Shown here: one piece after another, positions 1 to 64,000 of the stretch
Position numbering within the stretch: position 1 is the stretch's first letter
Layout: every line of letters starts with the position of its first letter
NCBI GenBank assembly: GCA_973895155.1
Contig: OZ316894.1
Coordinates: 124,001 to 188,000 of the forward strand
DNA length: 64,000 nucleotides
From: Marsupella aquatica
Lineage: Eukaryota > Plantae > Marchantiophyta
Direction of reading: 5' to 3'
Position numbers and translations under genes: made by a program
The notes under the pieces: model-generated
Database searches by the model: none
Told to the model about the DNA's origin: nothing
The model's input: the letters and a program-made list of their open reading frames with translations, nothing else

Positions 1-1128
1 TTGTGGTCCTTCCGTGTCAGCTGCTACTGTAGAAGAAACGCCAACTGACTTTGTTGTTGAGATGTTTGACCCAAGTACGGAAAGGCACTTGAGAAAATAG
101 TCACTTGGAATTGTCGACGAGCATGGCTACAACAAATCTTCAAATGAAAAACTGAAACTGCACAAGAGGAAACCTATTACGAGTAAACTGTTATCAGTTG
201 TCTTCGACACATCATGGGCATGGTCTGGATAGTCCTCCTGGGCTAGAAAGCACTTGTAGGACTGACAAACCGGTCTACAAAGTTGTACGCACACTAATGT
301 AGTGTGTAACCAAGATGTAGATATTTCTAAAGGAAAATGTGGCCCAAATGCCAATCCCCTGACTTCTAGAGGTACGTCAGGGAGATCTTATTTTGGTTGT
401 TATGGCTAGCCGTATATTATTCCTTTTGTGATGTGAATTTTTACATTCCTGTAATCTGCCTATTCAGCTTGTCTTTCTTTAGTCTTGGTGTATTTTACGA
501 TGGATGTAATTGTTTCTCCCAAAGAGTTCTCCTTCAGATATCTTGTATGTCTGAAATCTTTTACTTCCATGCCGGCTTTGTAAACTCTTCACCCCCCCGT
601 GGGTCTTGTCATTTCGGAATTTGGGGGCTTCCATACGCTTGAATATTCAGCTCTTAGTGCCGATGGTTTTCTCTTGACCATCAGCATTCGGCCAAAGGGT
701 GTCTTTGCAGTCACAGTAGATACGTGTACAGACTTGAATCGGAGTCAATGCATTTTGGTGCTTGACTATTTAAACATTGTTGATATAGAAAAAGAGAGGA
801 GGTTTGCCACTTGTTACAAGAATCACCACACTTGATGATCAAATGAATGATGCAATGCAAGATGGCAGGATTGCTGGGGATCCTAATATGATCCTGCACT
901 GAGTTTGTGTGACATGAATAGTTCAATGTGGCAATGAAATTGTGATTGTATTCTCATATTGGAATGTTGCAGAACCACAGTCAGAATTTTCAAAGAAACG
1001 AAAGGAGTACGCAACAAGGGTGACCAACACTATCTCTGGGCCTGTGTGTCGGAGTGACAGGTTGAGCAAGAAGGTCGTACCTACAATGGCAGAATGTGGA
1101 GATGAGATGGATCCTGCACAGGTGGGTA

Positions 1129-1154
1129 TTTAGGGTTTAGGGTTTAGGGTTTAG
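1129..1154 (+). repeat. Short interstitial telomeric repeat, (TTTAGGG)3 plus TTTAG
   Basis: Directly visible: tttagggtttagggtttagggtttag. Confidence 0.9.
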
Positions 1155-1343
1155 ACACTAGACAAGAAGATGAAGATGATGAGTATTATCCAGAGGAAAT
1201 GGATGAGGATGGGGGTTATAAAGATGAATACATTGCAGAGCAGCCCAAAAAGAAACAGGTAAATAGTTTTCCCGACAAGGTACTGAGTTAAACTCTATTC
1301 TTTAGAGGTTCATGACTCCTTTACACATATGTACAATGCTTAG

Positions 1344-4300
1344 TGTCGCGTCCCTAACCTGGGCCTTAAATCCAGTTTAGTGCCATGGCGCGACCTCGAC
1401 CACCAGTAGGGGTGAGGGTTCGGGCAAGGAGGTGTGTAGTGACCCCGATTAGCCCTCAGTCGGTCTAAGTCGGTATACTTACTGGTATAATACTTAAGCA
1501 ATTTGTACTAGTCATAGGTATCTTTTCTTTTCCACCGCTGGAATCTTCCCTCAGTTAGTGACTCGGACTAACTCCCGGCTTGGGGCTTTTCAAGCCATCG
1601 ACGCGACAGGACCTTGTGACATACAATGGGTGGCAATCCCTACCATTAGTCCGCACCCAGTACGTCCCTTAAAATGGCGCCTTTGCCCAGACAAAGCATA
1701 CACACAACACCAGTTGCTTGCGGAAACATTAGAGGGAAAAGACTATATTTACTCAGCGAAGCATCAGTTTACATGGTTGACTCGACTTCAAAGGGGGTCA
1801 GCAGGCCCAACGGTAGTCGATGCCCAGTCTCTACGAGGCCCCGCCTCGCACTTGCCCAGCAAGCTCGACTCTGGCTCTCACTCCTTGGTGCGCTCTGACC
1901 CTGCTCAGGCCGGGACTCCCCGTGCCTCACCTTTCTTCTCTTGAGATAACTAAGTCTTCTCCCCCCTCCATAGCGGAAGGGGAAGCCTAAATACTACAGT
2001 TGCGGAAGAGAACCGGAGGATACTACCTTCCGGGATACTACCTACTGACTAACTACCTTCTGACTAACTGGCTGTGCCGCACTAACTAGTTGACCGTCGA
2101 CGACAAGGGTGCCGACCGGGATGGCAGCGGCCAAGCCTACTGACAAAAATCCAGTCCGTTGATGGACTCCATCCTACGTTGGCTGATCCTAACTGATCCG
2201 GCCCTAATTCTTCCTACTGCCGCTAATCGGCGCCTAATGACAGCCATTTTGTCGTTACACCTAACCAAAAGATGCTGCTGACTTAACTGCCTCGCGCGGC
2301 GCCTGCTTTCACCCTTCGCTAACCACCCCTTACGTGTGTGCTGTGGTTGGACCAGGGCTGGTCCCCCTGTCGGGGTGAGACCTCAAGCCGCCTTGATCAG
2401 AGGTGGGCCCAGGTTTTCCCCGCTGGAGGACGAGCAGGGTAACGCGGTCCTCCAAGGCCTTGTTGTCCTGCACCGCCTCCTCCGCCTTGTTTGCAGCTTC
2501 ATCGGCCTCGGTCTGGAGCCGCGTTACCTCCAGGTTGAGCTGGTTAATGGAGTCGCGATGGATCTGGTCCTGCGCCAGCAATTTATCCCGTTCGGCGGAG
2601 AGACTAGCCACCTGCTGCGCTGCCTGCAGGAATTGTTTGTTGAGATCAGTCAGGCTGGTAATCCGAGCCGAAGATTCTGAGCGTAATTGAAGCACGGTGT
2701 CGTCCAGCTTCTTGAGATCTGCTTGCGCTCCACTTAACTCCTCGGTTAGTCCGTCCCTCTGTTCGACGGTGCGGACTAACTCCTCGCGGCGGTTAGTGGC
2801 CTCCTCCTCGAGGTGCTCTACCAGCATCTGGAGGCGCCCGATCTCATTCCCCTTCGCCATGAGTTCTTCTTCCAAGCGGCTTACGATCCGTGGTTGGTGC
2901 TCTAACATGAAGAAGGCTGGTTGAAAGTACGTCGAGACTTGTTGTCCGATGTACGTCGCCAGCTCCCCAGACATAGTCTGGCTAAACTTCTGGACCAGGT
3001 CGTAGGCCATGGTCCCCGGGGCTACTTGGTAGTCCTCCATCCTCTCGGGTACCGGTGGTTCCTCGGGCGGGGCAACGAGCTCCTCCGTAGTCAGCGCTGG
3101 GGAGGGGAAGGTTTCTTCAGGTGGTGGAGGGATTGGGGGTGGTTGGACTGCAGGTAGCGGAGGCTCGACGGAAGGGGGCGGCGGAATTTCCACAGGAGGA
3201 GGTGGCGGAGTATTAGTCGGGGCTTCCGGCTCGGGGTTTGCCCGAGGGACGGTAGTCCGCGTGCTCGGGGTTGCCTCCTCTGGGGCGGGGGTGACATTAG
3301 TCGGGGCTGAGGTGGCCATATTCTTTCCTCTGGCCTCCCGCGCGCCGTGCTTTGTACCAGGCGAGGATAATGGCGATATGACTTCCCAAGTAAGTCTTCC
3401 CCCCAATAGCCATACCACCCTGAGCCCGCTTCAACTCCCCCGAGAATCTTCGGTAGAAGAATTGGGCCCAGTTCCGCCGTTTGTACTGTTCCACCTGCAC
3501 AATCGTGTAGAGGGAAATCTCGGATCGTGGCTCAATCATGTGTAGGGTAGTCCGTATGAAGTTAAGCCGCTCCATGCAGCTTAAGTTGGTGCACAACCCC
3601 TGCTTGTATCCGTTGTCCGTCTTACCCTCGGGTTTGAAGTGCCGCGGTGTATACTCCTTATCCCGAATTCGGAGTTCAACCGGCACCGGCCCGGTTGGTA
3701 GGCAGAAGATTTGCGTTAACCGATGCTCCGTGAGTGATAAGGCCTGCCCCAAAACCTTGGTGGTCGATGCGTCAATGTCAAAATTGGAGATGAACTCACA
3801 AATCTCCTTTGGCCCGGCGGCGCACGGCCTCCATAGCAAGTGAGCGAACTGCTCCAACTGATGCTCCTTGAGATAGTCCGCGTGTTTGAGTTTCTTGATC
3901 GCGATCCAGACTACTTCGGGGACGCGGATTACCTATAATAAGTTGGACTTTGGGTTATCCGGGGGCCGTCGGGTCTGGTTGGCCGGGGGGTTTGCCGGGG
4001 CAGGTGCAGGCGCGGCGTTGGTTTGCGTTGTTGATTTGGGGGCCGTCGTCGTCCTTGGCCGCTTACAAGAACGTTGTTCGAGTTGCGGACTAACTCGCTC
4101 GGAACCCGAAGAACAATCTGTGTTGATCACTGGACGGACTTGGGACTGGTTCGGCGGTACGCCGGTGGTCATCGGCTGAGGCACTGATGGTATCAGGGTA
4201 GCCATATCCCAGTTGAAGGAGTTGGAGCTTTCCCCGAGGAACGTAAGATTACGCGCCGCTTCCTGTTGTCTGCTGATGTCTTCTTGGCACTTTTCGGCTG

Positions 4301-5183
4301 CGATCTGCTGGTCTAGGTACCCCGGAATCTTGTCGAACTCCGCTTGAGTAAGCCGTTGGTTGCCCTTCAGCTTAAAGAACTTCGTTGGGACTTCAAGAAT
4401 CGCCTCTGCTACCGATCTAAGCCCTTCCTCGCTGAGATATAGTTCGGTGATGTAGTCTCGCAGCTCGTTGTAGCTGGAATCCCTGGTGATGGCTGTCTTT
4501 CGCAATTAACCAGCGCTACCTTGGTCACCAGCTTTGCGGCTTTCTCGGGACAAGAGTACCAGTAAGTCTCAGAGAACTTAGCACCTACTTCGCCAAACAA
4601 GGTCCAAAATCCCAAGGCCGTAAGGGTCATACTAACCTCGTATTCCAGTTCATTGAGTCCACGTTCCCACCCGGCTGGTCCCTTTTCTCGTGGAGGCCTC
4701 GCTCGTCCTGACTAAATCTCGCCACATTCCGCTCTTCTTCCTCAATAATCTCCTTGTAAAGGTCGACTTGATTCGATCAGAAAGGCGAGTGGATGGCAAC
4801 GTCCGCAAATTCCAAAAAGGTAGACATGAGCAAATGGCCCGCAGCGCCATCGGCTCCTCTCTTATGGAGGTGCCAGGATGAGCCCGTGCGTGAGAAGGCC
4901 AGGCCGTTTTGGTCATTGATAATGAGCTGAAGTTGGCGCCTCGGTCCAAGCGTGATTCTTCTAACTGATTTTTACTCCGCTGCCGCCACCGTACCTCGGT
5001 CGCGCGTAATAATCCTCTTCCTGAACTCGTAATCATTCAGTCATCTTAACCTACTCCTAATCTATTCATAATGGCAACAGACGGCTATACGTGCTATTCT
5101 ACGCTATGGCTACAGTCCTAATGCCCGTATAAGACCTAATCTACGACCTGGGTTTGGTTAAGTGACACGTTACCCGTATCACA
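1344..5183 (-). repeat. 3' LTR (about 3.84 kb)
   Basis: TGTCGCG...ATCACA, a direct repeat of 11288-15141; abuts the PPT. Confidence 0.93.
2330..4630 (-). pseudogene. LTR-encoded accessory protein (Athila ORF / plant transposon protein-like domain, Pro-rich linker, coiled coil), frameshifted
   Basis: Consecutive minus-strand ORFs 4409-4630, 3933-4505, 3297-3857 and 2330-3418. Motif EICEFISNFD...VLGQALSLTE...IFCLP recurs in homologues at 57785-58102 and 59148-60227. Confidence 0.65.
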
Positions 5184-5199
5184 TAGCTCCCCACTCAAG
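5184..5199 (-). promoter_or_regulatory. Polypurine tract
   Basis: Minus strand CTTGAGTGGGGAGCTA immediately precedes the 3' LTR start TGTGA. Confidence 0.8.
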
Positions 5200-8100
5200 T
5201 GTGAAGCGTCCTCGCGAACATCATCACGCTCGTTGTCCTGGTGGAAGTACCTCTTCACACGATCATAACTAACTCGATTGGGAAAGGGGTCGCCGGCGTA
5301 CGTTGATAGCTGTAAGGATCCGTTCGGGTACATTTGCTGGACAACGAAAGGTCCTAGCCAGCGTGTGTGTAACATTCTTGGAAAGTACATGTACCTACTA
5401 TCGTACAGAAGGACAAGATCTCCCGTAGTGATGTCCACCTGGCGCAGTCCCTTGTCGTACTATTTCTTCGTTGCTTCTTGCTTGGCAGTTGCGCGTCGCG
5501 ATGCCCACAATCTCTGTTCTTCTAGACTGTCGATCTTATATGCTCGATCGGACGAACTAGCGGCCTCCGGTAGTCTGTGGCGGATGCGTACCCGCGGGGT
5601 CTCGATCTCGAACTCGACGGGTACTAGCGCATGTTGTCCGAATACCAAGAAATACGGACTATGGTTTGTAGTAGTCTTAAATGCCAAGTTGTACGAATAG
5701 ACCGCCGCGAAAAGCTTGTCGTCCCAGTCTGTTTTGTGGGCTGCCACCATTTTGTTGAGGATTTTCCCTACAATGCCATTAGCCCGCTCTGCTAGTCCAT
5801 TACATTTGGGATGATAAGGAGTAGTCTTCCTGTGCTTGACGAGGTAACGGTCAATCAGTTTTTCCACCGTTTCGTTCAAAAAATGAGTCCCGTGGTCGCT
5901 GACTAATTCCAAGGGAGGTCCAAAATGGGTGAAGATCTGTTCGTATAGGAACCTGGCGGTGGTGGCCGCGTCATCCTTGACTGTTGCCCGGGCCTCGACC
6001 CATTTAGTCGAGTAGTCGATAGCAAGAAGGATGTACCGGCAACGCCGTCCTTGGGTTACAGGAGTGAATGGTTCGATATAATCGATGCCCCATTTCTCAA
6101 ACGGGGCAAGGGGAAAGATCGGGGTAAGAGGATGATTACCCGACCTACGAGGTTTGCCTGCGCGCTGACACAAGTCGCAACCTCGGATAAAATGGGCTAC
6201 GTCGTGATGAAGCGTAGGCCACCAATAACCTGCGTCCAAGATTTTGTGAGCCGTGGTGACCGGGGCGAAGTGTCCTCCTGCCTCCTCCTCGTGCATAGCT
6301 CGCATGACAATGATCGTCTCGTTATAATCTAGGCATCTGCGGATCTTCCCATCGACGCCTTCCTTATGCAGATGTCCGCGTATCATCATGTATGGTGCGG
6401 CCTTGCGCAGAAAGACCGACGCGGCCTCTTGGTTTATGTTACTTGGAATGCGGGCCGTTAAGAGGAAGGTGATTAGGTCCCCGTACCACGTTGGTTGGTC
6501 CGTTTCTACGCGGAATAATTCTTCATCAGGGAATGCATCATCGACAGGTGCGTCGTCCGATTCCCCTTCAATCCTTGAGAAGAAGTCCGCATTTACGTGA
6601 GCTTTCCCTGGTCGCACCCTGACTTCGTAGTCAAATTAGGGTTTAGGGTTTAGGGTTTAGGGTTTAGGGTTTAGCAGCACGACCCAACGGGCTATTCTCC
6701 CCGTCAAGTCTGCTTTGTTTACCATGTACTTCAGGCTGTCATGGTCAGTATGGAATACTACCTTATATCCCAATAGATAATGGCAAAAATTTTTACACGA
6801 GTAGATAATTCCCAAGGCCTCGCGATCGATGGGCGAATAGTTTTTCTCTGCGGCAAACAGTTGTCGGCTCGCAAAGTAAATGGGGTGGTCACGTTTTTTC
6901 GTTGTCCAGTTGGCTTAGGACTGAGCCGATGCAAAACCCAGACACGTCAACATACACATGGAACTCCTTGTTCCAATCGGGGGTAGTCAAAATCGGAGCC
7001 ATAGTTAGCTGTTTTTTTAGTTCGTCAAAGGCTGATTTTCGACGGGGAGTCATTTCTATGACCGCGTCTTGCTTCATCATTTCTGTGAGGGGTAGGGCTA
7101 TCTTAGCAAAATCCTGAATGAATCGTCGGTAGTACCCTACGCAGCCTAAGAAGGATCGCACCGCCTTCTGGTCCGTTGGGTAAGGGACATTCATCCACGT
7201 GGCCACCTTCTCTTGGTCCACCTCGATCCCCCGTTTGGATACCCGGTGTCCTAGTAGCACTCCTTCCGTCACCCCGAAGAAGCATTTGCCTGGGTGTAAT
7301 TTCAACCCTACTTCTCGGCACCGCTCCAAAGTCCGCCTCAGGTGTTCTGGGTGTTGGGCAATTGTTCCGAAGATGGCAAAATCGTCTATGAACACCTCCA
7401 AAAATTCTCGTAAGAAGTCATGAAAAATATTCATAATGATTCGCTGGAACATAGTCGGGGCATTGCATAAGCCAAAGGGCATCCGCCTGAATGCGTAGGT
7501 TCCCCACTCCGTTATGAACGTGGTTTTGAGCTGGTCCGATAGTCTGATCCAAATTTGATTATAACCCGAATATCCATCTAGGAACGTGTACACCTCATTT
7601 CGGGCTACCATGTCAAGGACCATATCCGTGTAAGGAAGCGGGTAATGGTCTTTCCGAGTAGCGTCGTTGAGCTTCCGATAGTCTTGGCATATTTGAATTT
7701 TGGGTTTACCATCAGGCCCTACCTTCTTAGGAACCACCACAATGGGGGACACCCATTTGCTAGATAAGACGGGGTAGATTATGTTCGCCACGATCAGTTG
7801 ATCTAACTCCTCCTTTACCAAGATGGAATGTCTTGGGTTTAGTCTTTGTTGTCTCTCTCGGACGGCATGAGCACCCAAGTTTAGATCAATGACGTGTTCG
7901 CCGTAGGCCGGTGAAATCCCGGTTAAGTCTCGATGACTCCATGCGAAGACGTCCTCATATTCCGATAGGAGTTCTTGGATGGCCTTTTCCTCTGGCGCTC
8001 GTAGGCCATAACCGACGTTGAATGTTCTCTCCCTCTTTGTGGTGTATTTGCTATAGTGCTCCTTGCGGATTACATCCACATGGTCTTTGGTGGCCCGATC

Positions 8101-9620
8101 AAGATGAGCCTCCAATTCCTCTAGTCTGGTGCCATCGTAGGCCACAGGTTTCCAGACTGTCGGCTGCTCCTTTGGGAGCTCCTTGGATTCCTCTATTACA
8201 GACGGAACGTCGGGGCTCCATGTAACTTTCTTTTTTGCGGGAGGAGTGGCGGTCTGAGTAGCGTTTTCCTCGGGTATACCTGGCAAGGTAAGCCGGCCAA
8301 ATGCCTTCGTAGGGCTCACTATTCCGGGGAATTCTTCGCCCGTTGCCGCATCATCTCTTACTGGCCTCCCTGGTGTTTCGATTTGGGCCGCCGGTCTGGG
8401 CTGGTTCAGAATATGGGCTTCTCGGACTGCACTTACCCCAAAGACTTCCTCTTCATCCAGCCGAGAGATTAACTCCACCATATTTACCTCTTCTTCTGAG
8501 ATTTCCTCCTCCGAGTCATATTCTTCGGGTCCCTGGGGCGTTTCACCCTGATAGTCTTCTTCCTTCCATGACACCGTCGTAGTCGGGTTACAGAATTGTA
8601 ATTCCTTCCTTCCCCAGTCGGTAACGACTCGGGCATCGTATAGCAGGGTCTGCCCAGCAGTACTGGATAAGAAGAGGGTCGGACTGGTCGCATCACCAGG
8701 TAATTTAGAAAAAACTCGAGGCCTCCAATCCACGTGGATATCTTGGTTAACGTCCCCAGTGGCATGATCCTGGCGCCGTTTGCTAACCAAATGACGCGCG
8801 TCGTGGGTTGATAAGACGTATATCCCAACCTTACGGAAGTGTCCTCCATCATGATGTTTACACCGGACCCGCCGTCTACCGGTACAAACCGAACAGTACA
8901 GCCCGCTATCTCGATAGAGACTTCCGGCGCTCCTAAGTCCTGGTAAATCATCATACAGTCGGCTAAGGTGCTTACCCGAGGTAGCCGTCGCCTCCTCTTC
9001 CCTATCAGCATCTCCTTGAGTTGTTGCCGATACTTCGGGTTATCCTGCAATAGTTGTCCGACGGTGGCCGTGGCTGCACAATTCTGAACATCCTTTTTGA
9101 TGTCGTATTGGTTAGACGGTGGGGTCGCAGATTTTAAAGCTTCTGCTCCCTTGACTTCAGCTTGCAAGGCAGTCTCAGCTTCCTCGGCTTCTTCGGCTGC
9201 CTTAGCATCGGCAATATCCTTCTTAATGGCTTTTTCGTGCTCTTGGGCCTCGTAGGCTTCCAATTGCTTTTTGACCAGTTCCTCTACTCGCGGGTAGAAT
9301 AACTTCGGGTTATCCCGCTGGTAGTCTTCCTGCTCGTCTGGTTCCATCGGACTATTCTTATCCGCGACCGCCTCTTTCTGCTTGGCATCCTTCCAAGCTT
9401 GTTCTTTGTACTTGTCCTTCTTGCGGGATGACCGGGTAGAAACGCGGTAGCACTCGTCGTCCACATGCGTTCCTGTTTGCTCGACTGCTTCTATGAGGTC
9501 GATCCACTCGGTGGAGTCGTCCTGCCATTCCATTGTTACCATTTGTACTACTGCATCCGTAATTGGTGGGGCCGCAGGTTGAGCAGCTCTGACGGCGCCG
9601 GTCTTCGCGGCTAGCACCAA
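5187..9620 (-). pseudogene. pol: pol: aspartic protease, reverse transcriptase, RNase H, integrase (disrupted)
   Basis: Protease VPVDGGSGVN. RT motifs QDYRKLN, LDGYSGYNQI, MPFGLCNAP, FIDD. RNase H region YVDVSGFCIG. Integrase zinc finger H..H..CDLC, core motifs WGID, SDHG, NGLAER, and C-terminal WLGPF. Confidence 0.95.
6636..6674 (+). repeat. Interstitial telomeric repeat (about 5.5 x TTTAGGG) inserted in pol
   Basis: Interrupts the conserved RNase H end WVLL(QE)FDYEV. Confidence 0.92.
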
Positions 9621-11204
9621 GGGGCAGTTTGACGTGGAATGTGCTTCGGTTCGACAGACCTAGCACAATGGAAGCGCTCTCCCATCCCCTTGCTTCCTTT
9701 GCTCTATGCACTCTCGGGCAAAGTGACCAGGTTTCTCGCAATTATAGCAAACCGGGGTCCGCCAAACTCCGGGTTTAGGTGGGATACTTGGATTGCTGAC
9801 CATCTGGGGGCCACGCCCATTCACCGGATACGGATAAGGGGTATGGAACCCTGGATTGTGGCTGCTTAGGGTGCGAGGTCCCGTCATACTCATCTGGAAC
9901 ACCGCCTCACCTGGATCCTCGAAGAAGTACTCCATCGTGCATCCCTCTGGCTCGGACTGTCCGGGCTCCAACTCTATCTGGTGCACACGAGTGTTCCATC
10001 TTGGACATTCTTGCACCACATGTCCCGACTGATAACACTTGGAGCACCAAGCATGCGCTCGGATTTCCGGTGGTTTCTTCTTGTCAGGAGGTTTTTCCGC
10101 CAAGTGCACCGATAGTGCCTTCAGCCGGTCTGTGATTTCGTTCAGCTTTTCTACCTCAACGGCCTTTGGGTCCGCGGTGATGACCTTGGCTCGCGGTTTA
10201 TGTTTACCCGTATCTGACCGTGATCCCTTCTTTCTTCGGTGGTTACGAGACTCTGACTCGGTCTCGCTGGAGGATGAGCCAGTTGACGTCGGGCTACTGG
10301 ACAGGGAATCACTAGACTCTGAATCAGAGTCTGACGAAGAGCTTGTCCGGCCCTCCTTCTTATGTCGTCATTTCTTCTTCCTTTTCTTCTTGTCGTACTC
10401 AGAGTCGGAGTCGCTGAAGGTATGATACCTCCTGCTCTTCTTATGCTTGGTCCTCCTATTAAGCTGAGAGGCGTAGTGCGATTCCCTGAAGGATTCGGCA
10501 CTATCAATTGCTTGTTGTAGAGTGGTGGTCTTCTTTTCTAGCACTGAGAACGCCATCCTCTGGGGTAGCGCGTTGACGAACCATTTCCTCAGCAGAGAGT
10601 CATCTGGCTTAGGCCGAATCTTGGCGGCAACCTTCTGGAATCGCTGCAGAAATTTGCAAAGTGAGTCATGCTTACCCATCTGCATTCGTCCAATTTTTGA
10701 CAGGGCCCGAGACTTGATCCCCACGGGCCTAAATTCTTGCAAGAACGCTGTCTGGAACTGGCCCCATGTGAAACCAAGGGGTTGTAAGTTATACCACGGG
10801 CGCGCTTCTCCTCGTAGCACGCCTGGAAGAATGGTTAGCTTAATGGCTTACTCGCCATTCGCCTTGGCCGTGGCCTCGAACTCAGCTATCCATTCGTCGG
10901 GGTCGTCCGCGGGTCGTCCCTTAAAGGGTCGATAGTGAAACCGGGATCGCTGCGACACGTTCTGAGCCGCAGGGGCCGCAACGCACCTGGTACCTGCGGG
11001 GCTGGTGGAACCGGTGGAGTTCCTCCCGCCGTTGGTGCTTGGGTTCCCATCACAACACGCAATCCTGCTTGGGAAGCCGAGCTCTCCGCTCCGCCGGATG
11101 CGGTATTCTCTTCCAAACTTGATGCTCCGTCCGGTTGTTGTAAATACGCAGAACGTGATCGGGTAAGGGGCATGCCCCTTCCTACACGTTGAGTACAAAA
11201 TCAA
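9621..11204 (-). pseudogene. gag: gag: capsid-like domain plus three CCHC knuckles, in frame with pol
   Basis: PFKGRPADDPDEWIAEFE...LRGEARPWY. Knuckles CSKCYQSGHVVQEC, CYNCEKPGHFAREC and C*VCRTEAHSTSNC. Confidence 0.88.
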
Positions 11205-11252
11205 AGGTTACGAGCTCACTACACGGCTCCACTCGTAAGGCAAAATGAGTGC

Positions 11253-11270
11253 CCCCTCCATCTAGCGCCA
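11253..11270 (-). promoter_or_regulatory. Primer binding site, probably tRNA-Asn
   Basis: Minus strand TGGCGCTAGATGGAGGGG resembles the complement of the plant tRNA-Asn 3' end (recalled, not searched). It lies 17 nt from the LTR. Confidence 0.6.
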
Positions 11271-11287
11271 AAAAACCGGTCGCCGTA

Positions 11288-14200
11288 TGTCGCATCCCTA
11301 ACCTGGGCCTTAAATCCAGTTTAGTGCCATGGCGCGACCTCGACCACCAGTAGAGGTGAGGGTTCGGGCAAGGAGGTGTCTAGTGACCTCGATTAGCCCT
11401 CAATCGGGCTAAGTCGGTATACTTACTGGTATAATACTTAAGCAATTCGTACTAGTCATAGGTATCTTTTCTTTTCCACCGCTGGAATCTTCCCTCAGTT
11501 AGTGACTCGGACTAACTCCCGGCTTGGGGCTTTTCAAGCCATCGACGCGACAGGACCTTGTGACATACAATGGGTGGCAATCCCTACCATTAGTCCGCAC
11601 CCAGTATGTCCCTTAAAATGGCGCCTTTGCCCAGACAAAGCATACACACAACACCAGTTGCTTGCGGAAACATTAGAGGGAAAAGACTACATTTACTCAG
11701 CGAAGCATCAGTTTACATGGTTGACTCGACTTCAAAGGGGGTCAGCAGGCCCAACGGCAGTCGATGCCCAGTCTCTACGAGGCCCCGCCTCGCACTTGCC
11801 CAGCAAGCTCGACTCTGGCTCTCACTCCTTGGTGCGCTCTGACCCTGCTCAGGCAGGGACTCCCCGTGCCTCACCTTTCTTCTCTTGAGATAACTAAGTC
11901 TTCTCCCCCCTCCATAGCGGAAGGGGAAGCCTAAATACTACAGTTGTGGAAGAGAACCGGAGGATACTACCTTCCGGGATACTACCTACTGACTAACTAC
12001 CTTCTGACTAACTGGCCGTGCTGCACTGACTGGTTGACCGTCGACGACAAGGGTGCCGACCGGGATGGCAGCGGCCAAGCCTACTGACAAAAATCCAGTC
12101 CGTTGATGGACTCCATCCTACGTTGGCTGATCCTAACTGATCCGGCCCTAATTCTTCCTACTGCCGCTAATCGGCGCCTAATGACAGCCATTCTGTCGTT
12201 ACACCTAACCAAAAGATGCCGCTGACTTAACTGCCTCGCGCGGCGCCTGCTTTCACCCTTCGCTAACCACCCCTTACGTGTGTGCTGTGGTTGGACCAGG
12301 GCTGGTCCCCCTGTCGGGGTGAGACCTCAAGCCACCTTGATCAGAGGTGGGCCCAGGTTTTCCCCGCTGGAGGACGAGCAGGGTAACGCGGTCCTGCAAG
12401 GCCTTGTTGTCCTGCACCGCCTCCTCTGCCTTGTTTGCAGCTTCATCGGCCTCGGTCTGGAGCCGCGTTACCTCCAGGTTGAGCTGGTTAATGGAGTCGC
12501 GATGGATCTGGTCCTACGCCAGCAATTTATCCCGTTCGGCGGAGAGACTAGCCACCTGCTGCGCTGCCTGCAGAAATTGTTTGTTGAGATCGGTCAGGCT
12601 GGTAACCCGAGCCGAAGATTCTGAGCGTAATTGAAGCACGGTGTCGTCCAGCTTCTTGAGATCTGCTTGTGCTCCGCTTAACTCCTCGGTTAGTCCGTCC
12701 CTCTGTTCGACGGTGCGGACTAACTCCTCACGGCGGTTAGTGGCCTCCTCCTCGAGGTGCTCTACCAGCATCTGGAGGCACCCAATCTCATTCCCCTTTG
12801 CCATGAGTTCTTCTTCCAAGCGGCTTACGATCCGTGGTTGGTGCTCTAACATGAAGAAGGCTGGTTGAAAGTACGCCGAGACTTGTTGTCCGATGTACGT
12901 CGCCAGCTCCCCAGACATAGTCTGGCTAAACTTCTGGACCAGGTCGTAGGCCATGGTCCCCGGGGCTACTTGGTAGTCCTCCATCCTCTCGGGTACCGGT
13001 GGTTCCTCGGGCGGGGCAACGAGCTCCTCCGTAGTCAACGCTGGGGAGGGGAAGGTTTCTTCAGGTGGTGGAGGGATTGGGGGTGGTTGGACTGCAGGTA
13101 GCGGAGGCTCGACGGAAGGGGGCGGCGGAATTTCCACAGGAGGAGGTGGCGGAGTATTAGTCGGGGCTTCCGGCTCGGGGTTTGCCCGAGGGACGGTAGT
13201 CCGCGTGCTCGGGGTTGCCTCCTCTGGGGCGGGGGTGACATTAGTCGGGGCTGAGGTGGCCATATTCTTTCCTCTGGCCTCCCGCCGTGCTTTGTACCAG
13301 GCGAGGATAATGGCGATATGACTTCCCAAGTAAGTCTTCCCCCCAATAGCCATACCACCTTGAGCCCGCTTCAGCTCCCCCGAGAATCTTCGGTAGAAGA
13401 ATTGGGCCCAGTTTCGCCGTTTGTACTGTTCCACCTGCACAATCGTGTAGAGGGAAATCTCGGATCATGGCTCAATCATGTGTAGGGTAGTCTGTATGAA
13501 GTTAAGCCGCTCCATGCAGCTTAAGTTGGTGCACGACCCCTGCTTGTATCCGTTGTCCGTCTTACCCTCGGGTTTGAAGTGCCGCGGTGTATACTCCTTA
13601 TCCCGAATTCGGAGTTCAACCGGCACCGGCCCGGTTGGTAGGCAGAAGATTTGCGTTAACCGATGCTCCGTGAGTGATAAGGCCTGCCCCAAAACCTTGG
13701 TGGTCGATGCGTCAGTGTCAAAATTGGAGATGAACTCACAAATCTCCTTCGGCCCGGTGGTGCACGGCCTCCATAGCAAGTGAGCGAACTGCTCCAACTG
13801 ATGCTCCTTGAGATAGTCCGCGTGTTTGAGTTTCTTGATCGCAATCCAGACTACTTCGGGGACGCGGATTACTTGTAATAAGTTGGACTTCGGGTTATCC
13901 GGGGGCCGTCGGGTCTGGTTGGCCGGGGGTTTGCCAGGGCAGGTGCAGGCGCGGCGTTGGTTTGCGTTGTTGATTTGGGGGCCGTCGTCGTCCTTGGCCG
14001 CTTACAAGAATGCTGTTCAAGTTGCGGACTAACTCGCTCGAAACCCGAAGAACACTCTGTGTTGATCACTGGACGGACTTGGGACCGGTTCGGCGGTACG
14101 CCGGTGGTCATCGGCTGAGGCACTGGTGGTATCGGGGTAGCCATATCCCAGTTGAAGGAGTTGGAGCTTTCCTTGAGGAACATAAGATTACGCGCCGCTT

Positions 14201-15141
14201 CCCGTTGTCTGCTGATGTCTTCTTGGCGCTTTTCGGCTGCGATCTGCTGGTCTAGGTACCCCGGAATCTTGTCGAACTCCACTTGAGTAAGCCATTGGCT
14301 GCCCTTCAGCTTAAAGAACTTTGCTGGGACTTCAAGAATCGCCTCTGCTACCGATCTAAGCCCTTCCTCGCTGAGATATAGTTTGGTGATGTAGTCTCGC
14401 AGCTCGTTGTAGCTGGAATCCCTGGTGATGGCTGTCTTTTCGCAATTAACCAGCGCTACCTTGGTCACCAGCTTTGCGTATCTTCGTTCATAAGCGGCTT
14501 TCTTGGGACAAGAGTACCAATAAGTCTCGGAGAACTTAGCACCTACTTCGCCAAACAAGGTCCAAAATCTCAAGGCCGTAAGGGTCATACTAACCTCGTA
14601 GTCCGGTTCATTGAGTCCACGTTCCCACCCGGCTGGTCCCTTTTCTCATGGAGGCCTCGCTCGTCCTGACTAAATCTTGCCACATTCTGCTCTTCTTCCT
14701 CGATAATCTCCTTGTAAAGGTCGACTTGATTTGATCAGAAAGGCGAGTGGATGGCAACGTCCGCAAATTCCAAAAAGGTAGACATGAGCAAATGGCCCGC
14801 AGCGCCATCGGCTCCTCTCTTATGGAGGTGCCAGGATGAGCCCGCGCGTGAGAAGGCCAGGCCGTTTTGGTCATTGATAATGAGCTGAAGTCGGCGCCTC
14901 GGTCCAAGCGTGATTCTTCTAACTGATTTTTACTCCGCTGCCGCCACCGTACCTCGGTCGCGCGTAATAATCCTCTTCCTGAACTCGTAATCATTCAGTC
15001 ATCTTAACCTACTCCTAATCTATTCATAATGGCAACAGACGGTTATACGTGCTATTCTACGCTATGGCTACGGTCCTAATGCCCGTATAAGACCTAATCT
15101 ACGACCTGGGTTTGGTTAAGTGACACGTTACCCGTGTCACA
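11288..15141 (-). repeat. 5' LTR (about 3.85 kb)
   Basis: TGTCGCA...GTCACA, a direct repeat of 1344-5183 with scattered substitutions and an indel of about 18 bp near 14478. Confidence 0.93.
12274..14588 (-). pseudogene. Second copy of the LTR-encoded accessory protein, in the 5' LTR
   Basis: ORFs 13869-14588, 13465-13797 and 12514-13440 are near-identical to those at 2330-4630, with different breakpoints. Confidence 0.65.
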
Positions 15142-16238
15142 CTTAGTTTGTGACATTGTAGTTGGTGATGTGATGCAGCATCGTATGAGTTTTGTTTTGC
15201 CTGCAAAGCCTGTGCATGCACCATACCAGCAAGGGGGCTGACCTCTGATCAAGGTTGGCGAGGTGGTAGTAGCGGTAAATCCCAGGCTGGTGCCCAATAC
15301 TATGGCAAGGGGCAGAGTAGCAATTATGCCCGTAGTAGAGGTAGAGCAAGTCCAAACCCACAATCTCGTGGGTACAGACGTCCACCTCAACCATGGGGAT
15401 GTGAGTATATATATATATGTCAGTTCTTTGTTAATTAGACGTAGCATTTGTGAATTTCAGACTGCATAACAATGTTTGACATTGTTTGGGATTGGATGAA
15501 CAACATGAAATTCATTCCACTTGCCATTGCATGCAGATTCCGCTCAACCTGATCGGGCAAATGCTGGTAATGATGAGTTTCAATGTCCACCAGAACAGAC
15601 ATGGGTTGAACCAGGTTGGGAGGATGGTGATGGGTCCTGGAATCAACAAGGCTGGGAAGGTGGTGAAGGTAATTGGCAAGGCTTTCAGAACACAGTACCT
15701 ACAAATGCCGGAAGAGGGGCAGGTAATGTATGAAGTAGTTTGCAATGGAAGAACTCATTTTATCTGTAGTCCATTCATGTGGGTATACTCTGTACATGTA
15801 CAATGATAGCAAATGTATGTGTGCAGGTTGGACAGTCAAACCGTTGACGCAAGTATTCACTGATGCCCCTATGCAGATGCAGCACAGAAGGGGGGCAGGT
15901 ATTTTGGAATGTTGACATGTTTCCCTACAGTTTACTGATTTACTAAGTTATCACTACATATGTCTGCACATCCTAGCTAGAAAGTGACAACATTTGTGCC
16001 CTGTACTAGGCTGGACAGGTGGTCCAAGGTCGCAACAATTCCAAAGTGCAGTCCCTACACAAATGTCTACTGGCAGAGCTACAGGTATATATGTTGGTTC
16101 AATTTTTGTTAAATAGATGCATTGAATGGTGCCAATAGGTGTTTGTAATAAATATTTCTGGTATATATAGTTCTCAAGCATGAATGGCATTGTATTTGCC
16201 CAGGTGACTTCAGAACCTCAGGTAGGGCGAATCAGGGG

Positions 16239-18279
16239 GTGCCCATTAATATTACACCGCCCAGTATTGCAGAGAGCAGTGCACAAGGGGAGGTGACGAA
16301 GAAAAGGACAGTAAAGTTGAATGACAGACAATGGGTGGATGCTGAGTGTCCTCACAAAAACCAATGGCATGTTGATTTGAAAGCTGAAGTATTGCGCTGG
16401 TTAGATGTGAGTGTTAGTAATTTGAAAAAGCAGTATCCAAAAGATTGGAAGACTGTATGTGAAAATGTTGCTGCCAAATGGAATTATGTGGGCAGTGATA
16501 ATATCGTGGACATAGGTTGCTTGGAAAGTACAACAGGTAAAATCATTAAGCAAGAGAGATGGAGAATGCATAAGGCTTGGAAGGATGGTGGGGAGAAGCC
16601 AAATATGCCTCCACCAGCAAGTTGTGATGATAAAGTGTGGACAAAATTACTAGCTTATTTTGTGACTGATGCTGCAAAAAAGAAGAGTTCACAAATCACC
16701 AAGGCCAGGTTGAGTATTCAGAACCCTAATCTGACAGGAAGGATTGGCACTGCACCGATAGCAAAACACTTGGTAAGAATCAATGGCAAGTTATGTAATT
16801 CATGCTACACTATGTTGACCTGTTGACTTTGTTTTTCAGTGTTCATTGGAAAATGATAACTTGTGCTTGCCATGCATGTGCAAAAAGCCCAATTGGGGCA
16901 AAGCCCTTCAAAAGAAGAGTTGAGAGCTGAAGTTGTGAACAATAGGGCATGTGAGGCATCTGAATCCTCCAAGCACGTAAGTCAAATGAGTTCTGATTGG
17001 TAATTGAATTACCTGTGTTGAATTTTAGGTGTACACATATCATTGATTGTGCATATATTGCCCAACATTCATATGGAGTGATTCACTATTGCCCTATATC
17101 ATGTAGGGAGGTGGATCTTCACTTACGGAGATAAGTGATCGTTTAAAGGTCGTGGAAACATGTCTTCTAGAGATCAATGAACGTTTGAATTCATTGACTG
17201 ACTTGTTCCATGTGAACTTCAAGTCATTAATGAAAGCCGTTGTGTCAGTGAGAGATAAAATTGATTGCAGTTCTGCAGGAGTTCCACCATCACCACTTGA
17301 GATGACAAAGTTTATGCACTCTTTTGGCTTGCCAACGACATGTAGGCTTGAAGGTAATCTCCTTATAACTTTGTGGGATATGATTATAAAATCTATTGTT
17401 TGACATAGTGTTTGAATGTGTTATTTTTAGTAACATATATTGTGGTTGTTGTGCCCATAGAGAATAAGACAGGTGCTGCAGAGAAGAAGTATGATCACCT
17501 GGCAACTAGTCGCTGCAATGTAGAGGCAACAAAGTTGCAGTCTGTACATGCAACTAATTTGACAGCGGGCAGTCAACTATGTTTGGTTGAGGATGAGATT
17601 GGCAAGGGATTGGATGATATCAATGTTGGGGCAAGGGAGGATATCAGCAAACGTGACAATGATACCATTGAGCCAGATTCAGGTGATGTGGAGCAGGGTT
17701 TGTGCTATGTAGATCTTGATCCCATTGCAGAGATGAATGATTTGCAGAATGTGTCATTGTCAACGACAGGTGTGCCTCTTGTTGTCATAAATCCAATTGA
17801 AGAGTTAGTTGGTATGGCACTCCCAGGTGACGAACCTGCTATTGTGACAGTCCCAGCAGAGGCACCTATTGAGCCTAGCTTCACTACTATGAAGAGAGGA
17901 AGCATGCGCACACGAAGCAAGTCTGCTGGGAGCACAGCCACGTCAAAGGTTTCATACAAACCTCCAAGATCGGTGCTGGCAGAGAGATCTAAGGTACATG
18001 GAAGTGGGGAAGGCACCTAATGCAGAGGGACAAAGTGGCTTGTTAGCTGTTGATGAAAGTGGAACACGAGTAGGATTTGGCAGAGTGCAAGTTGGTTCTA
18101 CAACGTTCCATGGCAAGAGGATCCCACTAGGTTATTCAGTAGTGTTAATCACATTACTAGTGAAACCTAAAGCTGTCCTTCCCATTCCAAACACAAATGA
18201 TGATCCTCCTCAGAAGACACTTGGAGATGCTGCAGGTTCTTTGGTATTATGGCCAAACAAGTTCATAGAGGATACATAA
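16239..18279 (+). CDS. CACTA TnpA/ORF2-like protein, spliced (Ptta/En-Spm-like exon plus C-terminal Tnp1/En-Spm-like domain)
   Basis: PASCDDKVWTKLLAYF...KKKSSQITKAR...NLTGRIG at 16239-16773. FHGKRIPLGYSVVLI...LPIP...TLGDAAGSLVLWP at 17998-18279. GT-AG intron signals lie between them. Confidence 0.7.
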
Positions 18280-19119
18280 CAATGTCATGTCATTATGTGT
18301 TTGTAGTGTGAGTCATGCTTTGTAGATTTTAGAATTCAAGAAGCAATGCATAATTGATAGTATCATGCATTTACTTTCAATTATTTCAAACAAATATCAG
18401 TTTACAAGTTCCTATTTTCTCTGAATTACATTGATGACATTGTAAACTATTCCATTGTAATTGAATTGATCATCATCTTTTAGCAATATTGTGTTTCTGT
18501 TGAATTCTTATGAATGTTTTATGTAGGATCTGCTTATATCATGTTTTGTTTCATGTGGATGTCATTCATGCTCTGTTCATTTCTTGTATTCAATGTGTTA
18601 TACTTCTAAAGTGTGAACATGAGTGTTTCTATGTATTGCAATGTGGAGTGCTCATGAATCGACTCTCTCTCCTTATGAATTGTTACACAATTCATTAGTC
18701 ATGGTTACAACTTCCTTAAATTCCATCTCAACCTGATTAGTTATGAACATGACTATACAGAGACCCAAATGGTTCTGTTGTGTGACCCGGACCAGGGTCT
18801 CCATTGGTCTATTATGTGACACTAAAAGGTCGTTGGTTTTGCGCTGTGAAGGGCGAGTAAGTCATGGACATGACTTACCCTGTGACTAATTAAAGTCACA
18901 TTGCAGTCACGTATCAACGAGGCTAGACTCCATAATGGAGTCACAAATCAGTCACAAATGGGTATCAAGCAAGTCGCAATGTCCAGTATCAATAGTGACT
19001 TCTATTTTTTGGTCTCAACTTTTGCAACTCCAAGGGTCACAGCCTAGGTCACGTCACGTTGAGTCACAATGAAGTCACATGAGCCAAAATGAGTCACATA
19101 TTGCGGTCTCAAATGACCT

Positions 19120-19134
19120 CGGTTTCTTCTAGTG
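19120..19134 (-). repeat. CACTA terminal inverted repeat
   Basis: Reverse complement reads CACTAGAAGAAACCG; integrase coding sequence follows directly. Confidence 0.85.
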
Positions 19135-19830
19135 ACACTTTCTCAATCACACGATTGCGCATCTGACCGAGAACTACTTGGTCACCCATCGGAAGACCAC
19201 CCCCTACCATCCACAAGCAAATGGGCTAACGGAGAGAGCAAATGGGATTATGGGGAAGATCCTCAACAAGACGGTATCGGCCCACAAGACTGACTGGGAT
19301 TTGAAGTTGCTCGCTGCAACATACGCCTACAACTTGGCCCACAAAACCACCACTGACCATACCCCCTACTTCCTTGTGTTTGGCCAACATTCTCTGTACC
19401 GGTGGAATTTGAAGTGCCCACCATCCGAATCTTGACCAGGGAGAGGGACGGAGAGGAAAGAAGTGCAGCAGCTCGGATCCAGCAGTTGGAACAGCTAACA
19501 GAAATACGTGAGCATGCTCTAGAGCGTATAGAGCAACAACAAACCAAATGGAAGTTACACTATGATGCCCGCCTTCGACGCACGACCATTGAGCCGGGAG
19601 ATTTGGTGCTACTCTACGACAGTCGATTTATGCATTTCCCGGGAAAGTTACACACGCGGTGGATGGGACCCTACTTTGTAGACAAGGTCTACCCAAATGG
19701 ATCTGTTCAACTCAAAACATTGGAGGGACAGCTACTTAACACTCGCATCAACCAGGAGCGGCTGAAGAAGTATTACACGGAAGAGGAGTATGGTGCTGGC
19801 GGGGACGCTTCGCAATTAAGAGGGGAGCTA
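19135..19830 (+). pseudogene. pol: Ty3/Gypsy integrase C-terminal half, the target of the CACTA insertion; ends in a PPT
   Basis: HFLN..HRKTTPYHPQANGLTER..KLHTRWMGPY, closely related to 5136-6617. PPT AAGAGGGGAGCTA. Confidence 0.9.
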
Positions 19831-21453
19831 TGTGACGGGGCCAATGGTCCCAAGGAATGATTTTAAGGGGTAGTAGTGACGCACAAATGTAAATAAATAG
19901 ATTTGTGTCAAGTTTTTTTGCTTTTGTTCTCTTACAACCTCGCCGAAGATAGTTTACGTACAATAAGATGTCCTCTTAATTTTAGTTGTCGGCCAAGCCT
20001 CAGGATAAGGGGGGCTTGGCCACTGGCCGGGGCAAGACAAGGCATGTACCCTAATGCCCTTCCATGTGGCGTTGGGGGATTCCTATCTTTTTATTTTTAA
20101 GCGGCCCTAGTATTAGCGTAGTGGGGGCCGGGTTGAAGGGCGAGAGTGGCCAAGTGCCACTTTTGGGTGTCGGCCAACCAATAGAGTGCCGGCCAAACAA
20201 CAAGCCGGCCTGGGAGGAAGAAGGCGGCCTGCAAGGCAGCAAGCCGGCCAAGGAGGGTGTTGGCCAACAGTAAGGTGGCCTGAGGGGAGGGGCCCCGGCC
20301 AGGAGGACAGTGAGGGTTCCAGTGGCCAGTCCATAGATGAGGATCTTACTACAAGCAAGCAGTCAAATGACGGTTAGTACGGGAGCCGTACGGACCTTGG
20401 CCACACAAAAGTTGAATTTTTCAATCTTCTCAGAATCAAGAACTCATGGGCTTATTAGAAGGAGCTCGTCGAGCTGAATCTAACGATGTAAGACACGCCT
20501 CAAACGGAGTTAAAATGAGAGAGATACGGACCGGAGTGTTTTGGTGAAGAATTAGGGTCCGATGCCGTACGGCCTTCAGGAGAGTGACCTGGCCAATTCA
20601 GGGCATGTGGCCATGGCCAGGGTACCTCAATTTGATGTCGTGATGGGGGGCTGGGACCGTACGGACTATTTAGACGCGGCGGTGGCCAAGGTAGAGTTTG
20701 GGACTCGGTAGGCCGTATCTCGGGCGTCTGATGTCCGTTTTGGGAGCTGTTTTTGGGGTTACAATCAGGATGGCCGTGGCTACTCATGAAATTTCTCAGG
20801 ACCAGATTTCGATCAACTTCTACTTTCGGCTATTTCCATGGCCAGGGTAGTGGGAGGCGTTGGCCACCACGTAGTAGGGAGGTAGGCCATGGCCTACTCA
20901 TATAGGACTTAGTCTAGTTTTTGATTAGGTGGTGTGAGGACCGACGAAGGCACCGTTAGCCTCACTTGGGTAGCAATAGGGTTAGGAGTGCATGTGTGTG
21001 CCACATGTGTAGAAGGCTTTTAGGTTAGAGGCGCCGCCAGTGGATGGCGGCCAGCCAGGGCAGTGGCCGCCGCCACACCCTAGGGCTTGTGTGTTCATGC
21101 ATTGTTGTTTTTGGTATTTAACCGGCAGCCCCTGGTAGGAGCAAGGGGGGGAACTCAGTCTAGTGTTGGTTTTTGTGAGGATTAGTCTTCAATAAGAGTA
21201 GGGAATCGATCCGAAGTATTGAGGTGGAGAGGGCTCATTGTCCCGGAGGCAGTAGTTGGGTAGACGGTAGGAGACCGGGTTGCCCATGCAATGTGTTACC
21301 TTGGCCACTAATAGATATGGATTCGGTTGGATTTTCATGACTTCTTGTGTGTTGTTCCCTCTCTTGGTTGCATGATTGTGTTCTTCCCCTAGTATGAGTA
21401 TTTAGAGAAACTTACATGGATTGGTCGACCCTGTGAGTGGGAGAGTGGTGACA
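19831..21453 (+). repeat. 3' LTR of the second Gypsy element (right end tentative)
   Basis: Starts TGTGACG directly after the PPT. Candidate end GGTGACA at 21453; no partner LTR is in the window to confirm it. Confidence 0.5.
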
Positions 21454-22529
21454 GCACTTTGCCAAAGGCCAGGAGGAGTAGAAACAAGGTAGTCCACGGG
21501 ACTTGATCAAAAGCAGAGTACGTATAGTCGGTAGACTTGATCAAAAAATTCATTTCCGAGAGCGAAAATGAATCTACTCATCCTTAGTATGAAATTGATC
21601 CATATAGCGTCCCTCCACGTCCCCGTCATACGATACAAACAATTTTTAGTGGAACCATGTGGTGTTTGTTGTGTTAGTCGTTTGATAAGCAGGTGACAGG
21701 CCCGCATGGCCTTGCCATAAGCTGAAACTAAGGTCGGCATCACTGTTTGTCTGGAACAGTCTATCTACCGGATGTCGCCCAAGCTTCCCCACTTTCTACC
21801 CGTCAATGGCTGACCGCCCTGCCTCCAGGACATGCCCATGGCCCAATCTCAGTTTGTCACAAACTAGTAGTAACACGCCGGGACCATTCAATTTCTAGAT
21901 CTTATCCACCTCTCGGTGAAACCGGGTTCCGCTCAACCTCTCACCATGCATCGGGACCAGTTCTCAATGGCAGCCCCCAGAGTCTACTTGGTTCTACCTC
22001 TCCAATATCAGGTCCCCGTGGGAACCAAATGTGGTTTGGTCACTGTTCAACTTTGGATCAGCAAGAGGGACTCCCCCCATTGCAAGCCTCAAAACCAAAA
22101 CCATCCAATGCACAATCAAAGAGCACCATGAGTTAGATTTCTTCATTAGCTTTCCAACGAGCCCAAGAACTCCCCCAACGGAGATCCGGTCGTCGAGTTA
22201 TGTTTGTTTCTGCTTCAAAACTCGAAACGACGTATCTTCGTCGATCGCGATCAGCTCGAGCTCAAAGTTGAGAGGACCACTCCCCTCATATATGCTTCTG
22301 GGGACCTGCCACCCCCGGGCCAGCTTTGGTCCCCTATCTTTGGCCCCTACCCGAGGGTCCGTGGGCTCCGCCACTTAGCTCGAAACAAAGATAATCGAAA
22401 ACCTTCCGTAACTTGGTCTCGAGCACAAATTGTGGCATAGGGGGCTAAAAGTTACTGCCCTAACCCCGCTCTGGTCCAGGCAACCCCCTCTTGGTCTATC
22501 GATGCGCGGCGACTCTAATCGAGTCTAAA

Positions 22530-22830
22530 TCGGCCATAACTTTTGGCCCCTAGGTCCGTTGGCCGAAAAATTCGCAGCCCCATGATCGGGCTCATGTGGG
22601 GCTTCTTGGGCTCCTATGGTGATCCATCGGAAAAATAGTTTATTTTTTTGTGATCAGCAACGGGCCCAAACTACAAGTATGCGGCTTGAGTCGGCCATAA
22701 CTTTTGGCCCCTAGGTCCGTTGGCCAAGAAATATGCGGACCCATGATTGGGCTCATGTGGGGCTTCTCGGGCCCCTATGGTGATCCTTCGGAAAAATAGT
22801 TCATTTTTCCGTGATCGGCAACGGGCCCAA
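22530..22830. repeat. Tandem duplication, period about 161 bp, about 1.9 copies
   Basis: CGGCCATAACTTTTGGCCCCTAGGTCCGTTGGCC at 22531 and 22692. Confidence 0.85.
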
Positions 22831-24039
22831 TAGAGTTAAATTGGAGTGCACTTTTCTCAAGTCTTGTCCTTGCTCTTACTAGCCTCCTCTTTGTTAGTCG
22901 CATCCCTAATGGCCATGATGGTAACAAATCTAAGAGGGGCTCAATGCTGGAGTTAGGCAACGTCGGAGCAATTACAAGTAGGTGAAAGTTGTATTTGCAA
23001 CTGGAAGGAGGCGTTGTCCTGGGAATAGTAAACTCTCAAGAACACGTTGGGTGTCTGGCTGCATGTGCTAATTATGTTATTTACCACTTGTAAAATACCT
23101 CATGCTTAGAATCAATTCCCTTGAGAGCCTTGTCCCCTCCCGACCATTTCTCAAGTTTCTTGGGTTTCCTTGTGCCTCTTGCGGTTTTCTCCAGATAAAC
23201 TGGGTGGAAAGGGCGTACCCTTTTACGCAAGGACTCCTAAGCACTTTTGGTACCAAGAGATATATGTGATCTACTCCATATATTGGCAATAACACCAGAG
23301 TAGTTGGGGCTAGATCCACACTCCACAAATCTCTCTTCCAAGTGATAATCTTCTCTACGTACTTCTTTGAACTCTCGGCTATGATCTCTCATCTATTCCA
23401 CTATTACAAAAACACTCACACCCTCATTTGTGCATCTAAAGAGTATTAATGGATCCAACGACGCGATAATTGCAGTGTATCCTTCCTCCCCAAACTTCTG
23501 TGTAAGAACCTGCCTAATATCTATCTTCCTCTTTATTATCAACTTAATGTTCACCGTAGAACGCAAATTAAAAAATGACGGACTCTCATTCAAATCAATA
23601 TTGACATTCATACTCTATATATGCTTTCTATCTAAGAGAGGTTCAATGGCAGAGCCGTTCTTACTTGATCATCGGTTTGTAGACGTTATATCTATGGTAT
23701 TGGCGGCATAGCCGACCTTGCCAAATTCAAAGCTCCACCTTCAAGGTTCTCGAGTGGTGGCCATGCCTTCCATGACCAAGAATCAGGAAACTTAAAACCC
23801 TTTCACCATAGCAACCAGCGGCATAGCCATTCCGTTTAGTCCTAGAACCAATGTTCAAACATTCCTCCAATGCAAATCTAATACACACAATATGCACTCT
23901 ATGCACTCTCTATCCTCGCACTCATAGGCTTGAAATGCTAGAAAATGGACTCCCCTAGGAGGGCAAGCCTCCCTCTTATTTATAGTTAGAGCTAGGGGGT
24001 ACACAACATCATCAGTTATCAGTTATCTAAAAAATTTTA

Positions 24040-24830
24040 GAATCTCAGCCGAGGAGTTGAGATGAGGCCTTCGAACTTCCGCTCATCTAAGCTGGGCAGC
24101 CGAGATTGATTCAATCTCGGTTGACCTCGCCGAGATGGGCGTAAGGACCAAAAAAAAATCAAAAAATCAAAAAAACCAAAAAATTTCCCAAAAAAAAAAA
24201 AATTGGAAAAAAATATTTGAAATTTTTTTCCCTATCTTAGCTGGCCTCGCCGAGATGGGGCGTACGGACCAAAAAAAATTGAAAAAATTGAAAAAAAAAC
24301 CAAAAATTGAAAAAAAAAAATTGAAAAAAAAAATTTCTGAAATTTTTTTCCCATCTCGACTGGGCTCGCCGAGATAGGTGTCTGTACGGTACGTACGCCT
24401 CATGGCGAAATTTTTTTTGAAGAAAAATTCAAGATTTTTGTTTTTCTTCATTTTTTTCTTTTTCGCATCACAACTTGGCGGCCTCTCTGAGATGAGGTGG
24501 CAGCTAATATCAGGTACACTGATGAAAGTGACTGATAATTGATGAGATTACTTATCTCAGAGCTAGGCCACGATGGTTCTTTTACAAGAGTATCCTAGAA
24601 GATACTAGAACTTACTAAAAATTACTAGATTTTACTTTTTTACCATAGTAAATTCTAGAAATTACCAGAATTTACCTTTTTATTATGGTAAATTCTAGAA
24701 ATTACTATTTACTATGGTAGATTCTACAAGTTACCAAAAATTGTTTTTTTATTATGGTAAATTCTAGAAATTACTTTTTACTGTGGTAATTCCTAAAAAT
24801 TACCAAGACTTATAATTTTACTTTGATAAA
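24040..24830. repeat. A-tract repeats with CTCGCCGAGAT motifs, then AAATTCTAGAAATTAC repeats; probable TE subterminal region
   Basis: CTCGCCGAGAT at about 24126, 24247 and 24365. Repeated gtaaattctagaaattac at 24600-24810. Confidence 0.6.
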
Positions 24831-25735
24831 AGCCAAAATCTATTTATTACCACAAAAATCTTTACTTTTATATTTTCACATAAAACCAAGCTATTCTCCA
24901 TATACTCTAATTTTCTTACGACATTCACCCCCACTAAATCTGTGCATCCTCCGGTCTGCACCAACCTTCATTTTCTTCATCTTCCTCCAAATTATTGTCT
25001 AGCACCTCATTTCCTCCAAACCCACTCCTTTGTTTGAAAAGCTTGACTCGCTTGCCTGCATAAGGTGTACGATGCTCTGCTCCATCCAACTCTCGAAACT
25101 ATAAGTCGCATTATCATGAACCTTAGTCATCACATAAGGTCCTCCCCATCTCCTTTAAAACTTCTTAAGTGCCGAATGTTGATTATTCAAACTATTATTT
25201 GAAATCAACACCCAATCACCTTCTTGGATGGGAATTGGTCGGCGTCAATGGGTTTGGGTATAACCACCGTGCTAGCAAATAGTAAATAGGTATTCTCATA
25301 CGAGCCAATTTTGCCTCGTACAAGCAAAATTTTGTCTCGTACGAGTAAACAAGTTCTTCGTATGAGCATATCTATTTACTCGTACGAGTTTCTATTTTCT
25401 TGTATGAGTTTATGTTTTCTTGTATGAGTATTTTTTTCTTGTATGCATTTTAGTTTCTTCTCTTCACGATATGTAGCGTCCATATATGCAATAATTGTGC
25501 GGAAAATATTATGGTGGGTCCCACCATTGTACAACATCAAAGGAAATTTCTTGACGATTTCACACAAGGACTCCAATATATTGCCACGAAATATGAAGTC
25601 GAAACAAAGTCATACCATACTAGCGCCCGACGCTAGTATTGTATTATATAAAAAAACAACACTTTAAGAACTCACACTTCTGCCCGTTAGAAAAGACAAA
25701 CTACAATTGTAGTTGTTCAACGATAAAGCAACAGT

Positions 25736-26918
25736 CTACGTTCTCGTTCCCAACTGCCTATCAAGTATGTAACGGACTTCTCCCAACGTTAGAATTGGCT
25801 GGCTACATAATGTCGAATCGAGCACATCCAGTTTGAACACATTCTTGAACACCCAATACACATGTTTGCAAGGCATGTAAGGCTTCCGATAAGTATGCCG
25901 ACGGTAGAAATCCTCACAAGAGCAACATGGGAAACAACATATCTGAACCCAATAAGAGGCGACTGATATCTCATGTTCATGGGTCTGGATACAAAACTAT
26001 TTCCCCGACGCATTTCCACTCGTGATCTCTCTCTCTCCAATGACGCTCATCACTTCTTTTTCAGAGGCTTCAATTCTCTTCAAATGTGTTTGGGTAAGAT
26101 GCACTCTTTGCAAGCATTTCTTCCCGTTCCTTGAAGCGCACCTCACAGATGGGTCAGTTAGGTTGATCCTCTCCGGGAAAAGATTGACATCAATCCGTAA
26201 CGCAGAAGGCAACGGTGCTTCGATTTCATCTCCACGGCCTTCGGAGAGAATAAGTCCTTGTTCTTTCAAAAATTGAATCTCTGCTCCACAAAGATTGGTC
26301 CCTCTGGCAATTGGGAGATGTGAAGGAACATTGGGAATGTTTGAGACTCCTCTCCTTGTTGTGCTTCGGTGACAGTGGTTGTTGGGGCAAAACCATATCT
26401 GATCGTTATAAGGTTGCCCCCTAAACATTCTGCATCCTCTCACGAAAATTGCAACAACACCATCTGGATTCGGAAGGCCAACCTTCTTTACTCGATTTCG
26501 ACATTCATCACGACTACCTCCCCGTCCAAGGGTTCCGTTACACACTGGACCCGCACCCCGTTTTGAGGTCCGACGCAACTGCCAGGCATCGGGAGGTACT
26601 TCACTTTCCATTGGGGAAACTGAATGACAATATGCAGTCTTGACAGGTCTTGCAGGCGTCACTGGTGGGACAGAGGATCTTGTTGCTCGACGCGTAGGTG
26701 TGTCAATGACCACAACTTCCTCAGAAGCATCGCTTTCTGACAAATTATGGACCGCATCAATTCCACCGGCTGAAGGCATAGAAGGCATTTTCTCGAAGTC
26801 AGTGGAATGCAGGTTTCTCCTTTTCAAACCTTTTGTATTTGGTGAAGTAACAAGGATGGTATCATGCTTATGCGAGTCTTCTGCCGAGACGTTCCCAGTT
26901 GCATGTCCTTTTCATTTC
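25736..26918 (-). pseudogene. MULE transposase, C-terminal part with SWIM zinc finger
   Basis: Continues in frame from 38851 once 26919-38850 is removed. Reading through the TAG at 25997 gives YWVQICCFPCCSCEDF...MPCKHVYWV. Confidence 0.8.
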
Positions 26919-27323
26919 ATCAGCCTATTCATTAAAAGTGTATTTTCTTTTGTTCACAAATCAGTCTTGAAATGTACACTTTCATGTCCCCAAATGTACA
27001 CTTTAAGAAACCCAAATATACACTTTTTGGTCTCTAAATGTACACTTTATAGGCCAAATTATATTAGTATTATATTAATAAATAATACATATTATATCAT
27101 TTATTGATTCACAAAGAATAATAGGATAGAGATCATTATTTATGAATTCACAAAGAATAGTAGGATAGAGATCATACTTATAAAAACATTTCAGCACAAA
27201 TAAACCCTTGAATATGTGTGAACAAAATGACATAACTCCAAATAAATTATAAAATAATATACAATTATCTCCAAATTTACAATGTATTTCTTCTATCTAA
27301 GGGGCTTAACATGAGTCATATCT

Positions 27324-28360
27324 CTAAACAAAGTGCTCCTTACAATGTGTATTTGAGCACGTGCCCCTGTCTCCTTTACTATCTACCCTAGTGTCACGGT
27401 TGCAAGTCCCTTTATCTTCAGGGAGCTGAAACTTGGTGGTGTTGTTCCTAATGGCTATAATCTCCCGCAAAAAGTGTCTGGGATTTTCTCTATGCGGACC
27501 TGAATAGTCCCTTCCTACAAATGCTTTAGCAAGTGACGTGACAAGTGCATCGTCAAGTTCTGCCTCATGACGTAAACTACATATACGATGCTTCACGTTC
27601 CAAGGAATCTCATTGCTATTGAGGTCCCACACACTATGCGTAAACTGTGACTTCCAAATTTTTGTTGCACATCTCTTACTAAGTTGATCATAAGTAATTT
27701 CATTTTTTACCTTGTCTCTTTTTATGTGCAATAGAGACCACAGTGGAGAGTTAAGAAGAAGATAACATCTAATGTCACTTGCATGGGATAGTTTCTCAAG
27801 ACAAGGCCAAAGAATTGTTAGAAGAAAATTATCTCCACCACTGGCATGCGTGTAGGGCACTGGAAATAGTCCGGTCATGCTTGGGTTGGCAAATGCCTTA
27901 AGGGGGGAGTCATCCACAAGGAGGGTGTTGGTTTCATCATATAGATTTCCAAATCCACTCCATACCACCCGAAAATCCTTCAGTAGCACATTTGTCTTTC
28001 CGTTTGTAATGTCACGCCTTTGAATGCCTGTGTCAAAGGCTTCCACCTATGTGAATACAAACTTAAGTTTCAACCACTCCTCAGCAGTGAACATCATGTT
28101 CAGCATTTTCACTGTTCGATGTACCCCAGCAATGTCCAAATTGCAACGTCAAATCGGTCAAAAACCAACTTTAGAAACTCATGGAGCCCTGGCCTTTCTG
28201 TGTACATGCGACTAATTCCATTTTTTCTATCCCAATGCACTCCACCTGGGGTCACAACATTTCTGGATTTGCCCTTGCTTTGGAATTCAACTGAATCCCA
28301 AAGTATTTTGTTAAGATCCAAAATCAGCAATTTGCGCTTGATGGAACAAGGTCTTGGTTC
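27324..28360 (-). pseudogene. FCP1/NIF-like HAD phosphatase (cargo), frameshifted
   Basis: KLLILDLNKILW..RPGLHEFLKLVFDRFDVAIWT..LLKDFRVVW..YDETNTLLVDDSPLKAFANP. Confidence 0.8.
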
Positions 28361-28611
28361 TGCAAGTGCAACAAATACCAATCTTAGAGAAAAAACCACA
28401 TTTGAAGTTTGGATAGAGATCATCTCTATCAATCCAACACAAGTGGCCAACCACAAAGAAAATATATCTGCATACTGATCATATTCATTGAGAAACCGTA
28501 AAGAGGAGATGGATATTGATACTGATGCTCTAATTGTTAAACTTGAAGTATAATTATACAGACTATATTATATCAAATTGATAAGGTCACATCGCTCAAT
28601 CTAGACCTTGG

Positions 28612-31600
28612 CTAACAATGGGATCCATATTCATCAATCAAGATATCATCACCGAGCTCTTGTTGGATCTCATAATTGACATCGGAGGTACTCTCCTCTA
28701 TCCAATAAGGTGCAGACCAAACCGGAGTTATCAATCCCAATTCTCCACTTCTATAAGTTGGATCTTTCTTGTGCTTTTTGTACGAGTCATTGTTCAAAAT
28801 TGATTGAGCAGCATCCAACGCAACTTCAGTTCCTACATCGGGTCCACTTTTCCACACATAACATCGACAATCATATTCAAGTGACTTATATCCAGTTGAT
28901 CCTACTCTCTTCCCTTTCTTTTTTGAGAGTGGAAGGATAACGGGACTTCTTGATTGTGATCGAACAAACACCAATTTGTCATCAGAAGCGGAAAAGAGTG
29001 TATCGGGACAAATTGAAGCACCTGCCTGGTTGTCAGCAGTCGTGGATGCACTTGCTTCATTCACAGGAATGTCAGCTATTTGGATGGGCTGTGGTCTCAA
29101 TCCCAATGTGTCGAGTTCATTGGACTCACCATGCCTCTCCGCACCTTGATTGAGAAGGTTGTTTGAAGAAAGTTTTTCAAAAGTATCAACTTCCATCTCT
29201 TGTCCAGGCACTTGTGGATGGAGACCATCTCTATCCAAGTTATCATCATATTGGCCCTCGTTGGGGCCCATGGGGGCAACATCTGTAATTGGTGAACTGC
29301 AAGGTGCAGATCCAACAATCATATCATCTTCCACAAGGTCAATATTTTCACCCTCGCCAACTTGGTCATCCAAATTCTTCACGTATGCCCCCTCCAATGG
29401 CCCATTGTCTTTGACTGATTGGTCAGCTCCATCTTCTTGATCACCATCTGATTCATCCTCAATAGCAACAGCGGCAGAAGAGGGTTCCCAATGTCTAGAA
29501 CTTCCACCGACATAGCGATCATAACGATCTTTGATGGTGGGAACCTTCTCACAAAGGTACAAAGCGTATGCTTCCACAAAATATCTCTCATGTTGAGAGT
29601 CACAATAAACAAAACATTCACGTTGAGAAAAAAGGGATGCCTTCATCACTTGACCGCTAGAGAAAAAGTCAAGAATCAAATCCCCCGGCTCGGACAGTGT
29701 TTGGATGATCTTTTGGATCATCCGTGTGGGTTTGGCGTGAGGATTCACCCACCCACCCCGAGCGCCGACAGTCTCAAATCGAGGTGCCATGTGCAGAAGG
29801 ATTGCCGCCTCTTCTGGGGTCATCATATTTTTTAGATCTTCATGCAATGACTCCTCGTCCGCGTCCTTGGCCTTTCCCTTTCCCTTGACCTTCTCAACCA
29901 CGAAATCAGTATCCTTTTCACCGTACACCCATTTTGGCTTCATTTGGTTGGGCTTGAACACTTCATCCCAGCTGACGTTCTCCTCGCGAGAAATTCCGGC
30001 AAAGATAACTTCTTCTATTCCTCCCTTCCAACATGAGTCCTGAGGGTGAGGTTGATCATCTCGGTAATAACTCCCATACTCAATGTGAATACTCAGAGTT
30101 TTTGAATGTCCTAATTTACGAAGAGCGCTTAGGACATTCAGTACAAGATAACCCGGATGGACAGTTATCATCACAACAATGGTAGGATTCCGTGGTAGCT
30201 CTACTATATATTGGAAGAGGACCAAAATCTCTACTTCAGTCCACTCTTTTTGTTGAAGTCCGCTGAAATCAACAATTGCAAGAGGGCATGTTGGAGATTG
30301 TTCTTCCAACGACTCCGGATCCACAGTCTTCATTAGGTTGTTACTAAAAAATATGACCCACGGCTGGGTCCGAGAACTTGTCCCACCGCCAAACTTTTGA
30401 CAGTAAATATCATCTAGACGCATCACCAATATCATTGGCAATATCTCACTCTCCTTTGTATGATTCAATTTCAACAAATTTGTCAACCATACATCGCCAG
30501 CTGCTCTTCGGCACCTGTTCAACTCCAAATCTGGACCCAATAATGGGAGGACTTCAATCACTTTAGCCCAATCAGTATCTGCTGGAAAGTGTTTTGGATC
30601 CTTCTTGAAGTAGTAATCTCCAATAAGAGACTTCAATTTGATCAATATCTTCACCTCCTTTGCAAACTCCTCCATCGCTGGAACATCTGACTTATTAGTC
30701 GGATCTTTCTTCAATAAAATCTGACCCGACTTCACCTTGTTCAAAATTCTGGTCAAATCTCTATTTGAGATTTCACCATCAAAACAACGAAACATGGCGA
30801 CGGTTATCGCCTTTTTGGACCTTTTGTTTCCCTGTGTACCAGCTCCATCAGGAAGATCTCCATCAATCCACATCTGGCACACTAACCGCCATATTTCGAA
30901 AAGATCATTCTCGGCAAAAAGTAACCAGTATACATTTTTCAAGTCTTTTCTCCCCATGGTCATCCTTGCCAATGCCAGATAATCCTACAGTCAAAAATTC
31001 GGGAGAATGTTGTAAGTTATCTACAATCAATGAGATTTGACAACACACAATCGCTTGCTTGGACAGAGACCATCTCTGTCCAAGCCATAACCAAAAGTAG
31101 AATGAAGTAAAATCTACAGAATGGAAGGTCTCACTCTTGGACAGAGACCATCTCCATCCAAGTCATAACCCAAAATATATTGAGCAAAAATCAACGTAAT
31201 TGAAGGTCACACTCTTGGACAAAGACCATCTCTGTCCAAACAAGAACTCACCTGAAATTTCTGATTGTCTTGGGCGTTTGATTTGTTGTCCCCGTGGTTT
31301 GGCTTTCTTGGTCTTCCAGTTTCAAGGAATTGTTTTCTTGCATGAACAATTGTATCTTTGAAGCACGATTGAAACACCATCGAAGAATTGATGGCATTTG
31401 ATCTCATTGAGTGCTCAACCAGTATAGCCGATGGCGTAAGGTCTAACAATAATCTAGCCTTCCTATATTTTAACTTTTTTGCCAAAACTGTGAGCTTGGC
31501 ATCAGTTTCGGCCCACTCAATAACCCATTTGGCCGCCCTAGCAAAATGTTGCCCACTGACGGCCAGGAAAACAATCTCGCCTTTCTTCACTCCTGCAAGA

Positions 31601-32711
31601 AGGTCTTTGCGGTCGTTCTCCGTGCTGTTAAAATGAAGCAGCTTTCTAAGCTTCGGATTGTAAGGAAGAAGGTCCGCAACGTGAGGTTCATGTCCAGGGT
31701 TTTTCACCATGGATTCGGCTATGTGCTTCACATGGGCACTGTTGAGCATCCTGTAACATAACCTTGCCGGAGCAGGATAAATTTTCTCCACTGGAATAGA
31801 AAATATTTCATTTATCCCAAAAGTATAGTACTGCTCTATTCTTTGGAGAACATCATTCCCTTCTAAAACCTTCTTCTCCTTCGGGGCATCAAGTTTGTCT
31901 CCCTCATCCTCTGGGAGCATCTGTACGTCCGTTGGAGTTGACCGCGCAATAGTCTTGTCAGTTTTCTATTTCTTCTTTACTGGCTTCTTCTCGGGTTCCT
32001 TCGGCAGTGTCTCAGTTTTCTCGCGCTCCTTCCTCTCTCTTTGTCTTCGCTTCCCTACCACTTGTTTGGAGGCTGTCCCGGCCGTTGTTCCTGCAGTCCC
32101 GGTTGTTGTCTCCTGAGATATTTTTCTAGGCTTCGGAACTTCTTTGTTAACAACTACTGGAGGCTTGTTCACCACTACTGGTGCAACATTTGTAGGCTTG
32201 GTCACCACTACTGGTGCAACACTTGTAGGCTTGGGTAATGATTCTATCCACTTTTCGCATTATCCATTGCAAACTCCTCTGCAAATGCAATTTGCTTGTC
32301 AAGGAAAACACCTGATTCCAAAGATAGGAATCCTGCCTTGTCAAGCAAATTATTTAAAATCCATGTCACCGGAAATGTATAATTCCCTTGGTGTTTATGC
32401 ATATTCAGCTTCACATATTGAAACCCATACATGATGTCAAGTGGAAGAATCCCCTTCACTCCAGCAGTCACCTTTTGAGTTGAATACGACTTAGGGAAAA
32501 AGCCCATTGCCAACACGCCAAGTTCTCCAGCTGTAGACCACTCAACATTGAATTCTGAAGAATACACCTTTGATGGTAGATGTAGTTTAACCCATCGTAT
32601 CCTTTCATGGAGCTCAAGAATGACGGAAACAAACCCTCTTCCTTCAATTCCAATGAAGACTACAAGTCCGAGTACAAGAGTCTCCTGGTCTGCGGTTTGA
32701 CCTTTATGCAC
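28612..32711 (-). pseudogene. ParB/Srx-like domain plus N4C/N6A DNA methyltransferase-like protein (cargo of the TIR element), spliced
   Basis: ParB-like: IPVEKIYPAP..RMLNSAHVKHIAESM..LAVSGQH. GT-AG intron 30985-31251 joins KFQ|DYLAL in frame. MTase-like: HAKPTRMIQKIIQTLSEPGDLILDFFSSG. In-frame TAG at 31966; the 5' end is degraded. Confidence 0.7.
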
Positions 32712-32928
32712 AAAATGGGATCCCGTCTCGTTGACGTGCTAAGGAAATCAAAATCAACTCTGGAGAACTCAAGGCCCCAACGAAAACCTTCTCTGCTCTG
32801 CTCCAACAAGACTCCCTCGGAGCAATCTGCGTCTGAAATCTATGGTTTCAATGCATTTAGATAGCTCCCTGCAACAGTCCCATCTAGGCATATTAGTTTG
32901 GAAATCTTACTTTTGTAATTGACAAAAA

Positions 32929-34940
32929 TTGGACAGGGATCATCTCTATCCTCTACTTGGACAGGGATCATCTCTGTCCAATTTGTAATAAAGATCATCT
33001 CTGTTCGATGAGAGGATACTGACGATCATTATTACAAATTGGACAGGGATCATCTCTATCCTCTACTTGGACAGGGATCATCTCTATCCAATTCCTAATA
33101 AAGGTCCTCAGCATCGTCTGATAGGACATCCTCTGTCGTCAGTTTGGAAATAAATGATATCTATGCAATTGGACAGGGATGATCTCCATCCATTTGGATA
33201 GAGATCATCTCTGTCCAATTCCTAATAAAGATCACTATCTTCTATTTGGACTCTACTTGGACAGGGATCATCTCTGTCCACCACACAAATATTCAACTTG
33301 TTACTGGGATACTCACTTGGATTGAGCGATTGAAAGGCTCTGGAATCCTCGAGGGCCGTCTCTACCACGTCCTCAATGGATGAGAGGTCTGTCTCCTCTG
33401 TTGGCTCACTGACGAGACACACTGGAATAGGTCTGGATGGCTCCATCGTGTGACACGTGGCCTTATGGACACGTGGAGGATTGCAGAGTGTTAGATCTAG
33501 GGCAATTAACGTGGCGGCTATGGGGATAAACTTTAGTGCGGAGGCAGAGTGAAGGAGTGCGGAGGTGTCGGAGCGAAGGAGATTGGAAGCGAATGAGGCG
33601 GAGGAGCGAGCGAAGGAGCGCAAGAGCAGGAGTGGAGAAGAGGAGGAGCGGACGGAGGAGGGAGGAGAGCGAGCGAGGAGCGAGGAGGGAATGAAGAATG
33701 AGGCCCAAGTGGGACCTCCTGCCTCCTTTACCCCCCCCGAGGCGAGGCAAGGCACATTGAACACGTGGGAGGCCGAGGCGAGTGGAAAACCCTAAATGCA
33801 CGGCTGCCTTAAAGTGCGCCGGCCGACCTAATCCACTTGCCCGACCTAATCCACTCGCCGTTGCTTAAGGCTAATCACGCATCGCCTTATCCATAAGGGC
33901 GATCTTCAACAACTGGTATAAGATACTTGGGGTTGTCCGGCTGGTCCTCATTTGGTATTTTCATTTCTAGATTTTTGTTCAGTTCCTCAACCAGGTCCGT
34001 TCATTACGGAGCCCCATTGAGACACTCTTGTTTTCCAGACAGAACATCTAGTTTTAATTTCTTCCACACCCCTGAAGCATTTAGTTTACCAGGTTACTGA
34101 TAACTACCCCTTCAACACAGTATTTTAATCCTTGGTTTGACAACATAAACTAAATTGAGTTTTGGGTTCAAGAATCATTTCCATTATAGGTAACTTTAAA
34201 CCTAATTATAGAATTGTAGCATATTCCATTGATATCCGCAAATTTAGGAATTACTATATCTAAGTTAAGGTTGAAGTGAAAAAATCCCAGCCCAACTCAC
34301 GATTGGGATCATCTCAATCCAACCGTTCTTTGCTCAAACATTTAATTAGTGTGTAGAGTCAATTATCCGTACAGGGGTCATCCCTGTTTGCTATCTGGAT
34401 AGGGATCATCTCTATCTGCTGTTTGGATAGGGATGATCCCTGTCCACCGTAGAGGACTGTAGAGGACCATATGAACTATAGCACTTTATTGGATCCTCTA
34501 CAGTTTGGATCCTCTGGTTGGATAATGATCCGTATTCGCCGTTTGGATGGGAATGATCCCTGTCCGCCATTTGGATAGGGATGATCCCTCTCCACCGTTT
34601 GGATAGGGATGGTCCTTGTCCGCCGTTTTGATAGGGATGATCCCTGTCTACCCTTTCAATAGGGATCCGTGTCCGTGGTCGTTCTCCGGATGATCCCTGT
34701 CCGCCGTTTGAGGTATTTGCTTGATTGGACCCCAATATGAAAAGTTTCCTTGAATCATCCCTGTCCGTTGTTTGGACAGGGAATAGACCCGATCCACCAT
34801 GTGGACAAGGATCAGGCGTGTCCGCCTTTTGGACAGTGACAGACACTATCCGCCGTTTAGGCAGGGATGATCCTTGTTCGCCGTTTGGACACTGACAGAC
34901 CCTATCCGTCGTTTGGACAGGGATCATCCCTATCCGACGT
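32929..34940. repeat. Clusters of the palindromic motif TGGAYAGRGATSATCYCTRTCCA
   Basis: Many full or partial copies at 32929-33280 and 34367-34940; further copies at 28410, 31059, 31137, 31215 and 35513. Confidence 0.9.
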
Positions 34941-34967
34941 CTTGGAGTTGTTTTCAATACAAATCCA

Positions 34968-35543
34968 ATGGAAAGGTGTCACAACATTTTACTTGGTGAA
35001 TCACGGATCAGTGTGAGGGTAACTGATGTCATTCATGGGAGTAGGGTTTTACCTTACAAACACAGTGGGGCTGAAACAATTGACGAGGCAAAAGACTCAT
35101 GGGTTCTCTGGGACGTGGCAGATGTCCGAAGTAGAAAGAGTTTCTCAAAGAAGGATGCGGGTGATGATATCAACATAGAGCGGAGTTTTGTTGTGGAGTC
35201 TCCCTCAGCTGAAATTTCTAAAACTAATTGTGACTATTTCCAACGGTCAAATTGGATGTCAGAGTTGGTCGAACTATACATCGGTTCAGATCGAACCAAT
35301 AGGGTTGCCACAGGGACCATCATTGTGCCTCAAGAAACGGCGATGGTTGACGATGAAATCCTTGGTGAGGACCATGTAGGGATTGCTGTGAAAGATGTGG
35401 TGGAATCACAATACTTTCCCAATTTCGGTGGCGGATTGATTCAACAAAACTACTTGCAAACGGGAAATTTTTGTCGGACATTTTGGTTGAAGGTTCAGAG
35501 AGGATGGAGACGGTGGATAGGGATGATCTCTATCCAAATGTAA
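34968..35543 (+). CDS. Tnp1/En-Spm-like domain(s), probably the frameshifted N-terminus of the transposase
   Basis: HNILLGESRISVRVTDV..LPY..TIDEAKDSWVLW parallels the CACTA domain at 17998-18279. A second partial copy reads VATGTI..LGEDHVGIAVKDV. Confidence 0.5.
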   Translation: MERCHNILLGESRISVRVTDVIHGSRVLPYKHSGAETIDEAKDSWVLWDVADVRSRKSFSKKDAGDDINIERSFVVESPSAEISKTNCDYFQRSNWMSELVELYIGSDRTNRVATGTIIVPQETAMVDDEILGEDHVGIAVKDVVESQYFPNFGGGLIQQNYLQTGNFCRTFWLKVQRGWRRWIGMISIQM

Positions 35544-38245
35544 ATGATAGGGGAATGCCACGCACAAGGCCATACAATTTCAACAAGAGGACTCATGTAG
35601 ATCCGATTGAAAAGAAGAGAAGGCTATTGGAAACCAAGGCAATTTCAAAAACAACGGAAGCTTTGATTGATGAAATTAAAAGAGAGAATTGTTGCAAGCA
35701 GAAATGTTGTCTCACTATGCCAAGAGAAGACATAGAAGATATCCGGATAGAATTTCACGGGATGTCTAGCGAGTCAAAAACATCACACATTTTCAACCTC
35801 TTCCACTACAGAGAAGATGATGTTCGTGATAAGGGGCACCATGTTCTCAAGGGTATGGTTGTATGTAGACATGCATTTGCAATCATCCATGGCTTTAGCC
35901 ACTCAAAATATTATGATTACAAAAGGAGATATGTGGAGGGTTGCAAAATTGGGTTCCATGGAAACACGGGCTCCATGAAAACAAGGTCAAATACCTTGCA
36001 TGCACGAGCTCTATTGGAGGATTTTTTGACTCGAAATGCAGAGCCCATGCCTCATATACCTTATGCTGGGGCTCATGGGACAGACTCCATTGAGTATCGT
36101 CTTCCAGCATGTTACAAGAAGTTGGAGATTCTGGAAGATGTGAGAACAAAGATGAAGGAAGAGGGGCTTCCCCCAGTTACAGAGAATACTCTATACAAGA
36201 TTTGGAGCAAATCATTTGCAAACTTCAGTTTCCATAAAGATGGTGCATTTGCCAAGTGTACTCTTTGTTGTGAATACAAAGATAGTTTGATGCGAGAAAG
36301 AAGGAAAAAAGAACGTGCTGAAATTGAAGAAAAACGAGCGCAACATCTTCGTGAGCAGATGTCACATAGATATGTTTACTATGCTCATCGAGTGATGGCT
36401 AAGCAACATCCAGGGGAATATCTTTGCATCATTCACGACAAGATGGATCAAGCAAAGACGTGGATTCCAAAAATGGTCAGTACTCCTAAATTGCTTTCGG
36501 GTCATGGGATGCCACTACCTATTGCTCTCACAGGGATGTTGACCCATGGAAGGGATCCAGGAGTCTATGCACACTTTAGTGTCACTGGCCTTTGGCCAGG
36601 AGATGCTGATTTCACGGCGACATCCTTGGCTAAGTGTCTTCGAGACCTTGAAGAGTACAATGGAGACAAGACAGGTGACATGTTGGATGGCCTTTATTTG
36701 GAACCTCATAGACCTTTCTTTCAAGCCCTTCTTGACTTTGATGCATTTTTTAAGGGATATTTGGAACCAAAGAGTATTCCAATGAATAGGTATATTGGTT
36801 CTGAAGATGCAGTCGAGAGTCAGACGGAGACGGTCTCCACCCAACATGGTGAGGATCAAGGAGGGGTCATGCATGGGGAACAAGGCAATCCATCTTTCAA
36901 GCCCTTGCCAAGGCACCTAACACTGCAAATGGATAACTCAGCAAAGGATAACAAAAACCAGACTGTCATGGCATTTTGTAGTGAGCTTGTGAGTAGAGGA
37001 GTATTTGAAACTGTTCAAATGTCTTTTCTAATGGTTGGTCATACGCACGAAGATGTTGATGCACTCTTTTTGAAGGTATCATATCAAGTTCAACACAAGG
37101 AAGTTGCAACTCTCCTTGCTCTTATGGCAGAGGTTTGGGAATGTGAGAGCATTCATCCAGTTCCCAGATTGATACAAGAAGTTGCATCTTACAAAGAATA
37201 TCTTCAAACTTTCAAAGTTAAAGATATTCAAGGTCACTCAAAACCCGTATCATTTCTTTTCTCTATGAGAGATAATGTACCAATATTTCAGTATAAGTCC
37301 CATGTAAAGCAAGCTTGGGCTCCAGTTGGAGGAAGGTGCATTTGGGCAACAGATCTGACAACAAATTCTCTTCTTTTACCTAGTGGAGAGCCCTTAGCTA
37401 AATCCATTGGAGAGATACACAAAAAATTTGAAGAGATTATCCCATTTCTTAACAAGTACCTTGATTTTTTGAGAAGGAGTTGCACTGATGAGACATCTAT
37501 AGCATATAAGGAAAGATTTCCTCTTGTGAAATATTGGGAGAGAATTGTGGAGTTGTTGACAAATGGGCTCGCACTAGAAGGGGAGGGAAGTACTCAATTT
37601 CCCTTGAGAAATGGATTTTGGCCTAAGACTAACCACGGCACTGGTTACAAGGTCAATCAACCGGAAAAAAGTGGTCCTCCAAGTGAAGATGAGGAGAATG
37701 CGGAGATGACGGCTCTTCAAAATGAGGTCTTGGAAGAGATGGAAGATCAAGCAGCACCATTTGTTGGATCTCGAGCTGAGAGAGAACAAGGACGGTGGAT
37801 TCCCCTACAGGATATTTGTGAAGGGAACTTTGTATTTCTTCGACCCGAGGATGACTGGGAGAATAAAAATGGTGGAGGTCATTTCTGGTTGGTGAGAGCT
37901 TTGGGTTCGGTGGACCCTGAGCATGAAGTCCCAACTATATCTCCAACAAACCCTCCTCTGCCTCAACAATATGTTCCAATGTTTCCAGTCGAATGGTGGA
38001 GGCCTAAACACTCTAAACTTGATGTGACTGAGAGTGCACGGTATCTAAATTGCTTCATGTCCACTAAGACATGGGAACGAGATCCAGGGTTTGGTGAGAA
38101 CGCTCAACATTGGCAGTATGCAAATTCTGCAATGTATGGTTTTAAATCTGGAATGAAAGAAGAAAACATGGCGGGCAGAGGTTTGAAGATTCCTCGAAAT
38201 GTTCTACAAACTGTCCAAAGTTATCTTCAAAGGATGGACAAGTAG
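35471..38245 (+). CDS. DUF7869/Sola-like DDD transposase, uninterrupted ORF of 924 aa
   Basis: Cys motifs CCKQKC, VCRHAF and KCTLC. Catalytic-like motifs HDKMDQ, QMDNSAKDNKN and FLMVGHTHEDVDALF. Lies between the TIRs. The superfamily label is tentative. Confidence 0.8.
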   Translation: MSDILVEGSERMETVDRDDLYPNVNDRGMPRTRPYNFNKRTHVDPIEKKRRLLETKAISKTTEALIDEIKRENCCKQKCCLTMPREDIEDIRIEFHGMSSESKTSHIFNLFHYREDDVRDKGHHVLKGMVVCRHAFAIIHGFSHSKYYDYKRRYVEGCKIGFHGNTGSMKTRSNTLHARALLEDFLTRNAEPMPHIPYAGAHGTDSIEYRLPACYKKLEILEDVRTKMKEEGLPPVTENTLYKIWSKSFANFSFHKDGAFAKCTLCCEYKDSLMRERRKKERAEIEEKRAQHLREQMSHRYVYYAHRVMAKQHPGEYLCIIHDKMDQAKTWIPKMVSTPKLLSGHGMPLPIALTGMLTHGRDPGVYAHFSVTGLWPGDADFTATSLAKCLRDLEEYNGDKTGDMLDGLYLEPHRPFFQALLDFDAFFKGYLEPKSIPMNRYIGSEDAVESQTETVSTQHGEDQGGVMHGEQGNPSFKPLPRHLTLQMDNSAKDNKNQTVMAFCSELVSRGVFETVQMSFLMVGHTHEDVDALFLKVSYQVQHKEVATLLALMAEVWECESIHPVPRLIQEVASYKEYLQTFKVKDIQGHSKPVSFLFSMRDNVPIFQYKSHVKQAWAPVGGRCIWATDLTTNSLLLPSGEPLAKSIGEIHKKFEEIIPFLNKYLDFLRRSCTDETSIAYKERFPLVKYWERIVELLTNGLALEGEGSTQFPLRNGFWPKTNHGTGYKVNQPEKSGPPSEDEENAEMTALQNEVLEEMEDQAAPFVGSRAEREQGRWIPLQDICEGNFVFLRPEDDWENKNGGGHFWLVRALGSVDPEHEVPTISPTNPPLPQQYVPMFPVEWWRPKHSKLDVTESARYLNCFMSTKTWERDPGFGENAQHWQYANSAMYGFKSGMKEENMAGRGLKIPRNVLQTVQSYLQRMDK

Positions 38246-38517
38246 ACTTAGTTGTTAGAAGCTATAATAATTAAATAGATAGTTACTAGTTTTTATGTAA
38301 GATAGTCACTCATTCAAACATAGTAACTTACGTACTAGTTATTTACTATTCTAATAGTTTTAATGTGAGACCATGCCATTGAGTGTTAGTTATACTATCT
38401 CCTCATTTTCTAAACTTTTGATCGTTATGAATATGAATGTTTGCTTTTTTGCATAATTAAAAATATTTTTCTATTCATTCCTTTCTTTTAAATGATTATA
38501 ATAAGAGTTGGTAGGAA

Positions 38518-38820
38518 AATGTACACTTTTTAGGCCAAATGTACACTTTGTTGCACTCAAAGTTACACTTTCTAGACCAAATGCACTTAAATGTACACTT
38601 TTTAAGCCAAATGTATGTTTCTTTCACTCAAATGTACACTTTCTAAGCCAAATGTACTCAAATGTACATTTTTAAAGCCAAATGTACCTATTTTGATGTT
38701 CAAATATACACTTTTCGTTGCCCAAATGTACACTCTTTAGGCCAATTGTACACTTTTCTATCCCCAAATGTACACTTTTCCAAGCCCAAAAGTACACTTT
38801 TCATTGCCCAAATGTACAAA
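38518..38820. repeat. Subterminal AAATGTACACTTT repeat array
   Basis: More than ten degenerate copies here and about four at 26970-27050. Confidence 0.88.
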
Positions 38821-38850
38821 TAATAATACACTTTTAATGAATAGGCTGAT

Positions 38851-41616
38851 TTTCACCGATCGAGTTACAACATCACCATTCAATGGAACGCTTCTTTCCA
38901 AATCAAACTCAGCAGCGTTCGACAGGAGGAGATTGGTGGCTTCCTCAAAGAGACGCGGTGACCCCGCCAGGTCCGCCGATCTGAAGGCAAGCTCAAAAAT
39001 AGTTGGGCCAGTTCCTCTGCTCAATCCCCTTTTGTATGCAGTATAAGCAGCAATTTGAGCAACCGCTCTATTTTGGTCCGTTTTGCATCCTTCAAACAGA
39101 CCAACCTTTTTTTTCTGTTGCCATGCTTTCATTCCAGCATGCCTAGATTCCGAACCAGTACAATTAGGAATCATCCCAGCCTCTTCGGCACTCTTGCTCT
39201 GAAACATTGCACGCAAGGGTTTAGTACATGTAAGAAATTGCACACAAAAGTGGCAACACAATGGAAATAACAGTAGCGCCAGACGCTAATAAACTGATGA
39301 TGATATTTCCATGTAAAGAACCGTTTAACACAGAATAAAGGTAGTCCTTACATCACTCATAGTCCAAACGGATTATTAGCGCTCGATGCTACTATTGCGG
39401 ATAAGGAACTCTTCTATCTCACACATGCTTCACTAGCGCCGAGCGCTATTAATGGGAACATGCATCCTAGAGCAGTGTATAACTCACCAGTCTTATGAAG
39501 TTCCCCCATTGTCTCCATCGGACAACCCACCAAGACAGCCACCCTTGCAGCATCCGAAGTTTGCCTGAGTGACAATTGCCAGACCTCCACCAGTCATCGA
39601 TTTCCCTCGAGATTCGAAATGCTTTCAAGAAAGTTGGCGCGTTCCAAAGACGATCCCACATCTCCTTGTGCTCTCCGTGCTTTCCATCTTTTACACCTTC
39701 TCGGGAATGATGATGAAAAGATTGGAAAAAATGAAAGGCATCTGATCTTTCTCGCTCTGGGTCAGGTACACCGTCAAAGAACACGTTTCGAACAGCATTC
39801 CAACCAGCCTGAGCATTGTCCGCCATGAATCCCCGAATTGTAACATCCTGTAAACCATTTTCATCGACAACCTCTAACATCAAACGCCAGGCTCTCTCCA
39901 GAGATTTTGCATCTTCGGCCTTTAGCTCACAAGTGAATATGGTGCAAAGTGCCCGGTAATGATGATCATATACATGGGCACTGAAAGTAAGCCAATCTGC
40001 CGTGCTTCGATGCATCACGTCAAAACTTACCCATGAACCCTCTAACGACCCACCAGGTTTCATTCTTTGGAGCAGGTCCAGACCACTCCCGTCACCTTTT
40101 ACGTCATTTTAAAGATATGAGCACTCTCGTCCCGACAGCCTTGACCAGGGAGCAAGAACCTATGAAGAAAAGGCAGTCGGATACACTTTTGCATCCTCAC
40201 AAGAAATTCCAGTTCCCCTTTCCCCTTCTGATCTTGACGGACACTCCTTAACACGGATGCAAACTTTTGAGGAGATGCGACGACCATCAGGGACTCCCAG
40301 ATTTCCTTCTCTTCTTCAAGAGAGATTTCTTCAACAGAGGCCTCGCAAAATGTATTCGTCAGTGTCTCAGTCGCAGAGTTTTTAATCCCTGTTGGGGATG
40401 CCATGGGGTTTGCAGTGAATCCCTTCTCCAGATGAGACCTTGCAACCTTTTCTGCCTCCCTCGAAAAGACCCATCGACTGGGATGATTGTGAAATCCCAT
40501 ATGAACAGCTAGTCGCGACATGTGGGCCAAAGACTTAACGTCAACTTTTGCAGATGGATACATGTAGAACATTAGAGCAGGGCAGGCCTCAACGCACATT
40601 GGAGGTTCGGAGCAATGGTGACAAACAACTCCACCTTCGAAGATCAATTCCCCAACTTGGAATGGGCCCGAAAGTTTTGGGGTTCTTGCCCACATCTCAT
40701 TATTTCGAAACTTGTTGTCTTTCCACCACGGACAAGCATTATTTCGACACTGCAGCGATCCCGTACACTGGACTTTCCCGAAATCCCACATTTTCTTCGG
40801 AAGAACATTTGAAGACGTTTTCACAATCCGAGTCCAATAATAACAATCCTTACCACGATCCATATCTTTCAAACGTTCACCTTTTGCGTTCACACAGTCT
40901 ACCGGGGGTAACTCAAAAACCACATTCCCATTGTAAGATGTGGGAAGACTAGGCACTACGTGATGAACAAAATCACTCCCCCTTATAAATTGAGACAATT
41001 CACTATGACCTTTGGATTTCAAGATTGTATCCATTGCACTCTGCTGGTACACAGTCAAAGGCACAATCATTTCTCGATCCGCATTAGACTCCTTTTTAAC
41101 CTCGGATGGGTAAACTGGAATCTTCTCTCCGAGAGTAGTTGTCGCTTGCTTATCATCTCCAGAACTTTCCGAGAGTTTGATGACATCGAGTTCAGCCGCT
41201 GTGGGAGGACGAGTATAGGAGGCCCCAGAATCTCTCAAAACAAAAACCTCATATTCTTTTTGAGCCTCCAGAGTCCAATATCTTTGACCATGAACAACAT
41301 CGTAGAAAACTGGAGTCTCCTCCAAACAAACCGACACTAACGAGATCGCTAAAATAGACTCCTTGGCGACATCAAATCTCACTCCCAAATATTCCTCTGA
41401 AACACGCTTTGATTAAGATGATTTGAGGACGGGAATTGTGATTACATCCCGAGTGTCCTTCCTCATGACAACGATATTTTGAGCCATGGCTTCAAAAGAG
41501 GGATATGCATTTTCCCCCACGCAAAATGAAATATGTTTATCATGAGATTCGAGTACGAGAAGTAAACGTTCCATTCTCATTATAGAGTCGTTATAGATTT
41601 GGACGCACTCCATCAA
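38851..41616 (-). pseudogene. MULE transposase, N-terminal part: GCM/WRKY-like zinc domain plus DDE core
   Basis: CTGSLQCRNNAC..CHHC..C..GFHNHP (GCM-like). D in FDVMH, D in MADNAQAGWNAVRNVF, DAFH at the CxxH position, E in GSESRH. Frameshift near 40100; intron at about 39210-39487 (acceptor not pinned down). Confidence 0.8.
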
Positions 41617-42268
41617 TGACGTTTTGTCGTCTTACCAACGGCAGGATTTGGGTTCATAGTTACTAGCGCCTGGCGCTACCTCTAAGTGTAAAACACTCTT
41701 GGGTGAGGACTACGAATGCCAATAATAATAGCGCCTGGCGCTACCTCTGGGTGCAAACATTCTTGGGTGAGGAGTACGAAGGCAATAAATAATAGCGCCT
41801 GGCGCTACCTATTTCAATGGACTTGAAAACATTCAATGGAAGGATAAGTACGATAACGCGATACAGTACGAGTCATTAAGTTGGCACGCTTGAAGATCTC
41901 CACTGGATCTTCGCGAATCCGATCCGCCCGGGTCCAAATGTGTCAGAGAGGAAGCGTCCACAAAAGTTATATCAGAGGGTCCTCTTCGAAGTGGGTACCC
42001 AGGACCAAGTGCGAACTCTCCTTATATCTAGTCGTTCTCCTCCAATGTCCTCATTGTCAAGCCATTCTTCACTGAGTCACAGTTGTGGCTCATCTTTCGG
42101 GCGCGTGGTTCCCGTTCTCATTTTTGGGCCCAGTTGTTCTTTTTGGCTTTCGTGCGCGTTCTTGTTCTCCTTCTCGTCCTCGTTTCTCATTCTCGTCCTA
42201 GTTCACGCTGTTGTCCTCCTTCACGTTCTTGTTCGCGCTTCTTGTTCTCGTCCTCGTCCTCACTTTCA

Positions 42269-42696
42269 ATGGCACCTCCACGAGGGAAGGCAAAGGAGGA
42301 GGCACTTGTCCCGAGCGACACCGACCGGGAGACCCCCGCATCAAATAGCTTACCGCCTCGGCCGAATGCCGAGAGGATGACGGTTCCAATCTCGAAGAAG
42401 GGGAAACTCATCTCAAAGATGAAGAATGCCCCAACTATGGGCCACAGCGAAGGATCCAGTCGGCCGAATGTGAGCGGCCCGACTTTTGTTCCCGCTAGGG
42501 ATATCGCCCCTGCTTCAGTCGGCCGTCCAAGAGCCGACACTATCTGCACGGGAGTCTCCTATCTTCTTCATCCACTGAGAGTGATCATTCTTCGAGCGGG
42601 GACTCATCACCGAGCAGGCGAGGATTTACGTGGTATGGATTGAGCGACTCGAATGATGACTCCGATGCATACAAGCCAAGTTGGTGGGAAGACTGA
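42269..42696 (+). other. Possible small, disordered third ORF of the MULE element (frameshifted)
   Basis: MAPPRGKAKEEAL... lies between the two divergent genes; no domain recognised. Confidence 0.25.
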
Positions 42697-44483
42697 TTTC
42701 CCGTTGTCAGAGCGTATCATTCGAGTTCTGGAGAGACTTGGAGGATCCATCAAGGTTGATAGGATCTATTTCCACTCGGTTTTTTCCGATAGAAAACCCA
42801 TACCGTTCCTTCCTCGTATGCCGGATTTCTAGTGTACTGTAACATTTTGTATATGAACGGCATAGCCGTTCGTTTTTACCTCGGTGTCAATGCTTTTGAA
42901 TTCAGAAGACCAAGCTTTAATTTTGGGTTCTACTCCCGTGTTTGCATTGTATTTCTGAATGCAAACCTGATCTATTTCTTTGAAATGGCCGTAAACACTC
43001 GTTTGCTGTCAATGTTTTTACTAGCGTTCGGCACTATTATGAGAAACAAAGTGTCCGTAACACTGTCGTGACATGTCTTATCTCTAAAGTGTTTTTGATA
43101 GCGTTGGGCGCTATTAATGAAAGGAATCACAAGTCAGACCCGTCCGGAGTTATTTTTACTTTTATTTCAACAAATTTTGTTCAATTGATGTGCATTTTAA
43201 TAGCGCCAGGCGCTATTGTAATTCATTGGAATATTCGTTGAATGAATGGGTTCATGTGGTCATGTTTATTGTCATTGGACTCCGATTTCATCATTTATTT
43301 GAATACTAGCGCCGAGCGCTACTAAAGTTGGCTTGTCGACACCTGCACAAAATTGGAAAATTTATAGACAATTGTGTTCATAGTACTGCCCGTAGCTACA
43401 TTAAGATGGTTTTTCATATACATTTGAAAGTATGTTGTATAATAGCGCCTGGCGCTATCCACAACTACCGACACTGATGTGGTTCCAACGGTCACTTTCC
43501 AACGGTAATATTATAGTAGATTGAGGTTCACGGAACCCTTTTTGCTTTTGTCTGGGATGAAAGTCCAATCGGAGAATGCCATCTGTACTTGGGACCGTTG
43601 TAATCGAATGGCTGGTTCTATTGTATCGGTGTCTTAATACAAGGTGGAGATCGCTCGTTTGGGATAATTTAGTCCGTCTAGCGCTCAGACCTCGGACTGT
43701 ACGAGTTTGTCAAGTGCATATGTGCGTCCTTTATTGGTCCCGTACATTTTGAGATGTGATCGTCACAAGAACTGCACGGCGCATACGACAGTGCTGGGTG
43801 GTCGAGTTGCTCTCCACGACAACTTTTGGCTGGGTGATACGAGAATGGGGGAGGCTGATGGTGGTCATTCTGAGTCCTCTCAGTCTTCGTTCGCTGGTTC
43901 AGTATACACCCGTCGCGTCACTCGATCGACTGCGTCCCTGTCGACTTCCGAAGCTGAATCTGCACAGCCCTTCCCGAGGTCGAGGAGAGGGAGAATGGAC
44001 CCTAAGGACGTCTCCATGGGTGAAGTCAGTGACATAGGCTTATCGATGGACGAGGTAATATCAAAGCACGCATTGTCGTTCGGGAAGGATTTTCGAGGAT
44101 TCGATAAGGAGCCACCTCAAATTCCTCTTTGTAGATTGCTCCCCATGGAGGTTGTTTGAACCTTACAGAAAGAAAGTGCATCGATCGAGAAGTTGAAAGA
44201 ATCATTCCGTGTCACCGGGTACAACTCACGCATTGGGATGCCTTTCTACGTTCAGCCTGCAAATGCCAATGGGGTTTCTCATATATGCACCACCGAGATC
44301 CGGGACTCTTGGGATCCAATCTGGGTCACAGAGAATGACAAGTTTGAGGAAGAGTGTGATGCGGACCCAGCGTTCCATATTCTAAAAGATAAAATGTTTT
44401 GTGTGTTTGACGGAAATCATCGATTGTACTCGTGGTCAATCGTCACGAGGGAGAATCCGGACAACTTGAAGTATCATCCTCGT

Positions 44484-46941
44484 TGTGACGCCAATGACAT
44501 GGTCCTTATTTTGTAATCTGATTAAGTAGGTTGCTGTATGCAAGGAGTAGCTATTGATATTACATAACAATTAGCAAGATGGCAAGAATAAGGGCAATCA
44601 TGGCGTTAAGAGTAGGGAAATAAAAACTATGTCGCGGGTGGTCGATGACCATATCTCTTTCAATATGTCACCAAATCCGGATCTGTAAAGAGCATTGGAA
44701 AGATCTGGTCAAGGCGAGTAAAATCGATATAAAACACTCAGGAAACGGAGGTGTATTAAGAGAGATACGGCCTGATTAGTGTGACGGGTTAACTTATGGC
44801 CGGAATTAGTGGATTCGGCTTCAGTTTCGGGTTAAATCAAGCTCGACCACGGCTTAGCTCAGGTAAGCACGGCTTCAGCTTAGCTCAGGTGAGCACGGCT
44901 TCAGCTTAGCTCAGGTGATCACGGCTTCAGCTTAGCTCAGGTAAGCACGGCTTCAGCTTAGCTTAGGTCAGCACAGCTTCAGCTTAGGCTTAACCTAGGT
45001 TCGGATTAGATTGAACTCGGGTTAGCCTAAACTCGGGCTCAGGTTAGCATAGGTAAGTTCGGGTTCGGGCTCAGCTTAGGCTAGGTTAGCGGATAGCGGG
45101 TAGCGGCCTAACCCGAGACCACGGGTTAGCTCTACTCGGGTTAGATAGGATAGCTAGGTTAGCCGAACTCGGGTTAGCTATGTAACTCGGGTTAGCGCAG
45201 CAGTGAGTACCCCCTCTCGGTTGCGGGGGCATAACTCTCTGTGTATTTGACCAAATCGGCTATAATTGACCTCGTTGGAAAGAGGAGCTCAAGCCGCTTC
45301 CAACGCTGCTATCCACGCAGCAAATGGTTGAATACAGAAATCGGGAGAGGAGGCGTAAGCTCGCGAAAACCATGGAGGAGGGCCAAATCCGAAGTACATA
45401 GCCAATTCGAGATAGAAATAAAGCTGCGAGTTAGGGTTCAGTAGTTAGAGATAGTGGCGGCTCTGTTAGGGCTGGGATGGGGCTCCAGCAGCGTAGTACC
45501 CAGCCATTTGGGCTCAGTATGAGAGTATATAGAGCAGCCCCCCGGTAGAGATGGGGGGGGGACTTCAGTTGTGTGATCTCACTTAGACTGAGCAGCAGGG
45601 AGGAGCTCTGTGCAAGCAAGGCTGGACTTGGACGCTGCGTGTTGGGGGAGAGCTTGGTTGTGCTATTACTCAGGGAGTAATCAGCCAAGCTTCACAGCAA
45701 CGGGTTGCTAGGTTTGCGAGCTGGATTGTGGCTCTTTCTAGTGAGTAGCACAACTGGGTTCTTTTCCCCCGATACAGAGCCTTGGTGATAGGTGATGTAT
45801 TGGTGATTGTAAACTGTGGGGAGGATGTCAATTTGATTTGTGGTGAGCACATTAGGGAGGCTGAGACACTGATTGAGGGGCAGCAGTAGGAGCATTTACA
45901 GTTCAGTCTGGCAAGGCTACGTGATCCATGGGGAGTCCCGGCCTTTGTCTGGTGGAGAGCACTAAGGGATCTATGGCCAGAGCAGAGCTTGCAGGGCAAG
46001 CGTGAGGCCGGGCCTCATTGCAGTCTGGGGTAGATCGCCGTTAGGCCTGGTACCAGCTTTGAAGTCGAGTCAACTATGTATGCGTAACTTGACGTTCTGA
46101 ATTGGAGGGTGTGAGATCTGTATGTGCCCCCAAGAATGAAGTGCAGTGAAGGAGGTTGAGTTCAGGATTGAGTTTGCAAGGCAAGTACGGGATTGGTTTG
46201 AGTCCAATATGCCGTCGCAATCTGGAGTGAGCCGGGCTCAGGTTCAGGATTGAGCTTGCATGGCAAGCATGGGGCTTGCGGGGCAAGCACGCTGCAATCT
46301 GGAGTAGACAGCCTTCGGGCCTATTGTTCGGATCAAGTGTTCTCAGTGAACTATTGTGCACATCGTTGAATCTAATTGAGTTTTCCTCTCAGGCCTCATT
46401 TCTCTCATGGATGTGTGTGTGTGTGAGGCAATCTAAGTGTATGATGGGACTAGCAGCGCCACTGAGAGGTGTACAGGGTGCATTGAAGCGGGCTGGGTGA
46501 GGACTGTCATAGCTCTGATTGCTGAGAGTGGAATGGCAGAGTGGTGGGGCAATGGCTTAGAAGTCCCTAAGCCGGGAATCAGTCAAGAGTCACTGGTTTA
46601 TGGGTATATTCCGGCGGCGGAATAGAAACATACCTATGACAGTAAGCATACGTATAGACCTATGCGCACCGTAGCGCTAGGCCCTGTGTGTACGGGCCCG
46701 ATATGAAGACTCCTTCTCACCAGAACTATCATGAGCGCGGATCTGATTCCCAACCTTGGTTCTTAGGGATTGAGCTTGGGTGATGTGTGACGGAGTCTTG
46801 TTATGATATTCTGGTGTTAAGGGCATAAATTGGTGTTTACCGGCCTTCACAGCATCCCTTCGTGATCCTCAGGTACAAGGAGATGGTTTTGGCACCCATA
46901 GTGACGTCTTTGGTGTTAAGACCCATGTCAATCGCGTGACA
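44484..46941. mobile_element. Solo LTR (2458 bp)
   Basis: TGTGACGCCAATGACATGG...CCATGTCAATCGCGTGACA. TSD CTCGT at 44479-44483 and 46942-46946. Removal restores KYHPR|VICVIF. Confidence 0.92.
44848..44990. repeat. 26-bp tandem repeat inside the solo LTR
   Basis: GCACGGCTTCAGCTTAGCTCAGGTRA, about five copies, followed by degenerate CTCGGGTTAG repeats. Confidence 0.85.
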
Positions 46942-49900
46942 CTCGTGTGATTTGCGTCATTTTCAATGGTGACAGAGGTTCACTAGTTGAGCTCGAGGCG
47001 GCAATGCACACCGTGAACCAGTAAGTTCTATTCGTTAACTGTTGTTACCCCTGTCATTCATTTTGGACCAAACATGCTTTGCGAAAGTGTTCATTCCCCA
47101 ATTTTTGCTAGCGCCCGGCGCTACTAATTCCTTTTCATTGCATCCAGGCTTGGACAAGCAGTCGTCGAGCCTTCCTGGATTCTTGACGCGGACAGAATTT
47201 CCCAAATTCTGTCATGTGATCTTGATCACTATAAGCCACTCATCGACAGCGCGAACATGGCAAAGTTTGAGGCGATCCAAAAGAAGACGAGAAAGGGGTC
47301 TTGGTTTACACATAAAATGCCACAGGATGCTCTCATCTACATTCTGTGTGTGGACAAAATCAAGTCTTACTCAAATCAATTTAAGTCTGATATGGCTTTA
47401 GCCAAAGCTCAAGGGGCTTCTTGGTCAGAAGAGGAGACCATAAAGAGGCATGAGGCAATGATGAAGGAGGCGACCAAAGATTGGTCGATCAAAGTGACAA
47501 AGATCACCCCTTTACTTCATCCGGATTTTGGAGATTATTTGGGAACCTGTGCTGAGATGTATCCCGTAACTGAGAAGAACAAACGGGAGAAGAAGCCAGA
47601 CACAGTTGTATGCACAATGGATCGAGCCAGGTTGTTTACTGCTGTTTCATACCTGGATCCAAAATTGAGGTGCACCTTTCTAGTAGCCCACTGCACTCCC
47701 AAGATTCGGAAACAGTTTTTCCATCCTGCAAGTGTCAACGACGAGCCTGTGAAGCAGTGGTGCCATACATGGCATACTTGGAATTTTGTGGAGGGAATTG
47801 CAACTGGAATGCTTCACACTTCCTTCAAACAGATTTCTGACCGGATGCCAGCTGACCGTCTCACAAAGTCTGGGTGTGAGTCAATGGAGGCCATGCTTAA
47901 GATCATTCTCGATGAATTCAAAAACTTTGGGGATCTTGTCAAGGCAAAATTCTTCAACAACTTGTGGCCTTCCAAATATGCGGACAAGGAAGATTACACA
48001 GAGCGGAACCGGAAGAGAGCCAAACGATATCTATACCGGTTTTACATGTGGATGGAGCTTAGATCTCCTGACACTCTATGGGCATACCCGGCTGCATTTC
48101 AGAAATGGGTGTCTATCGAAGAGGGAGACGCTCTTGCCGACCTTTATTCGATGTACCCAGCGGAGGGAAAGTTTCCACCACGTTCATTGTCGGAGTGGGA
48201 GAGACTTCACTGTCCGTGGTACCTCAACACAGACAAATGGGATTTACCGTTCAACGAAGCTGAGAAGGATGCCTTCATGAAGTTGCAGAAGTCCCAGATC
48301 CCTGCCAACTATGTGTCTGCAATGAAGCAAGGTCTCCAGTCTGATGTTGACGAATCTGCATCTGAGTTACAGAAGAATTGTGAGTCTCTTGTCATGCACG
48401 TTGACCGAAGCCGTAAGCCAAGAGCAAAGGCGAAGAATGAGTCAGCTGCACCAAGTAACTCCACAAGGTCCTTCAAGAAAAGTGAGTAGTCTAAGCGCTT
48501 TTTGGTTACTTGTTGGCGCTGCTTATGCAGGAGTTTCATTAGGAAATTCCTTTGATTAATAGCGCCTGGCGCTAGTCTGAAAGGTTGGACTCATTCAAGT
48601 TTCTGTGTCTAACAGGAGGTCGAAAGTCTGACACGGAGGTCCCGGCTGCCGAAGGGAAGAATGATGCAACTCCTCAGGCATCGGAGGCAAACACTGGAGC
48701 TCAAGAAACTCCGGATCAAGGGACCCCGGATGGTGCTGGCAAATCCATTGTCCCTCTTGACGCAACTAGCACGAAGAAAAAGAAAAAGAGAGGCGCCGGT
48801 GAGGACAGAGTAGCATCATCTACTCGAGACGTTATTTCCTGTGGACTCCAGAGAGATGTCAGGAATTTTAAGCAAAGGTGTTCTAGACACTGTTTTGTGG
48901 AGTCCAATTTAAATGAATTTTATGATTCGGTATTTAACAAGGGGATGAAGCCCATGTGGGTTACTAAAGTTGAGGCCTGGGGAAAGGAATTGGTAAAGTC
49001 AGGAGACAGAGAGAAGGGAGTAATGCATGGCGGAAAAGAGAGGGGCTTTGGTGTGGATGCTGGTTTCATCTACATTCCCACTGGATTAAAACCAACACTT
49101 CTTGATCGGAAGGTTCCCAAGTGGAACCTTTAGGATTACACTATTCCCAGCTCTTTCTTCCGAGCCATGGAGCCGTTCCTTGCAGACGATGGCCTACTTG
49201 CAATTTTACACAGAGGAGACTATGATCAGGTATCTGAAGTGATTGCGGCTTGCCAGGATTCTAAGTGTTTCCAGTGTATTTCAACCCACCATGTGGTCAT
49301 GACTACACCAATGTATAGGCCCCGATCTGATACTCAGGTAACAATTCCTATGGCACATACCAGCGCCCGACGCTACTATCAGCATTTGCAATATCTACAA
49401 TTCACTTATCTTTCGTAAGGATGAATGGTTGACTAGCGCCAAGCGCTAATATATGTGTCTGTTTTCTTATACTGCCTTCATTGGGAAACTGTGTTGCAGA
49501 TATTCACACTTACTCTTAATATATTTTGCCGCATTTCGACAAAGGGAAGGGTCCCGAAAGACCCCAAGTTCCGGCCACTATCGAATGAAGAAGACCCTTC
49601 CATCACTAACATTATTGGGTTTTCGTTGCCGCGACATGACCCGACTCCTGAGCTCCAATTTGCAGGAAATTCACGATTGCCTGTGGGTTTCATGCAAACT
49701 ATTTTGGAATTGGTGACTCTTCCTAGAGATATTGTTATGGACTGGACAGTAGGTTCCGGTAGTACGTTTGTGGCTGGAGATTATTCTGGTCGCTTTGTTG
49801 TTGGGCTGGAAAATCGGCCAGAGTTTGTTGATACTTCCGATAGGGTCTTCCTTGATCTTTTACAGAACAAAGAAGTGGTTGCACCAACTCCTCCTAAGAA

Positions 49901-50794
49901 GATTCCTGGAAGTAAGAAGCAGGACAGGCTCCGTGCTATTCTAAATTTTGATTCGAAAGACGAGGATGAGGGTGGCAATGCTTCTCAGCAACCTAAGATG
50001 ATGAGGTGTCGAAGAATGTGGTGGACCTTGGATCTGGAGATGAGGACAGTGAAGAGTCAGAAGAGTCATTTTCTTTAGCTTTCTTTCTCTCATTGTATAC
50101 TTTTTTCCAAAGAACTCTACTCCCTTTTGTCTAGAAAATTCGCCCGATTTCCCGACTTCGACTAAAGAACTCCAGTTCAAATTCTCAGGTTAGAGTGGAA
50201 TCTTTGGAGGTGTTTTCAACTTCGAAGGAACGTCTCTAGGAACGTTGTACAGACCCCGGAGAAGCCATTTGTTCTCCCCTCTTATGCTGAAAAGGCGGCA
50301 CGACGGGCAGATTCAGTCAGGACGCTTACTTGGGAGAGTAAGGGTCTTAGACTCAGGAGAGGCTCAGATAGAAAGTTTGTGCAGAATCACTTCGTAGATG
50401 ATATTGCAAAATCCAAGTATGTGGACGACGAAGCAGAGTCCACTGATAGATCAGAAAGTAGCGGTTCTGAATCGGGCTCAGAGTTGAGTGGTGGTTGTGG
50501 ATCTGGTCTTTAGTTTTCCTTGTTTTATTTACCCGTTTATGGAGAACGACGACACTCAATAAGAACGTCGTGACGTGTCGGATTAGAGTAGCGCCCGACG
50601 CTATTACTGTAGCCGGTAGTTCAAAGAGGTTTTTATTTGGTTGTTTTCCTTATAGCGCCCGACGCTAGTATAAATGTACTCAATGGCCGCTTCACGTCCA
50701 ATATATGTGACAATATTTTCATACCCTTCGGTGTCTTTTTTTGGGTGCACATTTGCTGGTATGAGTTTTGCTGTTTGCTGTTTGCTGTTTGCTA

Positions 50795-53700
50795 TCACGG
50801 AGAGATCCCCCAATGGGTTTTGTCAAAACAAATCTTGTTTTTCAAGCGCGCCTCTATCACTCTCTCCCTTGTAAGCTCTATTGTGCCTGGCTTACGACTA
50901 AAGTGCTCAATCCTTCTTGCAATCAGTTCTGGAGTTGAGACCAGATCTCTCCATTCTATGGTGCGCCAGCTACAGACATCTTCCTCAATTGGCATGAGTT
51001 GTAGATGTCCTGAAACTAGCTCAACTGGTGGAAATCTAGTTACTGAACTACAAGTGATTCTATCAGCCATGAGTGCCAAAGGTAGCAAATCAGGCTATAG
51101 TGAAGGCTTACCATGACATGCTTTTACTAATGCATTGACAATAGGCGGATGTCCTCTTTCACTTTTGCCATTTGCCTCTGGATTGTAAGCTGTGGTTAGT
51201 TTGAGACGAATATGAAATTTCTTGAAGAACTCTCTTGCTTCATCAAAATCTAATTCTCCACGATTTGCTCGCATCTGGTAGAACCAGCCATGTCTAGAAA
51301 TGATATCCTCTAACATAAATCGATAAACTTGTGAAGTTGCGTTTGATGTTAATGCTCTTCCCTCCACATATGACGACAAGTCTTCCCTGGCTAGAACTAG
51401 GAACTTGGCTCCACAAACTCCTAATGACATATGAACCAGATCAAGCACCCATTGAAAGTGAAGTGATAATGGGTGAGTTGGCTTTAACCCATCACGATGC
51501 CGGATTTTGGAGTAGACTTGACAAATTTCACAAATTTTCACATACCTTCTCACATTCGTATAAACTCTCGGCCACCAATACAATCCTCTGACCCTATCAT
51601 AAGTGGCTTGAACTCCTCAATGGCCAACTATCTCCATATCATGACATTCTTGTAGAATCTTGATTTTGGTGTCCTCATCTTCCACCACTCTCATCGGTAT
51701 CTGGTTTGACTTCTTCGCTTGGCGCCATAAGTACCCATCTTGTAGAAGAAAACCATAAGACTTCTTTCGAATCTTTTCAAATTCTTCTCTGCTCCATTAT
51801 GGATTTTTCTCTAATATACTAAGATACCTTCCTATAGTGAGAAGTTCATTAGAGTACAACTCCTCTCTAAAAGTTGGCATCTCTGATACCTCACGTGCTT
51901 CTACTTTGTATTCTTCATGCTTTTCATACTGAGCTCTAGATAGCATATCAGCTACTGGATTATTCTTTCCAGCTATATGCTTAAGTTTTGGATTAATCAT
52001 TCTAATGAATGTTATCCATTGTAGCATTGCTATATCAGGGGTATCACAATTTGCAATCATCCCTAATAATGGCAAGCAATTTGTCTCAAAAACTACATAC
52101 GCATCGATCAAGCTATCTTTCTCTTGTTTTAATGCAATTTTTGCACCCCACAACTCACGCTTGACTTGAGGGTACCTTCTTTGCCACTTTTGTGAAGATC
52201 TTTGCTCCAAATCTTGATGCATAGCTATTGCCTTCCTCATCATCATGTCCAAGCGCCCATCCTGTAGCATAAGGACTTGAATCCACCGTGATGATTATTG
52301 GTTGCCCATTGGTGTAGTCTAGCGATCGCATGACTGCTGACTTTTGTAGAGCGTCCTTTAACTTGCTCATTGCAATTGTATGGTCTATTGTCCATACAAA
52401 CTTGGTTCTCTTTCTCAAGATTTGATATAGAGGTTTCGCAATATAAGCAAAGTACGGAAATCCAAATACAATAGAAGACACATCCTCCAAGATATCTCCT
52501 TACTTCTTGCACTGTGGTGCAATCTCTCATCTTGATTGCATCCACCTTATTGTTGTTTGGTTTGTGGCCATATGTTCCACACATATGCCCTACAACCAAT
52601 ACCTCTTTAAGCCCAAATGCAGTAAACTCAATAGAAAGAGTTACTTCTACTTCTATCAATTGATGTAGAATGACTTCCATATCTTGCATATGCTGCCAAA
52701 TGAACTGCCTCATTCCATCCTTCCTCAATGTCTCATCTTTTTTACTTTCCGCACATCCCTTGATTGGTATGTCATCAAGAAATGGACAAGTTTTCTCTGG
52801 AATAAATGATTGCAAAATGTGATTCGCAACATTTTGCATGTGCGCCACTGAGTTTGTTGTTCCTTGTGGAAGAGTACACATCTTCAATAACCCAAGTGAA
52901 GTTCTCATGGTAGTGATGTCTCGGCTTCCTTCTGCAAGCTAAAATTGATCATATCCTGAATAGAGATCTCCAATTGAATAGACGGTCCTTCCTACAAACT
53001 CCTCCGCAAATTCATCCACGATTGGCCTAATTCCTACATTTTGAATGGTAACTCTATTTGGCGGTTGCATATCCTGTATGAACCTTAACTTCTTCTTCTT
53101 TCAAATTGTGAACCACCAATTGGAGTACATGGTGTCTCTGACCTCTCCAAAATCTTGGCTATCAGCTTCTCTTTTAGTAGCTCCACTAGTTGCGGTAGCA
53201 AAGCCTTAGGAACCGGAACAGGTTTCAAGTCCCATAGTATATGTGGGACTGTGAAAATCATCATTGGTGCTATCTTGCGTGGATTAGCACACTCGATCTC
53301 CTCAATATTGAAGGCAAAAGCCTTCCCATTTCTAGCAATCATCTCTTTGAAAGCATTTTGCTCAACCATGGTAAGCAAGCCATGTCCTCCAATTTTGGTC
53401 TGTTCCAATGTCTTCTTTGTGAAGACATGGCCTATTCTCTTGGAATCTCTTAGTCGTGGTTCTTCTTGTGCTCTTCGTAGCAATTCTCCTACTTCCAAAG
53501 GCAATGAAATTGCGGTTGGTCGAACCTTTCTATCCACTGTTTTGTACTTTGTATTGACATCCACTATGAAGTTCTCTCCCAATCTCAATTTCTGATTTGC
53601 CTTGCTCAATTGACAAAATCACTTGCTCCACAAACTTGCCTTCTCCTTGTTCTTGCAATACACCAACAACTGTCTTGCCTTCTTCAATTTCCTTTGCTGC

Positions 53701-54750
53701 TTGCATCATACCTTCTCTTCTCCTCAATCCTTTTTGTATTTTTCTAGCTGCTTCCTTTGTCTGTAAGAAGGAGACAACCTTATCTGTCCCCATGCCAACA
53801 CATGAGGATGTGAAATACTTCTCAATACTGACTTCTTCAACTTGTGGTGGGGCTATACTTTTGGCGCCTCAATCTCCCACCTTTATTGTCGAGACACCTA
53901 GTGGAAACCCCAAGACAGTACTTTTCTTCTCTAGAGCCCTGAGCTCCCGCCTATTTCTATCATTTTCTGGCCGAATAGTCAGGAATTGGACGATTCTCAT
54001 ACTATTGCGGCTCTTCACCTTTGCCACATGTGTACCATCATCCAACACCTTAGTCTCCATTCTTAGTTGTGTGATGAATGGCTGCCCTAAAATGATTGGA
54101 TATGGCAAACTATCATGGACAAAAATATTAATGGGCTCGATTACATTGCCCACTTTTATATTCACATCTGGGCAAGCTCCCCACAATGCATTTTTGGTAG
54201 CATTGACATAATTCACCTTCCATTGGATGTCATAGTCCACAACCCACTACCCTTCTTCATATAATTCTTTGACATCAGGTTCACTTCTGATCCTGTGTCA
54301 ATCAATGCACGGATTGGTCCCTCAATTCCCTCCATCTCAATTTCACTGCACCCTTGGGCCGAGTATGATTCTTGTGTTTCTTCAACCTTGGACGCCAAGG
54401 ACCCACCCCTTTCTTTACATGTAGCCTCGTAGACTACAATGGTTTAATTTCTCAACTTACTCCAACTCATCTTCATAGTCTACCTCCAATTGATAGCTTT
54501 CTCCGATACCACTTTCATCCTCTTGCGAAAGTTGAAGTGTGTGAGGACCTTCCTTGTAGAATCGCTTTTTCTTTGCTTTGGACAATATGATGTCTTGCAC
54601 ATCCCTTCTCAGACTGCCAAAGAATTCCTCATTAGAGAAACCCTTCACTTGTTGTCTCCAAAACTTGTTGGCAATTTCTTGCGGATCAAGTTCCATATCC
54701 ACCTCTCGGCTCAACATCCATCCTAGTCCCTTTCTGCTTGTTGACATTGG
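50795..54750 (-). pseudogene. pol: Ty3/Gypsy pol remnant of a different lineage (PR-RT-RH-IN), heavily decayed
   Basis: Protease ALIDTGSEVN. RT LPQGTTNS and FLDD. RNase H TVDSS, RYPQVKRELWG, HIAGKNNPVADMLSR. Integrase CEIC, WVLDLVHM, AYNPEANGKSERGH. Confidence 0.9.
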
Positions 54751-57700
54751 TATGACGTCGCCAGCACGGCTGGTAATGAGTAATATGGCTTAAACCATGT
54801 TATGCACGTTAGAAGTAGACTTAGAAGCCCATAGTTATTAACGTAACGACACAAATTAGCTGGTCATGATGGTTAAGATAGGATTTAGTAATAATGAGAA
54901 TTCATGTTCGGGTTGGCGGCACTGCGCCTAATGTACCGTAGGATTAGGGGCGTGTTATGGTTGTCCACCTTGGATCCGTATAACTGATCCGGAGGCGGCC
55001 CTCTGGCACGCCCTGACCCGGACCTGAGGAGTGGTCGGTACACCTCGGGCGTGAGGAGCTTGGCCTATCACAAGCAGGAGAAATCGATCGGTCGACGCGC
55101 CACAAGGGTATAAAAGGTGAGCTCTTCCCCGCCTGTGGGTCACCAATTCACTCCGTGCATCAGCTTTGCTCCCAACTCCTCTATTTCATCCTTAGCAATC
55201 CAACGCACCTCGCCATATGTCTGTCACGGTTATGTCCAACTCTGCCATTTGCTTTTGGTTTCAATTTTTTAGCGTTGGTAACCATCTTGCAAAATCAATC
55301 ATAGAGCACAACCTGTGAGGGTACAAAGCCGAAAGACATTACAAATGGCTTATCCGTTTGAACGGGTGTCATCACTACAATAACAATTTGAATCTTCCGT
55401 TTGAGAGCAAGTACTGCCAGGATGAAGAGATGGCCAAATTCTTCTTCAAAGGGACTGTAAAGTACCTCGGCTTCAGAGAAGCGCTCCTCCAACTCCCGGA
55501 CGAGGTCTTCAGGATCCCGGGCACGATGGGCTTGCAGCGCCATCACTTTGACGACATACCCGCCATAGTGCAGGCCTTCCTCGACTGTCGGTTTGGTAAT
55601 AGCTTGTCACATCGTCAGCTGTGGCCTTAACTCGGGCTTCAGCTTAGACGGGCACATCCTTCATAAATATGAGGGTTCGGGCAGGGAGGGAAGCACGTAA
55701 TGCACCTAATTCGTGTAAACTAGCGCTAAGTGCGACTACTGTTAGATATGGACACCTCCTAGGTATGGTTTGTGTTTCGCCACCGGAACGTACCTTAGTC
55801 GATAGCAGGATCGACCCCGACTTAAGGGCTTCTAAGCCTTCATGTTGTCCGCCTTCGATCCGGATTTGATGATACGGGTCCTCAACCTGTGCTTGCAACC
55901 ACTTACCCGCAAGCTGCACCCCGTGCACGACTCAGGTAGTGCGTTCGGCCCGGCGTTGGCACCTATACACGAGATTCACACACACATACACACTCACAAG
56001 CATACAATCTCGATTTACACGAAGGAAATAATGGGAAAGTATTGTACTACATAGGGGATATATGCGTACACTTGGTTGACCCGACAGCTCTGGAGTGAAC
56101 AGTTCCAAGGCCAAGGGTGTACACTACAACGGAGCCCGGCTCCGCACTCGCCCAACGAGCTTAGTCCTACCCCCTCCCCTTAGTATTCTTTCACTCCCAA
56201 AGGTCGGGACTCCCCGCATATACCGCGGATGTCCAATTCTGAGACTCAAAAACCCCCCCTTGCCTCTACCGAGGGGCGCACTAAATACTAAGGGCCGAGG
56301 AACGAAGTGGCCTCACGTCCAAAGATTCACTGACTTAGGTCCTAACTAAGCTGACTGTCAGGCCAAAAAGCGGCTGTGTCTTATTAGAAGATCCTAATCT
56401 ACGCAGGTTGGACAGCATGGCAGTGCTGCTCTCACTAGGACAAGTGCCTGTCCCAATAGCTTGATTTAGCTATTCCTAGCCCTATTCTATTCCTACTCTG
56501 CCGCTAATGTCTGGCACGCTTGCCAGAGCCGCCCGAGTGGGAGCGGCCATCCCGCTGCTTACAAAGTCTATCGTTGTCCGCCTTGAGGAGCTAGACTTAG
56601 TCTAGTAGAGATTCGTTCTCTCGCTTCGCCACGTCCGTCTCCTCCGCTGCCTCCTAGCATGCCTCCTCCAGCTGCTGGGCGTCGCTTGTCAGCTTGCCCA
56701 CCACCTAGTCCTACTTCTCGGCTTCGGTTTGAAGCCGCGCTACTTCGGCCTGTAGCGTGGCTATCTCTGCAGTGTCCCGCTGGGCCCGTTCTTCGGCCTC
56801 CTCCAGGTCTTTCTGCCAGATGACAGTTTGATTTTTCAAACTGTCAATCTGGGTCTGGAGCCATGCAATCTTGGCCTCGTTCCCAGCTTTGGCCTGTTTG
56901 GCTAGGGCGGTAAGGGCGTGCGCCTTTGCTAACAACTCATCGGCGGCTGCAACTTTGGGTCGTAGTTGTAGAAGCTCAGCCTCTTGAGCTGCAACCTTGT
57001 CCTTTAAGTATACGGACTCCACCCGATACCGCTCTATCCTCTGAAGGGCCTCTGACTGGGCCCGACCTGCCTTTACTGCGGCAACTAACTCCTGATTGAA
57101 GAAACAGACTACCTTCCGGGCCATGAACTCCCCGGTATCCCGGGCAATCTGTTGAGAGAAATCTCCCAAAAGCCCGTTCAGAAATGTACCCGGTACAAAG
57201 AGTTTCGGGTGGTCCAGGTTGTGCCTGACCGGATTTGGGCACGGGCAGACGTCAACACGCGCGGGGGCCGGGGTAGTGACATCCAGCCCTGGAGAAGTAG
57301 TGTTGGAAGGGGCTGGAGTGTCCTCCTCTAGCAATGTCCGTTCCTCCGGAGTAGCCACCGGTGGGTTTTCGGGAAACCCGGGCTCGAGTAAGGCCTCCGT
57401 GGTCCCGACTTCTGTACTTTGCCCGGCCTGGTTGATCGCATCTACGGTTGCAATTACCGACCCATCCGGTACCTCTTCGGCCACGGCTACAACTACTTGT
57501 GGAGGTGGGGTGGGTGAAGCCTGCGTGGCCGCTGGACTTTGGGCCTCGGGTTGGGGCCGTCTCTCCAAGGCCGGGAAAACCCACCTAGTTGGGACTAGCT
57601 TAGTTACGTTGACACGGGGGAGGGTTCATTGATCAAACCGGGCGTACCACTCGAGAATGATCTCGATGTGGCTTGCAAAATACGCCTTCCCGCCGATGTA

Positions 57701-58643
57701 TAGCGTCTTTCTTCGCCGCTCCATCTCTTCATGGAATTTCTTAGCGAAGTACGACGCCCACTTCCTAGGTCGATAGTTCTCGACCTAGATAACATGGGCA
57801 GCGGAGATCTCACCCCGGGGTTCCATCATGTGGAGGGCGTACCTTTGGAACTCCAGTCGCTCAGCTATCTTGGGGATGAGGCAGGTCCTCATCACGAACC
57901 TGTTGTCCATTGATCCCTTGGGGGGAAAACCCGAGGATTGGTACTTGGCTCCCTTGCCCCCGGGAGCCCGTGATTCGACTCGGTGGTCACCTTCGGGTAA
58001 CCCGAAGATCATCTTGAGCCGTTCTTCTGTGAGGGACATATTCCTTCCCTGCAGCCAAGTATGCTGACGGCCGTCGTCATAATTCTTGACGAATTCCGTC
58101 ATGTCCTCCCCGTAGTACCTGCAAGTATTTCAGGGGAGAGAGGCGAGGTGCTCGAATCCCTGAGTTTTCAGGTACACCGCATGTTTGGGATGGAGGATGT
58201 TCTTATGCACGTTTTCCCCCATGCGGTGCATTGTCACCTTGGCTGCGGCTACCGTGGCCATGGGTAACCCGGATGCAGCAGCGGGTTCCTTCCTCTTCTT
58301 TCCCCGTGACTGGCTAGGGGAGGGTGACACCTCCCCATCCTCTCGATCGGGTATAGGTAGTGCTACTGCCGTTAGTATTGGGGCCGGGGCGGCCACGGTC
58401 ACCGTGTTGTCTGCTGGAGCCGCTTCTCGGGTCCGGACTTGGGAAGGGGACGATGTAGTATCGGCTCCCTGAGTGTTCGCTCCTCTGGCCCGCCTGAGCA
58501 AAGGTGGGGTAGCCTCGTCATCGTTGCTAAGGTCCATAGCGTTGATGACGGAGCGTACCTGTACTGGCGGGATGACTGGCGGTGGGGATTGGCTAGGCTG
58601 AGGCAGAGGCTGAAGCTGATCTTGAGCTGATGTGGGTACAGGT
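54751..58643 (-). mobile_element. ORF-containing LTR of a family related to 1344-15141, truncated by the next insertion
   Basis: Shares CGGGACTCCCCG and CTAAATACTA motifs in the same order as LTR positions 1911-1997. Minus-strand ORFs 56711-58537 are homologous to 2330-3857. Left boundary is tentative. Confidence 0.55.
56711..58537 (-). pseudogene. LTR accessory protein homologue
   Basis: MTEFVKNYD..LQGRNMSLTEERLKMIFGLP..ERLEFQRYALHMMEPRGEIS matches 3297-3857; C-terminal coiled coil. Confidence 0.7.
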
Positions 58644-61600
58644 GTGATGCCTAGCCAGGAATCACTGGGCTAGTTTAAAGTGGAAAAGGGAAGTGTACCC
58701 TAGAAACACCTTAGTATAGTTACAGAAATGAGGAAAATATAAACAATTAAGGGTGACTATGGAACCCAAGCCGAGGCCGGAAGTAAGGATGCCAAGGGAA
58801 AGAACACGATTAGGGTTAGGGCACGCTAAAGTGCCGGCGGCTAGGGGTCACCAACGGGAGAGGAACGCCGAGGAGGAGAGGGGTAAGGACCACTCGCGAG
58901 GAATAGTGGCTCATTTGCAGGCACGAATTGGGCAGACGACTACAGGCGGCCAACTATTGTCAACTGCTTAGGCAAGCACTCAGGGTGGGAGTAGATATCG
59001 GCTATCAAAATCGATTAGGGTATGAGCAACGTCAATCAAGCGGCACATTTTTGGGGATGCCTGTTCGAACGGGCAACTGAGTACATTGGTACTTACGAGG
59101 ACGAAGAATCGGAGAGAGCAGCTCGAGAACGGCAGGAGCTTGCTTGATTGTGGGAGCTGCAGAAAGCTGCCTTCTTAGGAGGAGAACTAATCAAGGCCGA
59201 ATTCTTGTGGACTCCTACTACCAATCAACTCGACGACCTCCTGTTTTGCGAAGACAGAGTCGTCGGCATCCGCGAAGCCATCAAACGCTGCAACGACCTA
59301 CACTGGGAGTTGAAGGGTAGCACGGAGGGGTGGACAAAGGCAACCATGCTCGGAGAGACATCCACGGCAGCCGAGATGAAGAGGAAGGGGAATAACAACA
59401 ACGAGGCCACCCGGGCAAAAAGAACGAGGTCGGCGGCACCAAAGAAACCAGCCAAACAACAGAGCAAGAGGCAGAGAGAAGCCGAGGAGGAGGAGGTCGA
59501 CCCCATCAACGCCGTTCCAACAAGAGATGACACCTGGAAAGGCTGGGCGGCGATCCTCCCCGAGGAGGTCCAATTACACTTTGCAAGAGAGGAGGATGCA
59601 TGCTTTACGGCTATGCAGACTCGGAAGTATCAGGGCTTCATGGCCGGATCCGGCTTGGAAGCCTTCGTAAGGTTACCGTGGCTGAAGCCGGAGGTGCCGA
59701 ATTCAGACTTACTGGAATTCGTGGGATCATGGGAGTCCGAGACCAATTCCACAAGGGTGTATGGGAAGGATTTCTATCTCACTCCCCAGGTGATTGCCGA
59801 GGTGTTTGGGTTGCCAATGGGCAATAAGACCAAGGTAGATACCAGGAAGACCTTGCCAGACACGGAGTTCAGGTCGTTTCCAGGGCCTTCAACGAAGAAT
59901 GGCTTCTTTCGTAGCACTTGCACCAACCCGCATATAGGAGAGATGATCGATTTCTTGCGGGTAACCATGCATTGCAACTGGCCGAGAGCAGAGATCGGCA
60001 AGGCACAGGTCTATCTGGCAGAGAGGCCAGACCCAAGCCGGGACTACAACGGTTACCTCCTCACTCAACTAAAGAAGATCTTGAAGGAGGAACAGCTGGT
60101 GATCGGCAAGGGAAGCGTGTCCCGGCTTGGTTATCACATGCCGCTATTGTGCCGGTATGCCCGGAGTAAGACCTTTGCCCCGGTACTTCCCCTACAGGCA
60201 AGGGCACCAGAGGAGGTTCTGGAATAGAGGCCGGCAACGGAGAAACCCAACCCGCCCGACAGTCCTACAATTGAGCAGGTGTTTAGGCCAAGGACGGAGG
60301 ACTTGCCGATGCAACAACCAGGCATGCAGAATCTGCTGAAACTGCTGGAGAAAGAAAAGAGAACGGCATCGGCAACGACAACAACAACGGCAACAATGCA
60401 GGACACTGCTCCAGAGGTAGGCCTAAACCGGCTTACAAGGGAAAACCCCTTTACTGGAGTCAAGGAGAGAAAGAGGCCGGAACATGAGCCAGGAGTCCGG
60501 ATGTATGTAGGAGCCTCTAGTCCCGAAGCCGAAGAGAAGCAAGCCGTAGCTCCCGGCCACGACAAGGAGAACAGGAGATCAACACGGAAGCCGGAGGAGG
60601 AACCAAGACCGGCAAGAGGTGAAGCCGTGTTCACGACAAAACCAGGAGAACAGCAGGAGAAGCCGGTAGTCCAAGCCGAGGAGGAGGCGGTGGAGGACTA
60701 CAGCAATGATAACTCCGACTACGGGTCGGATCATCATGTTCCAGGAGTAAGGACCTGTGGCCGGTTCATCCCCACGCTCCCAAGAGTAGTCCAAGGAAAC
60801 CCGAGCCAGTAGAGCAGCCTCGAGTCTCCCTCGCCAGATGTCGCTCCCCCGAGCTTTGACGGCACAAAACAGACGGCGCAGGAATTTCAGGAGCAAATCA
60901 GGGAGGAAGAGGAGGCAGCCCTGGCTAGGGAGAAGGATTTACCAGGAGGAGAATGGCCAGAGGACATCAGGCGGCTTGCAGAAAAACAAAGCAGCCCGCC
61001 AGCCACAATAGAAGAGATCCGCAAGGCGGCTTGGGAACAAAGGCCGCGGTGGATGATGCCGATGACTGCTACTTCCTCCACCTATGCTAAAAATAGAGCC
61101 ATGGAGTACGGGGAGATGTGTGGAGAGCTGGCGCTCAGCATCTTTGGGGAGGAGTTGGAGCAGGGACCCTTTTTCCAGAGGGAGATGTTGGAGAAGCGCC
61201 AATTAGAAGAAGCGGTGGCTTTGGAAAGAAGCAAGAAGGACGAGGTCATCCGTCGGCTTAGGGAAAGGGAAGCCAAAATCAAGGACCTGAGGGCGGCCAA
61301 GAGAGCCCAAGATGAGCTGCGGATTAAGCGGCATGAGCTAAATATCATGTAGGGCCAGTTGGATACCGCACAGTCAGACAACCGGATTATCGAGAATAAA
61401 CTGACTCGAACCTTAGATGAGTTGGCCGATGCGATCAAGGAGCGAGAGAAGTGGAAGCGAGAGCTGAGGAATGCAGAGGAGGCCCACATAACAGCCAACA
61501 ACCGGGCCATGGCGGAAACCCAAAGAAAGGAATGGGCGTTGAAGGGGGAGCTCGAAAAAATCCGCGGAGCCCTTGAGCAGAAGGAGGCCGAGTTAGGGAA

Positions 61601-61809
61601 ATCCTATCAAGGGATTATTGCGCTACAGCAGGAGCTTGCGTCCCTGACGGCCAGCTTCAAGGCCGACCTACGGGAGAAGGACAAGATGTTCGATCAGACT
61701 TACGCCAAGATGAACCAGATGGAGTCTGTCATCATTGCGGAGCTTGACAAGGAGTTAAGAGCAACCCGGGAGGAGAGAGCTGCGTTTAAGAAGGAGTTGG
61801 AGGAAGCCG
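58644..61809 (+). mobile_element. Start of another ORF-containing LTR (TGTGATG...) with an accessory protein pseudogene at 59148-61809
   Basis: LLEFVGSWES..VYGKDFYLTPQVIAEVFGLP..IDFLRVTMHCNWPRAEI, followed by a coiled coil with in-frame stops. Confidence 0.6.
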
Positions 61810-62669
61810 ATTCCCGCAGGTTTCGCGCTTGGCGAGGCCGTTTCCGTGGCTTAGCGGCATGGGATGCTGCTAACCTTCTACTACTACTATTAACATTTTA
61901 CACACATATACTGGACAGATCCTTCATCGGGTCATGAGATACGTAGCCGGCCTAATCTAGGCCTTCCCCTGTCTTCCCCTCCGTCTTGTTAGGTATGTTT
62001 GGATTCCGCCGCCGGAATGATCCCCAATAGGCTTGGTTCAGCCGCTAAGACCTCTCTCAGCTCGACACATCCAACTCTCACTCCCCTGCTTACTTTCCTT
62101 CCTTCTGGTTGATGTGGGCACTCTTCACACAAGTTAATGCGACACACAAATAGCAAAATGACTCATTCTGACTGAGTCATACCATGCACTTGCCATACAA
62201 ACAGTACATCTCATACACAAGTTCTGCGAACTAAGCCGTGAGGCCAACTCTATTCAGCTCTTAGGCATGAGGAAACATGAATATACACAAGGGTCATTGT
62301 ATGACTAACCGAGAGCTTCTCGTACTACTTGATCCCAGCCCGGCTGGTGCAAACTAAAAACTTGCTAAAGAAGAGGCCCTGAGCTCCCCGCTGCCCAGGT
62401 ACTTATCCTGGTAGTGGATCCGCCATTCTTTGCATCGTAAGCCTAATCAACCTAACAGTAATCTACTTGCCCGAATCTACCTATGTACAGCAAGGCAGGA
62501 GCACAAGTGTTGCTCCTACCAGTGGGACCGCAATCCCACTAAGCTAAGTGTCAGGGCCGCTCCTGGTTCTGATCCTAATCCTAAACGTGGAGATCTGCGC
62601 CCGCCCTGCCCACTCATGCCTCCTCCCTCCACGTCCGCCCTCCCTAAAAGGAACGGCGCCCTTGCACCG

Positions 62670-64000
62670 TCACGACACCGGTGGTGGATCCTTAATGGAC
62701 GCCCCCAACGCTTCCTCCTCAGCCACTGCCGTAGGCTCATTCCCTGACAGATTACCTGCCCTTGACTGAGTCAACTCTCCATCGGCCTGACTGGGTCCAC
62801 CATCGGCGTCAGCATCGGCTCGGGAATTGGTTACGGCCTCAGCCTCGGCTACGGTCTCCCCGGCCTGCTCAAGAGGCGGATCTGGAATACCGGCCTCATT
62901 ACTGAGTAGTTTGGCTTGGGCCGCACCACCCCCACCTGTGATGATAGCGGGATCTATTGCCGTATTCATGCCGGAGGATGGTGCTGGTTCTACCTCTTTG
63001 GTCACCACGGCTTGTGGAGTCGGATTACTCCTTGACCCTGAAGGTTTCCGCTTTTTCTTCTTTTCTGGTTCGGCAGCTGGTCCCTTCCCCTTCCCACTTA
63101 CTTCCGGCACTGGTGCAGTTGGCGCGGCTTTTTCTTCGGCCAGTACCACTCCTGGTAACTTGGTTGCCCCAATTGGAGTTGGGCCTGATGAAGACAAGCA
63201 CTCAAATACTGCGGCTTGTTTCTTCAGCCGCTCCGTTTGGTTGTCGGCCCGCCGCTGGAGGTTCTCCATCTTCCTCGTGATTTCCTCCAACTCCTCCTGG
63301 GTCTCATCCAGGTCCTTGCGTGCCTCCTCTAGTTCCTTCTGGGCTTCCTCCCGTTCTTGTTTCAAGGTAGTCCTCTCCTCCTGGGTTGCTCTTAGCTCCT
63401 TGTCGAGCTCTGCAATGATGACAGACTCCATCTGGTTCATCTTGGCGTAAGTCTGTTCGAGCATCTCGTCCTTCTCCCTTAGGTCGGCCTTGAAGCTGGC
63501 CGTGAGGGACGCAAGCTCCTGCTGCAGCGCCATAATCCCTTGATAGGATTTCCCTAACTCGGCCTCCTTCTGCTCAAGGGCTTCGCGGATTTTCTCGAGC
63601 TCCCCTTTCAACGCCCATTCCTTTCTTTGGGTCTCCGCCATGGCCCGGCTGTTGGCTGTTATGTGGGCCTCCTCTGTATTCTTCAGCTCTTGCTTCCACT
63701 TCTCCCTCTCTTTGATCGTGTTGGCCAACTCTCCCTGCGTCTGAGTCAGTTTATCCTTGATATTCTGATTATCAGCCTGTGCGGTGTCCAACTGCCCCTG
63801 CATGATGTTCAGCTCATGTCGTTTAATCCGCAGTTCATCTTGGGCTTTCTTGGCCGCCCTTAGATCTTCAATCTCGGCTTCCATCCTCCTAAGCCGCCGA
63901 ATGACCTCGTCCTTCTTGCTTCTCTCTAAAGCCATCGCTTCTTCTAATTGGTGCTTCTCCAACTGCTCCCTATGGAAAAAGGGTCCTACCTCCAACTCCT
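62670..64000 (-). CDS. Coiled-coil accessory protein, inverted paralogue of 61053-61809; runs off the window
   Basis: GPFF.RE.LEK.QLEEA.ALERSKKDEVIRRLR...ETQRKEWALKGELEKIR is shared with the plus-strand copy. Confidence 0.75.
   Translation of the reverse strand, partial: ELEVGPFFHREQLEKHQLEEAMALERSKKDEVIRRLRRMEAEIEDLRAAKKAQDELRIKRHELNIMQGQLDTAQADNQNIKDKLTQTQGELANTIKEREKWKQELKNTEEAHITANSRAMAETQRKEWALKGELEKIREALEQKEAELGKSYQGIMALQQELASLTASFKADLREKDEMLEQTYAKMNQMESVIIAELDKELRATQEERTTLKQEREEAQKELEEARKDLDETQEELEEITRKMENLQRRADNQTERLKKQAAVFECLSSSGPTPIGATKLPGVVLAEEKAAPTAPVPEVSGKGKGPAAEPEKKKKRKPSGSRSNPTPQAVVTKEVEPAPSSGMNTAIDPAIITGGGGAAQAKLLSNEAGIPDPPLEQAGETVAEAEAVTNSRADADADGGPSQADGELTQSRAGNLSGNEPTAVAEEEALGASIKDPPPVS

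Follow-up and report, generated by a model that had tools for sequence, protein, structure and literature searches.

Eighteen copies of a spaced palindrome, TAGCGC-N3-GCGCTA, are dispersed through the non-coding DNA of a Mutator-like element (MULE) in the 64-kb window, the whole stretch of Marsupella aquatica DNA analysed here. Judging from the sequence, we lean towards reading them as candidate binding sites of a protein encoded by the element itself, the likely dimeric and likely ParB-type product of its accessory gene. The original prediction of sites for a dimeric element protein gains from evidence of sequence-specific constraint and from membership in the element family: an unalignable orthologous intron keeps the sites, and a nested element lacks them.

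A Mutator-like element with dispersed palindromes

The element is flanked on both sides by a 9-bp duplication, within the 8–11 bp range of Mutator/MULE elements (PMC6446971). As expected of a MULE, its TIRs begin with G (GGG..CCGTG(C/A)TAGCAAA ends). The transposase carries the motifs given below; the third acidic residue of a DDE transposase was not located, and Pfam scans gave no MULE match for it. An accessory gene lies head-to-head with the transposase, and a frameshifted ORF is possibly a third gene. The copy in this window is dead, with nested insertions, stops and frameshifts. Its features are as follows.

25256–50811: Mutator-like DNA transposon, 11.2 kb of its own DNA plus two nested insertions; short imperfect G-terminal TIRs
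25247–25255 (+) and 50812–50820 (+): left and right 9-bp target-site duplication (TSD) AATGGGTTT
25274–25428: left subterminal repeats (CTCGTACGAG-like, AGCAAAYAG) of another motif than the internal palindrome, with counterparts at 50765–50793
25621–25635: palindrome copy 1, 3' of the transposase
25741–26920 (−): transposase exon 2, distal part; SWIM-like CxC..CxH
38849–39198 (−): transposase exon 2, proximal part
39199–39487 (−): transposase intron; palindromes 39274, 39377 and 39434
39488–41490 (−): transposase exon 1; FDVMH, MADNA and SDAFH motifs
41491–42277: spacer between divergent genes; palindromes 41664, 41729 and 41793; 64–65 bp local tandem duplication
42278–42830 (+): uncharacterised frameshifted ORF; no palindrome
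42831–43519: AT-rich intron or spacer; palindromes 43022, 43099, 43201, 43307 and 43443
43845–50513 (+): accessory gene; DGNHR in a ParB/Srx-like N terminus, then a helical middle part and a beta-class amino-methylase fold lacking DPPY
44484–46941: solo LTR (TG..CA) interrupting the ParB-like exon; 5-bp duplication CTCGT
47021–47147 (+): accessory intron 1; palindrome 47109
48482–48615 (+): accessory intron 2; palindrome 48560
49338–49499 (+): accessory intron 3; palindromes 49361 and 49434
50589–50667: two palindromes 3' of the accessory gene, at 50589 and 50653

Exact palindromes number 10 in the window (shuffle mean 0.00; none of 100 shuffles reaches 10). Allowing up to two mismatches gives 20 matches, against a shuffle mean of 0.65 and a maximum of 3. 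Eighteen of these are in the MULE's own DNA within 25256–50811, and the other two are poor, one-armed matches in the solo LTR (46672) and outside the element (55721). The scan recovered all 18 coordinates listed in the original prediction, which had spoken of about 19 copies.

The fuller consensus is TAN-TAGCGYY-N-RRCGCTA-NTA and contains two symmetric CpGs; outer bases that have decayed are restored in other copies of the family. The TAGCG arms are unbroken in 33 of 36 half-sites. At the three deviations (39387, 43033 and 49361), other family copies have the consensus base at full depth in every covering run, the restorations claimed being those among the differences listed (40 of 650 and 40 of 183). 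The palindromes are thus constrained rather than drifting. Their centre is the most variable part, with 14 of 17 mismatches; a CCNGG centre as methylase target was dropped for this reason and because the centre is shorter in the relative L001 described below. Site spacings showed no significant helical phasing (Rayleigh p 0.15–0.37).

Placement of the sites in the window and in a relative

All 18 palindromes fall in introns, intergenic DNA or terminal non-coding DNA, the concentration characteristic of VANC systems. As originally predicted, every modelled intron of both genes contains the motif (three copies in the transposase intron; one, one and two in accessory introns 1 to 3). Further copies lie between the head-to-head genes and near both element ends, and all eight clearly non-coding blocks carry a palindrome. 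At least six copies are outside any intron, or 11 if 42831–43519, which may be intron or intergenic, is intergenic. No fixed distance to splice sites was found. Gene models were built from homology and splice signals, and the modelled introns are GT–AG and keep the reading frame. Modelled coding DNA makes up 66–73% of the element's own DNA and holds none of the 18 copies. Exon avoidance, which is partly trivial (on each strand one of the motif's three frames contains a stop codon, and coding sequence accommodates any 15-mer poorly), has a p of about 5e-9 to 4e-11, or 6e-4 to 9e-5 with seven clusters as the unit. Within this window, the proposed check of introns against exons thus bears the prediction out. 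So does the nested element: TAGCGYY half-sites number 35 in 11,165 bp of MULE DNA and 0 in 11,928 bp of nested DNA.

The nested element has a palindrome of its own.

26921–38848: nested element with a DUF7869 transposase, ends CAGCC..GGCTG and an AT duplication; MULE motif absent
28410–35536: nested palindrome TGGAYAGRGATSATCYCTRTCCA, 20 copies (up to three mismatches), partly in 28-bp tandem arrays
28612–31965 (−): nested accessory gene; ParB-like exon, intron 30985–31251 (three sites), N6_N4_Mtase exon; open over 1028 aa

Half-sites of the nested palindrome number 33 in the nested element and 0 elsewhere in the window, and neither element's palindrome occurs in the other. One nested site is inside coding DNA (29215). 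The two elements have different transposase classes, and phmmer detected no similarity between their accessory proteins (E 0.17). They share an accessory gene opposite the transposase, head-to-head, and end repeats that differ from the internal palindrome. The nested accessory gene also lacks a DPPY-type catalytic motif; a weak ParB lead from the Atlas search concerned this gene only.

A search for transposase relatives gave none in viral contigs or prokaryote genomes and, from 47 candidate metagenome stretches, one locus, L001. Its transposase is 60% identical in protein to that of the window and has the same intron, whose position is identical in seven of seven protein relatives as well. The two introns are unalignable (score −30 versus −49 ± 13 for shuffles), also after masking of the motif (−35 versus −40 ± 11). 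The L001 intron nevertheless keeps three copies of TAGCGC-N2-GCGCTA with ATTGC flanks, the spacer being one base shorter than in the window. They lie 33, 117 and 207 nt from the donor, against 40, 97 and 200 nt in the window. TAGCGC occurs five times in this 317-nt intron, a count attained by 0 of 20,000 shuffles, and is absent from the 1,761 nt of exons. Among 38,267 aa of retrieved proteins, the motif appears in translation twice, each time in a C-terminal tail of intron read-through (P0008, 64%; P0020, 41%). The palindrome core is common to families 40–64% identical in protein. L001 is not long enough to reveal any accessory gene; the evidence that site and accessory gene occur together comes from the two elements in this window.

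The accessory protein and other candidate readers

The accessory protein, whose start codon is inferred from Riccia homologues, contains a PF01555 beta-class methylase domain (Pfam E 2.1e-7, above cut-off). PDB searches matched DpnA, M.PvuII and MboIIA, hhalign gave 93%, and all these Pfam, PDB and hhalign matches fall on the C-terminal AdoMet-binding part. At motif IV, (D/S/N)PP(Y/F) in active N4C/N6A methyltransferases, the window reads YIPTG, a position assigned by eye against the phage ADLLITDPPY. Four of the six methylase-bearing Riccia homologues examined read D-L/M-P-T/S/I-G; one differs and one is without the region. Probably this domain has ceased to be an enzyme and is instead a scaffold or base-reading module.

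The N terminus shows by eye the ParB-like motif order IPLCRL..LK.SF..DGNHR, and the putative ParB-type assignment comes from this motif-level likeness. Neither Pfam scans nor PDB profile searches returned a ParB match for the protein, and comparison with one phage ParB_N profile scored 13.4, no better than shuffles (8.5–16.6). Bacterial parS is read by a helix-turn-helix (HTH), not by the ParB domain. We identified no helix-turn-helix in the accessory protein and no ParA partner; AlphaFold models were of too low confidence to use (pLDDT 37.4 and 37.8). Foldseek gave no match at E ≤ 0.001, with only weak METTL14 and Alba rows. HMMER returned 111 homologues, and Riccia sorocarpa KAL3677308.1 is a homologue that is annotated and intact. 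The middle exon gave no match to longer proteins by word index and no usable match in the Atlas, a double-motif pattern had 0 matches in viral contigs and 0 in prokaryote genomes, and tblastn of P0046 against plasmids found none.

The terminal repeats differ from the palindrome in both elements, so the internal site would fall to a second protein, and palindromic symmetry fits a protein dimer. Such a dimer would read two TAGCG half-sites and tolerate a 4–5 bp centre. With sites about every 0.1–2 kb, the protein could coat the whole element, through ParB-like loading and spreading or through cooperative binding, and could act in trans on any copy of the family. The likeliest purpose would be self-recognition, either shielding the element from host 5mC silencing or licensing expression or transposition, as VANC does for VANDAL. 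A wider scheme is possible though doubtful: land-plant transposons of unrelated superfamilies may each couple a fusion of ParB clamp and dead methylase with private parS-like palindromes in introns, at which the clamp would load before sliding along the element, marking self and blocking host methylation. Equally tentatively, its ParB part would be prokaryote-derived, and site and reader would co-evolve family by family, as in the spacers of 3 and 2.

It is unlikely that the transposase itself binds the palindromes, using them as internal enhancers or regulatory sites in synapsis or to activate itself. The motif does follow the transposase lineage into L001, where the transposase alone is seen, and its arm there, GCTAGCAAT, is similar to the TIR GCTAGCAAAT in the window. 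In the part of the account compared, the AtMu1 transposase is a motif-binding activator of its own family, and TnpA is transposase-derived, yet AtMu1 binding peaked at TIRs and termini (10.64898/2026.08.24.746577). In the window's MULE, the termini have a repeat of another kind, and 15 of the 18 palindromes are far from them. The original argument that the sites, being internal, are not transposase end sites was too strong, since three of the 18 are 144–365 bp from an end and a MULE transposase may double as a sequence-specific regulator. Moreover, two unrelated transposases share the internal-palindrome design, with the accessory gene type as the common factor.

Recruitment of a host DNA-binding protein exploited by the element (a transcription factor, insulator or methyl-sensitive reader) is improbable. 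A core conserved across families so diverged would be expected of a slowly changing host factor, and the symmetric CpGs would suit one. Against this, all three L001 copies have changed together (spacer 3 to 2, flanks TAN to ATTGC), which fits a co-evolving element-encoded partner better, and a second element of the same host, the nested one, has an unrelated palindrome.

We give little credence to RNA hairpins (for splicing or as a small-RNA source) or to palindromes perfecting themselves by template switching without a protein partner. Each copy could form a 6–7 bp stem, the fold of intron 2 beats that of its shuffles (z = −3.25) and one L001 copy sits within a perfect 60-bp inverted repeat. 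However, three of four intron stretches show no folding advantage over shuffles (z 0.05, −0.91 and −1.25), Rfam gave 0 matches, the copies outside introns and the variable splice-site distances fit poorly, and sequence is conserved, not pairing alone.

It is very improbable that the copies are footprints left by a small insert such as an independent MITE, which the original prediction had named as a possible refutation: they are dispersed, non-coding and palindromic, but their flanks do not resemble one another (best identity averages 37%, and the 41729/41793 tandem pair alone attains 82%), none of the 18 sites has a TSD-like duplication, and the sites are confined to one element and recur at matching positions in the relative's intron.

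Relation to known systems

The novelty lies in a candidate site that is defined, evolving and dispersed through the introns of a land-plant element, and in two site/protein pairs at one locus. A precise candidate site, a natural spacer variant, the intact KAL3677308.1 and two nested pairs allow self-binding to be tested directly, specificity controls included, in a group of plants with genetics. Binding by the accessory protein, if true, would place another independent system of sequence-specific anti-silencing or self-recognition alongside VANC and possibly yield a tool for targeted epigenome change; the clamp scheme, if true, would amount to a eukaryotic epigenetic system built on a nucleotide-gated sliding clamp.

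Bacterial ParB/parS, KorB/OB and Noc/NBS use palindromic sites of 15–21 bp in many copies, and the phage fusion L002 has the same domain order, ParB_N and then a beta-class methylase. By contrast, the window gene is eukaryotic and intron-containing, has a helical insert of ~450 aa and has lost DPPY, with no ParA or HTH identified; a segregation role is not plausible.

Spm TnpA and the AtMu1 transposase are element-encoded proteins that bind clustered family-specific motifs, a putative parallel to the window sites; as far as the account compared extends, they bind termini (10.64898/2026.08.24.746577), whereas the window sites are mainly internal and distinct from the end repeats.

ParB/methylase accessory genes and the idea of self-element binding have been published for red and brown algae (10.1101/2025.02.11.637652, PMC12477816). 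In the portion of the red-algal report compared, ParB accessory genes are flanked by inverted-repeat arrays, proposed as self-binding sites, and the cassette moves between superfamilies (10.1101/2025.02.11.637652). The window MULE resembles the Plavaka/Mutator PAG2/PAG3 described there in its transposon ParB-like protein, PF01555 methylase and inverted repeats (10.1101/2025.02.11.637652). It differs in joining the ParB-like part and methylase in one protein, where the red-algal genes fuse ParB with a 2OG oxygenase and the methylase with SET, and in having single sites across every intron and spacer rather than tandem arrays beside PAG3. Ectocarpus Sola1-1_Ec32 was compared by description; the passages compared name no target site and treat its methylase as active (PMC12477816), whereas the window MULE has a defined candidate site and a degenerate catalytic motif. 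The literature covered, with few subscription journals and no bioRxiv supplements (for example, red-alga Supplemental Table 6), held no bryophyte ParB–methylase transposon and nothing on this palindrome.

VANDAL and VANC, as presented in the sections compared, are alike in being a MULE with degenerate TIRs, an accessory protein and a motif in introns, spacers and terminal non-coding DNA, and VANC binding falls in the introns and spacers (PMC5735166, PMC10398659). Pfam scans showed no similarity to VANC. YAGTATTAY, the motif of VANC21, is short, not palindromic and situated in rapidly evolving tandem repeats (PMC5735166, PMC10398659), and VANC targets diverge between close families. The comparison with VANC targets made in the original prediction stands for the non-coding placement but not for the conservation of the core: the window site is a spaced palindrome, present mostly as single copies with unrelated flanks (41664–41793 is the only tandem group), and its core is conserved.

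Palindrome sites in the MULE

The Mutator-like element (MULE) carries a transposase gene, an accessory gene encoding a ParB-like and beta-class methylase fusion, and a nested element:

25256–50811: MULE, with the 9-bp duplication AATGGGTTT on either side
41490 to 25741, minus strand: transposase gene with one intron (39199–39487)
43845 (probable start) to ~50513, plus strand: accessory gene, head-to-head with the transposase, three GT-AG introns
26921–38848: nested element with CAGCC ends, flanked by a 2-bp AT duplication

The MULE is inserted in retrotransposon integrase sequence and has short, imperfect, G-terminal terminal inverted repeats. Its transposase has no Pfam match; the target-site duplication (TSD) and transposase motifs (two acidic motifs, DAFH and a SWIM-like finger) point to a Mutator-like element. 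Transposase exon 2 is split by the 11.9-kb nested element, the frame being restored by the 2-bp AT duplication only, and a solo LTR, itself flanked by a 5-bp duplication, splits the accessory gene. Splicing joins the accessory exons into an open frame of 1,148 codons that contains two stops. Other family copies have neither the stop at 49131 nor the frameshift at 49994.

The palindrome TAGCGC-N3-GCGCTA is a real feature of this DNA. Ten exact copies occur in 64 kb, where none are expected, and allowing up to two mismatches gives 20 matches against a shuffle mean of 0.65. All 18 coordinates listed in the original prediction are recovered among them; the remaining two matches, at 46672 (in the solo LTR) and 55721 (outside the element), are poor and one-armed. 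An unbiased count of spaced palindromes in the element's own DNA ranks TAGCGC-N3 first, with 10 copies. Symmetrising the profile yields a longer site, TAN-TAGCGYY-N-RRCGCTA-NTA, and 16 of 17 mismatches are C>T or G>A, 14 of them on the inner CC/GG.

As originally predicted, exons are avoided: none of the 18 sites falls in modelled coding DNA, which makes up 66–73% of 11,165 bp (per site, p = 5e-9 to 4e-11; per cluster, p = 6e-4 to 9e-5), although these values exaggerate the avoidance: a 15-mer of fixed sequence, one of whose three frames has a stop, fits exons poorly anyway. More telling is that a site is present in each of the eight clearly non-coding blocks, even in introns of 127–162 bp. 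Two uncertain blocks, 42278–42830 and 43520–43844, are GC-richer, conserved in other copies and free of palindromes; they are possibly the two exons of a third accessory gene with a Cys/His-rich part. The five sites at 43022–43443 may lie in an intron or spacer. Contigs of two runs join the palindrome copies at 41743 and 43201, skipping 1,457 bp with only 21 nt on one side, through either a between-site deletion or a mapping artefact.

Further repeats lie elsewhere in the window. Left of the element, retrotransposon non-coding DNA at 24040–24850 holds two more short repeat arrays (CTCG..GAGAT and GGTAAATTCTAGAAATTACC-type palindromes). Direct repeats at 1344–4835 and 11288–14793, ~9.94 kb apart and 96–98% identical, probably represent the two LTRs of a retrotransposon that inserted recently. 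A 659-bp inverted duplication (61150–61808 and 63342–64000, 87%) lies within retroelement accessory ORFs and consists of coiled-coil coding sequence.

Conservation of the site

Family copies were sampled from contigs of six public runs, in which the MULE family is multi-copy. Among the differences listed, other copies have the consensus base at full depth at 39386, 39387, 43033 and 49361, so the window's three outer-arm defects are decay of a dead copy.

In seven transposase relatives (53–70% identity), the alignment ends at a shared intron position. The sole relative with DNA (locus L001, 60%) has the corresponding intron at 1079–1395, which aligns with the window intron no better than shuffled sequence, whereas the adjacent exons do align. 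This intron contains three copies of ATTGC-TAGCGC-N2-GCGCTA-GCAAT, whose distances to the donor are 33, 117 and 207 nt (40, 97 and 200 nt in the window). TAGCGC occurs five times in the intron and never in 1,761 nt of exons, matched by 0 of 20,000 shuffles. One palindrome copy lies midway in a perfect 60-bp inverted repeat (L001:1172–1231). The sites may therefore be shaped by template switching, or the repeat may be an assembly effect. Two proteins, P0008 and P0020, read into introns and end in C-terminal translations of the motif, the only two such matches in 38,267 residues, which is indirect evidence of motif conservation. Taken together, these comparisons show a half-site kept over long distances, with spacer and flanks shifting coherently within a family, as a protein-binding site would behave.

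A shared design and its candidate reader

The nested element has a DUF7869 transposase gene, an NIF phosphatase remnant and a ParB-like/N6_N4_Mtase gene with an intact-looking frame of 1,028 open codons, whose product has no detectable similarity to the MULE accessory protein (E 0.17). Sola1 elements have a 4-bp duplication. The nested element has a different palindrome in 20 copies, three in its accessory-gene intron and many in 28-bp tandem arrays that resemble the red-algal arrangement. Copies at 29215 (DRDGLHP) and 35514 (DRDDLYP) lie inside reading frames, so this site tolerates coding context. Half-site counts are mutually exclusive between the MULE and the nested element (35 versus 0 and 0 versus 33), in line with the predicted absence of the MULE palindrome from the latter. 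Each also has a separate motif in its terminal repeats: CTCGTACGAG-like plus AGCAAAYAG in the MULE, and AAATGTACAC in the nested element (12 copies across both ends). Two unrelated transposases thus share a design of terminal repeats, internal palindrome and ParB-like/methylase gene, in two cases from one window, and this is our main argument for the accessory protein as reader. A predicted protein, P0060, joins an N-terminal piece of the MULE transposase family to an accessory-protein piece. This hints that transposase and accessory genes also sit side by side elsewhere, or it may reflect a gene-model fusion.

We lean, by a modest degree, towards a dimer of the accessory protein that would bind the palindrome and cover family copies in trans, by spreading or multi-site binding. 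The outcome would be protection against silencing or expression licensing, a purpose that the analogy with VANC, the anti-silencing protein of Arabidopsis VANDAL MULEs, makes likeliest. Binding by the transposase is a weaker candidate, which we consider unlikely; partial text of one study (10.64898/2026.08.24.746577) has TnpA and AtMu1 transposase bound at termini. A host factor is less probable again. RNA hairpins or self-perfecting DNA are improbable, with better-than-shuffle folding in only one of four intron stretches. An independent MITE with its own TSDs, the refutation named originally, was rejected because the sequences around the sites are unrelated (best identity averaging 37%, with a single tandem pair at 82%) and none of the 18 sites has a TSD; we give it hardly any credence.

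The middle accessory exon has 111 relatives (HMMER), and Riccia sorocarpa is the named source for six of the ten homologue clusters looked up; the nested gene's named homologue is from Calypogeia fissa. Both sources are liverworts, which makes a liverwort or a related plant the likely host. The whole accessory architecture is present in KAL3677308.1 (Riccia, 1,207 aa). Support for the methylase fold comes from its AdoMet-binding half. Where a phage ParB_N and N6_N4_Mtase fusion (L002) reads ADLLITDPPY, Riccia homologues have ADCLYLDLPTG-type sequences and the window YIPTG (placed by eye), so the family is probably catalytically dead or altered, and this weakens the self-methylation idea found in print. 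The ParB label denotes a likeness in motif order alone: Pfam, PDB-profile and profile-profile comparisons for a ParB domain were negative or in the noise, structure predictions gave no usable fold behind it, no HTH was found in the accessory protein, and the sole Atlas lead, to ParB_N, is weak and concerns the nested gene.

Comparison with known systems

In the sections available, a red-alga preprint (bioRxiv 10.1101/2025.02.11.637652) describes Plavaka and Mutator elements with a PF01555 methylase and with the ParB-like PAG3 adjoining tandem inverted repeats. Self-binding is proposed there, and the accessory concept is already in print. Excerpts of other reports describe a 1,104-aa product with ParB-like and N4C/N6A methylase parts, encoded opposite the transposase of a Sola1 element in Ectocarpus (PMC12477816), VANC target motifs in introns and spacers (PMC5735166, PMC10398659), 4mC enzymes of Marchantia and rotifer that are host genes of different architectures, and chlorophyte ParB-HTH methylase fusions and inactive DIRS methylases (Iyer et al.). 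Our literature search returned no publication on the palindrome motif or on bryophyte elements of the ParB-methylase kind. New here are a defined, intron-dispersed and evolving candidate site and two nested pairs, which, with a probably dead methylase, make the concept testable.

Follow-up and report, generated by a model that had tools for sequence, protein, structure and literature searches.

Nested transposons and their gene content

The window, i.e. the whole 64,000-bp stretch of Marsupella aquatica DNA analyzed here (contig OZ316894.1, positions 124,001 to 188,000), harbors two DNA transposons, each with a transposase gene and an accessory gene (Table 1). A preliminary description had recognized them as unrelated elements, and both are real, but the Sola-like element is nested in the Mutator-like element (MULE), within its transposase ORF. 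Contigs joining position 26914 to 38851, from public sequencing runs of two studies, represent the empty site of this insertion. The inner element is Sola-like in its terminal inverted repeats (TIRs), 4-bp target site duplication (TSD) and DUF7869 transposase, the last of which we take to be a mark of Sola elements. A 4-bp TSD is also described for Sola-1 (PMC12477816). The outer element is flanked by a 9-bp TSD (AATGGGTTT, at 25247-25255 and 50812-50820, beside matching termini), in agreement with the 8-11 bp of Mutator-like elements (PMC6446971), and is multicopy along its length in public sequencing runs.

Table 1. Features of the two nested transposons, with positions in the window.
Feature	Position	Strand	Remarks
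Mutator-like element (MULE)	25256..50811	.	11,157 bp after subtracting two insertions; short degenerate TIRs, start GGG
MULE palindrome array	25621..50667	.	15 bp, core TAGCGC(C)N(G)GCGCTA, A/T-rich flanks; 18 sites
MULE-type transposase gene	25950..41631	-	Broken: frameshift near 40105, stops; split by Sola element
Sola-like element	26919..38850	.	11,932 bp; 38-bp TIRs (89%); 4-bp TSD TTTC
NIF/FCP1-like HAD phosphatase gene, third Sola gene	27327..28478	-	PF03031 E 1.6e-5, 6.7e-7; frameshifted in this copy
Sola palindrome array	28410..35536	.	23 bp, consensus TTGGAYAGRGAT-S-ATCYCTRTCCAA; 20 strong sites
Sola accessory gene, last exon	28612..30984	-	790 aa, with a helical region, a probable beta-class methyltransferase fold and an acidic tail
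Sola accessory intron	30985..31251	-	267 nt, GT-AG, phase 0; three Sola palindromes
Sola accessory gene, upstream exon	31252..32711	-	N-terminal domain, basic linker, then ParB/DGQHR-like domain (SGQH)
Sola accessory gene, candidate 5' exon	33317..33446	-	Predicted from sequence
DUF7869 (Sola-like) transposase ORF	35369..38245	+	958 aa open; PF25273 E 1.1e-41; start probably further upstream
MULE accessory gene, ParB/Srx-like exon	43845..44483	+	DGNHR, with its Box II arginine; in-frame stop 44157-59
Solo-LTR-like insertion	44484..46941	.	TG...CA ends, 5-bp TSD CTCGT; high copy; inside MULE accessory exon
MULE accessory gene, remainder	46947..50513	+	Exons 46947-47020, 47148-48481, 48616-49337, 49500-~50513

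Both accessory genes are almost certainly true transposon accessory genes. Each faces away from its transposase, on the minus strand in the Sola element (transposase plus) and on the plus strand in the MULE (transposase minus), and their products are as different as first described, without significant similarity (best blastp E 0.17). The MULE transposase contains the motifs FDVMH, FMAD, AFHF and GSESRH, which, read by eye, presumably form the DDE core, and a Cys/His-rich N-terminal region; its ORF had no transposase match in Pfam, PHROG or NCBIfam. Three MULE palindromes are found in its intron at 39487-39201.

Frame-preserving GT-AG introns, as claimed for both accessory genes, were found at 31251-30985 in the Sola gene, with the same junction in the predicted proteins P0001 and P0013, and at 47021-47147, 48482-48615 and 49338-49499 in the MULE gene, but the 2.46-kb gap at 44484-46941 was rejected as an intron, as it is a solo-LTR-like insertion flanked by a 5-bp TSD. 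The genes probably extend beyond the ends initially assigned to them: the MULE gene to ~50513, and the Sola gene to the candidate exon at 33446-33317, whose candidate intron (33316-32739) holds seven Sola palindromes. Judging from the sequence, the MULE gene may also start further upstream, at ATG 42269. Both copies in the window are pseudogenes. The Sola copy has a stop at 31966-68 and frameshifts near 32697 and 32250, and the MULE copy a stop at 49131-33 and a frameshift near 49994 that are private to it; at least three of all lesions (49131, 49994 and 32697) are not present in related contigs.

The N-terminal domain of the Sola protein matched 99 clusters defined at 50% identity, and all those with a name came from liverworts (Calypogeia for 2 of 4 that were looked up, Riccia for 10 of 20). 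PF01555 was also present in three of 56 scanned matches, so the fusion recurs, and in one match each, DUF7869 and NIF, the other two Sola genes, were attached. Compared in steps of 50 residues, identity to P0001 was 36-62% across most of the first 500, and 14-28% within the acidic linker. A homologue search with the MULE accessory protein found none, and conclusions on this protein therefore rest on one family. Exons are retained in divergent relatives, whose introns differ; two loose ends break off at a palindrome within an intron (47123 and 48558).

A methyltransferase-like C-terminus lacking the catalytic motif

The C-terminal motif of beta-class amino-methyltransferases reported for both proteins was borne out by profile searches. 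PF01555 (N6_N4_Mtase) matched the MULE protein at E 2.1e-7 (31.5 bits, above the 26.7 cut-off) and the Sola protein at E 1.6e-5 (25.4 bits, below it), in both cases over profile positions 163-219 only. The hhalign probability against a methyltransferase profile was 93% and 54%, respectively, and none of 40 column shuffles scored as high for either. Beta-class methyltransferases filled all of the top ten Foldseek places for the Sola model (E 2.2e-4 to 2.1e-3), over 220-264 columns at an rmsd of ~12 and a mean pLDDT of 41. The SAM-binding motif I is present near the C-terminus of both proteins, after motif IV. It is intact in the MULE protein (MDWTVGSGST), while the Sola motifs are degenerate (IVDFSG; LDFFSSGQ), motif I being one residue short of GSG.

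The catalytic motif IV, (D/N/S)PP(Y/F/W), was found in the domain in none of 11 models; DPPY, DLPY or DPPF is present in 55 of 62 reference phage enzymes. Its position is taken by DFSG in the Sola protein and by YIPTG (in FIYIPTG) in the MULE protein, a register that is our own reading; in the MAFFT alignment, the DPPY of the references falls a few columns ahead of it in the Sola rows. In the Sola group Asp alone is kept, in all five aligned sequences (DFS, DFS, DFG, DFA and DLI). A DLPF at residue 603 of the MULE protein lies ~170 residues ahead of the domain. Because the DPPY-type motif is missing in all 11 models, both proteins are probably pseudo-enzymes that would not transfer methyl groups. 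The earlier idea that the elements mark their copies by methylation thus lacks support, as neither the two proteins nor the Sola-type homologues have motif IV, which suggests that at least some members of this class are not methyl writers.

The ParB-like region

The motifs SGQH (Sola, exon 31965-31252, minus) and DGNHR (MULE, 44160-44483, plus) were located in the frames originally named. Their assignment to a ParB/Srx-like domain is consistent with the motif pattern and with weak leads, but no profile or fold search confirmed it. Searches of Pfam, PHROG, NCBIfam and the PDB gave no significant match to ParB_N, DndB/DGQHR or Srx; neither the pieces of the window nor the 56 homologue matches had a ParB match in Pfam, one homologue matching DndB at E 0.052, and hhalign against a profile of 40 phage ParB sequences was not significant. 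The predicted model of the ParB-like region (pLDDT 42) is too poor for fold comparison. A weak lead is a cluster with 11% ParB_N (0.92) among the atlas neighbors of the MULE piece.

In ParB-fold proteins, the Box II GxxR arginine is described as required for nucleotide binding (PMC12704722). It is present in the FDGNHR of the MULE protein, which resembles DGQHR and FGGCHR-type signatures (PMC4619093). None of 71 Sola-type sequences has it (Ser in 64, Leu in 3, Thr in 3 and Phe in 1), Box II there having G in 67, Q in 66 and H in all 71, with an upstream Arg in 57 and a downstream Asn in 62. The suggested sliding clamp is weakened, since the nucleotide-binding arginine is missing throughout the Sola type, but the MULE protein retains it. 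No ParA family, i.e. the ATPase partner, was found by Pfam among 20 ORF pieces of the elements.

Private palindromes

Each element carries its own palindrome, as first noted. Matches to the two words numbered 15 and 18 against shuffle means of 0.03 and 0.00, counts reached by none of 100 shuffles each. Despite the nesting the two words are mutually exclusive: no MULE site (0/18) lies in the 11.9-kb Sola element and no strong Sola site (0/20) outside it. The LTR insertion has no MULE palindromes.

At least one MULE palindrome occurs in each of the four MULE introns, as isolated sites with unrelated flanks, and others lie near both ends (25621; 50589 and 50653). None of the 18 is in coding DNA, though gene models span 65% of the element. 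In the Sola element, with gene models spanning 69%, 17 of the 20 are non-coding and three coding, one in each of the three genes (at 29215 in the accessory gene). Measured from the element ends, the first strong Sola sites lie 1.5 kb and 3.3 kb inside. Some Sola palindromes make up a 28-bp tandem array.

Comparison with known systems

Accessory genes combining ParB and methyltransferase were proposed for algal transposons in 2025, apparently without a defined target site or functional test, and the proposal that such a protein binds and modifies its own element is in print for them (PMC12477816; 10.1101/2025.02.11.637652). The class is already known from algae (Ectocarpus Sola1, Bostrychia Plavaka); new here are its occurrence in land plants, two different routes to a probable loss of catalysis, and clearly delimited words as candidate targets. 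The window genes match the algal layout in having a PF01555 gene opposite the transposase, the ParB part being assigned by motif only. As described, the Sola1-1_Ec32 protein of Ectocarpus likewise belongs to a Sola-type element with a 4-bp TSD, is encoded opposite the transposase, and has ~1,100 aa with ParB-like and N4C/N6A methyltransferase parts; by the same description it differs in its brown algal host, in being presumed active, and in a TIR of 282 bp versus 38 bp here. The main text of that paper nowhere uses the string "palindrom" (PMC12477816). Plavaka PAG2/PAG3 of Bostrychia and Chondrus Mutator elements share a transposon-borne ParB-like domain with inverted-repeat arrays as proposed targets, and the same elements also carry a PF01555 gene, such accessory genes being shared between the EnSpm and Mutator superfamilies. 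There, too, the ParB call is weak (HHpred E 0.29). Unlike in the window, however, ParB and methylase are described as parts of two different genes, the former combined with a 2OG oxygenase and the latter with a SET domain, and the repeats are tandem and adjacent rather than spread through introns (10.1101/2025.02.11.637652).

In Arabidopsis, VANDAL elements are also MULEs with an accessory gene (VANC) and family-specific motifs that are partly tandem and lie in introns, intergenic and terminal regions, where VANC21 is located as well, but these motifs are given as 9-base non-palindromic words (PMC5735166). No plant transposon accessory family, VANC included, was among the Pfam matches of the window proteins. 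Phage ParB-N6/N4-methyltransferase fusions have the same order of a ParB-like N-terminus (by motif in our case) and a beta-class methyltransferase, but are reported at 430-510 aa with GHGR and DPPY/SPPY kept (PMC12704722), whereas the window proteins exceed 1,100 aa, are spliced, and have a long helical insert and a degenerate motif IV. Bacteria-derived beta-class folds in a liverwort or animal genome are also described in MpDN4MT1 (10.1101/2021.02.12.428880), which has no extra domains, and N4CMT (PMC8885841, PMC10406627); unlike the window genes, these are host genes with intact TSPPY/SPPY, and not transposon cargo.

Possible function of the accessory proteins

The central claim of the preliminary description, i.e. 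transposon-borne accessory genes with a methyltransferase fold that are tied to family-private palindromes, is supported, the sites being placed like VANC target motifs. By analogy, the best reading of the proteins is as VANC-like self-recognition factors rather than methyl writers. The helper of each family, putatively derived from a phage-type ParB-N6/N4-methyltransferase fusion, would bind the two half-sites of its palindrome as a dimer, with the probably dead enzyme fold serving as a scaffold that attaches to DNA or chromatin. In this way, members of the helper's own family would be picked out and shielded from host silencing or helped to mobilize, possibly as VANC-like anti-silencing. We regard binding to the family's own candidate palindrome as rather likely from the sequence data, while for the outcome, argued by analogy, the balance between anti-silencing and pure transposition help is even. 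The whole reading, of an inactive methyltransferase-fold and possibly ParB-type helper that binds its own palindrome for self-recognition in shielding or mobilizing, is tentative and falls a little short of an even chance.

The proteins could instead be transposition helpers, as TnpA is in CACTA elements, without a chromatin role: bound to the palindromes, they would synapse or shape the element on behalf of the transposase. ParB-type proteins bridge DNA, and the MULE has only short degenerate TIRs, with palindromes near both ends, but most palindromes are internal, in introns and around divergent promoters, and the outermost strong Sola sites are kilobases from the termini; we consider this unlikely. 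Less likely still, the reader of the palindromes is the transposase or a host factor, and the accessory gene travels along as independent cargo. The Cys/His-rich region of the MULE transposase would suit such a reader, and AtMu1 transposase alone is reported in a preprint to activate cognate copies (10.64898/2026.08.24.746577), yet two unrelated transposases show the same pairing of a ParB/methyltransferase-type gene with an odd-length palindrome, and in Bostrychia Plavaka the inverted repeats are described as adjoining the ParB gene (10.1101/2025.02.11.637652).

About as improbable are active, atypical amino-methyltransferases writing 4mC or 6mA on the elements that encode them. In their favor, motif I (DWTVGSGST) and the acidic residue after it are present in the MULE protein, Asp of motif IV and the P..KP segment survive in the Sola group, Sola1-1_Ec32 is predicted to methylate (PMC12477816), and a real 4mC enzyme is described in Marchantia (10.1101/2021.02.12.428880). 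The PPY part of motif IV, which positions the target base (PMC10406627), is however missing in both proteins, with Tyr in the MULE where Asp belongs, and most related contigs have no change at the MULE motif IV among the differences listed (40 of 751). Decayed passenger genes, with palindromes as by-products of local duplication, would fit the broken window copies and the tandemly arrayed Sola sites but are very improbable given the lesions missing from related contigs (49131, 49994, 32697), the invariant motifs kept across 99 homologue clusters, and the isolated palindromes with unrelated flanks in every MULE intron.

At stake in the self-recognition reading are the means by which a transposon identifies copies of itself and the ability of a ParB-type clamp to function on chromatin. 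The locus provides two divergent proteins and two sharply defined candidate words, and the nesting makes each the control of the other. Should palindrome recognition and a clamp on chromatin prove true, VANC would be joined by another anti-silencing system with which it shares no sequence relation, and from which sequence-specific epigenome tools might be developed. In a broader and rather unlikely scenario, a phage-type ParB-methyltransferase was captured together with its palindrome code by DNA transposons of land plants, in two superfamilies or more, and catalysis was lost twice by different routes, leaving a family-specific address reader; the MULE protein, with its GxxR arginine, would then be a nucleotide-gated clamp that loads at the palindromes, spreads on chromatin and desilences the whole element. 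The family allele creates a CpG at 17 of the 42 coding differences examined, a pattern that host methylation of these elements would be expected to produce.

Nested elements

Three insertions nested in one another make up the region (see the table). The outer one, a Mutator-like element (MULE), is flanked by a 9-bp direct repeat, AATGGGTTT, which lies inside the published range of 8-11 bp for MULE target site duplications (PMC6446971). Its ends agree with related contigs from public sequencing runs, one ending at 25282 (run X1) and another starting at 50813 (run X5). The MULE transposase, on the minus strand, contains the motifs FDVMH, FMAD, AFHF and GSESRH, which we take to be the MULE DDE core; its identity was not confirmed by any profile library searched. 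The Sola-like element (Sola), whose transposase matches DUF7869 with an E-value of 1.1e-41, is inserted in this gene: in-silico excision restores the MULE transposase frame except for one stop, and contigs from runs X1 and X3, i.e. from two studies, show the empty site by joining 26914 to 38851. The third insertion, a solo LTR, had gone unmentioned in the preliminary description. An X3 contig joins the left end of the solo LTR to 28755, which suggests another insertion of it, in a Sola copy.

Features of the nested elements and of the surrounding window
Feature	Position (strand)	Characteristics
Outer element (MULE)	25256-50811	both ends begin GGG; short degenerate inverted termini
MULE left subterminal region	25280-25450	repeated CTCGTACGAG/CTCATACGAG words; short match at right end
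Sola element	inside MULE transposase ORF	11,932 bp; 38-bp TIRs; 4-bp TSD; DUF7869 transposase
Sola subterminal regions	26950-27050, 38517-38825	AAATGTACACTTT repeats spaced ~22 bp
NIF/FCP1-like HAD phosphatase gene in Sola	27327-28478 (-)	catalytic motif reads LDLNKIL
Sola accessory N-terminal domain	32253-32711 (-)	conserved in predicted homologues P0003, P0004 and P0006 (27-36% identity); no match in Pfam
Frame upstream of Sola transposase ORF	34896-35540 (+)	weak Transposase_23 match (E 0.036); probably the true 5' part of the Sola transposase
TG...CA insertion (solo LTR)	44484-46941	2,458 bp; TSD CTCGT; interrupts MULE accessory exon; short inverted matches with LTRs at 1566-1798, 11510-11742 and 61990-62018
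26-bp tandem array in solo LTR	44826-44987	
Gypsy-type retrotransposon	about 1300-14800 (-)	~5-kb direct repeats, 9,940 bp apart, themselves ORF-bearing; gag zinc knuckle, RT and integrase between them
CACTA-like remnant	16152-18276 (+)	Transposase_24 (E 3.7e-4)
Inverted repeat	61150-64000	659 bp (87%), around a 442-aa coiled-coil ORF at 62673-63998

Palindromes and their proposed reader

The earlier observation of two elements with ParB- and methyltransferase-like accessory genes is real and mostly as described, including a private palindrome in each. With at most one mismatch the MULE word gave 15 matches (shuffle mean 0.03), and by weight matrix 18 sites with a clear score gap below them; with at most two mismatches the Sola word gave 18 (shuffle mean 0.00), and by matrix 20 strong and about ten weaker sites, every one within Sola, all of these being counts that overstate significance, since clustered sites are not independent. 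The words are mutually exclusive, neither occurring in the other element, and the locus would lend itself to an unusually clean reciprocal test. None of the 18 MULE sites falls in coding DNA, with the element 65% coding, and all four introns are marked. Seventeen of the 20 Sola sites are non-coding, and one is found in each of the three Sola genes, encoding DRDxLxP. Targets of VANC have the same layout (PMC5735166), from which the words described here differ in being long odd-length palindromes, a form that would fit a dimeric reader.

We tentatively regard the accessory protein as most likely a non-catalytic, sequence-specific self-recognition factor, at slightly less than even chances. It would bind the palindromes near divergent promoters and within introns and, when bound, would hold family copies open against host 5mC. 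The family allele creates a CpG at 17 of the 42 sites examined, and this CpG decay is most likely a footprint of host 5mC on the elements. The self-recognition part of the preliminary description is strengthened. That the accessory protein helps transposition is rather unlikely. Reading of the palindromes by the transposase itself is doubtful. The Sola subterminal repeats differ from the internal palindrome, and are more likely to be the transposase sites.

Methyltransferase-like part

The C-terminal segment had been assigned to beta-class amino-methyltransferases, and several comparisons agree. Both accessory proteins and the homologues P0001 and P0002 match positions 163-219 of PF01555 (N6_N4_Mtase). 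Sequence matches in PDB were M.RsrI (E 3.5e-4) and CcrM (E 0.027) for Sola, and M1.HpyAVI, PvuII and MboIIA (E 0.003-0.02) for MULE, and both proteins outscored 40 of 40 shuffles in hhalign against 62 phage enzymes. In a low-confidence structure model the predicted strand-helix order is compatible with the beta class, and the best ten Foldseek rows for this model are all beta-class enzymes.

The proposed role as methyl writer is weakened, as the catalytic motif (DPPY, DLPY or DPPF) is present in 55 of 62 references versus none of 11 accessory-protein models within the domain. The motif IV stretch reads VDAGFIYIPTG in MULE versus VDLVLTDPPYG in the reference, and the Sola group retains an Asp where the predicted strand ends, in 5/5 sequences of an alignment that omits P0065, P0099 and P0105, with FS, FG, FA or LI after it. 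Motif I is intact in MULE and shortened in Sola (DFFS(S/G)GQ). In CcrM and N4CMT, the PPY residues place the target base (PMC10406627). We infer from these motifs that both proteins are probably pseudo-enzymes, degenerated via different routes. An active, atypical methyltransferase is quite improbable; counter to a missing motif stand a MAFFT register of the Sola rows shifted by a few columns and a stray DLPF in MULE (residue 603), preceding a long low-complexity linker. Two tandem ParB-methyltransferase fusions with SPPY and DPPY, in Acidithiobacillus phage AcaML1 (phage record L002:840-3655), served as references only.

Gene structure and state

The accessory proteins, each at least about 1,120 aa, are as different in sequence as first described (best blastp E 0.17), and the frame-preserving GT-AG introns were recovered. 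The Sola gene has one firm intron, 31251-30985, and P0001 and P0013 cross the same junction, which supports the gene model at the level of predicted proteins. The MULE gene has three, all GT-AG with the frame kept; divergent DNA contigs align across its exons and break just inside introns 1 and 3, with joints from 47025-47029 to 47145-47146 at intron 1. Genes and palindromes being a mere relic is very improbable: both window copies are disrupted, yet the stop at 49131 and the frameshifts at 49994 and 32697, the three lesions covered by the listed differences, are absent from related contigs, so both families probably contain intact genes.

ParB-like part

A full HMMER scan with the Sola N-terminal domain gave 99 clusters. 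An alignment of 71 Sola-type sequences reads IPVe.i..pP..vYR.lN..HV..i...M...P...P..ADL, then F.AISGQHS..AA ... R..RIL ... S...N, which follows the succession of Boxes I to III in ParB. The pattern is also similar to the DGQHR signature, which includes a QR pair and FxxxN (PMC4619093). The ParB-like N-terminus proposed earlier is retained as a motif pattern, whereas the profile and fold searches run gave no confirming match to a ParB fold for either protein or the homologues. There are two weak leads: the 56 homologues scanned included one DndB match (E 0.052), and the Atlas neighbours of the MULE piece include one cluster with 11% ParB_N. For Bostrychia, the authors' own ParB call is likewise weak, with an HHpred E-value of 0.29 (10.1101/2025.02.11.637652).

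Loss of the Box II arginine abolishes nucleotide binding (PMC12704722). MULE retains it (DGNHR), and it is absent from all 71 Sola-type sequences; the sliding clamp suggested earlier, as a CTP clamp, is therefore weakened, being improbable in Sola and possible in MULE. A known phage ParB switches on a DNA-modifying enzyme with these residues dispensable (PMC13229309).

Related systems and homologues

Transposon ParB-methyltransferase accessory genes are a recently recognised class that is already in print. In Ectocarpus, the element Sola1-1_Ec32 carries a gene for a 1,104-aa protein that combines ParB-like and N4C/N6A methyltransferase parts, on the strand opposite to the transposase; the same article proposes a class of accessory proteins binding and modifying their own element (PMC12477816). 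In Bostrychia Plavaka, a ParB-2OG gene adjoins inverted-repeat arrays, a methylase-SET is encoded in a separate gene, and homologues occur in Chondrus Mutator elements (10.1101/2025.02.11.637652). Chlorophytes have ParB-HTH fusions of another methylase group (PMC4738411). In the literature covered, mostly outside subscription papers and outside Repbase, neither land-plant transposons with genes of this class, nor catalytically dead members, nor defined dispersed palindromes were described.

A search for homologues of the MULE accessory protein found none. All homologues with a named source come from Calypogeia fissa or Riccia sorocarpa, which makes a liverwort, or a close relative of one, the likely host of the locus. 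The majority of matches are single-exon fragments. Among the 56 of 99 homologues scanned, PF01555 was found in the same chain in three, and DUF7869 and NIF were joined in one each. All five linked chains are Riccia models, so the fusion and its association with the other two Sola genes recur in another genome. In one of them, P0091, NIF and the ParB-like domain share a chain; the phosphatase gene of Sola, a cargo resembling RNA polymerase II CTD phosphatases, could be a second regulatory module of the element.
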